DNA of 64,000 nucleotides. Origin: Pseudomonadota bacterium (GTDB lineage Bacteria; Myxococcota; JACRCW01; JAFGSX01). Location of the stretch: positions 1 through 64,000 of the forward strand of contig JBDRCO010000132.1 of assembly GCA_043821645.1 (NCBI GenBank), read 5' to 3'. Positions 1-64,000 of this stretch are shown piece by piece. Position 1 is the stretch's first letter, and each line of letters opens with the position of its first letter. Under the pieces are notes generated by a model. It had not been told where the DNA came from and did not search any database. It saw only the letters and a program-made list of their open reading frames with translations. A program made the translations under genes and the position numbers.

Positions 1-3
1 GGT

Positions 4-912
4 TCACTGCACCTCGTGGTTGGCGCCGCGCTTGGCTTCGAGGGCCCGGCGGATGTCCGGCGTCTGCACCTCGAAGCTGGCGCCGCAGAAGTCGCAGCGC
101 ACCCCGGCCACCTCCCCGCTCTCCACCATGGATTGCAGCTCATCGAGGTCGAGCATCTGCAGGGCAGATACCACGCGCTCGTAGGAGCAGCGGCAGCGCC
201 AGCGCAGGGGGAGCGAGGCCTCAAGCTGCTCGGCCCCGGGCACCAGGGCGTGCAGCAGAGCCGTGGCGTCGTCGAGAGGATCGCCAAGCACCTGCGTCAG
301 CAGCCCGTCGTCGAGCATGGTGCGGTAGTTCAGCAGCAGCGCCTCGTCGCCGCCAGGCAGCAGCTGGAGCAGCACCCCGGCCGCCTTGAGCACCTGGCCG
401 CTGTCGTCGAGGAGCACGTCACAGCGCAGCAGACTGGGAACCTGATCGGAGGCCTCCAGGAAGTGCTCGACGTCGAGATCGATCTCTCCCGAGATCAGGT
501 CGGTGGTGCTCTGCACGAAGGAACCCTGGGGCGGCTGACGCGTCCCCGCGAGCACACCCTGGCCCACGCCCAGCGCCACCGAGCGTCGGCGCTCGGGGCC
601 ACCGGCGTTCATCTGCGGCAGATCCAGATCGACATGGCGAATGAAGCCACGCAGGTCCCCGTGCTCGTTGACCTCGGCGTAGATGTTGGCCAGGCGGCCC
701 TGACACACGACCTGCAAGCTGGTGTTGCCGGGAGTGTTGCGCATCAGACCGGTGAGCGCAGAAGCTGTGAGGAGGCGCCCCAGTGCCACCGCGGACGAGC
801 TGGCCAGGCCGTGGGACTGCTGCGCGGCGCGCACCGTGTCGGTGGTCACGGCCACGGCCACGGCAAGCTGGGGCTGGCGCAACTGGGCGCTGACGAAGGC
901 ATCGACCGACAT
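4..912 (-). CDS. hslO: Hsp33 family redox-regulated chaperone
   Basis: N-terminal 'ALGRLLTASAL', 'AAGVLLQLLPG' and the C-terminal zinc switch CRC...CDFC. Start at 912 (MSVDAF) is a choice; the ORF extends to 951. Confidence 0.9.
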   Translation of the reverse strand: MSVDAFVSAQLRQPQLAVAVAVTTDTVRAAQQSHGLASSSAVALGRLLTASALTGLMRNTPGNTSLQVVCQGRLANIYAEVNEHGDLRGFIRHVDLDLPQMNAGGPERRRSVALGVGQGVLAGTRQPPQGSFVQSTTDLISGEIDLDVEHFLEASDQVPSLLRCDVLLDDSGQVLKAAGVLLQLLPGGDEALLLNYRTMLDDGLLTQVLGDPLDDATALLHALVPGAEQLEASLPLRWRCRCSYERVVSALQMLDLDELQSMVESGEVAGVRCDFCGASFEVQTPDIRRALEAKRGANHEVQ

Positions 913-988
913 GAGGCAGGCATCCATGCGCGACCCCGTGCGGAGGGTCAAGTCAAAGCAGCGCGCGGGCTTCCCGGCAGGCCCGGAT

Positions 989-1615
989 TCATGGGGTGAC
1001 GTGCAGGATGCCGTGCAACACCAGGTCCGCGACCTCGTCGGTGCGCTCGGTCAGGCGCGGCGGGTTGTCATCGTGGAACCAGTGAAAAGTATTCGCCATG
1101 AGAGCACCGAGCAGCAGGCTCGCGCAGGCCTCGGTATTGGATCGGGGGAGCTCGCCGCGGGCCAGGGCATCATCGAAAAATCGTTGCACGAACTGGTGCA
1201 TCAGATCTTGCTGGGCCCGGGCCCGTCCGCCCATGTCCTTGCCCATGCTCAGGCCGCCGGACCACTGTAGCAATGCGAAGAAGCGAAAGTGATCGCGGTG
1301 CTCGTCGGCAAACTGGAACAGCCTGTGGACCAGGGCGTGCAGTCGCAGGGACAGGTCCCCCTCGGGCAAGGGGGTGGCCATGTTGTCCTGAAACGCCTCG
1401 AACACATCCTGGGACAGGTCGAGGAACAGCGCGTCCTTGTTCTCGAAGTAGTTGTACAGGGACCCCGCAGAGAACTCCGCAAGCTGGGCGATCTCCTGGA
1501 TCGTCGCCTCGTGAAAGCCCTTCTGGGTGAAGACCTGGGCGGCCGCGCGCAGCAGTTCCTTGCGCGTGCGCTCGCGGCGTTTGTCCTTCGGGCTCTGGTT
1601 TGCGTCGTCGTTCAT
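989..1615 (-). CDS. TetR/AcrR family transcriptional regulator
   Basis: HTH 'AAAQVFTQKGFHEATIQEIA...GSLYNYFENKDALF'. ATG at 1615 preferred; alternative at 1630. Confidence 0.92.
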   Translation of the reverse strand: MNDDANQSPKDKRRERTRKELLRAAAQVFTQKGFHEATIQEIAQLAEFSAGSLYNYFENKDALFLDLSQDVFEAFQDNMATPLPEGDLSLRLHALVHRLFQFADEHRDHFRFFALLQWSGGLSMGKDMGGRARAQQDLMHQFVQRFFDDALARGELPRSNTEACASLLLGALMANTFHWFHDDNPPRLTERTDEVADLVLHGILHVTP

Positions 1616-1619
1616 TTTC

Positions 1620-1633
1620 TGAATGTGCATTCA
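1620..1633. promoter_or_regulatory. Palindrome TGAATG-TG-CATTCA, candidate TetR autoregulatory operator
   Basis: Perfect 6-bp inverted repeat with a 2-nt spacer immediately upstream of the TetR ATG at 1615. Confidence 0.55.
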
Positions 1634-1889
1634 TAACGAGAGCGGAGCGGTCTCGCAAGGCCAGTGCAGTGAGAAACTACTGGGACCCGAGTTCCAGCAA
1701 CCCGGCGCGAACTCCGGCCTTTTCGTAAACTTCCGGCACATGCGCGGACTTGCACCGCAGATCCTGGTGACCCTGCAGGTCTCGGCGAGGGCCTGCTGGC
1801 GTGGTGGAGACGAGCGCGGGAACCAAGCGCCCCACCGTGGCGCCGTGCCGTGGGATGCCCCGGCTGGTGCGGCTGGTCGGGGGGAGAAC

Positions 1890-2606
1890 TCAGGCAGACG
1901 ACGAAGGCCCCATGTGCTGGCCCTTGTCCACGCGCAGGCGGCGCTCGAGGGCGTCGCGGGCCACGGCGCCAGCCACATAGTGACCGTCATGGGACACCGA
2001 GACCTGCACGTCCAGCAGCATGGTGGGGGCCGTGAAGCACAGGCTGTCGTCGTCACGGGTGGCGATGCCCACCGTTCCCAGCGGTGCATCGAACAGGGTC
2101 TCCGCAGCACTCACCGCGGCCAGTCGCGCCGCCAGGGAGACCTCGGGCTGCGGCTTGCGCCGGACCTCGTCGTGCGTTCGCAGATCCAGCGGATCGCGTA
2201 TGGAGAGCGCCTGGCGCAGGTTGCGCACCGTGACGACGGCATCATAAGCCGGGAGATCTCCGGGCATGGCCACAGCCAGGGCCCAGCTCATGTCGTGGGC
2301 ACGGCCGCAGTTCACCGCCACCCACGAGATCCCGGACGCCACCAGGCGGGCCTCGAACAGCTGCGATCGCGGAATGGCCGCATGTCCTCCGCGGACGCGC
2401 GTGATCGAGAAGCTCGCAGCATGAAAGACGGAGAGCCCACCCACGGCCTTGACCACGGCCTCCTTGGCGGCGAACAGCGCCGCGTCATCGAAGTCCTTGC
2501 CCCGCTCCTCGTCGCGCAGGATGCGGTGCAGGCGCGCTGGGAACCGCTCCGTCAAGCGCGAAACCCGCTGCACCGAGATGAGATCGACGCCGACGCGAAG
2601 GCCCAT
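1890..2606 (-). CDS. 4'-phosphopantetheinyl transferase (AcpS-like) with two tandem AcpS-type halves
   Basis: First half 'VGVDLI...FAAKEAVVKA'; second half 'LAARLAAVSAA...VSVSHDGHYVAG'. Confidence 0.7.
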   Translation of the reverse strand: MGLRVGVDLISVQRVSRLTERFPARLHRILRDEERGKDFDDAALFAAKEAVVKAVGGLSVFHAASFSITRVRGGHAAIPRSQLFEARLVASGISWVAVNCGRAHDMSWALAVAMPGDLPAYDAVVTVRNLRQALSIRDPLDLRTHDEVRRKPQPEVSLAARLAAVSAAETLFDAPLGTVGIATRDDDSLCFTAPTMLLDVQVSVSHDGHYVAGAVARDALERRLRVDKGQHMGPSSSA

Positions 2607-2761
2607 GGCTGGAGCTCCCTGCTCCGCATATTGTGGCAGGTTCGCGCGCCGGCAGCGAGACGATGCTGCGCCACACCGCGACCGCCGGCAGGGTGCTGCG
2701 AGCGTGTCACGTCCCGGTGCGCATCCCGGAGGGGAGCAGGTGGCGGAGAATCACACGATCG

Positions 2762-4804
2762 TCATGGCGCTTTGTCGCGAGCCGGCGCATCGGCGGCGCG
2801 GGTCCCGGTCGCCGCCTCGGATTCCGTACCGGAGGAGAGGTCCTGCATGCGAACGGTGCTCCTCAGCTGCGCCACCACGCGCGCGGCCAGCGCTGCGCCC
2901 ACGCCCTGGACCTCGGCCACGGCCGTGACCTCCGCGTCCCGAAGCCGGCGCACACTGCCAAAATGCCGCAGCAGTCGCCGACGGAGCACGGGCCCCAGGC
3001 CCGGGATCTGGTCGAGCGCGCTGCCCAGGCTACGCCGTGAGCGCTTGGTCCTGTGGTAGGTGATCGCGAAACGATGGGCCTCGTCACGGATCCGCGACAC
3101 CAGAGCACACTCGACGCTGTGCGGCGGCAGAGCGATGGCCTCCTTGCGACCGATGACGAACACGCGCTCGTCGGAGCGCACCGCCACATCGTCCCCCCGC
3201 TGGGTGGCAGGCGCGAGCCGGCTCTTGGCGATGGAGGCCAGCCACAGATCCTGCATCCCCAGGTCCCGGCACGCCGCCTGAGCCACGGCAAGCTGCCCCT
3301 TGCCACCGTCGACGATGAGCAGATCGGGCAGATCGTCCTCGCGCAGACCACGGCGCAGCCTGCGCACCAAGGCCTCATGGAGCATGGCGAAGTCGTCCTG
3401 CCCCTCCACGGTCCGGATGGCATAGCGGCGGTATCCCGACGGATCGGGTTCACCGTCGACGAAGCGCACCCTGCTGGCCACGGCACTCTGTCCCTGCAGC
3501 GTCGACACGTCGAAGCACTCGATGCGGCGCGGGATCGAGGGCAGGCGCAGTCGGCGCGCGAGAGCCTCGAGCGCACCCAGCCGCTGGGTCTCCTGGCGCA
3601 GCTTGTCGTCGAGAGCACGGCGGGCATTGGTGGTGGCCACCTCGACCAGCTGCCTGGCGTCACCCCGCCGGGGCACCTTGAGCTGGGGCGTCCGGCGCCC
3701 GCCCTGTCGCCCGCCGCGTTCGCGCAGCCAGGCGCGCAGGGCCGCGGCATCCTGGGGCTCCCACGGTACCAGGATCTCGTCGGGCAAGGCGGCGTCGTCC
3801 TGGTCGCCATAGAACTGCACCAGCACGCTGGACAGCAGCTCCGCATCGGGTGCGACCTGATCCTGAAACAGATGCAGGCGGGGTGCTCCCAGCACGTTAC
3901 GGCGCTGTGGCACCACGGCCAGGGCCAGCAGCGGGCCGTCGCGAACCAGCCCGAACGCATCGCGGTCGATCAGACGGCCACCAGGAGCCGCATGCACGGC
4001 CAGGGCCGCCTCGACCGCCTGTAACTGGTCGCGGAGACGAGCGGCGGTCTCGAATTCCAGATGAGTGCTCGCCTCCTGCATGCGCCCCCGCAGACTGGCC
4101 ACCAGCTCGTCGGGAGCGCCACCGAGCAGCAGCATCACGTCGTCGACCTGTCGCTGGTAGTTGTCGTGAGGAACCTCCAGCACACAAGGTCCAGGACAGC
4201 GGTGCATCTGGTACAGAATGCAAGGCCGGCGACGCGAGGCGAAGGTGCGGTCGCTGCAGGTCCGCAGCCCGAAGTGCCGGTTGAGAAGGCGGAGGGTCTC
4301 GCGAGCCTGCGCCGCCGAGGTATAGGGCCCGAAGTACCGCGCACCGTCCTTGTGTGGCCGCCTGGTCACGGTGACGCGGGGGTAGAGATCGCTGCGCGCT
4401 GCGGCCTGGCCTCGACGCGTGGCCTCGAGTCCTCTCAGGTCGATGCGCAGACTCAGGAAGTTCTTGTCGTCGCGCAGCCTCACGTTGTACCGGGGCCGGT
4501 GCTGCTTGATCAGGGCGTTCTCGAGCAGCAAGGCCTCGCGTTCATCGCGCACCACCACCAGCTCGATGTCCTCGAGGATCTGGTCCAGCAACTGCACGAA
4601 AGCCCGGCCATCACCACTGGCGCGAAAGTAGGAACGGACCCGCGACCTCAGGTCGATGGCCTTGCCCACGTAGAAGATCTCGCCGCGGCGATTCTTCATC
4701 AGGTAGACGCCGGGCGCCTCGGGCAGGTGCTGCAGAATGCTGTGCAGACGCTCGGAAGCCGGTGCCCGTTTGCCTGAAGAATCCACCGTCATGCTCCCCA
4801 GCAT
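2762..4804 (-). CDS. uvrC: Excinuclease ABC subunit C
   Basis: GIY-YIG 'PGVYLM...YVGKA', UVR motif 'FETAARLRD', RNase H-like 'IECFDVS...VDGGKGQ', 'RDEAHRFA', C-terminal HhH. Confidence 0.97.
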   Translation of the reverse strand: MLGSMTVDSSGKRAPASERLHSILQHLPEAPGVYLMKNRRGEIFYVGKAIDLRSRVRSYFRASGDGRAFVQLLDQILEDIELVVVRDEREALLLENALIKQHRPRYNVRLRDDKNFLSLRIDLRGLEATRRGQAAARSDLYPRVTVTRRPHKDGARYFGPYTSAAQARETLRLLNRHFGLRTCSDRTFASRRRPCILYQMHRCPGPCVLEVPHDNYQRQVDDVMLLLGGAPDELVASLRGRMQEASTHLEFETAARLRDQLQAVEAALAVHAAPGGRLIDRDAFGLVRDGPLLALAVVPQRRNVLGAPRLHLFQDQVAPDAELLSSVLVQFYGDQDDAALPDEILVPWEPQDAAALRAWLRERGGRQGGRRTPQLKVPRRGDARQLVEVATTNARRALDDKLRQETQRLGALEALARRLRLPSIPRRIECFDVSTLQGQSAVASRVRFVDGEPDPSGYRRYAIRTVEGQDDFAMLHEALVRRLRRGLREDDLPDLLIVDGGKGQLAVAQAACRDLGMQDLWLASIAKSRLAPATQRGDDVAVRSDERVFVIGRKEAIALPPHSVECALVSRIRDEAHRFAITYHRTKRSRRSLGSALDQIPGLGPVLRRRLLRHFGSVRRLRDAEVTAVAEVQGVGAALAARVVAQLRSTVRMQDLSSGTESEAATGTRAADAPARDKAP

Positions 4805-4908
4805 AGCGACGCCTACCGGGCCAGCAAGGTCCGGCGCGCCTGCCCCGTCCGGGAGCCCCTTCGAGAGCCCCCTGTGGCTGCTGGATCTCCAGCTGCTTTT
4901 TCGTCATC

Positions 4909-6096
4909 ATGCGTCCTGGAGCTGGAGGAGCTTTGACCGAAACGCCCGTTCGTGTGCTCGTGATCGACGACGACGAGATGATCCTGAGCGCGCTCAGCAA
5001 GCTGCTGGCACGCCGGGGCTACTCGGTGGAGACGGCGGTGCGCCCCGAGCTCGCCCTGGAGCGGGTGCGCCAGACAGCCGGAACAGCCGAGGGCTTCGAT
5101 GTCGTCCTGTGCGACTACCGCATGCCGGGCATGGTCGGCAGCGAAGTGCTCTCGATGGTGGCCTCGATCTGCCCGGACACCGCGCGCCTGTTGATCACCG
5201 CCAACACCGACTTCGAGACCGTGCAGGACGCGGTCAACCGCGGGGGCATTCACCGGGTGCTGGGCAAGCCCTGGAAGCCCGCCGATCTGTTTGCTGCGGT
5301 CGACGAGGGCGCCAAGCTCGCCCGCTTGCAGCACGAGAACCGCGAACTCGACCACGCCGTGCACAAGCAAAACGAGCTACTCAAGCGGATGAACGAGCAC
5401 CTCGACCACCTGGTGAGCCAGCGCACGACCGATCTGCTGGAAGGTCTGATCTCGGCCCTGGACTTCCGGGATACCGAGACGCAGTGGCACTCCCGCCGGG
5501 TGTCGCTCTATGCGCGGCGACTGGGTGAGCAGATTGGACTGGGGGGCACGGAGCTGATCGCGGTGTCCCAGGGCTCGCTGCTGCACGACATCGGCAAGAT
5601 CGGGGTTCGCGACAGCGTCCTGCTCAAGCCTGGCAAGCTCTCGGCAGAAGAATGGGAGGAGATGAAGACCCACGTTCGCATTGGCTTCGAGATCCTCACC
5701 CCCATCGCCTTCTTGAGGGACGCCAGCTCCCTCGTTCTGGATCACCACGAGCGCTTCGACGGCACCGGTTATCCGCAGGGGACGCGGGGGCAAGACATCT
5801 GCATCGGAGCGCGGATCTTCGGCGTGGTCGACACCTTTGACGCCATGACCAGCGACCGGCCCTATCGCAAGGGTCTGAGCCCCGAGCAGGCCTACGCCGA
5901 GATCCGGCGTTGCTCCGGGACCCAGTTCGATCCCGACGTCGCGGCAGCCTTTGTCGAGGCCCCAGCCTCGGTGTGGCTCGATATCCGGCACGAGGTCAGC
6001 CGTTTCGCCGACGAGCGCTCGTCACAGCTGAAATCCGTGGCACCGCGAGAACGAAACGATGATGCGGGGCCCGCCGTGGGCCTGGCCGTTTCCTGA
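4909..6096 (+). CDS. Response regulator with HD-GYP c-di-GMP phosphodiesterase domain
   Basis: REC 'VIDDD...CDYRMP...KPW'; 'HDIGK' and 'HHERFDGTGYP'. Confidence 0.93.
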   Translation: MRPGAGGALTETPVRVLVIDDDEMILSALSKLLARRGYSVETAVRPELALERVRQTAGTAEGFDVVLCDYRMPGMVGSEVLSMVASICPDTARLLITANTDFETVQDAVNRGGIHRVLGKPWKPADLFAAVDEGAKLARLQHENRELDHAVHKQNELLKRMNEHLDHLVSQRTTDLLEGLISALDFRDTETQWHSRRVSLYARRLGEQIGLGGTELIAVSQGSLLHDIGKIGVRDSVLLKPGKLSAEEWEEMKTHVRIGFEILTPIAFLRDASSLVLDHHERFDGTGYPQGTRGQDICIGARIFGVVDTFDAMTSDRPYRKGLSPEQAYAEIRRCSGTQFDPDVAAAFVEAPASVWLDIRHEVSRFADERSSQLKSVAPRERNDDAGPAVGLAVS

Positions 6097-6161
6097 GGTC
6101 CAGGCGTTGACGACGGAGCTGTCGGAACGCTAGAAGAGGCATCCAGGATCGGAGGTCAAGC

Positions 6162-6446
6162 GTGTATCTGGGCCGTGTCATCGGCAGTGTGGTGGCCACG
6201 CAGAAGGTGCCCGGTTTGCAGGGCATCAAGCTTCTGGTGGTGCAGCCCCTGGACCATGACCTGCAGCCGACGCGCGAGCCCGAGGTGGCCTGTGACACGG
6301 TGCAGGCCGGCCCGGGGGACCTGGTCTCCCTGGTCGGGAGTCGCGAGGCCGCCCTGGCGCTCGAAGACTGGTTCGTTCCTGTGGATGCGAGCATCATCGG
6401 CATCGTCGATCGCGTCGATACGGTCCAGCACGGAGGTCCGGCATGA
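6162..6446 (+). CDS. EutN/CcmL family BMC vertex (BMC-P) protein
   Basis: '[15 protein letters not shown]...[11 protein letters not shown]...DASIIGIVD'; GGAGG upstream. Confidence 0.92.
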
Positions 6447-6742
6447 GGCTGTGCCGCGTGCTGGGAACGGTCACCCAGACTGCCAAGCACCCGAGCTACA
6501 TCGGGCAGAAGCTGATGGTCGTGCAGGCGCTGCAGACCGATGGTGGGCCTGCAGGGTCTTCCTTCCTCGCCGTGGATCGCGTCCAGGCCGGTGCCGGCGA
6601 CCTGGTCCTGGTCATGTCCGAGGGCAATGGCGTGCGCCAGCTCTTTTCAAGGGATCAGCTCCCGATCCGCAGCATCATCATCGGCATCGTCGATGAAGTG
6701 AGCCTCTCCCCAGAGAGTCGAGCGGGCACGGCGTTTTCATGA
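6443..6742 (+). CDS. EutN/CcmL family BMC vertex (BMC-P) protein, second paralogue
   Basis: '[12 protein letters not shown]...[15 protein letters not shown]...IIGIVD'; ATGA overlap with the upstream gene. Confidence 0.92.
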
Positions 6743-7410
6743 TCGATCGCAAGCGCCAGGACGAGCTTGCCCATTATTGCCGCCTGATCCACAGCAGCGG
6801 CTGGGTCGCCAACCACGACGGAAATCTCTCGGTCCGCGACGACGATGGGCGCTTTGTGGCCACACCCACGTCCTGGTCCAAGCGACTGGTCGAGGTCGAG
6901 GACCTGCTGGTCGTCGATCGCACAGGCAAGGTCCTGCGCGGCCGCCACCGCCTGTTCGGCGAGTGGCAGCTCCATCGCGCGGTGTACGATGCCCGGCCCG
7001 ACGCACGTGCCGTGATCCACGCCCATCCACCGGTATCCACCGGCTTCGCCCTGGCAGGAGTCACGCTGGGGCGCCCGGTCACCGCCGAGCTCCTGGTTTC
7101 CCTCGGCCCCGAGATCCCGACGGTGCCTTTTACGGCACCTGGCAGCGAGGAACTCGAGCGCGCGGTTGGAAGCTATGCCGAGTGGGCAGACGTGATGCTG
7201 CTCGACCACCACGGCGTGCTCAGCCTGGGCAACGATCTCGAGCAGGCCTTCCTGCGCCTGGAACTCGTCGAACACTATGCCCGCCAGGTGCTGGTCGCCC
7301 GCCAGCTGGGTGGAGAACGCGGGTTGCCAGAAGCCGTGCACGCCCCCCTGCTCGCGGCGCGCACCCGTGCGGGTCTCGGACCCGAAGCCCGTGGCCAGCA
7401 TCGCGACTGA
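6739..7410 (+). CDS. Class II aldolase/adducin family (FucA-like) protein
   Basis: 'DGNLSVR', 'TPT..SK', 'E..LH..VY', 'VIHAHP', 'LLDHHGVL'; ATGA overlap. Confidence 0.9.
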
Positions 7411-7433
7411 CACCCTGACGACGGAGAACTCGC

Positions 7434-8930
7434 ATGTCGGATCCGAGACCGGTCTCTCCGTCACCTTTCTCGGAAGCCAGTCAGCCCGCCGACACCGGCA
7501 AGGCCGATCTCCGCGCTTTCTTTGATGGGCTCGCCTCAGCCCACGATACCTGGCGCAGACGGCACCGGCTCTACTACACCGAGCAGACAGCGGTGATTCG
7601 CCGCTTCGTCGATCCAGGACTGCGCGTGCTCGAGGTGGGTTGTGGGACCGGAGACACCCTGGCGGCCATGCAACCGGCGGTCGGACTGGGACTGGATCTG
7701 TCACCCGCGATGATCGACCGCGCGCGCCGAAAGCACCCCGGGCTCCGCTTCGAGGTCATGGACGCGGAGCAGCTGGACCTAGGTGGCGAAACCTTCGACG
7801 TCGTCGTGATGGCCGATCTCGTCGGAGAGTTGCACGACCTGTGGGCTGCGTTTCGCGCGCTGCGCAAGGTGGTGCGCCCACACACGCGGATCATCATCAC
7901 CTACTACAACTTTCTATGGCAGCCTCTGATCGAGGTCGCGCAGCGACTCGGTATCAAGCGACCGCAGATGGTGCAGAACTGGTTCACCCTGGACGACATC
8001 GAGAATCTGTTCTCGCTCAACGGTTTTGAAAGGGTCACCAGCGGCGACAGGTTGCTGCTGCCTGTGCCCGTCCCGGGACTCGAGACCCTGGCCAATCGCG
8101 TGGGTGCCGCGCTGCCGGGTCTGCACGCCCTGAACCTGTTGCAGTACCAGGTGCTGCGACCGGGACCCGCGTTCGACGCCCGGGCGCAACCGCTGAGCTG
8201 CTCGGTGATCGTCCCAGCCAAGAACGAGCGGGGCAACATCCGGCCAGCCATCCGGCGCACACCGCGCATGGGACCGCGCACCGAACTCATCTTCGTCGAG
8301 GGCGGCAGCTCCGACGGCACCCGAGAGGAGATCCTGGCCGCCATCGCCGACGAGAAGAGCCCCTGCACGCTGCGCTTCGTTCCCCAGGGAGGCAAGGGCA
8401 AGGGCGATGCCGTGCGCACCGGCTTCGCCGAGGCCACGGGCGACGTGCTGATGATCCTGGACGCCGACCTGACGGTGATGCCCGAGGACCTGCCTCGGTT
8501 CTACCTGGCCATCGCCGAGGGGCGCGGTGAGTTCATCAATGGCTGCCGACTGGTCTATCCCCAGGAGGACCAGGCCATGCGCACGCTCAACCTCATCGCC
8601 AACAAGTTCTTTGGTAATGCCTTCAGCTACGTCCTCAACCAGCGCCTCAAGGACACCCTGTGCGGAACCAAGGTGCTGACCCGCGACAACTACCAACGCA
8701 TCGCGGACAATCGCCACGTGTTCGGAGAATTCGACCCCTTTGGGGATTTCGACCTGCTGTTCGGTGCAGCCCGGCTAGGCCTCCGTATCGTCGAGATGCC
8801 CGTGCGCTACCGCGCGCGAACTTACGGCAGCACCCAGATCCAGCGCTTCCGCCACGGACTGCTCCTGTTCGAGATGCTGGGTATGGCCGCCCACCGTTTC
8901 AGGTTCAACCGCTCCTTCCGGCCTGAGTGA
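7434..8930 (+). CDS. Class I SAM methyltransferase fused to a GT2 (DPM1-like) glycosyltransferase
   Basis: N-terminal 'VLEVGCGTG...GLDLS'; C-terminal 'SVIVPAKNE', 'GKGDAV', 'ILDADL', 'DTLCGTK'. Confidence 0.88.
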   Translation: MSDPRPVSPSPFSEASQPADTGKADLRAFFDGLASAHDTWRRRHRLYYTEQTAVIRRFVDPGLRVLEVGCGTGDTLAAMQPAVGLGLDLSPAMIDRARRKHPGLRFEVMDAEQLDLGGETFDVVVMADLVGELHDLWAAFRALRKVVRPHTRIIITYYNFLWQPLIEVAQRLGIKRPQMVQNWFTLDDIENLFSLNGFERVTSGDRLLLPVPVPGLETLANRVGAALPGLHALNLLQYQVLRPGPAFDARAQPLSCSVIVPAKNERGNIRPAIRRTPRMGPRTELIFVEGGSSDGTREEILAAIADEKSPCTLRFVPQGGKGKGDAVRTGFAEATGDVLMILDADLTVMPEDLPRFYLAIAEGRGEFINGCRLVYPQEDQAMRTLNLIANKFFGNAFSYVLNQRLKDTLCGTKVLTRDNYQRIADNRHVFGEFDPFGDFDLLFGAARLGLRIVEMPVRYRARTYGSTQIQRFRHGLLLFEMLGMAAHRFRFNRSFRPE

Positions 8931-11304
8931 ACCGTCGGCGCAGCAGCCCGCCACAAACGTTGAGACCGAGCACGAGAATCCCGGCCACCGCGACGGCCAC
9001 CGACAGTCCGAGGTGGGGACTTCGATAGCGCAGTTCCACCGGGCCTTGCGTGGCGTCGTCGACCAGCACGCCAAGGTGATGTCCGCTCGCCCGGATCACC
9101 GGCAACTCCAGCCCCGCCTGCGTGGCCTGCCAGCCCGCCAGGAAGGCCGTGCGCAGCACGAGCACGCCGCCGCCGTGCCCGGTTACATGCAAGGTGGCGC
9201 GATCTGGCACAGCCCAGTCGACGCGCTCAAGGTCCAGACCGGTGCCGTCGGGAAGCTCTCTCCTGGCACCGAGCCGCTGCAACGGGTCGTCCATGATGGC
9301 CAGGGCGTCGGCGGCCGTGGCACTGTGCGCCATCGCCTGCATCACAGTCGCCTCGTCGCTGAGCAGGTGTGGATCGCGCACGATCGCGTGCCGAGGAATC
9401 GGATCTCGGATGTGGAAGACAGGCAGCCCTCCACGCGCCAGACGACGCGCAGCCTCGCTGGGCAAGGAATCAAAACGCTCGCGCTCGACACCCTGGGTCA
9501 GGCCTTCATCGGATGTCACCAGCAGGTTGCAGCCCAGCGACCGTGCCTCTGACGCTGTCAGCCCATGATCCCCCGCCAGCAGCGTCGTGGCGATACGCGA
9601 CACCAGGGGAGAATAGGGTGCAGCGCCCACCATCCCATCGCAGGCCTGCCGCTCGGGAACGACGTAGAGGCGATGCAGTGCCTCGCGGGCCCAGAGCTGG
9701 TCCTGCGCTCCTGGGAGCGAAAGTCGCAGCGAGTAGACACTGGCGTCGGTGCACAGGATGGCAGGCTCGGCTCTCGGCAGGTGCGCGATGGGGGATTGCA
9801 GGTCTGACAGCCCGGGACCCACAGGCAGGGAGTCCACCGCGTGGACCAGCAGATCGAGAGAGATCAGCAAGATGGCTGCCCGTCTTCGCGCGCGGGCCCA
9901 CAACACCCAGGCACCACCCGCAGCGCAGATTGCCCCGGACATGGCCATCCCGCGCAGCAAAGACCCCAGCAGCGGACCGCCCCCCTGGACCTGTGCCAGG
10001 ACTACCTCGAGGGTATCTCCCTGCATCCATGCACCGAACAGGAGAAGGGCCATCCCCGACGCCATGGTGAAAAGCGCCAGGACCAGGCGGCGCCGGACTC
10101 GCCGGTCCTTGTGCGCTCCGTCGAAGATGATCGCGATCACCATCAGGGCTGTCAGCGACGTGGCCAGCAGATATTTCTGCGGGTAGCGGAACAAGCCCAG
10201 CGGAGGAAAGACCGTGATCAGAGCTCCGTAAAAGGGCGTGAAGCGACCCAGCGCGGACAGCAGCAGCACGCCGCTGATCACAGCTGGCAAGCGCGAACGG
10301 CGCAGCGTGCACCCCGCGATCCACGCCGCCACTGCCGCCGCTCCGAGGTAGGGTGAGGGGTTCCAGGTCGAGGTCACTTCGAGAGTGCTGTAGCCGCTGA
10401 GCCAGGACAGGTCCGTGAACAGAGGACCTGAAACAAGTGTTGCGAGCCATTCGGGCGGACCGTACGACCACTGCAAGATCCTGGACAGCTCGAGGCCGCG
10501 CCCTCGGGTCGAGATCCCGGTCTCGCCCATGAAGGCGAACCACGGCACCGCGCCCACCGCGACGCCGGCCATGACGGCGACGAGGACGCGCAGAGTTCTT
10601 CGAAACAGGACCGCGCGCTGGCTCGCGCGCCAGACGCGGTGCACGATCTCGAAGCCAAGCAAGGCAATGCCGACACCCGCGGCGTGGGGCTCGCCACCGA
10701 GCAGACACAAGGCCAGGCTCGCTGCCACGACCAGCCTGGCAAGAGCCTGCGATCGCTGGCCGAGCGCATACCGACCAGCAACCCACAGCAGCGGTAGCCA
10801 GACCGCGGATTGAAGGTAGTAGGACGAGTGCGTGACCAGGTCGACCACGGCGCCGCTCGCCACGTAGGCCACGCCCGCACCACATGCGACCAGGGGTCGA
10901 ACCCGGAAGCTCCGGGCGAGCCAGGTTGCTGCCGCAGCCGCCAGCACAAGGTGCAGGACGATGAACAGGCTCATGTCCCAGTCGACGGGTAAGGACCGCA
11001 GCATTGCCCGAAACGGATACAGCAGCTGCGCTGAGGGACGCGCGAAGAGCGCTCCTCCGTCGCCCATGCGAGGACTCAGCCAGCTGGGTTGATTCGCCGC
11101 GTCCAGGAGACGGAGTTCACACAGGGTGCCCAGATCCGTGTGGCTGGCGTCGTTGCCGAAGTAGAACAGACCGAACACGAGAGGAAGGCTGGAGAGCGCG
11201 AGCACGATGCCGGCCGCCGCTGCCACGGCACGCAGGCTCGCAGCACGCACCCGTCGACGGAGCAGGCCGAACGGCGCCACGCGGCGAGGAGCGGCGACGT
11301 TCAT
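8905..11304 (-). CDS. YfhO-like polytopic membrane protein (GT-C fold), paralogue 4
   Basis: Many TM segments; 'WLSP..G.G...A.P..QLLYP', 'GGEP', 'FRYPQKY', C-terminal 'GW.A...VELRYRSP' followed by a TM. Confidence 0.75.
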   Translation of the reverse strand: MNVAAPRRVAPFGLLRRRVRAASLRAVAAAAGIVLALSSLPLVFGLFYFGNDASHTDLGTLCELRLLDAANQPSWLSPRMGDGGALFARPSAQLLYPFRAMLRSLPVDWDMSLFIVLHLVLAAAAATWLARSFRVRPLVACGAGVAYVASGAVVDLVTHSSYYLQSAVWLPLLWVAGRYALGQRSQALARLVVAASLALCLLGGEPHAAGVGIALLGFEIVHRVWRASQRAVLFRRTLRVLVAVMAGVAVGAVPWFAFMGETGISTRGRGLELSRILQWSYGPPEWLATLVSGPLFTDLSWLSGYSTLEVTSTWNPSPYLGAAAVAAWIAGCTLRRSRLPAVISGVLLLSALGRFTPFYGALITVFPPLGLFRYPQKYLLATSLTALMVIAIIFDGAHKDRRVRRRLVLALFTMASGMALLLFGAWMQGDTLEVVLAQVQGGGPLLGSLLRGMAMSGAICAAGGAWVLWARARRRAAILLISLDLLVHAVDSLPVGPGLSDLQSPIAHLPRAEPAILCTDASVYSLRLSLPGAQDQLWAREALHRLYVVPERQACDGMVGAAPYSPLVSRIATTLLAGDHGLTASEARSLGCNLLVTSDEGLTQGVERERFDSLPSEAARRLARGGLPVFHIRDPIPRHAIVRDPHLLSDEATVMQAMAHSATAADALAIMDDPLQRLGARRELPDGTGLDLERVDWAVPDRATLHVTGHGGGVLVLRTAFLAGWQATQAGLELPVIRASGHHLGVLVDDATQGPVELRYRSPHLGLSVAVAVAGILVLGLNVCGGLLRRRFTQAGRSG

Positions 11305-13805
11305 GAGGAGCCTTCCGCAGTCTGCGACCCACGGGCAGCTGACCCACCGGCTCCGCTGGACGCGTGTTCAGAAGGCGACGCCATAGCGATCATCGTTCCT
11401 GTGCGGCGCTGTCGTGCAGGGCCGCCCCGAAGCCAGAGGGCACCCAGGACCAGCAGGCTGAAAAATGCCGCTGCCACGAAGAAGGCGAAACCCGGGCTTC
11501 GATAGCGCAACTCCACCGGCCCGGCGCTCGCGTCGTCGACGAGGACCCCGAGCACGCTGCCCGAGACCCGGATCACGGGCACGCTGCGTTCCCCTTGATG
11601 CGCGGTCCAGCCGATCAGGAAGGATGTGCGCAGACCCACCACCGCCCCGCCTTCGCCGACCAGGGTCATCGTGGCTCTGTCCGCACCCGACCACTCCACG
11701 CTGGCGAGGTGAACACTCGCACCGACGGGCAAGACCTGGCCGGGTAGCAGTCGCCCGCCGGGGTCGTCTATCCAGGCCACCGCCTCGCTGGCACGGCTGG
11801 CGCGCGCCATCCCCTGCAGCAGCTCTGCCTCACTGCTCGCCAATCGCGGGCGTGCCACGACGAAGGAGCGCGGTATCGCATCCACAATGCGGTAGGTCGG
11901 AGGCAAGATCGAGGCAAAGGCCCGTGCCCGAGCCGGGAGATTCTCCATGCGCTCGAGCACGACCCCCGACCCATCAACGGGTTGCGCCTTGACGATGTGG
12001 GTGCACGCCAGCGACCGCGCCTCGTTGATGCTCAGCTCACGGCCAAGCACGGTGAGTGCGGACTGGACGCGAGTGATGAGGGGCGAGTACGGGATGGCCG
12101 CGCGGACTCCATCACAGGCCTGTCGCTCAGGCAGCAGCACGCTGCGCTGGAAGACCTCCCGCTGCCACCAGGGATCGTCGCTGAACGCCGCAAAGGTCGC
12201 CCTGGACACGTCCGGGTCGTGACACAGGACGATGTCCTCGGGCGGGAGCGCGACCGCCAGCGGCGCCACGAGGTCTGCGGTCGACGGACCGCGCAGGATC
12301 ATGGAGTGAGCGGCCACCAGCACATCGCACCACAGGACGAGCAGAGCCAGGGTCGGCCTCCAGGTCCGGAGCCGCACCAGGATGAGCAGCGCCAGCAGCG
12401 CCAGCATGGCGTGGATACTGGCCGAGGACCACAGCACCTCGAGCGGCGGTAGTGTGGCGAGGTGGGGTACAGACCGCACGTCCGAGGCGACGGCGGCGAG
12501 ACCCTCGTGGCTTGTGGCCACGATCGCCCACATCAAGCCGTAGCTCAGCAGCAGCAAGGTCAACGCCAGGGTGAGGCGACGCCGGTGAACCGAACTCAGG
12601 CGCGCCCGTCCGACCGAGATCGCGACCACGACCGACGCCGCCAGCGCCGTCAGCACGAGGTACTTCTGCGGATACCGGAACAAGCCGAGGGGCGGCACCA
12701 GCTCGATGAGAAAGGGCATGATGGGCGTGAAGGAGCCCAGCGCCGCGACCAGGCTGACGATCACCAGCAGCGTCGCGAGGTGGCCGCGTCTATTGACGAC
12801 GACACTCACCACCACGGCGAGCACGGCGCCTCCCAGGTAGGGAGCAGCGTTCCAGCTTTCCGCGAAGCCTGCACCCTCGCTGTACAGAGCACGTACCAGT
12901 CCACTGCTGAAGGCCTCCCCGGGCCACAGGGCACCGAGCCAGTCGGGAGGTGCAAGAGACCAGAACAGCGCCTCGTCCGCGGACAGGACACCCCGACGTG
13001 ATCCGAGCGAGGACTCCACCATGAAGGCGCCCCACTGCAGGAGACCCAGGCCGGCGGCGCTCGCGAGAGCCAGCAGCACAGGAATCCCGCGCCGCAGCAG
13101 CTGACGCCAGGAGGCTCGTCGGCTGCGGAGCGGAGACCACAGCACCTCGAGCAGGAGCACACCTGCGCCCACGGCGAAGGACTGGGGCTCACCACCCAGC
13201 AGGCACAGTGCGCCGGCCATCCCAGTCAGGACGAACCATCGCGACTGCCCGCTGGCCAGACCCCGGCGTCCAGAGGCCCAGAGCAGGGGCAGCCACGCGG
13301 CTCCCGTCACATAGTAAGAATGCGGAATCAATCCCACGACGACACCGCACCATGCGTACACCAGGCCACTGAGCGCCGCCGCCCGGGGATGGACGCCGAA
13401 GGTTCGAGCGAGCCAGGTGGCGGTCGCCGCCGCAATGGCGAGGTGCACCGTGGGCGACAGCGAGTGTGCCCACGGCAGCGGCAGGGGCACGAGCAGCCAG
13501 CGCAGAGGATAGAACAGCTGCGCACTGGGTCGTGCCAGCAGAACACCCCCGTTGCCCATGTGGGGACTGAGCCACAGCGATTGTCCCGTCGCCAGCAGGT
13601 TCTTGAGCTCACACAGCGTCCCCAGATCCGTGTGACTGAGATCGCCTCCAAGCAGGAAGCCACCCGTCAGCAGCGGCGCACCCAGCAGCACGGCTGTGAT
13701 GAGGCCAGCGCAAGCGCAGGCGATCGCCGTCGCCCACCGCGCGCGGGACCGCAGCGTCGACCAGGGAACAACAGGCGGCGCTGGCTGGGCGGTCCGACGG
13801 GTCAT
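11301..13805 (-). CDS. YfhO-like polytopic membrane protein (GT-C fold), paralogue 3
   Basis: Same motif set. Start at ATG 13805 overlaps the upstream stop; the longer ORF N-terminus is spurious. Confidence 0.75.
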   Translation of the reverse strand: MTRRTAQPAPPVVPWSTLRSRARWATAIACACAGLITAVLLGAPLLTGGFLLGGDLSHTDLGTLCELKNLLATGQSLWLSPHMGNGGVLLARPSAQLFYPLRWLLVPLPLPWAHSLSPTVHLAIAAATATWLARTFGVHPRAAALSGLVYAWCGVVVGLIPHSYYVTGAAWLPLLWASGRRGLASGQSRWFVLTGMAGALCLLGGEPQSFAVGAGVLLLEVLWSPLRSRRASWRQLLRRGIPVLLALASAAGLGLLQWGAFMVESSLGSRRGVLSADEALFWSLAPPDWLGALWPGEAFSSGLVRALYSEGAGFAESWNAAPYLGGAVLAVVVSVVVNRRGHLATLLVIVSLVAALGSFTPIMPFLIELVPPLGLFRYPQKYLVLTALAASVVVAISVGRARLSSVHRRRLTLALTLLLLSYGLMWAIVATSHEGLAAVASDVRSVPHLATLPPLEVLWSSASIHAMLALLALLILVRLRTWRPTLALLVLWCDVLVAAHSMILRGPSTADLVAPLAVALPPEDIVLCHDPDVSRATFAAFSDDPWWQREVFQRSVLLPERQACDGVRAAIPYSPLITRVQSALTVLGRELSINEARSLACTHIVKAQPVDGSGVVLERMENLPARARAFASILPPTYRIVDAIPRSFVVARPRLASSEAELLQGMARASRASEAVAWIDDPGGRLLPGQVLPVGASVHLASVEWSGADRATMTLVGEGGAVVGLRTSFLIGWTAHQGERSVPVIRVSGSVLGVLVDDASAGPVELRYRSPGFAFFVAAAFFSLLVLGALWLRGGPARQRRTGTMIAMASPSEHASSGAGGSAARGSQTAEGSS

Positions 13806-16216
13806 GGCGACCCCCGGGCAGCTGCCATACGCGCATCCTCCCGTCGCGGGCGCCGGCCCTGGGCCCCTGGGACGAAAACCAGCAGGAGCAGGCCGAACAC
13901 GCCGGCGAAGCTCAACCCCGCCCCTGTCCACAGATGAGGCGGGCGATACTGAAGATGAACATCTCCGGCGTCCACGTCGTCGACGATGACTGCCAGCTGG
14001 TTGCCTGCAGCCCGTACGACCGGTACCGGGTGCGAGGCTTGTTCTGCTGACCAGCCCACCAGGAAGCACCTGTGCAATGCCACCACCACGGGGCCAGTAC
14101 CGCGCAGGCGAAGCGTCGCCTGGGTTGCCGAGATCCACTGGACGTCCATTGCCTCGATGGGGCCAGAGGCAGGAAGAGACCTGGTGCTGGCTGGCAGCCG
14201 TGCGAGGGGATCATCGATCAGGGCCAGCGCGGCCGCTGCGGTGTGCGTCTGCGGAATCCTGGTGATCGCGTCTGCCTCGGCCACGAGAGCAGGCCGCACC
14301 ACCTGCGCGACCTCGGCCAGGGGGTCGACCACGGAATAGAGCTGCGGACCAGCTTCGGGCACAGAAGCCCGGAGCGCGCTCCAGGGTTCAGGGGCCAGGT
14401 CGACGTCATCGAGCGGACTCGCACTCAACACGTGCGTGCAGCCCAGGGCTCGGGCCGACGCACCGGCGAGCACAACGGGCGCGAAGTAGAGCGCATGCGC
14501 CACCCGGCTGGTGAGCGGAGAATAGGGAACGGCTGCCGCGATCCGATCGCAGGCCTGCAATTCAGGTAGAGCATACAGCCGCTGGAATGCGGCCTGTCCC
14601 CAGCCGGGTTCGCTTTCCGGTATCACCAGTTCAGCACCATAGAGATCGCTGTTGTGACAGATCACCATGGCGGGGTGGCCGGACAGTGGTGAGCGGAGGT
14701 CCGACAGCGTCGGTCCCGCACGAAGCGACAGCAACGCCGCACCGCCCACATCCAGCATCCAGCACAGCGCCACGGTCATCACGGCCCGGGGCGAGCGCCA
14801 CCGCCACAGCACGAGCACGCAGAGCAGGGGCGCGGCAGCGCGCACCAGGTCGAAACACAGCTCCCCCGCGAAGCCAGGGCGCACCTGATACGAGCGGACA
14901 CTGGCCCAGACCGCCAGCTCGTCGAGCTCCCGAGCGTGGAGACCCACCACCGCACTCGTGGCGAGATAAACGACCGCGATCACCGTGGCACCCAGCGCCA
15001 GCCGCCGCATCCAGGCCCTGTCCCTTCGCGCGCGTTGCAGGGCCAGGACGGCGCACACCATGCCAGCCAGCGACGCGATGACCAGATACTTGGCGGGGAA
15101 GCGAAACCAGTCGAGGCCAGGGATGAATCGGATCGCCGCTGGCCACAGAGGTGTGGCGGACCCGAGACTGGCGATGCTCGCTGCGACCGCGATGATCGCA
15201 GCCGGTCGTGCCCGGCGCAGGGTGCAGCCAAGCACGGCGAGCAACAGGAACAGCCCTCCGACATACGGTGATGGATTCCACAGCGTGTCGACGTGATCGT
15301 CGCGGACCAGCGCCCAGACGCCATCGCGAAAGAGGGATCCCGGCACCAGTGCGGCTGGCCACAGCGAGGCGTCGAAGGACCATTGCAGGATCTTGTCCAG
15401 GGCCAGCGGCTGGCCGCGCCGGGACAGTCCGAGCTCTGCCGACATCGGGAGCAGGACGATCGCGCCGATGGCGATAGCCGAGAGGATGGCCATCACCAGA
15501 CGGACGCCCCTGCGCAGGATTGCCACGGGTGCGTGGCGTTGACGCCAGAGACGGAGCGCACCCTCGAGCGCGAGCACGGCACACGCGAGCGCGAAGGCCT
15601 GGGGCTCGCCACCCAGCAGCAGGGCAGCGAGACCGAGGCTGACGAGAGCCGTTGCCCCGCCTTTTTTGGGCCCTGCCCGCAGGACCGTTCTGCCTGCGAC
15701 CCAGACCAGGGGCAGCCAGGCAGCGGCGATGACGTATTGCCCGTGGCGGACGAGGTCCAGGGCAGGTCCTGCCAGGGCAAAGGCAATGCCTGCGCTGGTG
15801 GCCAGCACGGGTCGAGCGCCGTGGCTGCGCGCCAGCCAGGTTGCCGTGGCCGCGCCGGCCACCAGATGAGCGGCCTGGTGCAGAGCATTGCCCCAGTCGA
15901 CGGGCAGCGCGAGAAAGAGCCAGCGCGGGGGATAGAACAGCTGTGCATTGGGTCGCAGGGCCAGCAGGCCGCCGTTGCCTATCCAGGAGCTCAGCCACAG
16001 GCCTGTGCCGTCGTGCAGAGCGTGCTTCACGGCACAGAAAGTCCCCAGGTCGTTGAGGGTGAGATCCAGCCCGAACAGGGGCCCGCGCAGAGCCATCGGC
16101 ACCAGGAGCACGAGACCGGTGATCGCGGCAGCCACGGCGCACGCCAGCCGCGTGGAGTGGCGGGACAGCATCTGTCTGGCAGAGTGCGCCTGCCCTGCGC
16201 CCCTGTAGTCGCTCAT
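13802..16216 (-). CDS. YfhO-like polytopic membrane protein (GT-C fold), paralogue 2
   Basis: 'DLTLNDLGTFC', 'GGEPQ', 'WNPSPY', 'FRFPAKY', 'QACD...PYSPL'. Confidence 0.75.
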   Translation of the reverse strand: MSDYRGAGQAHSARQMLSRHSTRLACAVAAAITGLVLLVPMALRGPLFGLDLTLNDLGTFCAVKHALHDGTGLWLSSWIGNGGLLALRPNAQLFYPPRWLFLALPVDWGNALHQAAHLVAGAATATWLARSHGARPVLATSAGIAFALAGPALDLVRHGQYVIAAAWLPLVWVAGRTVLRAGPKKGGATALVSLGLAALLLGGEPQAFALACAVLALEGALRLWRQRHAPVAILRRGVRLVMAILSAIAIGAIVLLPMSAELGLSRRGQPLALDKILQWSFDASLWPAALVPGSLFRDGVWALVRDDHVDTLWNPSPYVGGLFLLLAVLGCTLRRARPAAIIAVAASIASLGSATPLWPAAIRFIPGLDWFRFPAKYLVIASLAGMVCAVLALQRARRDRAWMRRLALGATVIAVVYLATSAVVGLHARELDELAVWASVRSYQVRPGFAGELCFDLVRAAAPLLCVLVLWRWRSPRAVMTVALCWMLDVGGAALLSLRAGPTLSDLRSPLSGHPAMVICHNSDLYGAELVIPESEPGWGQAAFQRLYALPELQACDRIAAAVPYSPLTSRVAHALYFAPVVLAGASARALGCTHVLSASPLDDVDLAPEPWSALRASVPEAGPQLYSVVDPLAEVAQVVRPALVAEADAITRIPQTHTAAAALALIDDPLARLPASTRSLPASGPIEAMDVQWISATQATLRLRGTGPVVVALHRCFLVGWSAEQASHPVPVVRAAGNQLAVIVDDVDAGDVHLQYRPPHLWTGAGLSFAGVFGLLLLVFVPGAQGRRPRREDARMAAARGSP

Positions 16217-18582
16217 GTGCGGACCCTGGGTGCAGGCCGGCGCAGGCGCCAGGCCAGCACGGCCACGATGACCCCGAGAAGTGCGACCCCCAGTCCCAGC
16301 TCCAGCCGCGGCGGGAAGTAGCGCAGCTGCACCGGCCCCGCGGCAACATCGCTGACCAGCACACCGAGCTGTTGCCCTGCGATGCGAAGGACCGGCAACT
16401 CATGTCCGGCCTGCATCGCCTGCCACCCTGTCCAGAAAGACGTGCGCAGTCCGAGGATCGCGCCACCCTGTCCTGATGCGAGAAGGGTGGCCCGCGTCGC
16501 GCCCTCTCGATCGAGGCGAAGATCCGTGACCGCGTCTCCGGTGGGAAGAGGCACGCCAGCGGTATGGCGAGATAGCGGGTCGTCGACCCACGTCGTCACG
16601 GCGCTCGCAGAGTGACTGCTCGCGATCCCTTGCAGGAGAGAGGGGAGGTCGTGCGCGAGCCTGGGAGAGCGCACCACGAAGACTTCGGGCAACGGGTCGC
16701 GAAGCTGATACAGCTGCGGACCCGCCGCGGCGAAGACAGGATCGCCGCCGACCTGTACGCGATCTGATTCCTCGTCGACAGGTTTGCCTGCAGCCAGCAT
16801 GTGGGTACAGCCCAGAGCACGCGCGGCAGCGAGGTGATGGGCGTCGAGCATGGCCTGCAGGTTCTCACCGGCACGCGTTTGCAGAGGCGAATAGAGCAGC
16901 GGCGATACGCTGCCATCGCAGGCTTGCAGGTCAGGCACCTGGAACAGGCGGTAGAGCGCCAACTGGGTCCACTGCTCGCGTGGGGCGCGGTCGCCGCCAT
17001 GCTCGATGAGTTCATGCTGAAAGAAAGCCACGCAGGTGCGCGCAGGGCCGGACGCGCTCTCCAGGTGGCTCAGCGGGGAGCTCAGGTCCGCCAGGGTGGC
17101 TCCGATCGGCAGCTGAGGCAGGCCTGCAAGCGCCACGTCACCGACGAGCAAGACTCCGACCCAGGCTCCGCGAAGCTTCTTCTGGGACAACACGACCAGG
17201 CCCAGGACCACGGGTCCGGCGGCACGTAGCGCGGCCAGCTGCAGCGTCGCGGCGAGGTTCCCCAGCTCGGGAAAGCGCTCGGCGTCACCAAGCTGCGTGG
17301 CCAGCTGGTTCACAGGTTCACCCCAGATCTGCAACGCGGCGACGAGAACCCCGAGGCTGGCCAGCATGCTCAATGCAGCACACCACAGCGGTCGCAGCCA
17401 GCGTGCTCGCCGAAGGGCTCGCCCCAGCCACACCCAGGCAGCCACGGTGGCGGCCAGAGTCGCCAGCACGAGGTATTTCTGTGGATAGCGAAACCAGCCA
17501 AAGGGCGGGACCCACCGCGCCAGGATGGGGAGAAGCGGGGTCAGGGATCCCAGGGAGAGCAGCAGCGCGAACAGACCCACCAGGAGCGGAGCACGGGCAG
17601 TGCGGCGACTCCCCGATGCGATGACGATGCAGACAAAGAGCACGCCGACGTACGGCGCGGGGTTCCACGCCCCTGCCCCATCGCCCGTGAGGATGGTCCA
17701 CAGCGGTTCACCCGGACGAGGCTGGGCGAAGAGATCTCCAGGCAGTACGCTCGCCACCCACAGCGCGGGGTCAAAGGACCATCGCAGCACCCTGTCGACG
17801 GAGAGCGCTGTGCTGCGGCCGCCCAGCGAAGCCTCGATGAAGAAGCCCCACCAGGGAAGAAGTCCGATCGCCAGACCACTCGCGACACTCAGGCCGAGAA
17901 CCGCAGCACGTCGGCGTCGGTGATGCCGCCAGGCCCCGGCCCGGACGACCTCGACCAGAACCAGGCAGAGTCCAAGAAAAGCAGCTTGCGGCTCCCCGCC
18001 AAGGAGCACTAGAGCCAGGGCGACGGTTGCGGTGGTCGCGGCCGCAGGATGAGCCCGAACGCGCAGAGCACTGCGGGCCGAAGCCCAGATCCAGGGCAGC
18101 AGCGCCGCACCGACGATGTAATAGGAATGAACGATGAGATCCAGGCAGACCCCACTGAGCGCGTAGAACAGACCCGCCGTCATCGCATGACCTGGACGCA
18201 CGCCGTGGCTCCTGGCCAGCCAGGTCGCGCCCGCCGCCGCGAGAGCCAGGTGCAGAACCACGCCGACGGAGACCGCGACATCGATGGGCAAAGGCAACAG
18301 GAGCCAGCGAAGGGGATACAGCAGCTGGGCGCCCGGGCGGGACAGCAAGGGAGCGCCGTCTCCGAGGTGGGGCGAGAGCCACAGGCTGTCGCCCCGGGCC
18401 AGCAGGTGGCGCAGCTCGCACACCACGCCGAGGTCGAGACGCGTGAGATCCAGCCCCACGAAGCTCAGTCCGCCGATCACGGGGAGCAGCAGGGGTAGCG
18501 CGACGAGAACGGCCGCGGCCATCATGGCGCGCAGGCTTGCACGTTGCGCCGCCAGTCTTGGGCTGCTGCGCGCGGTGCTCAT
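16213..18582 (-). CDS. YfhO-like polytopic membrane protein (GT-C fold), paralogue 1
   Basis: 'DLTRLDLGVVCEL', 'LWLSPHLGDG', 'GGEPQ', 'FRYPQKY', 'QACDG...YSPL'. Confidence 0.75.
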   Translation of the reverse strand: MSTARSSPRLAAQRASLRAMMAAAVLVALPLLLPVIGGLSFVGLDLTRLDLGVVCELRHLLARGDSLWLSPHLGDGAPLLSRPGAQLLYPLRWLLLPLPIDVAVSVGVVLHLALAAAGATWLARSHGVRPGHAMTAGLFYALSGVCLDLIVHSYYIVGAALLPWIWASARSALRVRAHPAAATTATVALALVLLGGEPQAAFLGLCLVLVEVVRAGAWRHHRRRRAAVLGLSVASGLAIGLLPWWGFFIEASLGGRSTALSVDRVLRWSFDPALWVASVLPGDLFAQPRPGEPLWTILTGDGAGAWNPAPYVGVLFVCIVIASGSRRTARAPLLVGLFALLLSLGSLTPLLPILARWVPPFGWFRYPQKYLVLATLAATVAAWVWLGRALRRARWLRPLWCAALSMLASLGVLVAALQIWGEPVNQLATQLGDAERFPELGNLAATLQLAALRAAGPVVLGLVVLSQKKLRGAWVGVLLVGDVALAGLPQLPIGATLADLSSPLSHLESASGPARTCVAFFQHELIEHGGDRAPREQWTQLALYRLFQVPDLQACDGSVSPLLYSPLQTRAGENLQAMLDAHHLAAARALGCTHMLAAGKPVDEESDRVQVGGDPVFAAAGPQLYQLRDPLPEVFVVRSPRLAHDLPSLLQGIASSHSASAVTTWVDDPLSRHTAGVPLPTGDAVTDLRLDREGATRATLLASGQGGAILGLRTSFWTGWQAMQAGHELPVLRIAGQQLGVLVSDVAAGPVQLRYFPPRLELGLGVALLGVIVAVLAWRLRRPAPRVRT

Positions 18583-18586
18583 CTCG

Positions 18587-19156
18587 TCACCAGTGAAATC
18601 CTAGACCGACCGTCGCCAGCAGGCTGCTGGTGCGGGTGGTGCCCTGGACGCCAAAGTCCCAGCGCAGATACCACTTCCCATGTCCTGCACGCAGACCCAC
18701 GCCTGCAGCCAGACCGCCGAGGGGACGCGCAGCGAGGCGATGGTGCCCCGAGGCCTCGATGAGAACCATGTGCAAACCGGCGACTCCTGCCACGCGCAGG
18801 TGAGGCTGCAGCTCGAATCCTCGCGCTCGCAGCATGGGACCGAATCGTAACCCTAGCTCGAATGTCAGATCCTGACTGCGGGTCGAGAGCGCAGCCGAGC
18901 CCTGCCGGCCTGGCCACCCGGTGAGCACGCCAAGTTCGCAGGCCACGACCCAGGCCCCGGGCTCGAGGGCGATCCCGGTGCGGAGCCCGGAGTGCAGGTC
19001 GAACTCACCGCGTGCGCGCGACGCGGACTCCGTCGTCGACACCGCCAGCGGCAGCTCGACCTCCAGACGCCAGGCTGGCCAGTTCTCTGCCACCGGCAAG
19101 GGTTCGCGGGGCAAGGACGCCACGAGGACGAGCAGGCCAAGGACCGTGCCGTTCAT
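18587..19156 (-). CDS. Putative small outer-membrane beta-barrel protein
   Basis: Signal-like N-terminus, alternating amphipathic strands, aromatic C-terminus 'VGLGFHW'; ATGA overlap at 19153-19156. Confidence 0.55.
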   Translation of the reverse strand: MNGTVLGLLVLVASLPREPLPVAENWPAWRLEVELPLAVSTTESASRARGEFDLHSGLRTGIALEPGAWVVACELGVLTGWPGRQGSAALSTRSQDLTFELGLRFGPMLRARGFELQPHLRVAGVAGLHMVLIEASGHHRLAARPLGGLAAGVGLRAGHGKWYLRWDFGVQGTTRTSSLLATVGLGFHW

Positions 19157-20439
19157 GGGCACTCCGGCAGGTGGTCGACGAGCCCAGGGAAGCGTTCCCC
19201 GAGAACCTCGCAGATCCTGACTGTCCAGGTAGGCTCCACATTGTCGGTGAAGCGGGCGAGGACCCGCGCCAGGTCGAAGTCCCGGGCCCGCCCAAGATCA
19301 TTCTTCAGATCGCGGAGCGTCTGTGTCAGCGCCGGAGCCAGGCTCCCGCGCACGCGCTCGAGATCGACGGTGGCCCCGGGTGCTGGCCTCGCCATCTGCC
19401 ACAGGGTGCCCGCCCAGATCGTTCCCAGGTGGTATGGATTCCAGCTCGACGTGCCAAGCTGGTGACGCCCTCCGTCCTCGGTGACGACCTCGAGCTGCCG
19501 CGAGGCCGCCTCCTCGAACACAAGGTCATAGACCTCCCGCGCACCCCGCGCGCCCTCGAGATCGCGCTCCTCCCCCACGAGGGCACCGAGGCTCGCATCG
19601 CCAAATCGTGATCGCCCGGCAAAGCTCGCGGCCAGGAAATCCGCGCTGCCCTCGTTGAGCGCCATCAGCAGGTTGTAGCCCTGCCAGTCCTGCGGTCCCA
19701 TGGCGTCCTGCCGCGCAAAGGCATCGAGCAGGTCCAGCATCAACGTCTCTCCGACGACGCTGTGCCGAAACACCCTGTGCGACAGCTCGTGCGCGAGGAC
19801 CTCGGCGTCGATGGCCAGGGGCAGGCCCGAGAGCTGGAGATCCGGGAGCAGCACCAGCAGGTCCGCGAACTGCACGTAGGCCGCGTTGTCGGACACCAGG
19901 TAGGGCAGCAGCACGCCCGAGTCCACGTCGAGCGTGCAGTGAAAGCAGACCTCGAGCGTGGAGCGCGTGGCCAGGGTCGCATCCAGAGGCCGAAGGAACT
20001 CCAGGACCTGTTCGAGGGCGTGGTAGGCGCTCACCATGAGCAAGGACTCGTGGTCATCCGGCACAGCGACGCCATCCACCACCGTGTATCGAAGCTGCAC
20101 GGCCCGCCCCGGGTTCGCGCGCGCGAGGGTCTGTGCCGCCTCCTCATCCAGGGGTGCGGCCTGCTGAAAGCGCAGACCATCGAGCACGATCTGGCCGCCG
20201 CCACGCAGGATCAGCTCCTGTGACTGCAGTGTCTCCAGGTCCGGCTGGGTGCGAAGGGTCACGGCGCGCAGGCTGTGACTTCCGTCCGCATCCCGATCCA
20301 GGACCAGCACGCGCTGCGGAACCCCATCGCAGGCACAGAGCAGGAGCATGGCCAGAGCACAGGAACCCCGAGCACATCGTCGTGGGCGACCCACTGCAGC
20401 TCCGGTCGTGCGGCCTCGACTGCCTGCCGTTGTGTTCAA
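19153..20439 (-). CDS. Lipoprotein zinc metallopeptidase (gluzincin, M4/M36-like)
   Basis: Lipobox-like 'LLLCAC'; 'DNAAY', 'HELSH' and a downstream 'NEGSAD'. Confidence 0.72.
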   Translation of the reverse strand: MNTTAGSRGRTTGAAVGRPRRCARGSCALAMLLLCACDGVPQRVLVLDRDADGSHSLRAVTLRTQPDLETLQSQELILRGGGQIVLDGLRFQQAAPLDEEAAQTLARANPGRAVQLRYTVVDGVAVPDDHESLLMVSAYHALEQVLEFLRPLDATLATRSTLEVCFHCTLDVDSGVLLPYLVSDNAAYVQFADLLVLLPDLQLSGLPLAIDAEVLAHELSHRVFRHSVVGETLMLDLLDAFARQDAMGPQDWQGYNLLMALNEGSADFLAASFAGRSRFGDASLGALVGEERDLEGARGAREVYDLVFEEAASRQLEVVTEDGGRHQLGTSSWNPYHLGTIWAGTLWQMARPAPGATVDLERVRGSLAPALTQTLRDLKNDLGRARDFDLARVLARFTDNVEPTWTVRICEVLGERFPGLVDHLPECP

Positions 20440-22178
20440 GGGGACTCTCCGGCAGCAGGTCGGGACAGGGGGGCCAGTCTGCGCCGGACCTGCTGCACCA
20501 CGGGATCCTCTGAACTCATCTCGATCGCACGTTCCAGACTCTGTTGCGCATGCTCGCTGTCACCCAGGATCGCCGCGGCCTGAGCCTCCAGTGCCACGAT
20601 CCTGGCCACCTGCGGCCAGGCCTGACGCGCCAGCGCGATCTGCCGCCAGGTCCCGGCAGCGTCGTGAACGACCGCCAGGCTCACCGCATACTCTGCGCGC
20701 AGGATGGCGTCTCCTGGACGGCGCTCCACGGCACGCCGCATCCAGTCCGCGGCCTGGGGCGCACGCACGGCTCCCAGCTCCGGACAGCTGTGCAGGACGA
20801 TGGCGACATGGCGAGCCAGCTCGGCGTCGATAAACAACCATCGTGCTGCACGCTGTGCGAGATCTCTTTTGTCCGCACAGGGGGTCGCCTGGTCGGACGC
20901 CATGCGCAGAACCTGTGCGCTGGCGCTCCAGCAGGTCAGGGCCAGAGCGACCACGGCGATGGGCACCAACACGAGGTGGCGGCGATCGCGTCGTGCCTCG
21001 GACGCCGGACCGACGGTGAGGGCAGCAGCACACCACAGCACCAGCTGGTTCTCACCAAACAAGAGGTCATAGTCGATCAGGCCATGCGCGAGGCCCGCCA
21101 GCAGCCCCACGCCTGCAGCCAGTGCCAGCGGATCCGCCTCCGGCGCCCGGAACCGGGCGACAACGTGCCACAGCAAGCCGAACACGAGTCCCACGGCCAG
21201 CAGCAATCCAACGGCACCGCCGTCGCTGGCACTCTGCCCCAGCAATCCATGCGCGTAGCGCGTCAGCGGAACGTTGTGGCGATGCACTGCCGAGGAGACC
21301 AGCCCAAAGGTGTCGGCTCCGTGACCTCGCACCGGCGCGTCGACCAGGGAGCCAAAGGCCACTGCCTGGTTGTGGAAGCGTTCCTGAGCGCGTCGCGTTG
21401 CGCCCTGAATCCGGGGCGCGGCCACCAGGATGGCAACGAGGACGCCGAGAACAGCGGTTATCAGGGCGGCCCTTCGCGAGGACAAGGACAAGAGCTTCCA
21501 CCCGGCTATTGGCAACGCCACGCTCAACAGAGCGAAGCCTCCACCCACCGAGCGCGTCAGGATCAGGGCGATGCACACCAGCAGCGAGCAAATAGCCGCG
21601 AGAACCCGGCGCGCGGCGTGCTCTGTCCACAGCAAACCAAGTCCGACCGGCAACGCCACCACCAGCGCACCCGCCAGCATGTCCGGCGCGAAGAAAGAAC
21701 CAAACACACGCCCTGCGAGGGCGGTTCTCTCGACACGGGGTTCTACGATCACGGTCCCGGCCGCAATGGCTTCGCGCAGGGCCGGGAATCCCAGCAGCGC
21801 CTGCCGCAGCGCGATGGCAGAGACCAGGGCCGCACCGATCAGCACACTCCAAGCCAGGAGACGACGCCACGGGTCGCGGAGCCCAGTCATGCCGAGGGCG
21901 AGGCCACAGCAGGCACACAGCACGAGCGAGACCGCGAGGGACCTCCCTGGATCCTCGCTCCACAGCACCGAGAGTCCCTGCCACAGCGCAAGGCCGCCAG
22001 CCGCCCACAGCCCGGAAGCTCTTTGCAGGGTCGGCGCGGTGGACCACAGCAAAGGAAGGCAGCACAGGAGTGCAAGAAGGGCCCACACCGCAGCCAGGCC
22101 TGGATCCTCCATGTCCGCGAACAACCATCGTGCAACGATGAGAGCCAGGGCCAGGGCGCGCCAGGCAGACAGCCTCAC
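20436..22178 (-). CDS. O-antigen ligase / O-oligosaccharyltransferase-like membrane protein with C-terminal TPR-like region
   Basis: Wzy_C-type motifs 'RVFGSF..PD.LAG', 'LTRSVGG', 'GHGADTF', 'YAHG', 'HGLIDY'; helical C-terminus. Confidence 0.75.
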   Translation of the reverse strand: MRLSAWRALALALIVARWLFADMEDPGLAAVWALLALLCCLPLLWSTAPTLQRASGLWAAGGLALWQGLSVLWSEDPGRSLAVSLVLCACCGLALGMTGLRDPWRRLLAWSVLIGAALVSAIALRQALLGFPALREAIAAGTVIVEPRVERTALAGRVFGSFFAPDMLAGALVVALPVGLGLLWTEHAARRVLAAICSLLVCIALILTRSVGGGFALLSVALPIAGWKLLSLSSRRAALITAVLGVLVAILVAAPRIQGATRRAQERFHNQAVAFGSLVDAPVRGHGADTFGLVSSAVHRHNVPLTRYAHGLLGQSASDGGAVGLLLAVGLVFGLLWHVVARFRAPEADPLALAAGVGLLAGLAHGLIDYDLLFGENQLVLWCAAALTVGPASEARRDRRHLVLVPIAVVALALTCWSASAQVLRMASDQATPCADKRDLAQRAARWLFIDAELARHVAIVLHSCPELGAVRAPQAADWMRRAVERRPGDAILRAEYAVSLAVVHDAAGTWRQIALARQAWPQVARIVALEAQAAAILGDSEHAQQSLERAIEMSSEDPVVQQVRRRLAPLSRPAAGESP

Positions 22179-22939
22179 TTGAGATCTCGCTGTCCAAAGG
22201 CAAGAGCGGCCAGCAGCAAGAAGGCTCCGCTCCAGAGCAGGGCATAAAGACCGGTCCCCAGCATCGCCGAGCCGGGTGGCATGGGGAGCTGCGCATCGAG
22301 GTCGAAGCGCGTGAGGTCGGGCAAGGCGTGCATCATGCCGCTGCTCAGACCCCTGTAAATGGAATCCGGAAAGCGGTCTGCCAGTTCTGCCATGCTGCGG
22401 CCCAGGCGGCCGACGACGAACAGCAGCACACTGTAGATGGCCGCGCTGTTCGTGTTGGCAAGCGATGCAAACATCAAGGCAAAAGCCCCGGCCAGCATGA
22501 ACTCGAAGAACAAGAACAGGATCGAATAGACCCGGGCCAGGGTTGGAGCGGTGAACGGCCCCCCGGCCGCGACCAGCAGATACAGCACTGTCGAGCCAAG
22601 GAGATTGAGCAGCAGGACCGCGACCAGCCCGAGGTACTTGCCTGCTATCACCTCCAGGCGGGTGACAGGTCGAGCCAGCACCATGTGCAGCGTCTTGCGC
22701 TCGATGTCCGTGGCGAGCAACTGGATCCCGACGAAGATGGCCACCATCGATCCACTGATGCTCAGGGCAGCATGAGCGATATCGTGAAAGACTCGCCCCG
22801 CATCGCCCATGCTCCCGGCATCGACGACAGCTCCCCCCAGCAGCAGCACCGAATAGAAGGCGAGCAGGTTCAGGAACAGACGTGAGCGCACCGCCTCCTG
22901 GAACGAAGCCCGGGCGACCACGAGAACACGCGTGCTCAT
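22175..22939 (-). CDS. pilI: ABC transporter permease (PilI-like)
   Basis: 'DIERKTLHMVLARPVTR..I.GKYLG', C-terminal 'FGQRDL'; lies downstream of the pilins and pilH. Confidence 0.8.
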   Translation of the reverse strand: MSTRVLVVARASFQEAVRSRLFLNLLAFYSVLLLGGAVVDAGSMGDAGRVFHDIAHAALSISGSMVAIFVGIQLLATDIERKTLHMVLARPVTRLEVIAGKYLGLVAVLLLNLLGSTVLYLLVAAGGPFTAPTLARVYSILFLFFEFMLAGAFALMFASLANTNSAAIYSVLLFVVGRLGRSMAELADRFPDSIYRGLSSGMMHALPDLTRFDLDAQLPMPPGSAMLGTGLYALLWSGAFLLLAALAFGQRDLK

Positions 22940-23871
22940 GATCTGGCCTCCGCGCTGCGATCGCGCTCGAGTTCGCGGACCACCACGTCCTCGAGACTCG
23001 AGCGCATGGGTATCACGGAGACGATCTGCCCTCGCTCGCGTGCCCAGTCGAGCACCTGCGGCAACTGGGATTCCTGCGGCACCGTGATGCGAAGGACATC
23101 GCCGACGCGGTCACTATGCAGCCCGTCGGGTCCGCTGCTCGTCATGTGGGCCTGAGACAGCCGGACAAGGACCTCGCTGCCGGTCAGCCCACCCCGCATC
23201 AGATCGTCCACCTTGCCCACGCGCACGATGTGGCCGTGCGCCATGAGCGCGACCCGATCACAGAGCACCTCGACGTCCGGCATGACGTGCGTGGAGAAAA
23301 AAACCGTCGTGCCATTGCGCTTGAGATCCAGGATCACATTGCGCACCAGCTGGCGCCCGACGGGATCCAGCCCGCTCATGGGCTCGTCGAGGATCACCAG
23401 CCGCGGTGGGCCCAGGAGCGCCTGCGCAAGTCCCACGCGCTGCAGCATGCCCTTGGAAAAGGTCCGAAGCAGCCCGTGCTGGCGATCTGCCAGACCGACG
23501 CGCTGGAGGATGATCGGGATATCGCGTGCCAGCTCGTTCCGCCCCATCCCGGCAAGCCGCCCGGATAACTCGAGCAGCTCACCCGCCCGGATGTATCCAT
23601 AAAAATTTGGCAGCTCGGGCAGGTAGCCAAGACGCTGACGACTTGCCAGCGAACCGATGGGATGCCCGAGCACGGACCCCTGACCCCGGGTCGGACGGAC
23701 CAGCCCCAGAAGCATGTGGATGGTGGTCGACTTGCCGGCACCGTTGGGACCGACGAAGCCAAAGACCTCACCCTCGTGGACCTCGAAGCTGCAGTCGCGC
23801 ACTGCCTCGAACCGCTGGCCGCGGAGACCGACTCGAAAGATCTTCGTCAACTGCTGCGCCACGATCACCAT
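22936..23871 (-). CDS. pilH: ABC transporter ATP-binding protein (PilH-like)
   Basis: Walker A GPNGAGKST, signature FSKGM, Walker B VILDEP; ATG at 23871. Confidence 0.88.
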   Translation of the reverse strand: MVIVAQQLTKIFRVGLRGQRFEAVRDCSFEVHEGEVFGFVGPNGAGKSTTIHMLLGLVRPTRGQGSVLGHPIGSLASRQRLGYLPELPNFYGYIRAGELLELSGRLAGMGRNELARDIPIILQRVGLADRQHGLLRTFSKGMLQRVGLAQALLGPPRLVILDEPMSGLDPVGRQLVRNVILDLKRNGTTVFFSTHVMPDVEVLCDRVALMAHGHIVRVGKVDDLMRGGLTGSEVLVRLSQAHMTSSGPDGLHSDRVGDVLRITVPQESQLPQVLDWARERGQIVSVIPMRSSLEDVVVRELERDRSAEARS

Positions 23872-24743
23872 TGCTTCAACTCCTCCACAGCCGATGCGGG
23901 CAGGTGAACACGCAGCCTCTTCCTGCGCGTGGAGCTGGTCACCTTCCCGTCGCCATCGAGGCCCCACCTCCCACCATAGGGGTCCTCGGGTAGCCCTGGG
24001 AGCACACCCTGCTCCACCAGCACGCTCAGGGACGCCGGGGCGTGGCCGAGGCGCTGCGCGTAGCTGGCAGACGCTGCCTCGAGCAGCTGGTAGTTGCACT
24101 CCCACACGATGTGGCGACGACGCTCGTCGAGTCGATCGCGCACCATGGGATCGTGCGCCTGCGCCTGCAGCTGGGCAAGCCACTGCAGCGACTGCACGCA
24201 GTTGCCAGTGCTGGCTGCGATGCTGGTGGCGAGCGCCTGCAGGTAGGGCGGGCAATCTGGCAGGCTGGCGGCAGCCATGAAGTAGCGCGCGGCACGAGGC
24301 AGGTCCTCGCGATACACCATGGCGTTGAAACCAAGGTAGAAGGGGAATCTCCAGTCCCGCGTGAAGCGCTGTGCACCTCGCTCAAGCAGCACGTCTGCAG
24401 CCTCGACGCCCTCCAGCGAGGTGGTGAGCGCCAGGCCACCGAAAAGGTAGGCCGAACGGAAATGAGGATCCAGGGTCACCACGCGATCCAGAGTGCTCGC
24501 GAGACGCGCGTAGCGCACCTCTGCCCCTTCCTTCCCACCGTAATACGAGGTGGCGTCGAGCCAGGCCAGATCCGCAGACAGCCAGCGGTGGCCCAGAGTG
24601 AGTGCCAGCAGAAACTCGGCAGGAGGCGCGATCACCTCGTTCACCTGGGCAGCGTGAGGCGGCAACTGTAGGCGCACCACATCCGCCAGACTGATCAATC
24701 CGAGACTGGCGACGAGTAATGGGAGCGACGTGCGCACCGTCAT
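23865..24743 (-). CDS. pilG: PilG/XapA-like TPR-type pilus accessory protein
   Basis: 'ADLAWL...YYG', 'LDPHF..AY..GG', 'LLERG....DW.FP..LGF', 'P.DPYGG'; position upstream of pilH/pilI. Confidence 0.68.
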   Translation of the reverse strand: MTVRTSLPLLVASLGLISLADVVRLQLPPHAAQVNEVIAPPAEFLLALTLGHRWLSADLAWLDATSYYGGKEGAEVRYARLASTLDRVVTLDPHFRSAYLFGGLALTTSLEGVEAADVLLERGAQRFTRDWRFPFYLGFNAMVYREDLPRAARYFMAAASLPDCPPYLQALATSIAASTGNCVQSLQWLAQLQAQAHDPMVRDRLDERRRHIVWECNYQLLEAASASYAQRLGHAPASLSVLVEQGVLPGLPEDPYGGRWGLDGDGKVTSSTRRKRLRVHLPASAVEELKQW

Positions 24744-24809
24744 GCGCAGCGATGTTAGCGCATCTGTCCGAGGTCACCAAGCCTGCATCGGAACTCGCGG
24801 CCGGGTGTG

Positions 24810-27800
24810 TCACCGGGCCTCGTCGTCGAGAACCTCACTCAGTAGCAGACGCCTGGCGGAGTCGGGATCGGGAGCGCGCTGGACAAACTCCGCGGCCACC
24901 CGGCTGGCCTGGGTGGTGTCTCCCGCACGGTGCAGGGACCGGACGAGGTGCACTGTGGCCTCGAGATCGTCCCGCGCCATGTCGAGCACGGCGCGATTCA
25001 AGCGTTGCACGGTCCCCGCATCCCCGGCCTTTTCCGCCTGCATCGCCCAGTGGTGCAGTCGCTGCTGGCGCTGAGCAAGGGCCTGCAACCAGCGCCGGGC
25101 AAGCTGGACGAGCACACTGGGGTCCGCCTGTTTCGCACCCACCAAAAGGGCCGCCTGGAGCGCATCCGGGTCCATGGTCTCCTCGACGCGGACGCGGGCA
25201 AGGAGGGTGGCGAGGATGGGGTGGCCTCGTTCAGCCGCCCAGCGCATGGCTGGCCCCGGAGGGGCTGGCGCAGACCACCGGTCCAGGGCTGGACGATAGA
25301 ACTCCTCGGGATCGCGGCCCAGGCAGGCCACAAGGAGACCGCGAAGCAGCAAGTCCTCTGGGCGTGGCGTGGGGATGCGCTCGACCTGTTCGAGACCAAG
25401 GGCACACCTGCGTCGTTCCAGATTCAGCAGCGCGGCAAAGCGCGCGGCCCGCTGGGCGCCCTCATCGTCTGGTTGGTCGCGGCAGATCCTGTCCAGCCCC
25501 AGCAACGCCTCCTCGATCTGGCCATCCACGATAAGCCTGCGGGCTTGCAGGTAGTGGCTCATGCACGGGCCGACGGCCCCGGAGGCGGCCTCGACGGCAA
25601 GCCGGGTGACCGACGGCCAGACCGCATCACGGCGCAGGCCTTCCTCCGGGATACCCGTGATCCACGCAGGCATTCCGCCCGGCGTCATCAGCCGGCGCTC
25701 GGCCGCGCTGAGAAGAAACGCCCGGAATGCACTCTCATCCCCTGTCAGCCAACCCGGGGCGGGACCAAGACGATCCAGCAGTGCCGGCTGCATGGCCGAG
25801 AGATCGATGTAGCGGTCCGCAGCCACGTGCGCGAGGTGGGTCTCGATCAGGGCATCCCGGTCCCTGTTGCGGGGGGTCACGGCTCCGGCCGGTGGAGCCC
25901 CGCTGAGAACAACCAGCGCCAGCAGGTCCTCGACGGTCCGCGGGCTGGCGCCACACAGGGCTGTCAACTCCGGGCGCTGCAAAACGTGTGCGACCCGGTC
26001 CGCGTCCAGCACGAGAGCGCCACGTGTCCCGGCGAGATAGAACAGGCCACGCTGCTCGGCTGCCAGGAGCACGACCTCGTCGAACACCGCACTCATGCTA
26101 TGCACAACGCCGCGGAGCACCTCCTCTGTCATGCGCTGCGTGTTGATCCACTGGAAATAGACGCCCCCCTCGGTCAGGGACTCCTGGGCCAGCCGGTAGA
26201 ACTCCTCGGTGGCCAGGTTGCCGACGCCACTCAGCCACCAGTGCGTCGGCTGCGACGCGATCACGTCGTAGCGAGCCGGCACGGCAGCGTAGTGGTTCCG
26301 CTGCAGCAGATCCCGACCGTCGTCCTGGAGGATGCGCACTCCCGGAAGCTGCTCCGCCGGCGGTACACCATCGGAGACATGACGCAGGGCCTCGACCACG
26401 CGCGGCTCGATCTCGACGACGTCGACCTGCTCCACTCCAGCGGCAACCAGGGCCTCGGCGGTCACGCCGCCCCCGAGTCCTATCACCAGCGCCCGCGATC
26501 GGTGCCGCGCCAGAGCTGCGGGTATGGAGCCCAGGAGCACGGATTCTCGGCTGTAACGAGGCCTGGAGAGCTGTCGGCTCGCCTGTGGCAGGCCGTCGAT
26601 GTACAGCGTCCATGTCTTTGGCGGTTCTTCGACCAGGGTCACGGTGCCGTGCGCGCCTTCGGCAGCAAACACCGTCTGATCCGTGATCTGCTCGAGAGCA
26701 CCAAGGCTGCGCCACAGCGTGGCCCGAGGCACCACGCGCAACAGCGACAGGCGGGCCAGGTCCACGCCCGGCCAGGCCACACTGGCCAGCCCCAGGAGCC
26801 CCAGCGCGCCCACGACAAGGTGTCTCTTCGTGGCGCTCAAGCCTATGGCCACAGCGGTACTCAGGGCCACCAGCAGCACCAGGTAGAAAGACGCTGTGGT
26901 TCCGAGACGCGGGACCATGGCGGCGCCAACACCGAGCGAACCGATCACCGCTCCGACCGTGTTCGACGCCAGGAGACGCCCGACCAGGTGTCCGCCCCCC
27001 TCGTCGCCACACGCATCCACCACGGCCGGGAACAGGGCCCCGCTCAGACTGGCCACGGGAAGCAGCACGAGGCTGGACAGACCCACCCGCTGCAGCAGGG
27101 CCAGCAGGCCTCCACTGTCGCTGACGGCGAGACTCCACCAGCCCAGGACCGTCATCAGGGTGGTGGTGATCAGAGCCAGAGCCACCTGTGCCAGGATCAG
27201 GTACCCGATATGAGTCCAGCTCGGGCGGCCATGTCGTGACAGCCTGTGATAAAGCGCACTGCCGACGACCAGACCCAGCAGGTAGGTTGCCAGGACCGTG
27301 CTGATGGTCTCGAGGGTACCCATGAGCACGAGGTGCAGAGTTCTGAAGTACAGAACCTCGTAGCCCATACCCGTGAAACCCAGCACTGCAGCAAGCAGCA
27401 TTGCCGCGCGGGGTACCGTCGCTGTCACGGGAGATGCCCGGGCCAGCGACGGAGCACTGAGATTCCCTGCTCGACCTCTTTGCGCGAGCAGGATCAGCAC
27501 GGCTGCTGCAAGATCCAGGGCACATCCCACTGCGAGGGCTCCCAGGTGTCCCGCCAGCGCGATCAGCACCATTCCTGTGATCAGTGTTCCGAGCACCGCG
27601 CCGGCGGTGTTGACCGCATACAGAGCTGCAGTACGGCGACCGGTGCGATCCTGATCGAAGCCAGCCACCAGCAGCGGCAGGCTCATGCCCATGCCCAGCG
27701 CCGGAGGTGCGAGCAGGAGCATCGCGGCAGCGCCCTCGAACCAACTCTCGGCAGAGGGCCCAAGGCTCGTCGACACGGCGTACAGGACATGGCTGTGCTC

Positions 27801-28076
27801 GAGCAAGGGAAAGCTCAGCAAGGCCCAGCACCCGATGCTCACCTCCAGGACCGCATACAATCTCAACGGGTGCCGGATGCGCCTCGACAGCCGTGCCGCC
27901 AGACTGGAGCCCAATGCCATCCCCGTGAAGAACACGGCAGAGACCACCACCAGCGACTGCAGGGTCGAGCCAAAAGCCAGCCCGAAGCTACGGATCCACA
28001 CCGTCTCGAAAACGAGAGATGCTGCTCCAGAACAGGCTGCAGCAAGGAAGATGAGCTGTGATGAAGCGATTCTCAC
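24810..28076 (-). CDS. Polytopic membrane protein fused to a spermidine-synthase-like domain, with helical/TPR-like C-terminus
   Basis: 'SGAASLVFETVW.R', 'LYAVNTAGAVLG', repeated TM block, then 'ALVIGLGGG', 'VVEIEP', 'DDGR', 'YDVIASQP'. Confidence 0.8.
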   Translation of the reverse strand: MRIASSQLIFLAAACSGAASLVFETVWIRSFGLAFGSTLQSLVVVSAVFFTGMALGSSLAARLSRRIRHPLRLYAVLEVSIGCWALLSFPLLEHSHVLYAVSTSLGPSAESWFEGAAAMLLLAPPALGMGMSLPLLVAGFDQDRTGRRTAALYAVNTAGAVLGTLITGMVLIALAGHLGALAVGCALDLAAAVLILLAQRGRAGNLSAPSLARASPVTATVPRAAMLLAAVLGFTGMGYEVLYFRTLHLVLMGTLETISTVLATYLLGLVVGSALYHRLSRHGRPSWTHIGYLILAQVALALITTTLMTVLGWWSLAVSDSGGLLALLQRVGLSSLVLLPVASLSGALFPAVVDACGDEGGGHLVGRLLASNTVGAVIGSLGVGAAMVPRLGTTASFYLVLLVALSTAVAIGLSATKRHLVVGALGLLGLASVAWPGVDLARLSLLRVVPRATLWRSLGALEQITDQTVFAAEGAHGTVTLVEEPPKTWTLYIDGLPQASRQLSRPRYSRESVLLGSIPAALARHRSRALVIGLGGGVTAEALVAAGVEQVDVVEIEPRVVEALRHVSDGVPPAEQLPGVRILQDDGRDLLQRNHYAAVPARYDVIASQPTHWWLSGVGNLATEEFYRLAQESLTEGGVYFQWINTQRMTEEVLRGVVHSMSAVFDEVVLLAAEQRGLFYLAGTRGALVLDADRVAHVLQRPELTALCGASPRTVEDLLALVVLSGAPPAGAVTPRNRDRDALIETHLAHVAADRYIDLSAMQPALLDRLGPAPGWLTGDESAFRAFLLSAAERRLMTPGGMPAWITGIPEEGLRRDAVWPSVTRLAVEAASGAVGPCMSHYLQARRLIVDGQIEEALLGLDRICRDQPDDEGAQRAARFAALLNLERRRCALGLEQVERIPTPRPEDLLLRGLLVACLGRDPEEFYRPALDRWSAPAPPGPAMRWAAERGHPILATLLARVRVEETMDPDALQAALLVGAKQADPSVLVQLARRWLQALAQRQQRLHHWAMQAEKAGDAGTVQRLNRAVLDMARDDLEATVHLVRSLHRAGDTTQASRVAAEFVQRAPDPDSARRLLLSEVLDDEAR

Positions 28077-28150
28077 GCTGTCAAGCGTACATCTGGGCCC
28101 GTGCGATGGTCACACCATGGGCGAGGGCTGACGCGAAGGAAGGATGCGAG

Positions 28151-28570
28151 CTACGGGCAATAAGTTGTGGCATTCATGACCATGCCATTATTCCCGTTGT
28201 TTGCATTATAGTACCCGATGTTCCAGGTGCCATGGATGGGGTTGGTTGGCGTCGCCGTCGACAGGAAGGCTGTCGAGGTGTTGCTCACGGTGAACGTGTA
28301 GTACTTGCCGTAACCAACGTTACCGGAAGCGCCGTTAAGATCAAGACCGAACAGCTGGATTGAGTTCGAGAAGGTCTCTGTCTCACCGGCATAGGCGACG
28401 TTGGCCGTGTACACGCCCTTGAGCATGTTCTTGGCCTCAGAGGTCTTTGATTTGCACTGGAACTTCAGGAAGTTAGGGATGGCGATTGCCGCCAGCACGC
28501 CGATGATGGCCACCACGATCATGAGCTCGATGAGAGTGAAGCCTTTGCGGAAGCGCGTCCAGATTGCCAT
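28151..28570 (-). CDS. pilA: Type IVa major pilin
   Basis: Leader RKG|FTLIELMIVVAIIGVLAAIAIPNF; RBS AAGGAGG; sigma-54 promoter upstream. Confidence 0.93.
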   Translation of the reverse strand: MAIWTRFRKGFTLIELMIVVAIIGVLAAIAIPNFLKFQCKSKTSEAKNMLKGVYTANVAYAGETETFSNSIQLFGLDLNGASGNVGYGKYYTFTVSNTSTAFLSTATPTNPIHGTWNIGYYNANNGNNGMVMNATTYCP

Positions 28571-28617
28571 AGGGTTTTCCTCCTTGCCAAGGTTGGGTTT
28601 CGCTCAAGCTAGCATTA

Positions 28618-28633
28618 AGCAAGACCTGTTCCA
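28618..28633 (-). promoter_or_regulatory. Sigma-54 (-24/-12) promoter of pilA
   Basis: Minus strand TGGAACAGGTCTTGCT, which is GG-N10-GC and close to the consensus TGGCAC-N5-TTGCW. Confidence 0.82.
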
Positions 28634-28674
28634 AGAAAAATATCTGTAACTTCAAGACCGAATGCAGTGTGGAT

Positions 28675-28711
28675 GGCGAAAAACGTCAATGCGGGACGAC
28701 GTAAAATGTCA
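28675..28711. promoter_or_regulatory. Tandem candidate enhancer (PilR-type activator) sites
   Basis: GGCGAAAAACGTCA (28675-28688) and GACGTAAAATGTCA (28698-28711), upstream of the sigma-54 promoter. Confidence 0.45.
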
Positions 28712-28719
28712 CCTGGCTG

Positions 28720-29127
28720 TCAATTACAGCCATCCTGGAAGTGAATAAGACCACCCCGCGTGTGGTTTTGCCATACATCCTGCAAACCACCTGGTCCGGG
28801 GATCTGGCTTCTCACATCAGCCGTCCACTGGGTATTATTAATTCCAAAACAGCTGACGTTGACGATGTTGTATTGCGTGGTCGTGTACTCGATGCCGCCA
28901 ACGAGTCGGAGTTCCGCCGCGTCACATAGGAACATGTTGGTCTCGTTGTAGTAGGCCCACTCGGCCATGTAGATGCCCTTGAGCAGAGCCTTGGCCTCCG
29001 TCTGCTTGGTCTTGCAGATGAAACCCTTGTAGTTCGGAATGGCGATCGAGGCCAGGACGCCGACGATGGCCACCACGATCATGACCTCGATGAGCGTGAA
29101 GCCTGCGGAAGGTTTTTGAACGCGCAT
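28720..29127 (-). CDS. Second type IV pilin (PilA paralogue)
   Basis: SAG|FTLIEVMIVVAIVGVLASIAIPNY; ATG at 29127. Confidence 0.88.
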   Translation of the reverse strand: MRVQKPSAGFTLIEVMIVVAIVGVLASIAIPNYKGFICKTKQTEAKALLKGIYMAEWAYYNETNMFLCDAAELRLVGGIEYTTTQYNIVNVSCFGINNTQWTADVRSQIPGPGGLQDVWQNHTRGGLIHFQDGCN

Positions 29128-29249
29128 CACCGTTCTCCTAGCACGTGCTGTGCCCATCCGTGCGGCGCATGCACTCGCACACTGCGAAGTTTATACTGGA
29201 CCTGCCCATCGCGTCGAAACAATCTTGCGAGCTGCGGGATGGAGTACCT

Positions 29250-30242
29250 GTGTCCGGTCTTGCGACTCTTGACCTTGCCCTCCTTGAAAGGCTGATCGAG
29301 CTGACCCTGGCCAGCCTGGTCTTGCTGGCCGGCGCCTCGGTGGGCAGCTTCCTCAACGTCGTGGCGCACCGCCTACCGCAGAATCTCTCGGTGGTACGGC
29401 CACGCTCGCGCTGCCCCAGCTGCGAGAAATCCATCGCCTGGTACGACAACATCCCTGTGCTCAGTTTCCTCGTACTCGGCGGCCGGTGCCGTCACTGCAA
29501 GGCTCGCATCTCGTTCCAGTACCCCCTGATCGAGGCGCTGTGTGGCGTGCTGGCGCTGGCGCAGTGGTGGCTCCTGGGGCCGTCGGCCCAGTTCTTCGTG
29601 CAGGTGACCGTGATTGGCTTGCTGGTCGCCCTAGCCCTCATCGACGGCGCTCACTTCCTGCTCCCGGAATCCCTGACCGTGCCCCTGATCGCGGTGGCCC
29701 TGATCGGCAGGTTGATGGTGGCACTGGTCGACCAGCAGGCCGGGATGGCAGCAGCCCTGTCCCATGCCCTCGACGGTGTGCTCGGTGCCGCGCTCGGCGC
29801 GGGCTTGCTGGCGATCATCGCGTGGACAGGCACGCGCATCGCACGTCGAACCGGTCGCATCGACGAGGATCAGGACGCCATGGGCTGGGGCGACGTCATG
29901 CTCATCGCCGGCATAGGCGCTCACCTTGGCTCCCCGGCCGTGCTGGTGGTGCTGTTCCTGGCCTCGGTCCAGGGGGCCGTGATTGGCGCGGTACTGCTGA
30001 CGAGCCGACGAGGAGCGACGACCTCAGGACCAAGCTCCGACGAGGCGAGACAGGACGAGAGCGGAGCCGACGAGGCGACTCTCGCGAGTCCCGAGCCCGG
30101 AGACGACGAGGACGACTGGCAGCCTCCTGCGCATGCCATCCCCTTTGGCCCTTATCTGGCCCTCGGAGCCATCGAGTGGATGGTGCTCGAACGAACGCTC
30201 TCGGCGCAGTACGAGCGCATCCTCAGCTGGCTCATCCCCTGA
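29250..30242 (+). CDS. pilD: Prepilin peptidase / N-methyltransferase
   Basis: 'GSFLNVV..RLP', 'SRCPSC...WYDNIP..S...L.GRCRHC', 'ALID', 'MGWGD', 'IPFGPYL'. GTG start chosen after GGAG; start uncertain. Confidence 0.93.
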   Translation: MSGLATLDLALLERLIELTLASLVLLAGASVGSFLNVVAHRLPQNLSVVRPRSRCPSCEKSIAWYDNIPVLSFLVLGGRCRHCKARISFQYPLIEALCGVLALAQWWLLGPSAQFFVQVTVIGLLVALALIDGAHFLLPESLTVPLIAVALIGRLMVALVDQQAGMAAALSHALDGVLGAALGAGLLAIIAWTGTRIARRTGRIDEDQDAMGWGDVMLIAGIGAHLGSPAVLVVLFLASVQGAVIGAVLLTSRRGATTSGPSSDEARQDESGADEATLASPEPGDDEDDWQPPAHAIPFGPYLALGAIEWMVLERTLSAQYERILSWLIP

Positions 30243-30282
30243 TCTCGCTGAGGGGGCGAACCGACCACTCCTTTAAGAAACG

Positions 30283-31860
30283 CTAGCAACTCCCGTCGCT
30301 CACCATGCGCACGCTGTCCACAGGACTGACCAGGCTGGACGGCCACTCGATGTCCGCCACCTCCCAGAACTGATTGCAGGTCGTGAGCTGCCGGGTGTAC
30401 TCGGCGCGCAGACCGCCACGCACGAAGATCTTGACGTTGATGGTGGCCGGGATGCTGGCACTGTGCGGCGAGTAGTAGTGCACACCGACCCGATAGCGGC
30501 CGTTGTTTGGCCCCGACATGTTGATGTTCTCGGGTCCGTAGCCATCGGTGTCGTCGACATCCAGGTGGGGATTGGCATTGCCGCCACCCCAGTCCAGGCC
30601 GGTGGGCCCCTTGCAGTTGGAGTAGTAGCAGTCATCGGTGCGACTGAAGGCCGCCGCGCCATTGCGCACGAGGTGCAGATCGATGTCGGCGGACCCGTGA
30701 TCCCAGGACATCTGGATGTGCACATCCTCGCCCGGGACCGCGTTGAGAGTCACCCGTGCGTCGTTGGTGGACTGCAAGCCAGCCGAGTCGGTGACCACGA
30801 GGCGCACCACGAAGGTGCCCGCCACGTCGAGACCTCGACGGGTGATACCGGACGAGCTGAAGCTGAAGCCCGTATCCACACCGTTGGCGCTGGTGAGCAC
30901 CACGGTGCTCTCGGCGGGCTTGCTCACCATGGTCCACAGGTAGGTGGTGATGGTGCGGCCCACGGTCCCGGGCGTGGAGTCCGCGCCGGTGACCACCACG
31001 TCATCCAGAGGTGAGACCTGTAGCACCTCGCCAGAGACCTGCTGGCTGTTGATCGATGCGATGCGGGCGACGGCCGTGGGCACCTCGGCTCCGGTGCAGT
31101 CCAGCGGCACCACCGAATGCGGCGTGTCCGGATCGTTGGTGTCGAAGTACAGGCCGCCGACGTAGTTCTCTGCCGCAGTGGGCGTGCAGGCGATGCGCAC
31201 CGTGATGCCGGCCTGGCTCGGCAGGTAGTTCCCCACCACCACCACGCTGGCCGGTCGGTAGACGTTCTGGTCGGTGCCCGCCTCGAAGCCCACGCCCTCG
31301 ATCACCAGATCCAGCTGTCCCGCATTGCGCAGGGTGAGATCACAGAAGGCTGTGGCGCCCACGCCGACGTCACCGAAGTCGCACTGCGGTGGTTCTATCT
31401 GGACGTCGGGCTGCCCGAGATCGCGGCCGCTGCCGGTGAGCTTCACCTCGATGGGCTCGCTGGGCCCGACGTTGGCGGCGTCGCTGTAGATGCGCAGGGT
31501 CGCGCTGACGGGTGTCTCGACCTGAGGCGCGTAGGTGATGGTCAGGATCTGGCCGGCACTGCCACTGACGACCTGGGTCGGCAGGTTGGCCGGCAGCTTG
31601 AAGGCCGGGTCGCTGTCCTGGGTGAAGTCGATCTTCGAGATGATCAGGTCCAGGGACGACGGGTTGAGGATGGTGATGTCCAGCGGCCGGGAGTAGGAGA
31701 TGGGCACCTCGCCAAAATCCAGCGCGCAGTCGCTGATGAACTCGGGAGAGGCGCAGACATCGACCTGGATCTTGGGGGCCACCCGGATGATGTCGGGGTC
31801 CTCGCAATTGCACGCCGAGAAGCCGGTCAGAACCCCGAGAACAATGACTCGCCATTTCAT
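30283..31860 (-). CDS. Lipoprotein with two Ig-like (choice-of-anchor D type) domains, a PKD-like domain and a C-terminal 'DIDLHL...DVDD..GYGPENI' domain
   Basis: Lipobox 'FSAC'; repeated 'DFG.V...I/L.N' Ig units; 'G.F.V.L.VTDS.G'; YfaP-like C-terminus. Confidence 0.65.
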   Translation of the reverse strand: MKWRVIVLGVLTGFSACNCEDPDIIRVAPKIQVDVCASPEFISDCALDFGEVPISYSRPLDITILNPSSLDLIISKIDFTQDSDPAFKLPANLPTQVVSGSAGQILTITYAPQVETPVSATLRIYSDAANVGPSEPIEVKLTGSGRDLGQPDVQIEPPQCDFGDVGVGATAFCDLTLRNAGQLDLVIEGVGFEAGTDQNVYRPASVVVVGNYLPSQAGITVRIACTPTAAENYVGGLYFDTNDPDTPHSVVPLDCTGAEVPTAVARIASINSQQVSGEVLQVSPLDDVVVTGADSTPGTVGRTITTYLWTMVSKPAESTVVLTSANGVDTGFSFSSSGITRRGLDVAGTFVVRLVVTDSAGLQSTNDARVTLNAVPGEDVHIQMSWDHGSADIDLHLVRNGAAAFSRTDDCYYSNCKGPTGLDWGGGNANPHLDVDDTDGYGPENINMSGPNNGRYRVGVHYYSPHSASIPATINVKIFVRGGLRAEYTRQLTTCNQFWEVADIEWPSSLVSPVDSVRMVSDGSC

Positions 31861-32083
31861 TTCTGGACCTCCGAGACCGCACCAGATCGGCCCCGCATGC
31901 TACTGATCGTTATCGGCACCAGCAAGCGAAAGGTCGTCTTGATTGAATGTATGTATTTATATTCACTACACAATCCCACCTTCTCCTACATCAAAACCCG
32001 GCCTATGGCGCGGCGGGACGACGAGCGCTTGCCGCCAGCACCCGCACCGCCTACAACTGTTGTCGGCAGGAGGACGGACGGAC

Positions 32084-32500
32084 GTGCAATTCAGGGCCGA
32101 GAGCAGCTCACGACGGCGAACCGAACTCGCCATCGACATCACGGCCCTGGTGGACATCGTCTTCCAGCTCATCATCTTCTTCGTGCTCACCACCACCTTC
32201 GTGTCCAACCCGGGCATCGAGGTCGACCTCCCCCGCGCCAAGGCGCACGAGATCCAGCATGACAGCGACGAGATCGTGGTGGCGCTGACCACCGACGGAC
32301 AGATCATCCTGCACGGCAAGGCGGTGGACATGACCGAACTCGCCGAGGTGTTCGAAAATGCGGCCGCCAGTTCCAAGGGCACGACGGTGATCCTGCAGGC
32401 CGACCAGGACGTCGCCCACGGTCGCGTGGTGTCGGTGATGGATCTGGCCAAGGACAAGGGCCTGCAGCGCCTGGCCATCGCCACCCAGGCCGCGCAGTAG
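32084..32500 (+). CDS. exbD: Biopolymer transport protein ExbD/TolR
   Basis: 'IDITALVDIVFQLIIFFVLTT', 'LQAD..V.HG.VV.VMD'. Confidence 0.9.
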   Translation: MQFRAESSSRRRTELAIDITALVDIVFQLIIFFVLTTTFVSNPGIEVDLPRAKAHEIQHDSDEIVVALTTDGQIILHGKAVDMTELAEVFENAAASSKGTTVILQADQDVAHGRVVSVMDLAKDKGLQRLAIATQAAQ

Positions 32501-32603
32501 TCCAGGGCGTCTGCGGATTCAGGCTGGTGGCTTGTCGCGAGATCCTGGCTGTGCTAGCACACGACGAGGTGCTGGCGCTGTCGCAGCCCATCGCAGGAAG
32601 TGG

Positions 32604-32897
32604 ATGTCCAGACGCTGGGTCCTGGTTGCTTCGAGCATCCTTGCCGCATTGGTGGTCTCGGCCGCCTTCTTCGGCTCCAGCGGTCTGCGTCATTACCGGC
32701 GGCTGGTGGCCGAGGCGGAAACCCTGACCACCCAGAATCACCAGCTGAGCGAGGAGAACAGCACGCTGCGCGAGGAGATCCGCCGCCTCAAGGACGACCA
32801 GGCCTATCTCGAGAAGGTGGCCCGAGATCAACTGGGCCACGTACGACCGGGCGACTCCGTGTACCTCGTCGCCCCGGATGGCGCGCGGACAGAGTGA
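32604..32897 (+). CDS. ftsB: Septum formation initiator FtsB/DivIC
   Basis: Single TM, coiled coil, 'YLEKVARDQLG.V.PG'. Confidence 0.85.
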   Translation: MSRRWVLVASSILAALVVSAAFFGSSGLRHYRRLVAEAETLTTQNHQLSEENSTLREEIRRLKDDQAYLEKVARDQLGHVRPGDSVYLVAPDGARTE

Positions 32898-35128
32898 CGC
32901 ACCACGAACCTGCACCTGCCGACACCTTGCCCGGGCACGCGCCGTTGCCCCGGACGATGAGCACACCTCCACGCCCTCACGACGAACGCGCCCTGGCGCG
33001 GGATCACCAGGAACTGGCACAGCGTCCATCGCTGTTGCGACGTGCTCCCCTGCTGCCGGTGGATGGTCTGGTGCGCCTGGTCGACGCCACCGCGGTCCTG
33101 CTCGGGGCGCTGGCCCTGGTGCGCCAGGCGTCTGGAGGACCGCCGCGCTGGCTGCACATCGCGCTCTTCGCCAGCGTGCTGGCCGTCGTGCTCGAGCTTC
33201 TCGTGCGCCTGGACTGGCACCACCTGCGCGTGCGCTCGCGCAGTGATCGCCGCGACACCCTGGCTCTGCTGGTGGTGGCGACGGGGCTGGTGCTGTCGAC
33301 CCAGCTCACGGGCGGCGCCCTGAGCCCCATGGTGGGTCTGGTGCTGGCCGTCCCGGCCTTTGCCGGAGCAGCCCTGCCTTCGGCGCTCTCCGTCGTGGTG
33401 GCGGCCTCGACGGCGCTGCTGCTCGGTTCGCTGCCGCTGCTCCAGGACCTGCTGCTGTGGCCTCAGGCCGCGGGTCTGGGCGCCACGGCCCTGGCTTTCG
33501 GGGCGCTCTCCGGCCTGACCCTGCGCGGGAGCGTGATGCGGCAACGCGATCGGGCCGCCGCGGATGCAGAACTGAGAGTGCAGCGACTTCTCGACGACGC
33601 CCGGGCCTACAGGCTGACCGGGGGACGCGCCGAGAACCTCGAGGATGCCGAACGCAAGCGCGCCATCGCTGCGGTGCAAGCGGTGCGGGAGAGCCTGCAC
33701 CAGGTCCTGGAGCTGGCCCAGCGCGCGCTTCAACCACATGCCACCATGCTGTTCTGGCTCGATGACAGCGGGCGTCAGCTGCGCCTGCGCAGCTGGAGGT
33801 CGAGCTCGGATGCCCTGAGCCAGAAGCCTCTGGAGGCGCGGCGCGGTGCTCTCGGCTCGGTGGTCACCCGCGGTGCCTCGGTCAACCTGCAGGGACTCAA
33901 GGCCGAATTCGAGGGCATCACCTACTACGAGGGCTCCGTGCATCCCTGCTGCTTCCTCGGCGTGCCCGTGCTCGAGGGCGAGCACCTGCGAGGTGTCCTG
34001 GCAGTGGACAGGCTCGAGGAGAAGCCTTTTGGCCCCGGCGACGAAGCCTTGCTGACGACCCTGGCCCGCGAGGTGGTCCGCGCCAGCGAGGTCGAGCGCC
34101 TGTTCGACGTCATGGACCGCGATCGCCGCAGCCAGGAAGCCCTGCTGCGCCTGGCCGAGCAGCTCAACACCGCGCTGACCCTGGACGCCGCCCTCGATGC
34201 GCTGGTCGCAGGCGTGCTCGAGGTGAGCGATTGCGAGCTCGCGGCCGTGGTCCTGGTCGACGACGCCGGCCTGCAGGTGGTTCGCGCACGGGGGCCCGGG
34301 GTCCCCGCGACGCTCGAGGGCCGGAGGCTCGACGACGAAGGTTCGCTGGTCGCCAGTGCGGTGCGCACCCAGGCCTCCCTCCCGGCGCGGGGCGAGCTGG
34401 CAGGCAGCGGCCGTTCACGCCTGTTCGGTGGCGCACTGGACCCCGAGGGACTTCAGCGCGGCAAGGTCCTGCCCCTGCTGCACAAGGGCGAGTGTGTGGG
34501 AGCCCTGGTCCTGGCCACCCGGGCGCCGCAGGCCCTCGACGACGACACGCTGCGCCTGCTGCACGTGGCCGCGGGCTACGGCGCCATTGCGCTGATCAAC
34601 GGCCAGCTCTACGCACGCATGGAGCGCATGGCGACCCGCGACGGCCTGACCGGTCTCATCAATCACCGGAGCTTCCAGGAGCTGCTGGAACAGGCGCTGG
34701 CCCGCAGCGCACGCTTTGGCCAACCCCTGACGCTGCTACTGTCCGACATCGACCACTTCAAGCTGGTCAATGACACCTACGGCCATCCCGTCGGTGACGA
34801 GGTCCTGCGCCGCGTGGCCAAGGTGCTGCAGGGAGAGTCGAGGCAGACCGATCAGGTGGCGCGCTACGGTGGCGAGGAGTTCGCGGTGATCATGGAATCC
34901 ACCGATGCCCGGGGCGCGCTGCAGGTGGCCGAGCGCATCCGGCAAGCGGTGGCGGCGCAGGTGGTGGCCACCGATCGCGGACCGTTACAGGTGACGCTGT
35001 CCGGCGGACTGGCGACCTTCGCCGCGGATGCCACGGAGCGGGCCGCCTTGATCAAGGCCGCCGACGAGATGCTCTACCAGGCCAAGCACCAGGGCCGAAA
35101 CCGCTGCCTGCACAGACAGCGCCTGTGA
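32894..35128 (+). CDS. dmxA: Membrane diguanylate cyclase, TM-GAF-GAF-GGDEF (DmxA-like)
   Basis: TM region, two GAF-like domains, 'DIDHFK..ND..GH..GD', RQTD I-site and GGEEF; GTG overlaps the ftsB stop. Confidence 0.8.
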   Translation: MTHHEPAPADTLPGHAPLPRTMSTPPRPHDERALARDHQELAQRPSLLRRAPLLPVDGLVRLVDATAVLLGALALVRQASGGPPRWLHIALFASVLAVVLELLVRLDWHHLRVRSRSDRRDTLALLVVATGLVLSTQLTGGALSPMVGLVLAVPAFAGAALPSALSVVVAASTALLLGSLPLLQDLLLWPQAAGLGATALAFGALSGLTLRGSVMRQRDRAAADAELRVQRLLDDARAYRLTGGRAENLEDAERKRAIAAVQAVRESLHQVLELAQRALQPHATMLFWLDDSGRQLRLRSWRSSSDALSQKPLEARRGALGSVVTRGASVNLQGLKAEFEGITYYEGSVHPCCFLGVPVLEGEHLRGVLAVDRLEEKPFGPGDEALLTTLAREVVRASEVERLFDVMDRDRRSQEALLRLAEQLNTALTLDAALDALVAGVLEVSDCELAAVVLVDDAGLQVVRARGPGVPATLEGRRLDDEGSLVASAVRTQASLPARGELAGSGRSRLFGGALDPEGLQRGKVLPLLHKGECVGALVLATRAPQALDDDTLRLLHVAAGYGAIALINGQLYARMERMATRDGLTGLINHRSFQELLEQALARSARFGQPLTLLLSDIDHFKLVNDTYGHPVGDEVLRRVAKVLQGESRQTDQVARYGGEEFAVIMESTDARGALQVAERIRQAVAAQVVATDRGPLQVTLSGGLATFAADATERAALIKAADEMLYQAKHQGRNRCLHRQRL

Positions 35129-35152
35129 ACACACAGAGAGGGGACACTCCTG

Positions 35153-36475
35153 ATGACGACCAAGAAGAAGAAGCACTTCACACTCGACACCAACGTCCTG
35201 CTCCACGACCCGCGCGCGCTGTTCGCCTTCGAGGACAACACGGTGGTCATCCCCATCTATGTCATCGAGGAGATCGATAACTTCAAGAAGGACCTGTCGG
35301 AACTCGGGCGCAACGCGCGCCAGGTCGGGCGCTACCTCGATGCCCTGCGGGAGGAGGGCAGCCTGGCCGAGGGCGTCCATCTCGACGGTGGCGGCCTGCT
35401 GCGCGTGGCCTTCACCGGGCGCCAGCTGCCCAGCGAGCTGCGCATGGACCGGGGCATGGACTCCAAGATCCTGGCCGTGGCGCTGGACGAGCGGGACCAG
35501 CACCCCACCGAACAGGTGGTGTTCATCACCAAGGATACCAACCTGCGCATCCGCGCGGATGCCCTGGGCTTGAAGAGCGAGAACTACGACACCGAGCGCA
35601 CCGACGTCAGTGACCTGTACTCGGGCATGGCGGAGCTCGAGGTGGATGGCGCCGAGGTGGACGCCTTCTACGAGAAGGGCGGGCTGCAGCTCAAGGATCT
35701 GTACTACGCACCCAACGAGTTCATGGTGATTCGCGATCGCGGCAACGCCTCGCACACCGCCCTGGGGCGCATGGATCTGGAGCGCGAGCGCGTGGTGCCC
35801 CTGGCCCGCGCCCGCGAGGGAGTGTGGGGGATTCGCGCCCGCAACAAGGAGCAGGCCTTCGCCCTGGAACTCTTGCTCGACGACTCGATCAAGCTGGTGA
35901 CCCTGGTGGGCAAGGCCGGTACCGGCAAGACACTGCTGGCCATCGCCGCCGGACTGCAGAAGGTCACCGAGGAGAACACCTACCAGCGGCTGCTGGTGTC
36001 GCGCCCGATCTTCCCCCTGGGCAAGGACATTGGTTACCTGCCTGGCGACATCGAGGAGAAGCTGAATCCCTGGATGCAGCCCATCTTCGACAACGTCGAG
36101 TTCCTGATGAACCTGACCCAGAAGGAGAAGAAGTCCGGGCGTGGCTACCACGAGCTCATCGACCTGGGCATCTTGCAGATCGAGCCCCTGACCTACATCC
36201 GCGGCCGATCCATCCCCAATCAGTTCATGATCGTCGACGAGGCGCAGAACCTGACCCCGCACGAGGTCAAGACCATCATCACCCGTGCTGGCGACAACAC
36301 CAAGATCGTGCTCACCGGCGACCCCTACCAGATCGACCACCCGTACGTGGACTCGACCAACAATGGCCTGGTGCACATCGTCAACAAGTTCCGCGCCGAG
36401 AAGCTGGCTGGCCACATCACCCTGGCCAAGGGTGAGCGATCGGCCCTGGCCGAGCTGGCCGCGAATATCCTTTAG
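35153..36475 (+). CDS. PIN-PhoH family ATPase
   Basis: PIN 'LDTNVLLHDP'; 'GKAGTGKT', 'GYLPG', 'IRGRS', 'DEAQN'. Confidence 0.93.
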   Translation: MTTKKKKHFTLDTNVLLHDPRALFAFEDNTVVIPIYVIEEIDNFKKDLSELGRNARQVGRYLDALREEGSLAEGVHLDGGGLLRVAFTGRQLPSELRMDRGMDSKILAVALDERDQHPTEQVVFITKDTNLRIRADALGLKSENYDTERTDVSDLYSGMAELEVDGAEVDAFYEKGGLQLKDLYYAPNEFMVIRDRGNASHTALGRMDLERERVVPLARAREGVWGIRARNKEQAFALELLLDDSIKLVTLVGKAGTGKTLLAIAAGLQKVTEENTYQRLLVSRPIFPLGKDIGYLPGDIEEKLNPWMQPIFDNVEFLMNLTQKEKKSGRGYHELIDLGILQIEPLTYIRGRSIPNQFMIVDEAQNLTPHEVKTIITRAGDNTKIVLTGDPYQIDHPYVDSTNNGLVHIVNKFRAEKLAGHITLAKGERSALAELAANIL

Positions 36476-37827
36476 CGCGACGGGGGCGCGCCGCTTGCCC
36501 GGAGCGCGTCGAGGTCCGCGAAGGCGTCGCCACTGCGCTGCAGCGACCGGCGATACAGCAGGTTGTAGATCCCGAACAACAGCAGGCGCTCGACGCTGCC
36601 GCGGTTGCTGCGGTCGAGGGCGCGGCGGGCGATGGAGCTTGTGCGGTAAAAACGCTCGTCGGCGCGGCGACAGGCCACGCTCAGCGCGTCAGCGGTCAGG
36701 GAACCCGGAACGAAGGCGGCCCGGCCATAGCGATAGTCGGGGTGCGACCACCACTGGCCGTCGTAGAGCAAACGGCCCTGCTGCGCCAGTGTCCGGTACA
36801 GCGCCGTTCCGGGATAGGGCATGAGCAGGTTGAAGGCCGCCATGGCAAATCCGCTGTCGAGGGCGAAGTCCACCATCTCGGCGATGCTGGCCTCGGTATC
36901 TCCGTCGTGGCCCAGGGTGAAGGCAGCCCAGGTCTGTAACCCGGCCTGGCGCAGCCGGCACACCGCGCGCCGGTAGCCGTCCCAGCCGCGCAGGTTGTGA
37001 ACCTTGCCCATGGCGCGCAGCGCCTGAGGACGCAGCGTCTCGAAGCCAATGACCTGGCCGATGCAACCGCTGGCGACCATGGCGTCGAGCAGACCGGGAT
37101 GCTCGGCGATGTCGAGGCTGGCCTGGGACACCCAGCGAACACCCACAGGGCGCAAGGCCACGCACAACGCACGCAGCAAGGTCAGGTCCGCGGCGATGTT
37201 GTCGTCGACGAAGAACAGGGTGCTCAGGTCGTGGTGCTCGATCTCGCACACCACCTGTGCCACCGAGCGGTGATGGTGCTGACGTCCGAAGAACACGCTG
37301 GGCGCGCAGTACGCGCAGGCATTGCGGCAGCCACGCCCGAGCTGGATCAGTGACAGGGGGAGATAGGGCAGGCCACGACAGAGGTCACGCCGGGCCGCGG
37401 ACGGGGTTGCCCGCAGAGCCCTGGCGTCGTAGCAACGCTCGAGCTGTCCACGCCGGGCGTCGGCCACCACGCGCCGCCACACCGGCTCGGCGTCACCCAG
37501 CACCAGCGCGTCGGCATGGGCTCGCGCCTCGAGCGGCGCCAGCGTCGGATGCAGGCCTCCGAGCACCACGCGAACACCCGCTGCGCGATGCAGATCTGCG
37601 ATGGAATATGCCCGGGCCGCGGTGAAGGTCTCGACCGTGATCGCCACCAGATCGACCGCCAGCGGCGAGGTCACGGGATCGAAGCGATCATCCCGCAGCA
37701 CCACCTCGACATCGGGGGGCGTCAGAGCGGCCAGGACCATGGGACCCAGCGGTTCCATCTGGCTGCCGTCGAGGTCAAAGCCCGCGGCCAGGGGACCGAT
37801 GGCAGGCCGCACGAAGGCGATCTTCAC
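36472..37827 (-). CDS. B12-binding domain radical SAM protein
   Basis: 'VVLGGLHPT', 'GRGCRNACAYC', 'FFVDDN', 'PYPGT.LY'; GTG start overlaps the aat stop. Confidence 0.88.
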   Translation of the reverse strand: MKIAFVRPAIGPLAAGFDLDGSQMEPLGPMVLAALTPPDVEVVLRDDRFDPVTSPLAVDLVAITVETFTAARAYSIADLHRAAGVRVVLGGLHPTLAPLEARAHADALVLGDAEPVWRRVVADARRGQLERCYDARALRATPSAARRDLCRGLPYLPLSLIQLGRGCRNACAYCAPSVFFGRQHHHRSVAQVVCEIEHHDLSTLFFVDDNIAADLTLLRALCVALRPVGVRWVSQASLDIAEHPGLLDAMVASGCIGQVIGFETLRPQALRAMGKVHNLRGWDGYRRAVCRLRQAGLQTWAAFTLGHDGDTEASIAEMVDFALDSGFAMAAFNLLMPYPGTALYRTLAQQGRLLYDGQWWSHPDYRYGRAAFVPGSLTADALSVACRRADERFYRTSSIARRALDRSNRGSVERLLLFGIYNLLYRRSLQRSGDAFADLDALRASGAPPSR

Positions 37828-38543
37828 GGCTGCACCTGCGGGGGTGGCCATCGAACGCCCTGCAGGTCGGGCCCTGGCAGGTCGCGCATCCTCTCGAGGA
37901 GGTCCACGTATTCGCTCCGGGGAATGCTCCGGAAGCCCATCTGTTCGAGGAAAGGATTCTCGACCTGGCCGTCGATGAGATCGAAGCCGAGCTGACATAG
38001 GTGCCACAGTGCGAACTTGGAAGCATCCGGGGCGCGCGAGAACATGGACTCGCCGCAGAACACGCGGCCCACTCCCAGGCCGTAGAGTCCGCCGACCAGT
38101 TCCTGGTCACGCCAGCACTCGATCGAATGCGCATGACCCTGCTGATGCAATGCGCCGTAAGCCTCGCGCATGTCTCGCGTGATCCAGGTTCCGGGCTGGC
38201 GGGCGCGTGGCGCGGCGCACTGTCTGATGACGTCGTCAAAGGCGCGGTCCACGGTCACCTGGTAGCGCTGCTGACCCAGGCGTTTGCGAAAGCTGCGTGC
38301 GACGCGAAGCTGCGAGGGAATCAGCACGGTGCGCGGGTCCGGCGACCACCACAGCACAGGCTCCCCATCGGAAAACCAGGGAAAGATGGCGGACCGGTAC
38401 GCCGCGAGCAGACGCGCCGTGGACAGATCACCGCCGGCAGCGAGCAGTCCGTTGGGATCGTCAAAGGCCCACGACAGGGGAGGAAACAGCCCGGCTGGCG
38501 CGCCAGGGGGGATGAAGGGTAGTCGTCGCTGTGGAGGGTTCAT
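37824..38543 (-). CDS. aat: Leucyl/phenylalanyl-tRNA--protein transferase
   Basis: 'GLLAAGGDL', 'IFPWF', 'WWSPDPR', 'AHSIECW', 'FCGESMFS...ASK'. Confidence 0.96.
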   Translation of the reverse strand: MNPPQRRLPFIPPGAPAGLFPPLSWAFDDPNGLLAAGGDLSTARLLAAYRSAIFPWFSDGEPVLWWSPDPRTVLIPSQLRVARSFRKRLGQQRYQVTVDRAFDDVIRQCAAPRARQPGTWITRDMREAYGALHQQGHAHSIECWRDQELVGGLYGLGVGRVFCGESMFSRAPDASKFALWHLCQLGFDLIDGQVENPFLEQMGFRSIPRSEYVDLLERMRDLPGPDLQGVRWPPPQVQP

Positions 38544-38662
38544 GACTCACTCCGGTGCCCGTCGCCCCTGCCCGGGGTCTTTGCACCGCCAAGGCGCATC
38601 TTCTTGTAACCAAGGCACGCGCAGTTGGCCAGGAACTGAAGGTTCGTGATAACCGAGCGAGC

Positions 38663-40948
38663 GTGAGCTGGAGAAATCACCCCCTGCGCTGGCCTGCCCT
38701 CTGTGCGCTGGTCACTGCCCTGTGGCAAAGCCTCGTGATCTTCGTGCTGAGCGCACCGTCCGGGGTGTTCACGAAGTACCTGGTGCTGGCGGGGCAGGTG
38801 CACGCGGGGACGGCCGCGCCCAACGTGATCCTCGACGTGAGTCCGCTGTACCTGTGGCTCCACGTGGCGGCCCGCCACCTGTCGTCGGATCCCGTGGGCC
38901 TGGTGCAGGGCATCCAGGTCGGCCTGCTCGCCCTTGCGTGCGGCATGCTGGCCGCAGCCGTGACGCGCGATGCCGGTCCACGCTGGGCCGCGCTGACCAC
39001 CGTGCTGTTCAACCTGAGCCCCGGCGTTCTCGTCTACGGGCGCGTGCTCGAGCCCGAGGCGCTGCTGCTGTGCCTGGTGTCTGGGTTCATCGCACTGGGA
39101 GGGCAACCCTCGTGGAGAGCCCGGCTCGCGGCAGGTCTCTTTCTGGGCGCCGCGCTGTGGACCAGACTGACCCTGCTCCCGGTGCTGCTGCTCCTTCCGC
39201 TGGTCGTGTTCCTGCAGCACGCAGACAAGAAACGACGTCAGCACGACATGCTGGCCCTGCTCGGGCCACCGCTGCTGGCCCTGCTCCTGCTGTGGGTGCG
39301 TAATGCTGTGCTGGCGGGCAGCCTGCTGACGACGGTGATGAACCCGGGCACCGTCTCCTTCGAGGGCAACAACCCCCTGTCGACAGGGCAGAGCGCCGCC
39401 TACCCGCCCCTCGTCAACGCCCTGATCGTGGATCTGCCTCCGCAGCCAGATAGCCAGCACCAGGCCTACCGCCTGGTCGCTCGCCGCGAAAGCACAGAGG
39501 AGCTGGATCGCAACCAGGTCAACGCCCTGTGGCAGTCCAGGGCTCGGTCCTATGCCGCGGACCACCCAGCGCTCGCACTGCGCCGGCTCGGAATGAAACT
39601 CTGGCTGGCACTGCAACAGGGCCGCAGGCACGACCTGGTACTGGCCGCGGTCCACGACGACGATCTTGCCCGCAAGGGTCTGCTGTGGCTTCCCTGGGCA
39701 GGGGTGACGGCGCTGGCCGTGCTCGGCCTCGTCGCGCTGTGGCGTCGGCGATCGCAGGGGCTGCTGCTTCACGCGGTGTGGGCCGTGCAACTGGCTGGCA
39801 TGCTGCTGACCTACGTCTCGGAGCGGCAGAAACTTGCGACGGTGCCCGTCGTCCTCCTGCTCGCCGTCACGACCTGCCAGGCGCTGTGGTCGACGCGTCG
39901 TCGCTGGACGCTGGTGCTCGCAGCTCCCCTGATGCTGGTGCTGGCCTGGCCCAGTGCCCGGGTTCTCGACGAGCAGGCGGTGCTCCTCGCGGAGGCGTCC
40001 TCCCTGGACCGCTTCCCTGCCTACGAGCAGGCCGTGGCGCAGGGGGCCGAAGCGGAGATTCGCCAGCAGGCGGCGGCCATCGCGGCGCAGGCGCCATGGC
40101 AGCTTGACGGACTCCGACCCGTGGAGGTCGAGTGGGATTCGCGACAGCTCGCCAGGCATGCGCTGGCGATCGCCAGTCGCGAACACGACGCCGACACCCC
40201 CTCCAGGGCGCTGAACCGGGCGCAGCTCGGCCTGGCAGCGGGTGAATTCACACGTGCCGAGCACGAGCTGCAGGCGCTGGTCGACGCCGGTCAGCTTTTT
40301 TCCCGTGGGGCCCTGCAGTCGAGCGACCCGCGATGGTATCTGGCACGCTGCCTGGCGCTCGACGGGAAGCGCGCGCAAGCGCTCGCGGTGCTTCGCGCGG
40401 CCACCAAGGACAATCCCGGCGAGCCCTGGATCCTGGCAGAGCTGGTGGCGCTGGAGGGGGATGGGGAGTTCGCGGCACGCATCGAGCGCTACTTCGGCGC
40501 CCTCGACGCCGCCTGGCTCGTGGGTTCTGCTCTCCTGGTGCACGGCCAGCATCAACGCGCGGCCGTGGTTCTCGAAGCTCTGGTGCAGCAGCTCCCCGAA
40601 TTCAGGTCCGGCCTGCTGCTCCTCTCCGAGGCGCGCGCGCACCTCGGAGACGATGAAGCGGCGGTGCCCCTGCTGCTCCAGGCCTTGCTACGCCGCCCAC
40701 AACCTCTTCCGGACGAGAGCTGGGCTCTGCCCCTGATGGAACGCTGGGCCGCTCGAGGCCAGAACCCCGCCCAGCGCGCCTATTTGCGCGGTGTGGTGCT
40801 CAGGATGCTCGGGCGGCTCGATGAGGCTCGACGAGTGCAGCAGGCCGCGCAGGACAGCAGCGGCGACCCCGAGGCCGTGAAGCGCGAACTCGACGCCATC
40901 GACGCGGCCCTTGTGCGGCGTGGAGAGGTTCACGAAGCCCCGCACTAG
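38663..40948 (+). CDS. GT-C (PMT/ArnT-like) membrane glycosyltransferase with C-terminal TPR-like repeats
   Basis: 'SPLY.W', 'LEPEAL', 'AAGLFLGAALWTR', 'WVRN', 'GNNP.STG'; helical repeat C-terminus. Start uncertain. Confidence 0.65.
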   Translation: MSWRNHPLRWPALCALVTALWQSLVIFVLSAPSGVFTKYLVLAGQVHAGTAAPNVILDVSPLYLWLHVAARHLSSDPVGLVQGIQVGLLALACGMLAAAVTRDAGPRWAALTTVLFNLSPGVLVYGRVLEPEALLLCLVSGFIALGGQPSWRARLAAGLFLGAALWTRLTLLPVLLLLPLVVFLQHADKKRRQHDMLALLGPPLLALLLLWVRNAVLAGSLLTTVMNPGTVSFEGNNPLSTGQSAAYPPLVNALIVDLPPQPDSQHQAYRLVARRESTEELDRNQVNALWQSRARSYAADHPALALRRLGMKLWLALQQGRRHDLVLAAVHDDDLARKGLLWLPWAGVTALAVLGLVALWRRRSQGLLLHAVWAVQLAGMLLTYVSERQKLATVPVVLLLAVTTCQALWSTRRRWTLVLAAPLMLVLAWPSARVLDEQAVLLAEASSLDRFPAYEQAVAQGAEAEIRQQAAAIAAQAPWQLDGLRPVEVEWDSRQLARHALAIASREHDADTPSRALNRAQLGLAAGEFTRAEHELQALVDAGQLFSRGALQSSDPRWYLARCLALDGKRAQALAVLRAATKDNPGEPWILAELVALEGDGEFAARIERYFGALDAAWLVGSALLVHGQHQRAAVVLEALVQQLPEFRSGLLLLSEARAHLGDDEAAVPLLLQALLRRPQPLPDESWALPLMERWAARGQNPAQRAYLRGVVLRMLGRLDEARRVQQAAQDSSGDPEAVKRELDAIDAALVRRGEVHEAPH

Positions 40949-40971
40949 AACGGGAGATCCCTGAAAGTCGA

Positions 40972-41625
40972 TCAGGCGACGCTGTCGAGGGCGAGTTCGA
41001 TGAACTCACTCACGCGATCGAAGCCCGCACCACGGCGCAGGATCTGCGGCGCGGACCCGGTCAGGTCGATCACGGTGGATTCCCCCACGAAGCTGTACCT
41101 GTCCAGGGTGATGGCCGCATCGACCTGGCCCGCGAAGCTCTCGACGAGATCGTCGGGGTCGTCGATGTAGCGTCCCTCGGCGTCCTTGGCGGTGATCGAG
41201 ATCAGAGGTGCTTCGAGCTGCTCCAGCAAAAGCTGCGAGATGCTGTCATCGGGCACGCGGATGCCAGAGGTGCGGCGCTTGGGATCCTGGGCGTAGCGCG
41301 GCACGTTCTTGGTGGCGTTGAGCACGAAGGTGAAGGGTCCGGGCACCAGGCGCCGGACGATCTTGTAAGCATCATTCTCGACCAGGGCGAACTCGGACAG
41401 CCGCGACAGCGAGGCACACAGGAAGGTCAGCAGCTTGCTCTCGTCGAGACGACGGATAGCGCGAATCCGCTGAATGGCACCCTTGTTGGACAGCTCACAG
41501 CCGAGGGCGAAACCGGTGTCGCTCGGATAGAGGACCACTCCGCCACGGCGGATGATCTCGACGACCTTCTGCAGCTTTCGCTTCTCGGGCGCCGAGGCAT
41601 GCAGGGTGAAAACTGTGGCGCGCAC
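40972..41625 (-). CDS. Sua5/YciO/YrdC family (threonylcarbamoyl-AMP synthase-like) protein
   Basis: 'GGVVLYPSDT..ALGC', 'PGPFTFVL', 'GIRVPD', 'STVIDL...ILRRGAG'. Confidence 0.9.
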   Translation of the reverse strand: MRATVFTLHASAPEKRKLQKVVEIIRRGGVVLYPSDTGFALGCELSNKGAIQRIRAIRRLDESKLLTFLCASLSRLSEFALVENDAYKIVRRLVPGPFTFVLNATKNVPRYAQDPKRRTSGIRVPDDSISQLLLEQLEAPLISITAKDAEGRYIDDPDDLVESFAGQVDAAITLDRYSFVGESTVIDLTGSAPQILRRGAGFDRVSEFIELALDSVA

Positions 41626-41738
41626 GTCGCGAACTCCCGGGCGTTTCCGCCGCTCTCCCCCTGGCCCCGTTCCCTACAAGAAGCGCTGCATATAGCAGAC
41701 GCGGGCCGTGATGCGAGAGCGCTTTGTGCGCCCGGACA

Positions 41739-42638
41739 TCAGGCCTGGCTGTAGACCTGTGCAAAGGTCTTGGCGAAGTGCAGCACGGAGGTCGGTGTGG
41801 TCGTCCTGGCAGAACGGGGTTGGGTCCGCCCAGCCTTCCCATCGTTGATGCCGCGGTACATCTCCATGTACAGGCCGACGATCTCCTCAGGCAGGCCCAT
41901 CCCCACCATGCCCTGTGTCGCGTCCTCGTAGGAGAGCTGCACGTAGGGCAAGTCTGGTTTGCCTATGACCTCACCCAGGGCCTTGGCGACCATGGGATAG
42001 GTGACGTCCTCGGAACCCTGAAGCTCCAGCACCTCCTGACCGGTCCAGTCCAGCGCCAGCATGCGCCGGGCGCCGAGCTCGCCGATGTCCTGGGTCGCGA
42101 TCAGGGTCATCGCCACCTCTGGCCTGACCGGCGCTGCGAGCATGCCCATCTGCTTCACCATGCCCACGTTCATCAACAGGTTCTCCATGAACATGCCCGG
42201 GCGAAGGTGCAGCACATGTGTGTTCTTGAGGGCGTTGAAGGTCTGCTCCATGTCGTGGAGGCCATTGACCGGCCCCGCGCCCTCGGACAGGTGTGCACCG
42301 ATGCTGCTCAGCGTCATGACATAGGGCACGTCGTTGGCGTGGACAGCGTCGGTCTGTGACCGCGCCACCTTGTTTTGCCAGGCGCGAAAGCCCGACACGC
42401 CCATGTTGGGAGGGATCATCGCGTAAACGGCATGCGCTCCCGAAAACGCCTTCTTCATGGCCGGCCCGTCCTCGAGATCCGCGACAAAAGGCTCCGCTCC
42501 ATGATCGACAAGGGCTTGCAGACGCTCGCGGCTGCGCCCGACGACGCGAACCGTCTGTTTGTTCTCCAGCAAGCGCTGCGCGAGGACATGTCCGACGTGG
42601 CCGGTCGCTCCGGTGATGACGTAAAGATTGTGGCTCAT
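41739..42638 (-). CDS. NmrA-like NAD(P)-binding protein
   Basis: 'ITGATGHVG', 'LSSIGA', 'LRPGMFMEN'. Confidence 0.88.
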   Translation of the reverse strand: MSHNLYVITGATGHVGHVLAQRLLENKQTVRVVGRSRERLQALVDHGAEPFVADLEDGPAMKKAFSGAHAVYAMIPPNMGVSGFRAWQNKVARSQTDAVHANDVPYVMTLSSIGAHLSEGAGPVNGLHDMEQTFNALKNTHVLHLRPGMFMENLLMNVGMVKQMGMLAAPVRPEVAMTLIATQDIGELGARRMLALDWTGQEVLELQGSEDVTYPMVAKALGEVIGKPDLPYVQLSYEDATQGMVGMGLPEEIVGLYMEMYRGINDGKAGRTQPRSARTTTPTSVLHFAKTFAQVYSQA

Positions 42639-42807
42639 GGTAGCTCCCTTGAGGGTGATCACGTGTGGTCGTGGTCCACTAGGTAGACAGGAGCGGATCG
42701 CCCGTCCACCGCACCTCGCTCCTGGAAGCAGAAGATCTCCCGGCAGTGTTCGCCCTGCTGACGCCGGGTGCGCGGGCGATGCCTGACAGCGCGCATCGAG
42801 GTGCTAC

Positions 42808-43344
42808 ATGGATGGCATGTGGACACAATTACTCGGTAGCTTGATCCTGACCTCGATGCCCCAGGTGGGCGACCTCGCACCGGACTTCAGCGTGCAGGAC
42901 ATTGACGGGCGTCCCTTCGTCCTCGCCGAGCGGGTGCAGCGGGGAGCCGTGGTGCTGGCCTTTTTCCCCAAGGCCTTCACCCCTGGTTGAACGCGCGAGG
43001 TCGAGGCGTACCAGGCTGGTTACGCGGAGTTTGAACACGCCGGGGTGCAGGTCCTGGCGGTGTCGAGTGACGATGTCGGGACCCTGAAGAAGTTCAGGGA
43101 CGAGCATGCCCCCAGGCTCGCCTTCGCTGCGGACCCGACGGGCGCACTGCTCGAACGCTATGACGTCAAGACCCCGATCCTCACTTTCGCGCTGCGCACG
43201 ACCTTCGTGATCAACGAGGAGCGCCGCGTGGTGGCCGTGATCTCCGGCAGCGATGCCATCGATGCCAGAAGGGCTCTCGAGGCAACACGCATGTCGCCGG
43301 TTCCACGCTCAGAACCCGCCCCGCAATCGCAGCCTGCGCCCTAG
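42808..43344 (+). CDS. Selenocysteine-containing peroxiredoxin (BCP/PrxQ-like)
   Basis: Two in-frame ORFs joined by TGA 42988-42990 in the motif PKAFTPG-U-TRE, the peroxidatic Cys position; conserved 'R.TFVI' downstream. Confidence 0.85.
43006..43025 (+). promoter_or_regulatory. Bacterial SECIS-like hairpin
   Basis: GCGTACCA-GGC-TGG(T)TACGC: 8-bp stem with one bulged U and a G-first loop, about 23 nt after the UGA. Confidence 0.65.
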
Positions 43345-43593
43345 GACCCTGTTGAGAAGCAGCGGCGAAGCGCGGCGTTGGAGGTTGACGCGAGGGCGCT
43401 GAGAGCAGCGTGTGACGACGAGGCTCCCTTGAGGTGCGTTGCCTGAAAATCGAGCGCGCACTTCGCACGCGGCAAGCGGACCCGGCACCGCACCCGGCAT
43501 GTTTCCCGACAGGCCTCTCGTTCCTGGCCGGGACAACGAACAACCACGCCAGCCAGGACTCGGTGCTTTGAAGGTCGCGGCACCGGCGAGGGA

Positions 43594-44415
43594 TCAGCCA
43601 GCCTCCGGATCCCCTGCCATGCGCGCGATCAGGGACGGGTCGTAGAGGTTGAGCCCCTCGCCCTCGCGGACACGCGCACGCATGCGCACGAAGCCCAGGT
43701 AGCGGCCCGCGTCGGCATCCAGTGCCTCGGCCACAGAAGGGAAGAGGGCGCGACCGCTGTGCTCGAGCATGCGCTCGAAGTCCCTCCAGTGGCGCCAGCC
43801 GTCGGCCAGGGTGTCGACCTGGATCGCGTCGACGCAGCGCGCCCGCTTGACCTGCGCGTGCCACCACTGTGGGGTGTGAAAGCTGACGCACTCGTCTTCC
43901 CAGAAAGCCGTACCGTTGGACTGCGGAGTGGTCAGATGCGCCGGGATCTCGTTGCCGAATTCCTGCATCAGCCCTGGTACGACGATCCCGAGCTGCCCAC
44001 CGTTTCGCACGAAGCGCGCCAGGTAGCGCAGATAGAGATCGTCGGTGCCAAAGTACTGGTAGGCGTCGATGCTGATCACCGCATCAAAGAATCGCTGGGC
44101 GAAGGGGAGCGCGTGCGCCTCGACGCGGAGCGGGCACACGCGCGCGGACTGGTCGGCTTCGGTCACCGCCTGGAACACATCGTCCGGGTGAACCCACAGG
44201 TCGGCCGCCCACACCTGGACTCCGAATTCCCTGGCCACGAAGCAGCTCGACAGCCCCTTGCCGCAGCCGAGGTCGAGGACCCGCATGCCGGGCTGGAGAT
44301 CGAGCCCCTGGCACAGCCACTCGGCTAGCCATAGAACATTGGGCCCCATCTGGTGTCGGAGCACCCAGTCCTCGTCGTAGCCCCGGCTGCGGGGAAAGCT
44401 GGTCTCGCGTGACAT
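43594..44415 (-). CDS. Class I SAM-dependent methyltransferase
   Basis: 'MGPNVLWL', 'VLDLGCGKG', 'FFDAVISID'; GGAGG upstream of ATG 44415. Confidence 0.87.
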   Translation of the reverse strand: MSRETSFPRSRGYDEDWVLRHQMGPNVLWLAEWLCQGLDLQPGMRVLDLGCGKGLSSCFVAREFGVQVWAADLWVHPDDVFQAVTEADQSARVCPLRVEAHALPFAQRFFDAVISIDAYQYFGTDDLYLRYLARFVRNGGQLGIVVPGLMQEFGNEIPAHLTTPQSNGTAFWEDECVSFHTPQWWHAQVKRARCVDAIQVDTLADGWRHWRDFERMLEHSGRALFPSVAEALDADAGRYLGFVRMRARVREGEGLNLYDPSLIARMAGDPEAG

Positions 44416-44656
44416 GGGGTCCTCCTGCGTCGTCAACGGACCATGCCGCGGGCTCGGCGGCGGGGCAAGCGGGTGACACCACGCCGCGAAGCGCAAAGTT
44501 GAGCGCGACAGCCCGCCCTCCCGTTGAAGCTCTGTTGCCGGCGTGCAGGATGTTGCTGCACATGTGTGGCGGTGCGCACTCTGGGTTCTCTGACGGTGCG
44601 GTCCCTGACAGGAGCACGCCGCCGCGTTATCTTGCATCGGAGATGAGGTGACCAGG

Positions 44657-45808
44657 ATGAAGCGCGCAACCCCCTCCAAGGCTCCGCGAAAGCGCCGCTG
44701 GCCACGCGCGGTGCTCGTCGGCGTCGGCGGGGTGGTGATCGCGCTGGGAGTCGTCGCCATGGCAGCCAGCCCAGGTCCCATCGAGGAGCGCATCGCACGC
44801 TCACCGGCATGGGATGGCAACAAGTTCGTCAACACCGTTCCGACCACGATGAGCATGAACGGCCAGGGAGGGAGCATCGCCTGGCGCTTTCTGTTCGAGC
44901 GCAACGATCGCGAGCCGAGTACACCCCTGCCCACGGTAACGGTCGATCTCGAGACCTTGTCCGGGCCAGATCCCGAGGGCGTGCGCGCGACGTGGATGGG
45001 TCACTCGTCGGTGTTCCTCGAGGTGGATGGCGTGCGAGTGCTCACGGATCCCGTGTGGGGGGATCGCGCCTCTCCCGTGGGCTTTGCGGGCCCGCGGCGC
45101 TTTCACCCACCGCCGGTGGCGCTGGAGGCCCTGCCCTTGCCCGACGTGGTGCTGATCTCCCACGACCACTACGACCACCTTGACGAAGCGACTATCCGCG
45201 TGCTGGCAAGGCGGGGAGCGCGCTTCATCGTGCCCTTGGGCGTGGGCGCGCACCTTCGCACCTGGGGCGTGGCAGCACAGCGCGTTCAGGAGCTGGACTG
45301 GTGGCAGCAGACCACGATCGCGGATGGCCGCCTCACGCTGGTGGCGACACCCGCCCGCCACTTCTCGGGACGCGGCCTCCTCGATCGCAACAGAACCCTG
45401 TGGGCGTCCTGGGTGCTGCTGGGCAACAGGCACCGCGTCTACTTCGGCGGCGACAGCGGCTTGTTTGATGGTTTTTCAGAAATCGGAACCACGTATGGCC
45501 CCTTTGATCTGACCCTGCTCGAGATCGGGGCCTACGATCCCGCCTGGGGCAGCGTGCACATGGGCCCCGAGGGCGCGCTCGAGGCGCACCGCAGGCTCAG
45601 GGGAAAGGTGCTGCTGCCCATACACTGGGGTACCTTCAACCTCGGCCTGCATCCCTGGTACGAACCTCCCGAGCAGCTGCTCGAGGCGGCGCGTCGAGGC
45701 GGCGACAGAGTCGCGTTCCCCCGCCTGGGCGAGACGCTCACCCTTGACGGCGATGTGCCCAAGGCTCCCTGGTGGCGTGCCGTGCGCACGGCTGCGCAGG
45801 ATTCCTGA
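44657..45808 (+). CDS. MBL-fold metallo-hydrolase (NAPE-PLD/RomA-like)
   Basis: 'TWMGHSS', 'SHDHYDHLD', 'PARHFSGR', 'GGDSG', 'PIHWGTF'. Confidence 0.9.
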   Translation: MKRATPSKAPRKRRWPRAVLVGVGGVVIALGVVAMAASPGPIEERIARSPAWDGNKFVNTVPTTMSMNGQGGSIAWRFLFERNDREPSTPLPTVTVDLETLSGPDPEGVRATWMGHSSVFLEVDGVRVLTDPVWGDRASPVGFAGPRRFHPPPVALEALPLPDVVLISHDHYDHLDEATIRVLARRGARFIVPLGVGAHLRTWGVAAQRVQELDWWQQTTIADGRLTLVATPARHFSGRGLLDRNRTLWASWVLLGNRHRVYFGGDSGLFDGFSEIGTTYGPFDLTLLEIGAYDPAWGSVHMGPEGALEAHRRLRGKVLLPIHWGTFNLGLHPWYEPPEQLLEAARRGGDRVAFPRLGETLTLDGDVPKAPWWRAVRTAAQDS

Positions 45809-45892
45809 GCCGCCCCGCTTGCCCAGCGAACACGGGGAGTAAACACAACAGGCGCGCAGGGGCACCCAGCTCTCGGGGGTTGCTTCAGGTCG

Positions 45893-46450
45893 TCAGGGCG
45901 TCACGACAAACGGATAGGTCACGAAGGCCGCTCCACCCTTGAACCGCGCAAAGCGGAGGCGCTTCACCTGGGCCAGCACACAGCGCTGAACAGCGGCGTC
46001 TTGCACCGTGGAAGCCTCGGTCGCTTTCGCCCAGGCGACCTTGCCTGTGGGCTTGACCTTGAAGGCGAGGACCAGGGTGCCCTGAAGGTCGGGGTTCTTG
46101 CGCCGCGCTGCATCGACACAGCGAACCAGGGCCTCTGACGCACGGCCCATGCCCTGTTCGACGGCGTCTGGACTCAAGTCTCCTCCGCGCACCCGCACCT
46201 TCGAGGGAATGCCCTCGGCCGCCCCGTCACCGTCAGCCGCGGTGCCGTTCTTGCTGTCATCGTCATCGCCCGGGGTCGGCGTTCCGTCGACAGGCTGGCC
46301 CGTCGAGGGGTCCGCCAGCGAGGGCGCACCCGCTGCCAGAGGCACGGTGGCGAGGTCGATCACCCGTGGTGGACCACTGGCCTGGTCCGCGCAGGCCAGG
46401 CCCGCAAGCAGTGCGATGAGCAACCCTGCGAGTCCGCTGCGCATCCTCAT
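45893..46450 (-). CDS. Lipoprotein with AgmX/PglI-type (TonB-C-like) C-terminal domain
   Basis: Lipobox 'GLAC'; 'RC...P.L.G.LVL.F.V...G.V...V.RCVL...RL.F...VTYPFV'. Confidence 0.7.
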   Translation of the reverse strand: MRMRSGLAGLLIALLAGLACADQASGPPRVIDLATVPLAAGAPSLADPSTGQPVDGTPTPGDDDDSKNGTAADGDGAAEGIPSKVRVRGGDLSPDAVEQGMGRASEALVRCVDAARRKNPDLQGTLVLAFKVKPTGKVAWAKATEASTVQDAAVQRCVLAQVKRLRFARFKGGAAFVTYPFVVTP

Positions 46451-48278
46451 GCCTGTGCCCCGCTCACCAGCAAGCCCCCACGCTGCACGATACCCAGGGG
46501 CACGGCGCCCAGGGGTCTTGCCATCACCACCTGTCCTTGTTGTAGCAGCTCGATGCGACCCGAGGCCAGGTCGATGCGGATCCGGTCTCCGGTCCGGACC
46601 GGCACATGGTCCAGGTCCTCGTCACAGGTCAGTACCGGAAGCCCGGCGTTGACGGCGTTGCGCCAGTAGATCGCGCCGAAGCTGCGCCCGATCACGGCCT
46701 GCACACCAAGAGCCATCAAGGCATCGACAGCCTGCTGTCGCGACGAACCGCAGCCGAAATTGGCGCCGACCCAGACCAGATCGCCGGGTTCCACCCAGGT
46801 GGGGAAATGCTCGTACCCGGCCAGGTTGCCGAAGGCGTGGGGCGCCATCTTGGCGGGCTCCGTGATGGCAAGATGCCGGTTGTGAAAGATCATGTCGGTG
46901 TCGATCCCGTCGACGGGGATCACGAACACCCGTCCCTCGAGGAGGGTCGAGTGCGGCCTGCTCGTGGTCCGGGGCTGCGTCCCGGTGACCGCGGCGGGCC
47001 GCGGCAGCCGTGAGCGGTCCACGGGCCTGCCGCGGGCCACCTCTGCCTCGTCGTGAATCGCTCCCAGGATCGCCGATGCGGCCGCCGTGGCAGGCGAGGC
47101 CAGCCACACCTGACCCTTGCCTTGCTTGCCAGAAAAATTTCGATTTCCCGTCGACACCGTGACCTCGCCGGGGCCATTCTGCCCGACCTGGCCCTCGGCA
47201 CACCCCGCACAGCCCGCGCTCGAGACCAGTGCACCGGCGCGCTTAAAGACCGCGAGCAGCCCCTCGGCGAGGGCGAGCTGCCAGATCGCGTCGGTGGCTG
47301 GAACGATCTTGAGCACCACCCCGGCGCCACCCGGTGCCCGTCGAGAACCCGGGCTGCGGCGCGCAGATCCTCGATGCGGCCGTTGGTGCAAGAACCGATG
47401 AAGCCCGCGTCGATCGGAGTGCCCCGAACCTCTGCGAGCGCCACCACATCCTCGGGGTGGCCAGGCCGAGACACCAGGGGCGCCAGCCCCTCGATATCCA
47501 CCTCGATGGACCTCAGGACATTCGCATCCGGGTCTGCGGCCACCGCCTCGACCTCACGCCCGAGGGCGCGGCCACAGTGGGCCAGGACCTCACTGCTCGG
47601 TGCGAACAGCAGGGTGATGGCACCCATCTCCGTGCCCATCGAGGCGATGGTCATGCGCGCGTCCAGACCCAGGCCGTTGACCACCTCGCCGCTGATCTCG
47701 GCGGCACAGCCAAGCAATCCGTCGGCGCCCGTCTGCTGCAGGATGCGCAGGGCGATGTCCTTGGCCGTGGCCTGGGGGCCTGGACGGCCGACCAGGATCA
47801 CCCGGACCGTGGCGGGCACCTCGAACCAGATTCGCCCCTGGGCCATGGCAGCGGCCACATCGATGTCGCCCATGCCCTGCCCGAAAGCACCGATGGCGCC
47901 CAGGATGTTGGCGTGGGAATCCGTCGACACCAGGGTGGAGCCAGGCCAGGCCATCCCCGTGTCCACGGCCAGGTGGGTGCCGATGCCGCTGCCGACGTCG
48001 AGCAAGCCGGCGCTGCGCTGACGCGCAAACATGCGGCAGCGATGCTGGTTGGCCGCGTACTTCTGATCGGACCCCGCAGGATTGCAGTCAAAGGTGAAGA
48101 AGGTTCGACCCGGATCCGCCAGCTCGAGGCCAAGCCGCTCGAGGTGACCCACCACACTGGCACCACCAAAGTCCCGGGCGACCCGGCTATCCAGCGCCAC
48201 CTCGACGATCTCGCCGGCATGAACCTCACGCCCGGCATGGGTCGACAGGATCTTCTCGATCAGCGTCCGCGCCGTCAT
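46447..48278 (-). pseudogene. Aconitase-family LeuC/HacA-like large subunit fused to a LeuD/HacB-like small subunit; frameshift near 47320 (pseudogene or sequencing error)
   Basis: Frame 1: 'TLIEKI', 'TDSH', 'GSCTN'. Frame 2: 'GCAGC', 'NRNFSG', 'LASPATAAASA', then 'DTDMI', 'NFGCGSSR'. One extra G in the minus-strand G-run at 47319-47322 joins the two frames. Confidence 0.8.
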
Positions 48279-48420
48279 GAGACCTCCGTCACCCCCGGCA
48301 GCGGCCATTTTCTAGCACGCACCCGGTCGCCTGGGCAGGGGATCCTGCACGAGACAGCCACGCCGGCGCTCGCTATGGTGCGACCGTGGCGGGCCTGCGC
48401 GTTCGCCCGTCGAGGTGTAC

Positions 48421-49584
48421 ATGCAGCGTGTCGTGGTCCAGCGTACCCGCCGCCTGCTCGCGGGTCACCCCTGGGTGTTCTCCAACGAGCTGGCCCACAG
48501 CCCGCGCGGGCTCGAGCCCGGCGGCATCGTCGAGCTGGTGGACGAACGAGATCACTTCCTGGGCATGGGCACGGCCAACCCGCGCAGCCTGATCGCGGTG
48601 CGCGTCCTCAGCCGCGAGCTCGAGACCATCGATGCGTCCTTCTTTGTCCGCCGCATCCAGACTGCCCTGGAGCGCCGCGCGCACCTGGCGCCGGATACGC
48701 GATCCGGTCGCGTGGTCTTCAGCGAGGGCGACGATCTTCCGGGACTGATCGTGGATCGCTACGGCGACTGCGTCGTGGTGCAGCTTTCCACTGCGGGCAT
48801 GGATCGCCTGCGCGAGCCCATTCTCGAGGCCATCGACCAGGTCCTGGCGCCTCGCACCGTGGTGCTGCGCAACGACAGTCGTTCGCGACTGCTCGAGGGT
48901 CTGCCGCAGGAAAAGCAGCTGATCCGTGGCTCGCTTGATCCCTTGCCGATCATCGAAGAGCTCGGCGTCCACTTCCAGGTCGATCCCCTCGACGGCCAGA
49001 AGACGGGATTCTTCTTCGATCAGCGCGAGAACCGCATCCTGTTCTCGCTGCTGGCGCGTGGCCAGCGCGCCCTGGACCTGTTTTGCTACAGCGGCGGCTG
49101 GTCGCTGCACCTCGCCGCGGCCGGGTTCCAGGTCACCGCCATCGATGAATCTGCGCGTGCCATCGCGGCGCTGCATGCCAATGCGGCACTCAACGGCTGG
49201 ACCGATCTCGTGGAGTCCATCCAGGACGACGTGTTCTCCAGGATGCCGCGGCTGGTCGCGAGCGGCGCCCGCTTCGACGCGGTGGTCGTGGACCCGCCTG
49301 CCTTCGTCAAGAGCAAGCAGAAGCTCAAGGAAGCCACGCGCGCCTACCGCACCATCAACGCCCAGGCTTTGCGGCTGGTCGAACCCGGCGGGCTGTGCGC
49401 GAGTTCGTCCTGCTCGTACCACATGACCGCCGAACTCTTCGTCGACACCCTGCGTGCCGCTGCCCAGGATGCGAGGCGCCGGGTTCGTCTGGTCGAACTG
49501 CGAGGACAGGCCACGGATCATCCCGTGCTGCTGCACGTTCCCGAGACCGCATACCTCAAATGTGCGTTGCTCGAGGTCTGGTGA
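48421..49584 (+). CDS. rlmI: RlmI/RlmK family rRNA methyltransferase
   Basis: PUA 'GHPWVFSNE', 'SEGDDLPGLIVDRY', 'GQKTGFFFDQRENR', 'DPPAF', 'YLKC'. Confidence 0.88.
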   Translation: MQRVVVQRTRRLLAGHPWVFSNELAHSPRGLEPGGIVELVDERDHFLGMGTANPRSLIAVRVLSRELETIDASFFVRRIQTALERRAHLAPDTRSGRVVFSEGDDLPGLIVDRYGDCVVVQLSTAGMDRLREPILEAIDQVLAPRTVVLRNDSRSRLLEGLPQEKQLIRGSLDPLPIIEELGVHFQVDPLDGQKTGFFFDQRENRILFSLLARGQRALDLFCYSGGWSLHLAAAGFQVTAIDESARAIAALHANAALNGWTDLVESIQDDVFSRMPRLVASGARFDAVVVDPPAFVKSKQKLKEATRAYRTINAQALRLVEPGGLCASSSCSYHMTAELFVDTLRAAAQDARRRVRLVELRGQATDHPVLLHVPETAYLKCALLEVW

Positions 49585-49673
49585 CCGCTGTCGACGTTCC
49601 GGCTGCAGGCCTTGACGCCAAGACACGAACAGGCTTCACAGGGGCCGCAGCCTCGATCTCGTCGTGAACCCCC

Positions 49674-51740
49674 TCAGCCCTCGGCCGCGAGCAGGGCCAG
49701 CATGCGCTGCTCCATCTCTTCCATGGTGAACGGCTTCTCGACGACGGGGGCCTGCGTGCGTTGCAGCAACGTCCGTTCGCGCTCGGAGAAGGCACCCCCG
49801 GTCATGAACAGCACCCGGCGCTCGAGACCCGGGAATTGCTCCTGGATCGCCGTGAGCAAGTCGACCCCTGTGCGCCCGGGCAGCATGACATCACTGATCA
49901 CGAGATCGACGCTCGCGCGACCGAGAAGTGTCAGCGCCGCATCGACGCTGGACGCCGTGAGCACGGTCCAGCGCCGCCGCAATTGACGCTCGAAAGCGCG
50001 CAGCAGGGCTTCCTCGTCGTCCACCACCAGGATGGTCCTGTGCTCGGTCGCTTCCAGCACATCCCCGGTGCGGGAGCCCTGCTCCACGACCAGAGCGCGC
50101 AGTGGCACGCGGACCTCGGCGCGCGTTCCCTGCCCGAGCACACTGTCAAAACGAAGCTCGCCGCCCAGGGCCCGGGTCACATCCCTGGCGACGAAGAGCC
50201 CGAGTCCGAGCCCCTCCCCTCCGGCGGCCAGGGAGGTGAAGGGTTCGAACACGAGCTCATGGAACTCGGGAGCGACCCCCTTCCCGTTATCCTCGACGCT
50301 CACGCAGAGCACACCGTCCTCGCGCCAGGTGCGCACGCGAACCAGGTTCTTCCCTGAGGGGGCGTCCGGGAAGGCGTGGACCGTGTTCGCGAGGAGGCAC
50401 AGCAAGATCTGGCAGACCTTGCCAAAGTTCGATCGGGTGGAGGGCAACTCTCCCAGGACGACCTCGATCCGCGCCCGTTGCTCCATCTGGTTGCGCACGA
50501 TGCGCAGGCAGGTCTCCACCGCCTCGTTGAGATCCACCACGCCGGGTCCCGAGTCATCCACTCGCGAGAAGGTCCTGAGATCGCGTGCGATGTCTCGCAG
50601 GCGCCGGGCTCCAACCAGGGAGTCCTCGAGCACCCCGCGCAGATTGGTCGAGATCTCGTCGAGAATCTCGGGATCGGGCGGCTGGCCAGGGTTCGCCGCC
50701 ATCCCGCGTGCCTGGCGCAGCACGGTCTCGATCATGCCCGAGTACTCGTCGAGGAGCGCGAGGTTGCTGAGCACACAGGCCAGGGGATTGTTGATGTCGT
50801 GCGCGACCGACGCCGCCACGCGTCCGAGGCTGGCCAGCTTGTCAGCCTGGAACAGGCGTCTCTCCAGCACGCGACGCTCGGCCTCGACGGCCAGGCGCTC
50901 GGTCAAGTCGCGAGCGACCACCAGGGTTCCGAAGTCGATCTCGGAGGTCTGCACCGATGTCAGCAGGGCCTCGATGGGAAGCTGTCCGTCACCCGGGCCG
51001 AGGAGGTGCACCTCGCAGCGCTGCACCTGCCCCGTCTCCTGAACCTGGCGCACCGCCCGGGCCCAGGCGGGTCTGTCGTCGGGTGCGATGAAGGAGTCCA
51101 CCACCGCCCCGAAGACTCTCTCCTCGTCGATGCCCAGCGCAAGCAGCCAGCCCCGGTTGAACTCGAGGATGCTGCCGTCCCGATGCACCAGTGCGGCCAG
51201 GTCCGGCGCGTGCTGGAAGAAGAACTGGTAGCGCTCGACGGCGAGCTCGAGCTGCCGCTGCAGCTCCTCGCGCAGGACCGAGAGGATCGCCTCCTGCTGG
51301 CGCTCGCTCACACCAAGGAACTCCACCCCGACGCCGGGTGGGACCTCGGCCCGCGCGCCCTGCCCCGTGGACACCCAGCGCACCGCAGCCTGGAAGCGCA
51401 GTGCGACTTCCTGGCGCTCCGGGAAGTGCACCACCACCTCGACCTCGCTGCCTATCGGTGGTGCGCGGTCCGTCGCCAGGAACAGACCTCCTCCGCTGAG
51501 GGAGAGCACCCGGGCCTCCGGATCGAAGGCGGCTCCCGCGAGCTCCGCTCGCTGTTCGGCGCGGACGCGCAGGTGGCGGCGCTTGTCGACGATGCTGCGG
51601 GGAATCGCGAGCAGCTTGTGGATCAGGTCGCGACGACGCTCCTGCCCAACCTCGTCGAGCTCACCACGCATGTTGCGGGCTTCGAGGTCGAGCAACTCCT
51701 CGACGGCTAGTCGGTAGGTGCGCTGTGCGTGATCCGTCAC
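49674..51740 (-). CDS. Hybrid sensor kinase: PilZ-PAS-HisKA-HATPase-REC
   Basis: 'RRHLRV...LSGGGLF...GVGVEF'; PAS; 'AHDINNPL'; 'DNGKG', 'GLGL'; REC 'VVDDE...SDVMLP...KPF'. Confidence 0.85.
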   Translation of the reverse strand: MTDHAQRTYRLAVEELLDLEARNMRGELDEVGQERRRDLIHKLLAIPRSIVDKRRHLRVRAEQRAELAGAAFDPEARVLSLSGGGLFLATDRAPPIGSEVEVVVHFPERQEVALRFQAAVRWVSTGQGARAEVPPGVGVEFLGVSERQQEAILSVLREELQRQLELAVERYQFFFQHAPDLAALVHRDGSILEFNRGWLLALGIDEERVFGAVVDSFIAPDDRPAWARAVRQVQETGQVQRCEVHLLGPGDGQLPIEALLTSVQTSEIDFGTLVVARDLTERLAVEAERRVLERRLFQADKLASLGRVAASVAHDINNPLACVLSNLALLDEYSGMIETVLRQARGMAANPGQPPDPEILDEISTNLRGVLEDSLVGARRLRDIARDLRTFSRVDDSGPGVVDLNEAVETCLRIVRNQMEQRARIEVVLGELPSTRSNFGKVCQILLCLLANTVHAFPDAPSGKNLVRVRTWREDGVLCVSVEDNGKGVAPEFHELVFEPFTSLAAGGEGLGLGLFVARDVTRALGGELRFDSVLGQGTRAEVRVPLRALVVEQGSRTGDVLEATEHRTILVVDDEEALLRAFERQLRRRWTVLTASSVDAALTLLGRASVDLVISDVMLPGRTGVDLLTAIQEQFPGLERRVLFMTGGAFSERERTLLQRTQAPVVEKPFTMEEMEQRMLALLAAEG

Positions 51741-51872
51741 CGGGGCCAAGCCTCCAGACCCCCAGGGAGCAGAAACCAGGGCGGCAACCCTCAAGGATAG
51801 TGTACACCAGCCGGTTCCCGTCGGCTAAGGAGCTTCTATGTCCTATACTTGCGCGGATACAGGAGGAGAAAG

Positions 51873-52919
51873 GTGACCCTGCCAGACCTGCGCATAGGCC
51901 GAAATACACTCGGCGCGCCCTACCTGCTCGCACCCATGGCTGGGCTGATCTCCGCACCTTTTCGAGGCCTGTGCATCGCACACGGCGCCACCGCGGCCCC
52001 CACAGAGCTCATCAGCGCCACCGCCCTGGCCCACCGCAATCGCAAGACCCTGGCCATGATTGCGCGCGCACCAGAGGAGCGCTGGCTGTGGGTTCAGCTC
52101 TTCGGTGCGGATCCCGGGGTCATGGCCCGGGCGGCCGAGCAGGCGGTGGATCTGGGCGCCCAGCTCATCGACGTCAACATGGGCTGCCCTGTCCGCAAGG
52201 TCACCGCAGACGGCGGCGGCGCGGCCGTGATGCAGGATCCACCGCGCGCCGCTCGCATCGTCGAGGCCATCAGGAGTGCGGTGGGCGACACCATCCCGGT
52301 GACCGCCAAGATTCGCGCGGGCTGGGACAGCGAACATGTCAACGCGCTCGAGGTCGGCCGCTTGCTCGAGCAGGTGGGCGTGGCGGCGCTGTGCCTGCAC
52401 CCGCGCACCCGGGCCCAGCGCTACGGCGGTCAGGCCGACTGGTCCCTGATCGCGGCTCTCAAGCGCGCGGTGAGGGTCCCGGTCATCGGCAATGGCGACG
52501 TGACCTGTGTCGCTGACGCCAACCGGCTGGTCGAGCAGACAGGCTGCGACGCGGTCATGGTCGGCCGGGGCGCCCTGGGTAACCCATGGATCTTCGAGGG
52601 CCTGCGCCGGGGCCAGGACGTGGAGCCCACACCCGAGGAACGCACCGCCCAGGTGCTCGAACACCTCAGACGGCTGCACCAGGAGACGGGAGATGAGGCT
52701 CGCGCGGTACAGCGCTTTCGCAGCCGCGTCATCCACTACGCCCGCGGTCTCGACGGTGGCGTGGAATTCCGGCGCAGCATCGTGCACATCGCCGACCTCG
52801 ACGGCTTGCGCGAGGCGCTGGCGACGTTCTTCTCAACAGCCCAGCGCGCCAGGGGTTTCCGGGTCGGGCGCGAGGGCGCGCTGTGGACTCCGGGTTCCGA
52901 CAACCAGGACGCGGCCTGA
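51873..52919 (+). CDS. dusB: tRNA-dihydrouridine synthase
   Basis: 'LAPMAG', 'VQLFG', 'DVNMGCP', 'KIRAGWD', 'H.RT..Q.Y.G.ADW', 'GNGD', 'GRGALGNPW'. Confidence 0.92.
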   Translation: MTLPDLRIGRNTLGAPYLLAPMAGLISAPFRGLCIAHGATAAPTELISATALAHRNRKTLAMIARAPEERWLWVQLFGADPGVMARAAEQAVDLGAQLIDVNMGCPVRKVTADGGGAAVMQDPPRAARIVEAIRSAVGDTIPVTAKIRAGWDSEHVNALEVGRLLEQVGVAALCLHPRTRAQRYGGQADWSLIAALKRAVRVPVIGNGDVTCVADANRLVEQTGCDAVMVGRGALGNPWIFEGLRRGQDVEPTPEERTAQVLEHLRRLHQETGDEARAVQRFRSRVIHYARGLDGGVEFRRSIVHIADLDGLREALATFFSTAQRARGFRVGREGALWTPGSDNQDAA

Positions 52920-52963
52920 GCGTCGACTTGTTCAGGGTCGCACCCACTGTCTACAATGCGGCC

Positions 52964-53428
52964 ATGCGCCAGACACCCCTGCTCCTCGTCGTCTTGCTGA
53001 GCGGCTGCCCCGACAGCTCCAGCACCTCCAGCTCACCCGTCGCCCAGGCCAGCGCACACCTGGTCCTGGTCGAGGCCGAGCTGGCCCAGAGCATGCGTCA
53101 GGGCACCGTGGCCCGGGACGCGTTCTGCGAGCGCGAGGTGCCTGTGCTCGAGATCCGCGGCTCTGTGCTGGAGGCGCGGTGCGGACAGGAGGCCATCCTG
53201 GACAGCGTGACCGAGGAGCGGGTCGATGGCGCCCGGCACATCCTTCGCACCAAGGATGGGCGCGAGATCGTGCTGGTGCAGGAGGGACGGCAACGCTTCC
53301 GCGTCACCGGTCACCCCTGTGGAGGCAAGGCGGCCATCCACGTCGAGTATCCCGACGCGCGCACCTACCGCGACAGCTGGCTCAAGGGCGCCTCCTGCCC
53401 CACCGAGGACATGAAGCTTGCCCACTGA
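52964..53428 (+). CDS. Hypothetical lipoprotein
   Basis: Lipobox 'LLSGC'; G/C-ending codon bias. Confidence 0.6.
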   Translation: MRQTPLLLVVLLSGCPDSSSTSSSPVAQASAHLVLVEAELAQSMRQGTVARDAFCEREVPVLEIRGSVLEARCGQEAILDSVTEERVDGARHILRTKDGREIVLVQEGRQRFRVTGHPCGGKAAIHVEYPDARTYRDSWLKGASCPTEDMKLAH

Positions 53429-53450
53429 GCCCAACGGATCGAGTACACCC

Positions 53451-54647
53451 ATGCAACGCGCGTTCTCCTTGCTGACCTTGTGTTTCCTGGCCTGCGCCAC
53501 GACGGGAGGCAAGGCCATGGTCAAGGCCGAGGAACCACCCGTGCAGGTTCTCGATCTGGGACAGGACCTGGGACAGGGCAACCTGCTGCTGGTGCAGGCC
53601 TGGGTCGACTCCACGGACTATGCCTCGACCTGGTCCCTGTCGGGCCGGCTCGAGAACTACTTCGAACAGGCCAAGAGTCAGCACTGGCTGTCCCCGAAGA
53701 CCGTGGTGGTGCTGGCCGAGCGCTGGGCGGACGGCCTGCTGTTTGCAGAAGAGGATCCAGCCGTCTACCAGGCGCGAACCCTGGACGACGCCTACAAGCT
53801 CCTGGCCAACAAGTACCTGGTCGACATCCTGCTGCGCTGGCCCGGTGCGAAGGGCGACGACCGCATTCGCAGCAGCGTGCATCAGCTCAAGGCCGAGGCC
53901 CTGCGCAAGAGCTACCAGCTGATGATGTCCAAGATCGCCCGCGAGTATGGCGTGACGCTGGTGGGGGGCTGTCTGCTCCTCCCGGCACCCCGGGTCGAGG
54001 CGGGAGAGATCGCCATCACCGTCGACAAACCCCTGCAGCGCGCCTGCTTCGTGTTCGGTCCCGACGGCCAGGTTCTGGATCCGCCCACCCTACCGCAGCA
54101 CCTGCGGGGCGACGACCGCGCCCTCGCCGAGGCCTCGAGTGCCCCCCTGCCCGTTTACCAGACCGCTGCGGGTACACTCAGACTGCTGGCAGGTGACGAC
54201 ATGTGGGTCTCGGCGAGTTCCACGCACCTTGGCGGGACCGGGCCAGAGCTGATCGTGGCGCTGCAGGATCTTCCGGTGCGCTCAGGCTGGACCCAGAGCT
54301 GGAATCCCGATGTCACGGCTGGCGATATTCAGGGTCTGCAGACCGCGGGCTTGACCTACCAGGACGCCGTCATGAAATACGGTCTCCCCGCGCGCCTGAC
54401 CCAGGCCGGGGCCGCCGCGGGCGGCGTGGTGTACCTGTCTGGACGGGCCTGGGATCGCCATCATGACGGGCAGGTCCTGGCCATCAAGGGCGACCAGGTC
54501 TCGGCGGGTCCCCGGGCCGAAGCCCCCGTCCTGGTCAACCTGTGGCTGGGTGTAGCGCCACCGCCCGAACCCGTCGTCGAACCGGAGCCCGCACCCCCGC
54601 CCAAGAAACCGGCGAAGAAAACGACCCGCAAGCGCCGCGGTTCCTGA
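53451..54647 (+). CDS. Lipoprotein with degenerate carbon-nitrogen hydrolase-like fold
   Basis: Lipobox 'FLAC'; 'VVVLAE', 'IAREYGVTLVGG', 'FVFGPDGQVL', 'PVYQT.AG.L'. Confidence 0.55.
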   Translation: MQRAFSLLTLCFLACATTGGKAMVKAEEPPVQVLDLGQDLGQGNLLLVQAWVDSTDYASTWSLSGRLENYFEQAKSQHWLSPKTVVVLAERWADGLLFAEEDPAVYQARTLDDAYKLLANKYLVDILLRWPGAKGDDRIRSSVHQLKAEALRKSYQLMMSKIAREYGVTLVGGCLLLPAPRVEAGEIAITVDKPLQRACFVFGPDGQVLDPPTLPQHLRGDDRALAEASSAPLPVYQTAAGTLRLLAGDDMWVSASSTHLGGTGPELIVALQDLPVRSGWTQSWNPDVTAGDIQGLQTAGLTYQDAVMKYGLPARLTQAGAAAGGVVYLSGRAWDRHHDGQVLAIKGDQVSAGPRAEAPVLVNLWLGVAPPPEPVVEPEPAPPPKKPAKKTTRKRRGS

Positions 54648-54666
54648 GGCCTGGGTCACGACGGAG

Positions 54667-55473
54667 TCAGGACTCCACGCTGTCGACCTGGAACAGGGCG
54701 CCGTCATCCAACCTGAGGGCCGTGAGCCGCGCTCCCCACACGCAGGCCGAATCCAGCCCCTGCACGCCGTCCGCGAGGTGAAGACCGAGCGCCGCCCAGT
54801 GTCCGAACAGTACCGGAGTGCCACGCCATGAGGCGGCGGGGTGGCGAAACCAGGGCAGGGCAACACCCTCGCTCACTGCTGGAGGACCCACCTCGTCGAG
54901 CAGGGGGACGCCGGCGAGGTCGACGCTGCGCAGCCGCGTGAGTGCCGTGAGCGCGACGACCAGCCTGTCTCGCCCCTTGAGCGCAGGGCTCCAGGCACGC
55001 CCCGCCTCCTTCTCGTAGGCTTCCAGCAATGCTGCCGCACCCTCGCCCTGCAACTCGAGTTCGATCTCGCGTGCCAACGTGGCGGCCTCGGTCACGGACC
55101 AGGCCGGCAGCAAGCCCGCGTGCACCATCACGCGCTCGGCGGTGCGATGCAGCACAGGCTGGTGCCTGAGCCATTCGATGAGGAGATCCCTGTCCGGCGC
55201 AGCCAGCACCTCGTCCAGGCTGTCGCGCTTGCGAGGCGCCCGCACCCCCAGGGCGAGGGCCAGCAGGTGCAGATCGTGGTTGCCGAGCACCAGGGTGACG
55301 ATGTCCCGATGCACAAAGACCCAGCGCAGCGCCTTCAGCGAAGCCGGGCCGCGGTTGACCAGATCGCCCACCAGCCACAGCCTGTCCCTGGTGGTCTTGA
55401 AGTCGATGCGCTCGAGCAAACGCTCGAAGCTGGCGAAGCAACCCTGGATGTCGCCTATGGCATACGTGGCCAT
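54667..55473 (-). CDS. apaH: Symmetrical bis(5'-nucleosyl)-tetraphosphatase
   Basis: 'MATYAIGDIQGC', 'GDLVNRGP', 'LGNHDLHL', 'VHAG', 'FGHWAALG', 'LDSACVWG'. Confidence 0.95.
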   Translation of the reverse strand: MATYAIGDIQGCFASFERLLERIDFKTTRDRLWLVGDLVNRGPASLKALRWVFVHRDIVTLVLGNHDLHLLALALGVRAPRKRDSLDEVLAAPDRDLLIEWLRHQPVLHRTAERVMVHAGLLPAWSVTEAATLAREIELELQGEGAAALLEAYEKEAGRAWSPALKGRDRLVVALTALTRLRSVDLAGVPLLDEVGPPAVSEGVALPWFRHPAASWRGTPVLFGHWAALGLHLADGVQGLDSACVWGARLTALRLDDGALFQVDSVES

Positions 55474-55614
55474 GCTCGTGTTGTATCGATTCACGCCACG
55501 GGCGCAAGCGCGATGATGGGCGAATCCTTCGCCGGGCAACGCGCTCTCACAGGTGACCTGCGGCTTTCAAAAAGAATGACGACGCGCCCAGCGCACACAA
55601 CCGGGGAGGACGCA

Positions 55615-56010
55615 ATGTTCGACGCAAAATTCGGTTACACACGTACCCTCGAGGGCCTGAGCTACGACGATGCCCTGGCACGCATTCCCGAGGTGCTCAA
55701 GGCCGAGGGCTTTGGCGTGCTGACCGAGATCGACGTCAAGGAGACCATGAAGAAGAAGCTCGACGTCGACTTCAGGCGGTACAAGATCCTGGGCGCCTGC
55801 AACCCATCGCTGGCCCACCAGGCCCTGAGCGCTGATCCCTTGATCGGGCTGCTGTTGCCCTGCAACGTCATCGTGTTCGAGGACGCGGGCGGCACCGTGG
55901 TGTCCTTCACCAACCCGCGCGAGCTCTTCTCCCTCGTCGACGACCCGAGGCTCGCCCCCATCGCCGAACAGGTCGACCAGAAGCTCAAGCGTGCCCTCGA
56001 AGCCCTGTGA
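55615..56010 (+). CDS. DUF302 domain protein
   Basis: 'GFGVLTEIDV', 'ILGACNP', 'LLLPCNV'; GGAGG upstream. Confidence 0.9.
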   Translation: MFDAKFGYTRTLEGLSYDDALARIPEVLKAEGFGVLTEIDVKETMKKKLDVDFRRYKILGACNPSLAHQALSADPLIGLLLPCNVIVFEDAGGTVVSFTNPRELFSLVDDPRLAPIAEQVDQKLKRALEAL

Positions 56011-56022
56011 TCGGCCCGCCGC

Positions 56023-56232
56023 TCAGGACTGGACCGCGAACCTGAGCACAGCGCCATTGGGCATGAGCTCGCGCCGCGGCGTTTCACCACGCTGCCGGCA
56101 GCGGTAGCGCTCGCAGCACGCGAAGGTACCGTCGCAGTAGTTGATCCTGAACACGGTCAACGTGCCCTGGTGCTTGAACTGCGAATACATCGGACAGTCT
56201 TCCAGATAGGGACAACTTGGATCGGAGCCCAT
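56023..56232 (-). CDS. Small Cys-rich hypothetical protein
   Basis: 69 aa with six Cys; GGAGG RBS upstream. Confidence 0.65.
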   Translation of the reverse strand: MGSDPSCPYLEDCPMYSQFKHQGTLTVFRINYCDGTFACCERYRCRQRGETPRRELMPNGAVLRFAVQS

Positions 56233-56383
56233 GAGGCCTCCTCTCCCCCGAAAAATCCCCGTGCGGGTAAGCGTACACGCTTGCAGCCTGGACGAGGGTG
56301 CGTGGGCTGTCTATTTTGTAAATATTATCGCTTAGCTTTTTTCTAATAGTTAGCCAGAGTAAGCAAAGAGCGGACGCGCGGTC

Positions 56384-58009
56384 TCACCTGGCCGCGGGTG
56401 TCGCCTGGGCAGGCTCCGCGGCAGCGGGGGCAGAGAGATCCTCCGCTTCCATGAGCGTCGCCGCTTCATCCGCCACGCGACGTGCACGCTTTGCTGCCAC
56501 CTGGTTACCCAGTGCGTCGTAGCAGGCGACCAGCTGCAGTGCCACGGCCTGGCGCTGGCGATAGTTGGGATAGCCTTCGAGCACGCGCTCGAAGATCGCC
56601 GCGGCGTCGCGGTAGCGCTTGAGCTTGTAAAAAGAGCGCGCCTGACCGAGCAGGGGACCCGGCGCCAGGGCGTTGCTGCGGTCGAGCTGCTCGGCGCGGC
56701 CAAACAGCGCCACGGCTTCCTCGTAGTTGCGCCTGTCGAAGGCCACCATGCCCGCCTCGAGATACTCCTTGGCCTGGCCCTCGTGCTTGAGCTTGCTCAC
56801 CTGGGCGAGTTCCTTGGCCATCTCCTCGTTGGCGGAGCGAGTGCGCCTGGAAGGCAAGGGACGTGCAGCCTTGGCCGAACTGCTGGTGCCGAGGGAGCTG
56901 CCTGCCACATCAGCGGCTCCGGTGCCAGGCAGGCCGATGTTGCCGGCACTGCCTGCCGCCCGACTCTCGTCGTCACCCAGGTTCAGGATGCCCGGATCCG
57001 TGAGCTGTCCAGCAGAGCCCGGCAGGGGCGCGCGCTGTGGCTCTGCGGCCGGTGGCGCCGAGGGATGCGGACCGGCCGCACGCTGGGCATAGGTCGGGGC
57101 CTCGCTCTCGGCCTGGCGATTGGCCGTCGCGCCTTGCGGTGCAGCCGTCTGATCCGCGACCTGGGCCTCGCGCTTGTCACTGCGCCCGTCCCAGGCGTCG
57201 TTCTTGGTGTTGAGATCGCGATCCTTGGCCGGTGCGGCCTGCGCTTTCTCGTCGAGGGTCCGGGCCATGCTGTCGTTGAGCGCCTGGCCCCGTGTGCCAC
57301 TCCATGCCGTGGGCGCCTTGGGCTTGTTCTCGCCGCCCAGGACCTCACGAGGCGTCTCCTCCTGCATGAAGGCCGTCTTCTTGGCAGTCTTGCGCTTGGA
57401 GCGCTCGAGGTCATCGTCGCCGGCCAGCGCCACATCCGCCTGCTTGAGTCCACCCTTGAACGCGAAGCCCTCGTTGACCTCAGGCGTCGCCACTGCCTTG
57501 TGCTCGCTGCGAGCCTCGTCGGGACTATCCGCGGGAAGATCCTGCGCGTCACCATCCGCGACGCGGCCTCCCGCCGTCTCCGCAGACTCCGTCGCTGCGG
57601 CGACCGCAGGTTTCTGCGCGGGGGCGGGGCTCACCGTGGACACCACGGACATCTCGCTGGTCGAGGGTGGAGTGGCCAGGCGTACCAGCAGACCGGCTGT
57701 GGCCACCACGACCACCAGGGCGGTCACACCCACGGCCGGGTGCCACAACAGCTGCCACAGCGGGGTCCACCAGGACTGCGGCGCGGGCCGAAGGATCTTC
57801 TCCTGGCGCAGGATGGCCTCGCTGAGCAGGTCCGCGGGCTCTGGCAGGGTGTCTTCGGCGTACAGACGGCGCGTGGCCTCGAGCGAACGCAGGTCCTCGG
57901 CGAGTTCGGGTTCGCGGCCCAGCGCCTCGTGCAGCTGCTCGAGGGCACGGTCGCTCAGCTCGCCGTACACGGCGTCGACCATCTGCAGCTTGAGGCGTTC
58001 GTCACTCAT
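56384..58009 (-). CDS. Putative anti-sigma factor (N-terminal ASD-like domain, TM, low-complexity linker, C-terminal TPR)
   Basis: 'DAVYGELS....LHEAL'; a single TM; TPR 'YEEAVALF...YRDAAAIFERVL..YP'; lies directly downstream of the ECF sigma. Confidence 0.65.
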   Translation of the reverse strand: MSDERLKLQMVDAVYGELSDRALEQLHEALGREPELAEDLRSLEATRRLYAEDTLPEPADLLSEAILRQEKILRPAPQSWWTPLWQLLWHPAVGVTALVVVVATAGLLVRLATPPSTSEMSVVSTVSPAPAQKPAVAAATESAETAGGRVADGDAQDLPADSPDEARSEHKAVATPEVNEGFAFKGGLKQADVALAGDDDLERSKRKTAKKTAFMQEETPREVLGGENKPKAPTAWSGTRGQALNDSMARTLDEKAQAAPAKDRDLNTKNDAWDGRSDKREAQVADQTAAPQGATANRQAESEAPTYAQRAAGPHPSAPPAAEPQRAPLPGSAGQLTDPGILNLGDDESRAAGSAGNIGLPGTGAADVAGSSLGTSSSAKAARPLPSRRTRSANEEMAKELAQVSKLKHEGQAKEYLEAGMVAFDRRNYEEAVALFGRAEQLDRSNALAPGPLLGQARSFYKLKRYRDAAAIFERVLEGYPNYRQRQAVALQLVACYDALGNQVAAKRARRVADEAATLMEAEDLSAPAAAEPAQATPAAR

Positions 58010-58055
58010 CGTCTTCACTCACCGGGGCCGTGGCCCCTCGACCTCTCGACGGTGT

Positions 58056-58730
58056 TCAGGGCTCGAATCCCTTGGCCCGCAACTGGTCGCGCAGCTTCTC
58101 CAGCGCGTAGCGCATGCGGCTCTTCACCGTGTTCTCTGACACTCCCGTGATGTCTCCGATCTCCTTGAACTGCAAGCCTCCGTGTTCGCGCAGCAGGAAC
58201 ACCTCGCGCTGTTCCTCTCCCAGACTGTCGATGGCGAGTTGCATCGCGGCCCGCAGACGCCGGTTGTGAGCGTCTCGATCGGGCTCGGGCACCGTGCCCT
58301 CGATCCTGTCCACCAGGGGTTGCCCCTCCCCATCCGCTCCCGTGGGGCTGTCCAGCGAGGTGGTGCGTCGGTAGCGAGCCTTGCGCGAGGCGTCGATGCA
58401 GTAGTTGCGGGCGATGGTGTACAGCCAGGTCGTGAACTTGGCCCGCTTCTCGTAGCGCGCAGCGTTCTTGACCACGCGCAGAAAGATCTCCTGCAGGGCG
58501 TCCTCGGCGCTCTCGCGCTGTCCCAGGAAGCGCAAGGCGAAGTGGAACACGCCGCGGCGGTGCCGGTCGAGGAGCAGGGCGAAGGCGCGCGCGTCACCTT
58601 TCTGGTAGCGCAACATGAGCACTTCGTCGGCCACGGTCGTGGGTTGTGCAGCGCGTTCGGCACCTTGAGAACCTCCGGACCGCGCGGCTGGCGCGGCCAT
58701 GCTGTCCAGGGTTCCTTCGGGCTCGGCCAT
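58056..58730 (-). CDS. ECF RNA polymerase sigma factor
   Basis: 'AEDALQEIFL', 'FTTWLYTIARNYCID', region 4 'FKEIGDITGVSENTVKSRMRYA'. Confidence 0.93.
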   Translation of the reverse strand: MAEPEGTLDSMAAPAARSGGSQGAERAAQPTTVADEVLMLRYQKGDARAFALLLDRHRRGVFHFALRFLGQRESAEDALQEIFLRVVKNAARYEKRAKFTTWLYTIARNYCIDASRKARYRRTTSLDSPTGADGEGQPLVDRIEGTVPEPDRDAHNRRLRAAMQLAIDSLGEEQREVFLLREHGGLQFKEIGDITGVSENTVKSRMRYALEKLRDQLRAKGFEP

Positions 58731-58971
58731 GCTCTCTTCGGGAACCCTCTGCCCGTAGCAACGGGCGAGGGCTGATACCGATCTCCTCTCGCGCCGAACC
58801 CCCACCAGGTCCGTGCGCTTTCGACCGGAGCATCCTAGCACGCCTGCTCCGGCGGTCGACAGCTCCGGGTCCGAGGAGCTCGGGTTGAAGGGGTGGTCCG
58901 CGGATGGTAACTTTTTGATGTCACTGCAAACGACGGTCAACGCCGGGGTTCGGCGCGGCGGTGGATGGCGC

Positions 58972-61437
58972 ATGGCATTCTCACTTGTTGCTGCGGTTCC
59001 CTCGAGCCCCTGGCGCGCGTTCCAGCGCCTGGCTCTGCTCGGCGGCCTGCTCTCGCTCCCGGCGGTGGGCTGCGACTGCAACCCTGCTCCCACCAAGACC
59101 ACGGACAAGACCTGCACGTTCAACTCGGACTGCCCGCGCGGACAGGAGTGTGATCCCGAGCGCAAGGTCTGCGTGACCGCGACCAGCGGCTACTGCGATG
59201 CGGACGAGGACTGCGACATCTACGGTGTGGATCTGTACTGCGAGACCCAGGTCCACCTGTGCGTGTCGCGCCACGAGTGCGAGGAGGCCGGCGACTGCCC
59301 GCAACAGGGTATGGAGTGCCAGGTCGACGACAGCACGGGCTTCCGGGTGTGCATCTTCCCGGGCTGCGAGGGTGACGCGGAGTGCGAGACCGAGCTGGCA
59401 GGCCAGTGCGGAGCGGGCACCCGGGCGCGCTGCGTGCTGCGCGAGTGCATCTGCCAGGACGCCTGTGGTGGCGACTGCGGCAGCAACCGCGTGTGCTGCG
59501 CGGACACCGACGCGCCAAGCTGCATCGACCAGCCCGCACACTGTGCGAACCAGAGCTGCGAACCGGGCTACGTCTCCCAGGCCGACGTGGAACAGCCCTG
59601 GTCGGTCGACGACTGCGGCTACAACGGCGACCAGTGTTCCTGTCGGGAGCTGCCTCACCTGCCCCTCGGCGACATCGGCGACCCGTCGGTACTGCGCCTG
59701 CGCAGCGACGGATCCCCGGTGCTCGTCGGGCACGCCTTTGGCTATGACCACGATGCGACCTATGACGAGGGACGCTACGGCGACCTGGCCCTGGGCACGG
59801 TCGACCCCCTCGGTGTGGTGAGCTGGCGCTTTATCGACGGGGTGCCAGCGGGTCCCATCGAGGCCGGACCCACAGGCCCGCGCGGCGGCGTCAAGGCACC
59901 CGGTGACGACGTGGCCAGGCAGCTCGACATGGTCCTGGACGCCACGGACCGCGTGCACGTGGCGTACTGGGATCGCAGCAACAGCGCGCTGCGCTATGCC
60001 CGCATCGCAGCGGACGGCAGCGCGGTGGTGGTGGTGGTGGTCGACGACGAGGGCGACACGGGGCTGGCCCCGTCCATCGTGCTCGATCCGGTCAACGGCG
60101 CACCGCGCATCGGGTACTTCACCCGCCGCGTCGACCTGAACCCATCGGGTGCCGAGGCCCGCCTGCGCGTGGCCGTGGCCGCCGTGCCAGATCCCACGAC
60201 CCCGAGCAACTTCGCCCTGCACACCGCCGCGGTGGTGGACCTGACCACCCTCCCGTGTGAGGGCGTGTGCCCCGATGGAGAGCTGTGCCAGGATCTCGCG
60301 GATCCCCAGATCGATCGCTGTGTGCCCGAGGGCACGGGCTGCCCGACCTGCGGCGACGCCCAGGGCTGCATCGCGGGCTCGTGCCAGGCGGTGATCCCGG
60401 TGCCCCTGGCCGAGATCGTCCCTCCGGGCATTGGCCTGTTCACGCGCATCCTGGCCTGGCCCGGCGGTGACGTGTTCGTGCTGGCCTACGACAGCGTGGC
60501 AGGCGACCTGGTGCTGGCCACCCCCCGCAGCGGCGCCAACCTCCTGCAGTCCGGGGCCAGCTTTGACCTCGGGCGCCTCGATGGCGCCACCCCGGCGAAC
60601 GCGCCACCGGACGTGGGCCGCCACATCGAGGCCGTTGTGGACGCCAGCGGGACCCTGGCACACCTCACCTACGTGGACGACACCGCGCGCGGCATCGTGT
60701 ACGCGCAGCTGACCTCCCGGGGAGTGCTGCAGGGGCGCGTCGTCGTCGACAGCGCGCGACGGCCTGGCCCCTTCGGCGCCCTCGACCAGCACATGCTCGA
60801 GGACCCGGCCATCGCGGTGTCCGCCTCCGGCGAGCGCCTCATCGTGTACCAGGACGCCACCTCGGGCGCTCTGTGGCGCTGCCTGGCCGCGGCCGGCGAC
60901 AGCTTTGCGGGTTGCGAGTGGGTGGCGGGCGGCGAGCCCGGTGCGGGCTACCGCGGGAGCTACGGTTTCTCGTCGAGCGCGGCGTATGACCCCGGGCGCG
61001 GCGTGCCCGTGTTCTCGACCTACCGCTTCGTGCCCCGGCTCGATGCGGCCTACCTGAACGGCGTGGTCCTGTTCAACCATCCCGCGGCCAGCGCCTGCCT
61101 CGAGGACAGCTACGAGCCCAACGACACTTCCGCGGCGGCCACGGTGCATGCCCTGGCCGCGATGCCGGGACGCATCTGCGCCGGCAACGAGGACTGGTTC
61201 AGCCTGACCCTGAGCGCCGGCCAGACCGCCATCGTGCGCCTGGGCTCGCGCTACAGCCTGGGTGATCTCGACCTGTACCTGGTCGATGGCACGGGCACCG
61301 AGCTGGAGCGCTCTTTCACCACCCGCGACGTCGAGAGCATCGACTTCACCGCCACCGCTGCGGGCACCTACTACCTGCGCGTGGCCGGGTTCAACGGCGC
61401 AGCGACCAGCTACATCCTGGGCGCGGACATCCGCTAG
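58972..61437 (+). CDS. Large Cys-rich lipoprotein with beta-propeller-like region and C-terminal PPC-type domain
   Basis: 'AVGCDC' lipobox; repeated 'C..D.DC' units; 'CLEDSYEPND...DWF...DLDLYL...GTYYLRV'. Confidence 0.7.
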   Translation: MAFSLVAAVPSSPWRAFQRLALLGGLLSLPAVGCDCNPAPTKTTDKTCTFNSDCPRGQECDPERKVCVTATSGYCDADEDCDIYGVDLYCETQVHLCVSRHECEEAGDCPQQGMECQVDDSTGFRVCIFPGCEGDAECETELAGQCGAGTRARCVLRECICQDACGGDCGSNRVCCADTDAPSCIDQPAHCANQSCEPGYVSQADVEQPWSVDDCGYNGDQCSCRELPHLPLGDIGDPSVLRLRSDGSPVLVGHAFGYDHDATYDEGRYGDLALGTVDPLGVVSWRFIDGVPAGPIEAGPTGPRGGVKAPGDDVARQLDMVLDATDRVHVAYWDRSNSALRYARIAADGSAVVVVVVDDEGDTGLAPSIVLDPVNGAPRIGYFTRRVDLNPSGAEARLRVAVAAVPDPTTPSNFALHTAAVVDLTTLPCEGVCPDGELCQDLADPQIDRCVPEGTGCPTCGDAQGCIAGSCQAVIPVPLAEIVPPGIGLFTRILAWPGGDVFVLAYDSVAGDLVLATPRSGANLLQSGASFDLGRLDGATPANAPPDVGRHIEAVVDASGTLAHLTYVDDTARGIVYAQLTSRGVLQGRVVVDSARRPGPFGALDQHMLEDPAIAVSASGERLIVYQDATSGALWRCLAAAGDSFAGCEWVAGGEPGAGYRGSYGFSSSAAYDPGRGVPVFSTYRFVPRLDAAYLNGVVLFNHPAASACLEDSYEPNDTSAAATVHALAAMPGRICAGNEDWFSLTLSAGQTAIVRLGSRYSLGDLDLYLVDGTGTELERSFTTRDVESIDFTATAAGTYYLRVAGFNGAATSYILGADIR

Positions 61438-62435
61438 CGGAGATCCTGAACCCGCACGCTGTGACCGCTGCGCAGCGAGCGCAGGGCCGCCTCGGCCAGC
61501 ACCAGGGCTGCGCGGCCATCGTCGACCCCGGGAGAAGGCGCGCGCTTCTCGGTCACCGCACACACGAAGTGGTCCCACTCGCGGCGGTAGGCCTCGGCAT
61601 AGCGCTCGAGGAAGAAGTGCAGCGGTCGGTCTGCCACCACGCCGTCGGCAGTCCAGCTCGAAAACGTCGACTCGTGCACGTTGCCGGCCTGCAGCATGCC
61701 GCGGGCGCCGTGCACCTCGATGCGCTGGTCGTAGCCGTAGCTGGCGCGTCGGCTGTTGCTGATCTGGCAGATGGCGCCGCGAGCGGTCTTGAGGATCACG
61801 GCCGCGGTGTCGATGTCACCGGCTGCGCCTATCGCCGGATCGACCAGACTTGAACCGCTGGCGAAGACCTCCACTGGTTCCTCGCCCAGCAACCAGCGCG
61901 CCATGTCGAGGTCGTGGATCATCATGTCGCGAAACAGGCCGCCCGAGACCTTGACGTAGGCGACGGGAGGCGGACTCGGATCCCGGCTGGTAATGGTGCA
62001 CAGCTCGACCTCGCCGATGGCACCATCCCGCAGCGACCGCTGCAGGCGCGCAAAGCTGGGGTCGAAGCGCCGGTTGAAGGCGATGAGGCAGGGCACGCCC
62101 GCCTCCTGTACCGCGGCCACACCCCGATCGACCCGTTCCAGGTCGTTGTCGATGGGCTTTTCGCAGAACACGGCCTTGCCCGCGCGCGCTGCCCGCTGCA
62201 GCAGATCGACGTGGGTGTCGGTGGACGAGGCGATGACCACCGCGTCCACCTCGGCGTCGGCGAGGGCCTGGTCGACCTCGGCGTAGGTTCGTGCCCCGAG
62301 CGCGCCGGCCAGCGTGCTCGCCGTTCCGGGCTGCGGGTCAAAGACCCCGCGCAGGCAGCTGCCAGGGTGGGCAGCCACGTTGGTGGCATGGATGGAGCCG
62401 ATGCGCCCGGCGCCCAGCACGCAGACGTTCAGCAT
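61434..62435 (-). CDS. iolG: Inositol 2-dehydrogenase
   Basis: 'LGAGRIG..H', 'CEKP', 'FNRRFDP', 'SGGLFRDMMIHD', 'YGYDQRIE'. Confidence 0.93.
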   Translation of the reverse strand: MLNVCVLGAGRIGSIHATNVAAHPGSCLRGVFDPQPGTASTLAGALGARTYAEVDQALADAEVDAVVIASSTDTHVDLLQRAARAGKAVFCEKPIDNDLERVDRGVAAVQEAGVPCLIAFNRRFDPSFARLQRSLRDGAIGEVELCTITSRDPSPPPVAYVKVSGGLFRDMMIHDLDMARWLLGEEPVEVFASGSSLVDPAIGAAGDIDTAAVILKTARGAICQISNSRRASYGYDQRIEVHGARGMLQAGNVHESTFSSWTADGVVADRPLHFFLERYAEAYRREWDHFVCAVTEKRAPSPGVDDGRAALVLAEAALRSLRSGHSVRVQDLR

Positions 62436-62471
62436 GAATGCTCCTTGCTCCGTTGAAGACCCGTGTTCGGC

Positions 62472-63371
62472 TCAGCCCTCGTCGACGAGGCCAGCCGCGA
62501 TGGCCATGGCGCGCGCAGCCGCAAAGCCCTTGCGCGCGTAGGTGAAGGGGTGCGCCTTGTCGGGATCCTGCTCGGCCTCGACCACCAGCCAGCCCCGGTA
62601 GCCGGACTCGGCCAGGGCCTCGAAGATGGGGGGGTACGCCACGTCTCCATCCCCCGGGACCGTGAACACGCCCTCGGGCACGGCTTTCAAGAAAGGGGCA
62701 TCCTCGGCCTGCATGCGCTCGAGCACGGGCCGCCGCACGTCCTTGAGGTGAACGTGGGCGATGCGCTCGCCCCAGCGCTTCGCGGTGGCCAGGGGATCGG
62801 CGCCGGCGTAGGTCAGGTGGCCCGTATCGAGCAGCAGCCCCACGTCGTCACCCGTGCGCTCGAGCAGGCCATCGATCTCGGCGCTGGTCTGGATCACGGT
62901 GCCCATGTGGTGGTGGTACACGAGCTGCAACCCCTCGTCGGCGAGGTGGGCGCCGAAGGCGTCGAGGTTCTGCGCCAGGCGATCGAGGGCCGCCGCATCG
63001 GGCACCGGTCGCGACGACAGCGCCGCGTGCACATCTCCATGCACACAGCGCGAGGTCTCGGCCACGATCATCACCTCGCAACCCAGGCCAGCCAGCAGCT
63101 TGACGTGCCCGCGGGCGGCCCGGATCTCGGCGTCGACGTCGCGTTCGAGCAGGCGCGTGCTGTACCAGCCCGACACCAGGTCCAGACCATACTCCTCGAG
63201 CACCTCTCCGAGCGGCCCAGCCTGGCGCGGGAACTTGTGGCCCAGCTCCACGCCCTCGTAGCCGGCCTGGCGCGCCTCGCTGAGGCACTGCTCGAGCGGG
63301 ATGCTGCCGCCCAGGCTGCGCAGGTCGTCGTTGCTCCACACGATGGGATTGATGCCAAAGCGAACCGACAT
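62472..63371 (-). CDS. iolE: 2-keto-myo-inositol (myo-inosose-2) dehydratase
   Basis: 'GINPIVWSNDD', 'YHHHMGT', 'LDTGH', 'HLKD', 'VVEAEQDP'. Confidence 0.94.
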   Translation of the reverse strand: MSVRFGINPIVWSNDDLRSLGGSIPLEQCLSEARQAGYEGVELGHKFPRQAGPLGEVLEEYGLDLVSGWYSTRLLERDVDAEIRAARGHVKLLAGLGCEVMIVAETSRCVHGDVHAALSSRPVPDAAALDRLAQNLDAFGAHLADEGLQLVYHHHMGTVIQTSAEIDGLLERTGDDVGLLLDTGHLTYAGADPLATAKRWGERIAHVHLKDVRRPVLERMQAEDAPFLKAVPEGVFTVPGDGDVAYPPIFEALAESGYRGWLVVEAEQDPDKAHPFTYARKGFAAARAMAIAAGLVDEG

Positions 63372-63410
63372 GAATGTCACCCTGCGCTGGTGGATATCCA
63401 GGACAGGGCT

Positions 63411-64000
63411 CTACCACCGCTGCCTGCGCTTGTCCTGCACGTACTTCTGCCGCGCCTCTCGAACCGAGGTTCGCTCGGAGACCTCGGCCACCGCCACCTC
63501 CCACCAGGCCCCACCCTCCCCTGTGCTGATCCTGGGGTCCGCGTCGATGACAATCACGGTGGTGTGGTCGCTCGTTCGAGCGCTGGCCAGGGCCTGCTCC
63601 AGCCCTGCGATGTCGTCGACCTTCTGCGCCTGGGCACCGAGGGATCGCGCGTGCGCTGCGAAATCGATGACCGGCGCCTCGCCCCCTGAGTCGGCCCACA
63701 GGTTGCGAAAGGGCCCGCTCCCCACACCATGCTGCAACCTGTTGATGCAGCCGAAGCCGTGGTTGTCGACGACGACGATGGTGAGCTTGAGGCCCAGCAT
63801 CACCGAGGTCGCGATCTCGCTGTTGAGCATCAGGTACGAGCCATCGCCCACCAGCACGAAGACCTCGGCCTCGGGCCTGGCCAGCTTGACGCCCAGGCCT
63901 CCCGCAATCTCGTAGCCCATGCAGGAGTAGCCGTACTCGAGGTGGTAGGTGCCAGGGCCCCGGGCGCGCCACAGCTTGTGCAGCTCGCCGGGCAGGCCTC
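63411..64000 (-). CDS. iolD: 3D-(3,5/4)-trihydroxycyclohexane-1,2-dione acylhydrolase, 3' part (5' end outside the window)
   Basis: 'HLEYGYSCMGYEIAG', ThDP motif 'GDGSYLM...DNHGFGCINRLQ', 'WWEVAV'. Confidence 0.93.
   Translation of the reverse strand, partial: GLPGELHKLWRARGPGTYHLEYGYSCMGYEIAGGLGVKLARPEAEVFVLVGDGSYLMLNSEIATSVMLGLKLTIVVVDNHGFGCINRLQHGVGSGPFRNLWADSGGEAPVIDFAAHARSLGAQAQKVDDIAGLEQALASARTSDHTTVIVIDADPRISTGEGGAWWEVAVAEVSERTSVREARQKYVQDKRRQRW

Follow-up and report, generated by a model that had tools for sequence, protein, structure and literature searches.

Gene organization of the locus

The 64,000-nucleotide stretch of DNA analysed here (the window) carries a run of thirteen co-directional genes on the minus strand, extending from position 29127 to position 8905. 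At the head of this run, two small pilin genes lie opposite a prepilin peptidase gene, and the operon behind the pilins encodes eleven envelope proteins. The ORF layout, with the junctions read base by base, agreed exactly with the gene order and stop/start overlaps of the original prediction. From the gene at the PilG position to the last gene (Y4), every junction overlaps by 4-7 bp except that between the beta-barrel candidate and Y1, which are separated by a 4-bp gap (18583-18586). The end of pilG (stop at 23865) extends 7 bp into pilH (ATG at 23871), and 4-bp overlaps reading ATGA, GTGA or TTGA join pilH to pilI (22936/22939), pilI to the Wzy_C-like gene (22175/22178), the latter to the peptidase gene (20436/20439), the peptidase gene to the barrel gene (19153/19156), Y1 to Y2 (16213/16216), Y2 to Y3 (13802/13805) and Y3 to Y4 (11301/11304). 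The three upstream gaps (pilA1 to pilA2, 149 bp; pilA2 to spd, 74 bp; spd to pilG, 66 bp) contain no convincing terminator, and their folds were no better than those of shuffled sequences (z 0.26-0.86).

The short starts of Y3 (13805) and pilH (23871) are favoured by codon-position GC, since GC3 drops to 0.54 and 0.49, respectively, in their upstream extensions compared to 0.76-0.80 within the genes. Confidence is lower for the peptidase gene and its TTG start (20439): its ESM Atlas record begins at Met31, and that start would leave an 87-bp gap. Profile scans of the window ORFs revealed no initiating phosphoglycosyltransferase, sugar-nucleotide genes, GtrA flippase, Wzx or Wzz in the operon, and of the 60 window ORFs scanned none but those of the pilins and PilD were type IV pilus genes. 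Two neighbours of the run, the divergent prepilin peptidase gene and a convergent methyltransferase-GT2 gene, had no place in the original prediction.

Pilins and genes of the PilGHI positions

The PilD-like prepilin peptidase (29145..30242, plus strand), divergent from pilA1, matched A24_N_bact (E 1.4e-34) and Peptidase_A24 (E 1.1e-12). In its longest ORF the A24_N domain starts at residue 62, and translation probably begins at a point downstream of 29145. Both pilin genes encode type IVa prepilins with G/FTLIE leaders (the slash marks the G/F junction). PilA1 (28720..29127, minus strand; N_methyl E 3.6e-9; NF041775 PilA_Myxo 68 bits, under the cut-off) has the leader MRVQKPSAG/F and a mature part of 126 residues with four Cys and four N-x-S/T motifs; its ATG is preceded by AGGAG at 7 nt. 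PilA2 (28151..28570, minus strand; N_methyl E 2.2e-9; PilA_Myxo 92 bits, also under the cut-off) has the leader MAIWTRFRKG/F and a mature part of 129 residues with Cys29 and Cys128. The best match of PilA2 among solved structures was M. xanthus PilA (8TJ2, E 5e-18, over the first 65 residues), and these profile and structure matches support the assignment of the predicted pilins to the Myxococcus type. PilA2 contains a Ser/Thr-rich stretch, TFTVSNTSTAFLSTAT, with Ser or Thr at 9 of 16 positions, which has no counterpart in PilA1. TfpO-type enzymes use the C-terminal Ser of the pilin, whereas the two pilins found here terminate in CP and CN. A weak candidate for a sigma-54-like -24/-12 element, TGGAACAGGTCTTGCT (28618..28633, minus strand), lies 48 bp upstream of the pilA2 ATG and has two mismatches to the consensus; since such matches in the window are not above chance (10 observed against 12.6 expected), it is only its position that speaks for it.

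The spd gene (24810..28076, minus strand) encodes a 1088-residue membrane protein, in which about 12 TM helices at the N-terminus are followed by a spermidine-synthase-like Rossmann domain and, at the C-terminus, a TPR-like region (NF037959 fused MFS/SpdSyn 70.7 bits, cut-off 40; Spermine_synth E 6e-8). Its description as a membrane spermidine-synthase-like protein stands at the level of the fold, but alignment with 6qmm showed that the catalytic Asp residues of the GGDGG and D..DP motifs are missing, suggesting that the domain is a probable pseudo-enzyme.

The protein at the PilG position (23865..24743, minus strand) consists of an N-terminal signal or anchor followed by about 270 TPR-like residues and matched no Pfam or NCBIfam family. 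TPR Pfam domains were found in three of its 25 homologues; one homologue is named a TPR protein, and none is named PilG, so that the pilG label is positional only. It is followed by an ABC transporter ATPase at the PilH position (22936..23871, minus strand; ABC_tran E 2.9e-25), with sub-threshold matches to drrA (201 bits) and GldA (173 bits) and with ABCA lipid transporters and NosF as the closest solved ATPases. The PilI position is occupied by an ABC-2 type permease with six TM helices (22175..22939, minus strand; ABC2_membrane_2 E 1.5e-13, 51 bits, cut-off 27.2), whose only PDB match was a weak one to PmtD (E 0.11). The order pilin, third gene, ABC ATPase, ABC-2 permease is that of M. xanthus pilA-pilGHI as described in passages of PMC6060248 and PMC3724824, in agreement with the proposed Myxococcus arrangement.

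Wzy_C-like protein, peptidase and small secreted protein

The next gene (20436..22178, minus strand) encodes a membrane protein that ends in a TPR domain (E 3.5e-5). Its own Wzy_C score (E 9.7e-4, 19.4 bits) did not reach the cut-off of 31.7, but the predicted O-antigen-ligase-like TPR protein was upheld because its homologues carry PF04932 (P0162, 43% identity; P0163, 38%; and P0164). Thus, its sequence-based assignment to the O-antigen ligase/O-oligosaccharyltransferase/polymerase superfamily (Wzy_C) holds. An alignment of four sequences showed invariant TRS, R263, G.G..FG and TR.AH310. PglL-type Wzy_C genes mostly adjoin pilin genes, according to passages of PMC3643930, whereas the gene found here lies 6 kb away from the pilins and its product lacks PglL_A in the Pfam scan.

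The following product (19153..20439, minus strand) is a thermolysin/fungalysin-like (M4/M36-like) zinc metallopeptidase with the motifs HELSH and NEGSAD, and its lipobox-like LLLCAC leader suggests that it is probably a lipoprotein. This HExxH protein had no sequence match in Pfam or PDB; it matched M4/M36 clusters of the ESM Atlas structurally (TM 0.58-0.64, feature score 0.92-0.94). The small secreted protein of 190 residues (18587..19156, minus strand) has a signal-peptide-like N-terminus, seven or eight amphipathic alternating strands and the C-terminal sequence TVGLGFHW. The strands and the terminal GLGFHW make the predicted beta-barrel plausible, as a candidate 8-stranded outer-membrane protein, although no Pfam or NCBIfam family was matched.

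Four divergent YfhO-type paralogues

The operon ends with Y1 (16213..18582, 789 residues), Y2 (13802..16216, 804 residues; PF09586 E 0.018), Y3 (11301..13805, 834 residues, with its ATG at 13805; PF09586 E 1.1) and Y4 (8905..11304, 799 residues), all on the minus strand. They share 37-38% identity, which bears out their description as paralogues of about 800 residues. Y1 has 13 TM helices, with a periplasmic domain of about 270 residues (a 271-residue loop) between the twelfth and the last, resembling B. subtilis YfhO, for which passages of PMC5836110 describe 13 TM helices and a large loop before the last one.

Against Pfam PF09586 the four proteins scored below the cut-off (best 13.9 bits against 28.5), as did all 28 close relatives sampled. 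PF09586 was found in 8 of 14 distant matches, and 15 of 17 proteins in the P0135-P0160 sample were at or above the cut-off. A full-length hhalign comparison of A2 with eight PF09586 proteins gave a probability of 100 (E 2.5e-58, 724 columns). In the ESM Atlas, YfhO clusters accounted for 30 of 30 feature matches, and YfhO models were matched structurally with a TM of 0.87 over 761 residues. All 112 aligned sequences have the Asp of the first outer loop (D45). Each of Y1-Y4 keeps all four invariant positions and, of the 19 near-invariant positions checked, 18-19; conservation is highest in the first loop (58% against 38% overall). The assignment to YfhO-like GT-C proteins is therefore upheld by hhalign, structure and the conserved Asp, while the PF09586 cut-off is missed, and the evidence places the four proteins in a divergent clade within the YfhO superfamily of GT-C-type membrane proteins.

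Neighbouring glycosyltransferase and related loci

The 498-residue methyltransferase-GT2 fusion (7434..8930, plus strand; Glycos_transf_2 E 1.2e-22, Methyltransf_23 E 2.7e-17) is encoded convergently with Y4, with a 26-bp overlap of the 3' ends. It is soluble (0 TM helices), with ArnC (E 7e-12) and DPMS (E 7.5e-10) as best solved matches and sub-threshold NCBIfam matches to AglJ, dolichyl-P-hexose transferase, ArnC and PgfS. This profile makes it a candidate polyprenyl-phosphate-sugar synthase, which may supply the donor. Its link to the operon is not certain because it lies on the opposite strand, where it forms a run with two EutN (BMC-vertex) genes and an aldolase gene of the same direction. 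A GT2 with an ArnC/DPMS/AglJ/PgfS-like profile lies within 1.5 kb of a YfhO-like gene in 3 of 3 loci (the window, L001 and L002).

The synteny comparison covered three loci of more distant relatives (L001, 37% identity; L002, 29%; L003, weak). Linkage to pil genes, which had been expected of homologues elsewhere, was seen in none of them: no pilin, PilG-like or Wzy_C-like gene was present within 10 kb of the YfhO-like gene. L001 and L003 share FIST and PAS-kinase genes as neighbours. There was also no sign of tandem arrays elsewhere, because the ten nearest-clade YfhO-like representatives each sit on a contig of distinct size.

Proposed function of the operon

Periplasmic transfer of lipid-linked sugars is well supported by the YfhO membership, the invariant Asp and the adjoining GT2 in 3 of 3 loci. 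Most likely, the operon enzymes add sugars outside the cytoplasm to the pilus subunits or another surface molecule. Tentatively, we regard the locus as a pilin maturation and modification island, probably from a member of the Myxococcota, in which the YfhO-type GT-Cs and the Wzy_C protein would glycosylate pilin in the periplasm. The dedicated extracytoplasmic glycosylation line of the original prediction is still the best reading, strengthened by the adjoining GT2 but weakened by the missing pil-linkage in the three related loci. The accompanying remark that no description of such a combination was known has close precedents against it in TfpW, TfpO/PglL and the streptococcal Pgf operon. In excerpts of the respective sources, the gene for the GT-C TfpW is located behind pilA (10.1101/2020.04.19.049825). 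Ser/Thr-rich regions are O-glycosylated by the YfhO-type proteins PgtC2, PgfM1 and PgfM2, and the adhesin substrates of the Pgf operon are encoded together with it (PMC12041528).

It is conceivable, if rather doubtful, that the four GT-Cs decorate LPS O-antigen, exopolysaccharide or another lipid-linked polymer, with the Wzy_C protein as its ligase or polymerase and the pilins as mere neighbours, their genes adjoining since pili and surface polysaccharide work together. GtrC or ArnT-type and teichoic-acid YfhO enzymes decorate envelope glycans. The lack of pil-linkage in the three related loci, the absence of PglL_A from the Wzy_C protein, a relative of which is named 'O-antigen ligase family protein', and the 66-149 bp gaps setting the pilins and spd off from the overlapping block all favour such a role, and the ABC-2 transporter beside the Wzy_C protein may recall ABC-dependent polysaccharide export. 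Founding YfhO members likewise modify teichoic acids, not proteins, according to passages of PMC5836110. However, the thirteen genes all point the same way and no convincing terminator follows the pilins, the locus has just one other functional theme, that of PilD and the pilins, and the operon has no initiating transferase, Wzx, Wzz or sugar-nucleotide enzymes.

A general periplasmic protein O-glycosylation system with many Ser/Thr-rich envelope targets, the pilins merely included, appears unlikely. The comparison is with Neisseria PglL, a general glycosylation system in excerpts of PMC3643930, and with streptococcal PgtC2, a YfhO-type enzyme acting on several membrane proteins (passages of PMC12041528); moreover, subfamily members elsewhere have just a GT2 beside them, and no gene nearby stands out as encoding a substrate. 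Yet the translational coupling to the pilin locus suggests a dedicated system, a single general transferase needs no four paralogues in one operon, and the Ser/Thr-rich stretch is confined to PilA2. It seems very improbable that the pilG-Y4 block is an accessory for pilus biogenesis or export similar to M. xanthus PilGHI, in which the YfhO-like proteins would have a function other than catalysis or glycosyl transfer, for example as scaffolds, lipid flippases or polymer translocases. M. xanthus depends on PilG, PilH and PilI for pilin translocation and for pili (excerpts of PMC3724824), a flippase role of YfhO has been raised as possible (passages of PMC5836110), and the SpdSyn-like domain of the operon is itself a probable pseudo-enzyme; against this, Y1-Y4 keep every superfamily-invariant residue including the loop-1 Asp, and a matching GT2 adjoins the YfhO-like gene in all three loci.

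Under the preferred reading of pilin glycosylation, the cytoplasmic GT2 domain of the methyltransferase-GT2 protein would, judging from its family, load a sugar on polyprenyl phosphate. The lipid-linked sugar would then be flipped to the periplasmic face; as no GtrA-type flippase is present, this step could fall to the PilH/PilI ABC-2 transporter and its TPR partner, or else to the YfhO-like proteins. At the outer face of the inner membrane, Y1-Y4 would each transfer the sugar to the acceptor, using the invariant Asp in their first periplasmic loop. Their homology, topology and conserved residues were observed directly, whereas the sugar-transfer activity is predicted from these. Judging from the genomic context, the acceptor would most likely be the membrane-held pilin before assembly, and the leading candidate for the modified site would be the Ser/Thr-rich stretch of PilA2. 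If so, the four paralogues could serve four sites, four linkages or the stepwise periplasmic building of a short glycan. The Wzy_C-TPR protein may ligate or polymerise an undecaprenyl-diphosphate-linked glycan made elsewhere in the genome. Contigs of 38322 and 108617 bases appear in the records of both the YfhO-like cluster P0001 and the Wzy_C-like cluster P0163, an indication that the linkage of these two protein types recurs in one other organism.

Operon organization

The 13 genes running from 29127 to 8905 all lie on the minus strand and point in the same direction, as read from the ORF layout with every junction examined at base level. They encode two pilins (PilA1 and PilA2), a 1088-aa MFS/spermidine-synthase-like protein, the products of pilG, pilH and pilI, a Wzy_C-TPR protein, a peptidase, a 190-aa small protein and four paralogues of about 800 aa (Y1, 16213..18582; Y2, 13802..16216; Y3, 11301..13805; Y4, 8905..11304). 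The three upstream gaps measure 149, 74 and 66 bp. The pilG and pilH genes overlap by 7 bp, overlaps of 4 bp join pilH to pilI, pilI to the Wzy_C gene, the Wzy_C gene to the peptidase gene, the peptidase gene to the small protein gene, Y1 to Y2, Y2 to Y3 and Y3 to Y4, and a gap of 4 bp separates the small protein gene from Y1. The layout and the junctions thus bear out the co-directional, overlap-chained operon of the original prediction.

The short starts of Y3 and pilH are backed by codon-position GC, since their upstream extensions have GC3 values of 0.54 and 0.49 compared with 0.76-0.80 within the genes. Of the starts, the TTG of the peptidase gene is the one held with least confidence by these data, as the ESM Atlas record of this protein begins at Met31. 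The sigma-54 motif was not enriched in the window (10 found, 12.6 expected), and the sigma-70-like and terminator-like matches inside the operon were set aside as consensus matches within coding sequence. Intergenic folds were no better than shuffles, no Rfam family was found in the window, and its tandem or phase-variation-type repeats came down to 2-copy chance arrays.

Directly 3' of pilA1 on the minus strand lies a weak hairpin (28640-28725; 6-bp stem, 8-nt loop) followed by UUUUU, which might serve as a leaky terminator between pilA1 and pilA2; in fold energy, too, it does not surpass shuffles. Within 28001-30000, the pilin genes are AT-richer than their surroundings (GC 0.59 vs ~0.67), with first-codon-position GC of 0.41-0.51; elsewhere the operon matches the local base composition.

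Pilins and PilGHI-position proteins

Divergent from pilA1 is a prepilin peptidase gene (29145..30242, plus strand; A24_N, E 1.4e-34), which the original prediction had not included. In M. xanthus, pilD likewise belongs to the pilin locus (the pilA-pilG-pilH-pilI-pilD cluster), and the window pilins share the Myxococcus-type N-terminus. They carry G|FTLIE leaders, their closest solved relative being M. xanthus PilA (8TJ2, E 5e-18 over 65 residues), and are small, with 126 and 129 mature residues compared to 208 in M. xanthus. Nine Ser/Thr residues of PilA2 fall within one 16-residue stretch.

Of the PilGHI-position genes, pilH codes for an ABC ATPase, pilI for an ABC-2 permease, and pilG for a TPR-like protein with a signal anchor. 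The name PilG is borne by none of the 25 homologues of this last protein, so this label is positional. The Myxococcus-type gene order proposed earlier was recovered as pilin, accessory gene, ABC ATPase and ABC-2 permease, with the MFS/spermidine-synthase-like gene separating the accessory gene from the pilins. It matches the order of pilin, unknown protein, ABC ATPase and ABC-2 permease in the available text on the M. xanthus cluster (PMC6060248, PMC3724824), and the likeness to PilGHI is one of gene order and protein class. In contrast to M. xanthus, the window has two pilins, the inserted gene ahead of pilG and seven further genes joined on. Homologues of pilB, pilT, pilC and pilM-Q are also absent from the 60 window ORFs scanned, which marks this as a pilin-plus-peptidase locus and not the main pilus machine cluster.

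The YfhO-superfamily paralogues

Y1-Y4, which share 37-38% identity with one another, had been predicted to be YfhO-like. The gathering cut-off of the Pfam YfhO model (PF09586, 28.5 bits) was reached by none of the four: Y2 scored 13.9 bits (E 0.018) and Y3 7.9 bits (E 1.1), and Y1 and Y4 gave no match. It was likewise reached by none of 28 close relatives sampled, in contrast to 15 of 17 more distant proteins sampled (homologue clusters P0135-P0160). A word-based search returned 14 relatives, including five close ones without a Pfam domain and eight distant ones with PF09586. Homology to YfhO proteins nevertheless extends over the full length. Alignment of a nine-sequence profile with that of eight PF09586 proteins (hhalign) gave a probability of 100 (E 2.5e-58, 724 columns), and phmmer found the homologue cluster P0006 with an E-value of 2.2e-21 at 95% coverage. 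All 30 ESM Atlas feature matches for Y1 were YfhO clusters, and the Atlas' own model of Y1 aligned to a YfhO cluster with a TM score of 0.87 over 761 residues. The YfhO identity therefore stands at the level of the superfamily and fails at the Pfam cut-off, placing Y1-Y4 in a divergent clade uncaptured by the Pfam model.

This clade is sizeable: a profile search of 1.84 billion representatives returned 21028 proteins at E up to 0.001, of which 855 had E-values up to 1e-30. Among the 112 sequences of a tree, 95 close relatives were set apart (support 100) from a 17-row outgroup clade, most sampled members of which reach PF09586. All four paralogues fell within a 16-sequence clade (support 97), where Y3 pairs with Y4 (99), Y1 branches next to this pair (92) and Y2 groups with the homologue P0031 (91). 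A PDB search with the profile of the paralogues gave a single chance-level match (E 0.47) and no solved relative, and tblastn of Y1 against plasmids gave no match.

A crude hydropathy method, not a topology predictor, gives 13 peaks for Y1, the last of them preceded by a 271-aa loop. The available text of PMC5836110 describes the same architecture for B. subtilis YfhO, with 13 transmembrane helices, a large outer domain preceding the final helix and an acidic residue in the first outer loop. Asp45 is present in all 112 aligned sequences and follows closely on the first helix, across the membrane from the Arg-rich N-terminus. Position 50 is Asp or Glu in 73 of the 112, and all four paralogues combine Asp45 with an acidic residue at position 50. 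Each of them also retains all four invariant positions and, of 19 near-invariant ones, 18 or 19, and their best-conserved part is the first outer loop (58% vs 38% overall). On this sequence evidence, Y1-Y4 fit active GT-C-type transferases, in which Asp45 would have a catalytic role.

The GT2 neighbour and related loci

A gene absent from the original prediction (7434..8930, plus strand) is convergent with Y4, overlaps it by 26 bp and codes for a soluble protein in which a methyltransferase is joined to a GT2 domain. The best solved relatives of this domain are ArnC and dolichyl-phosphate mannose synthase, and its best NCBIfam matches (AglJ, dolichyl-phosphate hexose transferase, ArnC and PgfS) are sub-threshold in every case. 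The gene may belong to another operon.

A scan of genome contigs with the alignment of the four paralogues revealed at least three related loci (L001, L002 and L003), of which L001 and L002, with 841 and 599 bits in a comparison with the subfamily model, clearly belong to the subfamily. Among the matches listed, a GT2 of the same class lies within 1.5 kb of the YfhO-like gene in all three clear-member loci (the window, L001 and L002), and that of L002 is fused to a GtrA-type membrane domain. Pilin, PilG-like and Wzy_C-like genes were found within 10 kb in none of the three related loci among the matches listed, and the expected linkage of YfhO-like homologues to pil genes elsewhere was thus not seen in these loci. 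Two homologue clusters, the YfhO-like P0001 and the Wzy_C-like P0163, each have records on contigs 38322 and 108617 bases long, an indirect hint at a wider linkage between these two protein types. The ten nearest-clade relatives, all on differently sized contigs, gave no sign of tandem arrays.

In L001 (6960-9750) and L003 (3914-7533), both from Myxococcota MAGs, the YfhO-like gene stands beside genes for a FIST-domain protein and a PAS histidine kinase, a conserved neighbourhood unlike that of the window. The contig of L002 (CAZCUX010000027.1) is titled 'uncultured Enterobacterales' and has a GC content of 62%; its 599-bit subfamily member stands beside a GtrB-like GT2. The taxonomy of this bin looks doubtful.

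Other proteins of the operon

The spermidine-synthase-like label of the 1088-aa protein held for the family models, as it passes NF037959 (fused MFS/spermidine synthase; 70.7 bits, cut-off 40) and Spermine_synth (32.8 bits, cut-off 22.9), but not for the catalytic residues. Spermidine synthase and other aminopropyltransferases have an Asp in a GGGDGG motif and catalytic Asp residues in a D..DP motif. Alignment with the solved aminopropyltransferase 6qmm set 'viGGGDGG' opposite 'viglg-gg' and 'DVIlvDgsDp' opposite 'DVIasqpthw', and the Asp of GGGDGG and the catalytic Asp residues of D..DP are absent from the window protein. Its spermidine-synthase-like domain (25977-26699, minus strand), lacking the Asp residues used by aminopropyltransferases, may be a pseudo-enzyme or use another substrate.

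The Wzy_C-like protein scores below the Wzy_C cut-off (PF04932, 19.4 vs 31.7 bits), and PF04932 was found in all three of its homologues. It has a C-terminal TPR domain; a PDB sequence search gave no match, and its profile matched only TPR proteins. In the available text of PMC3643930, the motifs PglL_A and also PglL_B set PglL apart from WaaL, and a Pfam scan of the window protein with an E limit of 0.01 gave no PglL_A match. As in the TfpO/PilO and PglL systems covered there, a probable Wzy_C-superfamily membrane protein is encoded in the orientation of the pilin genes, and its putative periplasmic loop region has an invariant Arg and an Ala-His motif. R209, R263 and H310, candidates for the conserved Arg, Arg and His of WaaL and PglL, are invariant in a four-sequence alignment confined to the window protein and its homologues. 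Unlike in those systems, this protein has the TPR domain and lacks PglL_A, and its gene lies 6 kb downstream of the pilin genes with four other genes between.

The peptidase contains HELSH and NEGSAD motifs, and its ESM Atlas structure has TM scores of 0.58-0.64 to M4/M36 clusters, which suggests an M4/M36-like predicted fold. The signature of these zinc peptidases is HExxH with a downstream Glu in an NExxSD-type motif. No sequence match was found in Pfam, NCBIfam or PDB. The 190-aa protein looks like a small outer-membrane barrel.

Proposed function and comparison with known systems

The best-supported reading of the operon and the GT2 gene is a transmembrane glycosylation system. The GT2 would load a sugar onto polyprenyl phosphate, and the lipid-linked sugar would then be flipped; since GtrA is absent from the operon, the candidate flippases are the ABC-2 transporter and the GT-Cs themselves. 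The four GT-C paralogues would transfer the sugar at the periplasmic face, and the Wzy_C-TPR protein may handle a diphosphate-linked glycan made elsewhere.

Two YfhO-based systems of Gram-positive bacteria offer parallels. The CsbB-YfhO system of B. subtilis and GtlA-GtlB of Listeria resemble the window, as far as covered by the available text of PMC5836110, in the full-length homology and architecture of the GT-C and in an adjoining GT2 of the polyprenyl-phosphate-sugar synthase class. In contrast, the window has four tandem copies from a divergent clade missed by the Pfam model, its GT2 is soluble, methyltransferase-fused and on the opposite strand, and its host is a diderm, probably a member of Myxococcota, with no teichoic acid as target. 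In the streptococcal Pgf operon (PgfS, PgfE, PgfM1, PgfM2) and the GtrB/PgtC2 system, more than one YfhO-type GT-C occurs with a GT2 beside the genes of surface-protein substrates, and PgfM1, PgfM2 and PgtC2 act on Ser/Thr-rich surface proteins encoded nearby (available text of PMC12041528). PgfS is also among the sub-threshold matches of the window GT2. The candidate substrates in the window are, however, type IV pilins and not sortase-anchored adhesins, and its operon has four GT-Cs instead of two, no epimerase, and an additional Wzy_C-TPR protein, ABC-2 transporter, peptidase and small putative barrel.

At pilin loci, the closest parallel is TfpW of P. aeruginosa group IV pilins, for which the accessible part of 10.1101/2020.04.19.049825 describes a GT-C-type membrane glycosyltransferase encoded downstream of pilA, whose donor in the periplasm is a polyprenyl-phosphate sugar and which may polymerise besides transferring. 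TPR domains occur in both systems, within TfpW itself (at its C-terminus) and in the window on proteins other than Y1-Y4. TfpW differs in being Emb-like, with a DDX and a proline motif, in presumably being no relative of YfhO, and in being a single gene directly behind pilA.

As for the acceptor, we tentatively favour the pilins, at somewhat less than an even chance. The operon is translationally coupled to a pilin and prepilin-peptidase locus, PilA2 has its Ser/Thr-rich stretch, and three precedents argue for this target by analogy: the streptococcal PgfM1/PgfM2/PgtC2 enzymes, TfpW, and the PglL-type genes that adjoin pilin genes (available text of PMC3643930). Against it stand the missing pil linkage in the three related loci among the matches listed and the action of founding YfhO members on teichoic acids. 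An envelope glycan comes next among the possible targets and is somewhat less likely than the pilins. General glycosylation of proteins is less probable still, and a non-glycosyl accessory role would be very improbable. A more specific version of the pilin-directed reading, which we consider quite doubtful, makes the PilG/H/I-type ABC-2 transporter the missing flippase or exporter that hands the lipid-linked sugar to periplasmic pilin-modifying enzymes. Y1-Y4 and the Wzy_C-TPR protein would then build a multi-sugar pilin glycan stepwise, by a route distinct from TfpO/PglL and TfpW. If so, it would provide a mechanistic lead on why Myxococcus pili need PilGHI.

Glycosylation of pilins has effects on adhesion, on motility and on resistance to pilus-specific phages. 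The two known enzyme routes are those of the Wzy_C-type O-oligosaccharyltransferases (PMC3643930) and the Emb-like GT-C TfpW (10.1101/2020.04.19.049825), as far as these sources were available. Should the operon modify its pilins, YfhO-type GT-Cs would represent a third route, in a diderm, the Gram-positive layout of substrate gene, GT2 and YfhO paralogues would also occur in Myxococcota, and there would be a testable idea for the long-unexplained PilGHI transporter. Among the papers listed in literature searches of limited coverage, none describes YfhO-type genes at a pilin locus, a fused MFS/spermidine synthase, or a spermidine synthase with a pilin and a ligase, and those that join YfhO with Myxococcota are, going by their titles, on other subjects. 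To that extent the combination is undescribed, as had been suggested, but each element has a close precedent and it is thus not a new kind of system.

Other genes in the window

The methyltransferase-GT2 gene directly follows three plus-strand genes chained by 4-bp overlaps, of which two code for EutN/CcmL microcompartment-vertex proteins (6162-6446 and 6443-6742) and the third for a class II aldolase (6739-7410). Vertex proteins with an aldolase are a combination we take to be typical of a Myxococcota microcompartment type. Convergent with pilD is a gene (30283-31860, minus strand) whose 525-aa product, probably a lipoprotein (leader ...GFSAC) and possibly a surface protein, contains choice-of-anchor D, ASH and PKD-like Ig domains. 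A GAF-GGDEF diguanylate cyclase (32600-35128, plus strand) and a PilZ-PAS-histidine kinase-receiver hybrid (49674-51794, minus strand) are c-di-GMP signalling parts in the same window as the pilin locus.
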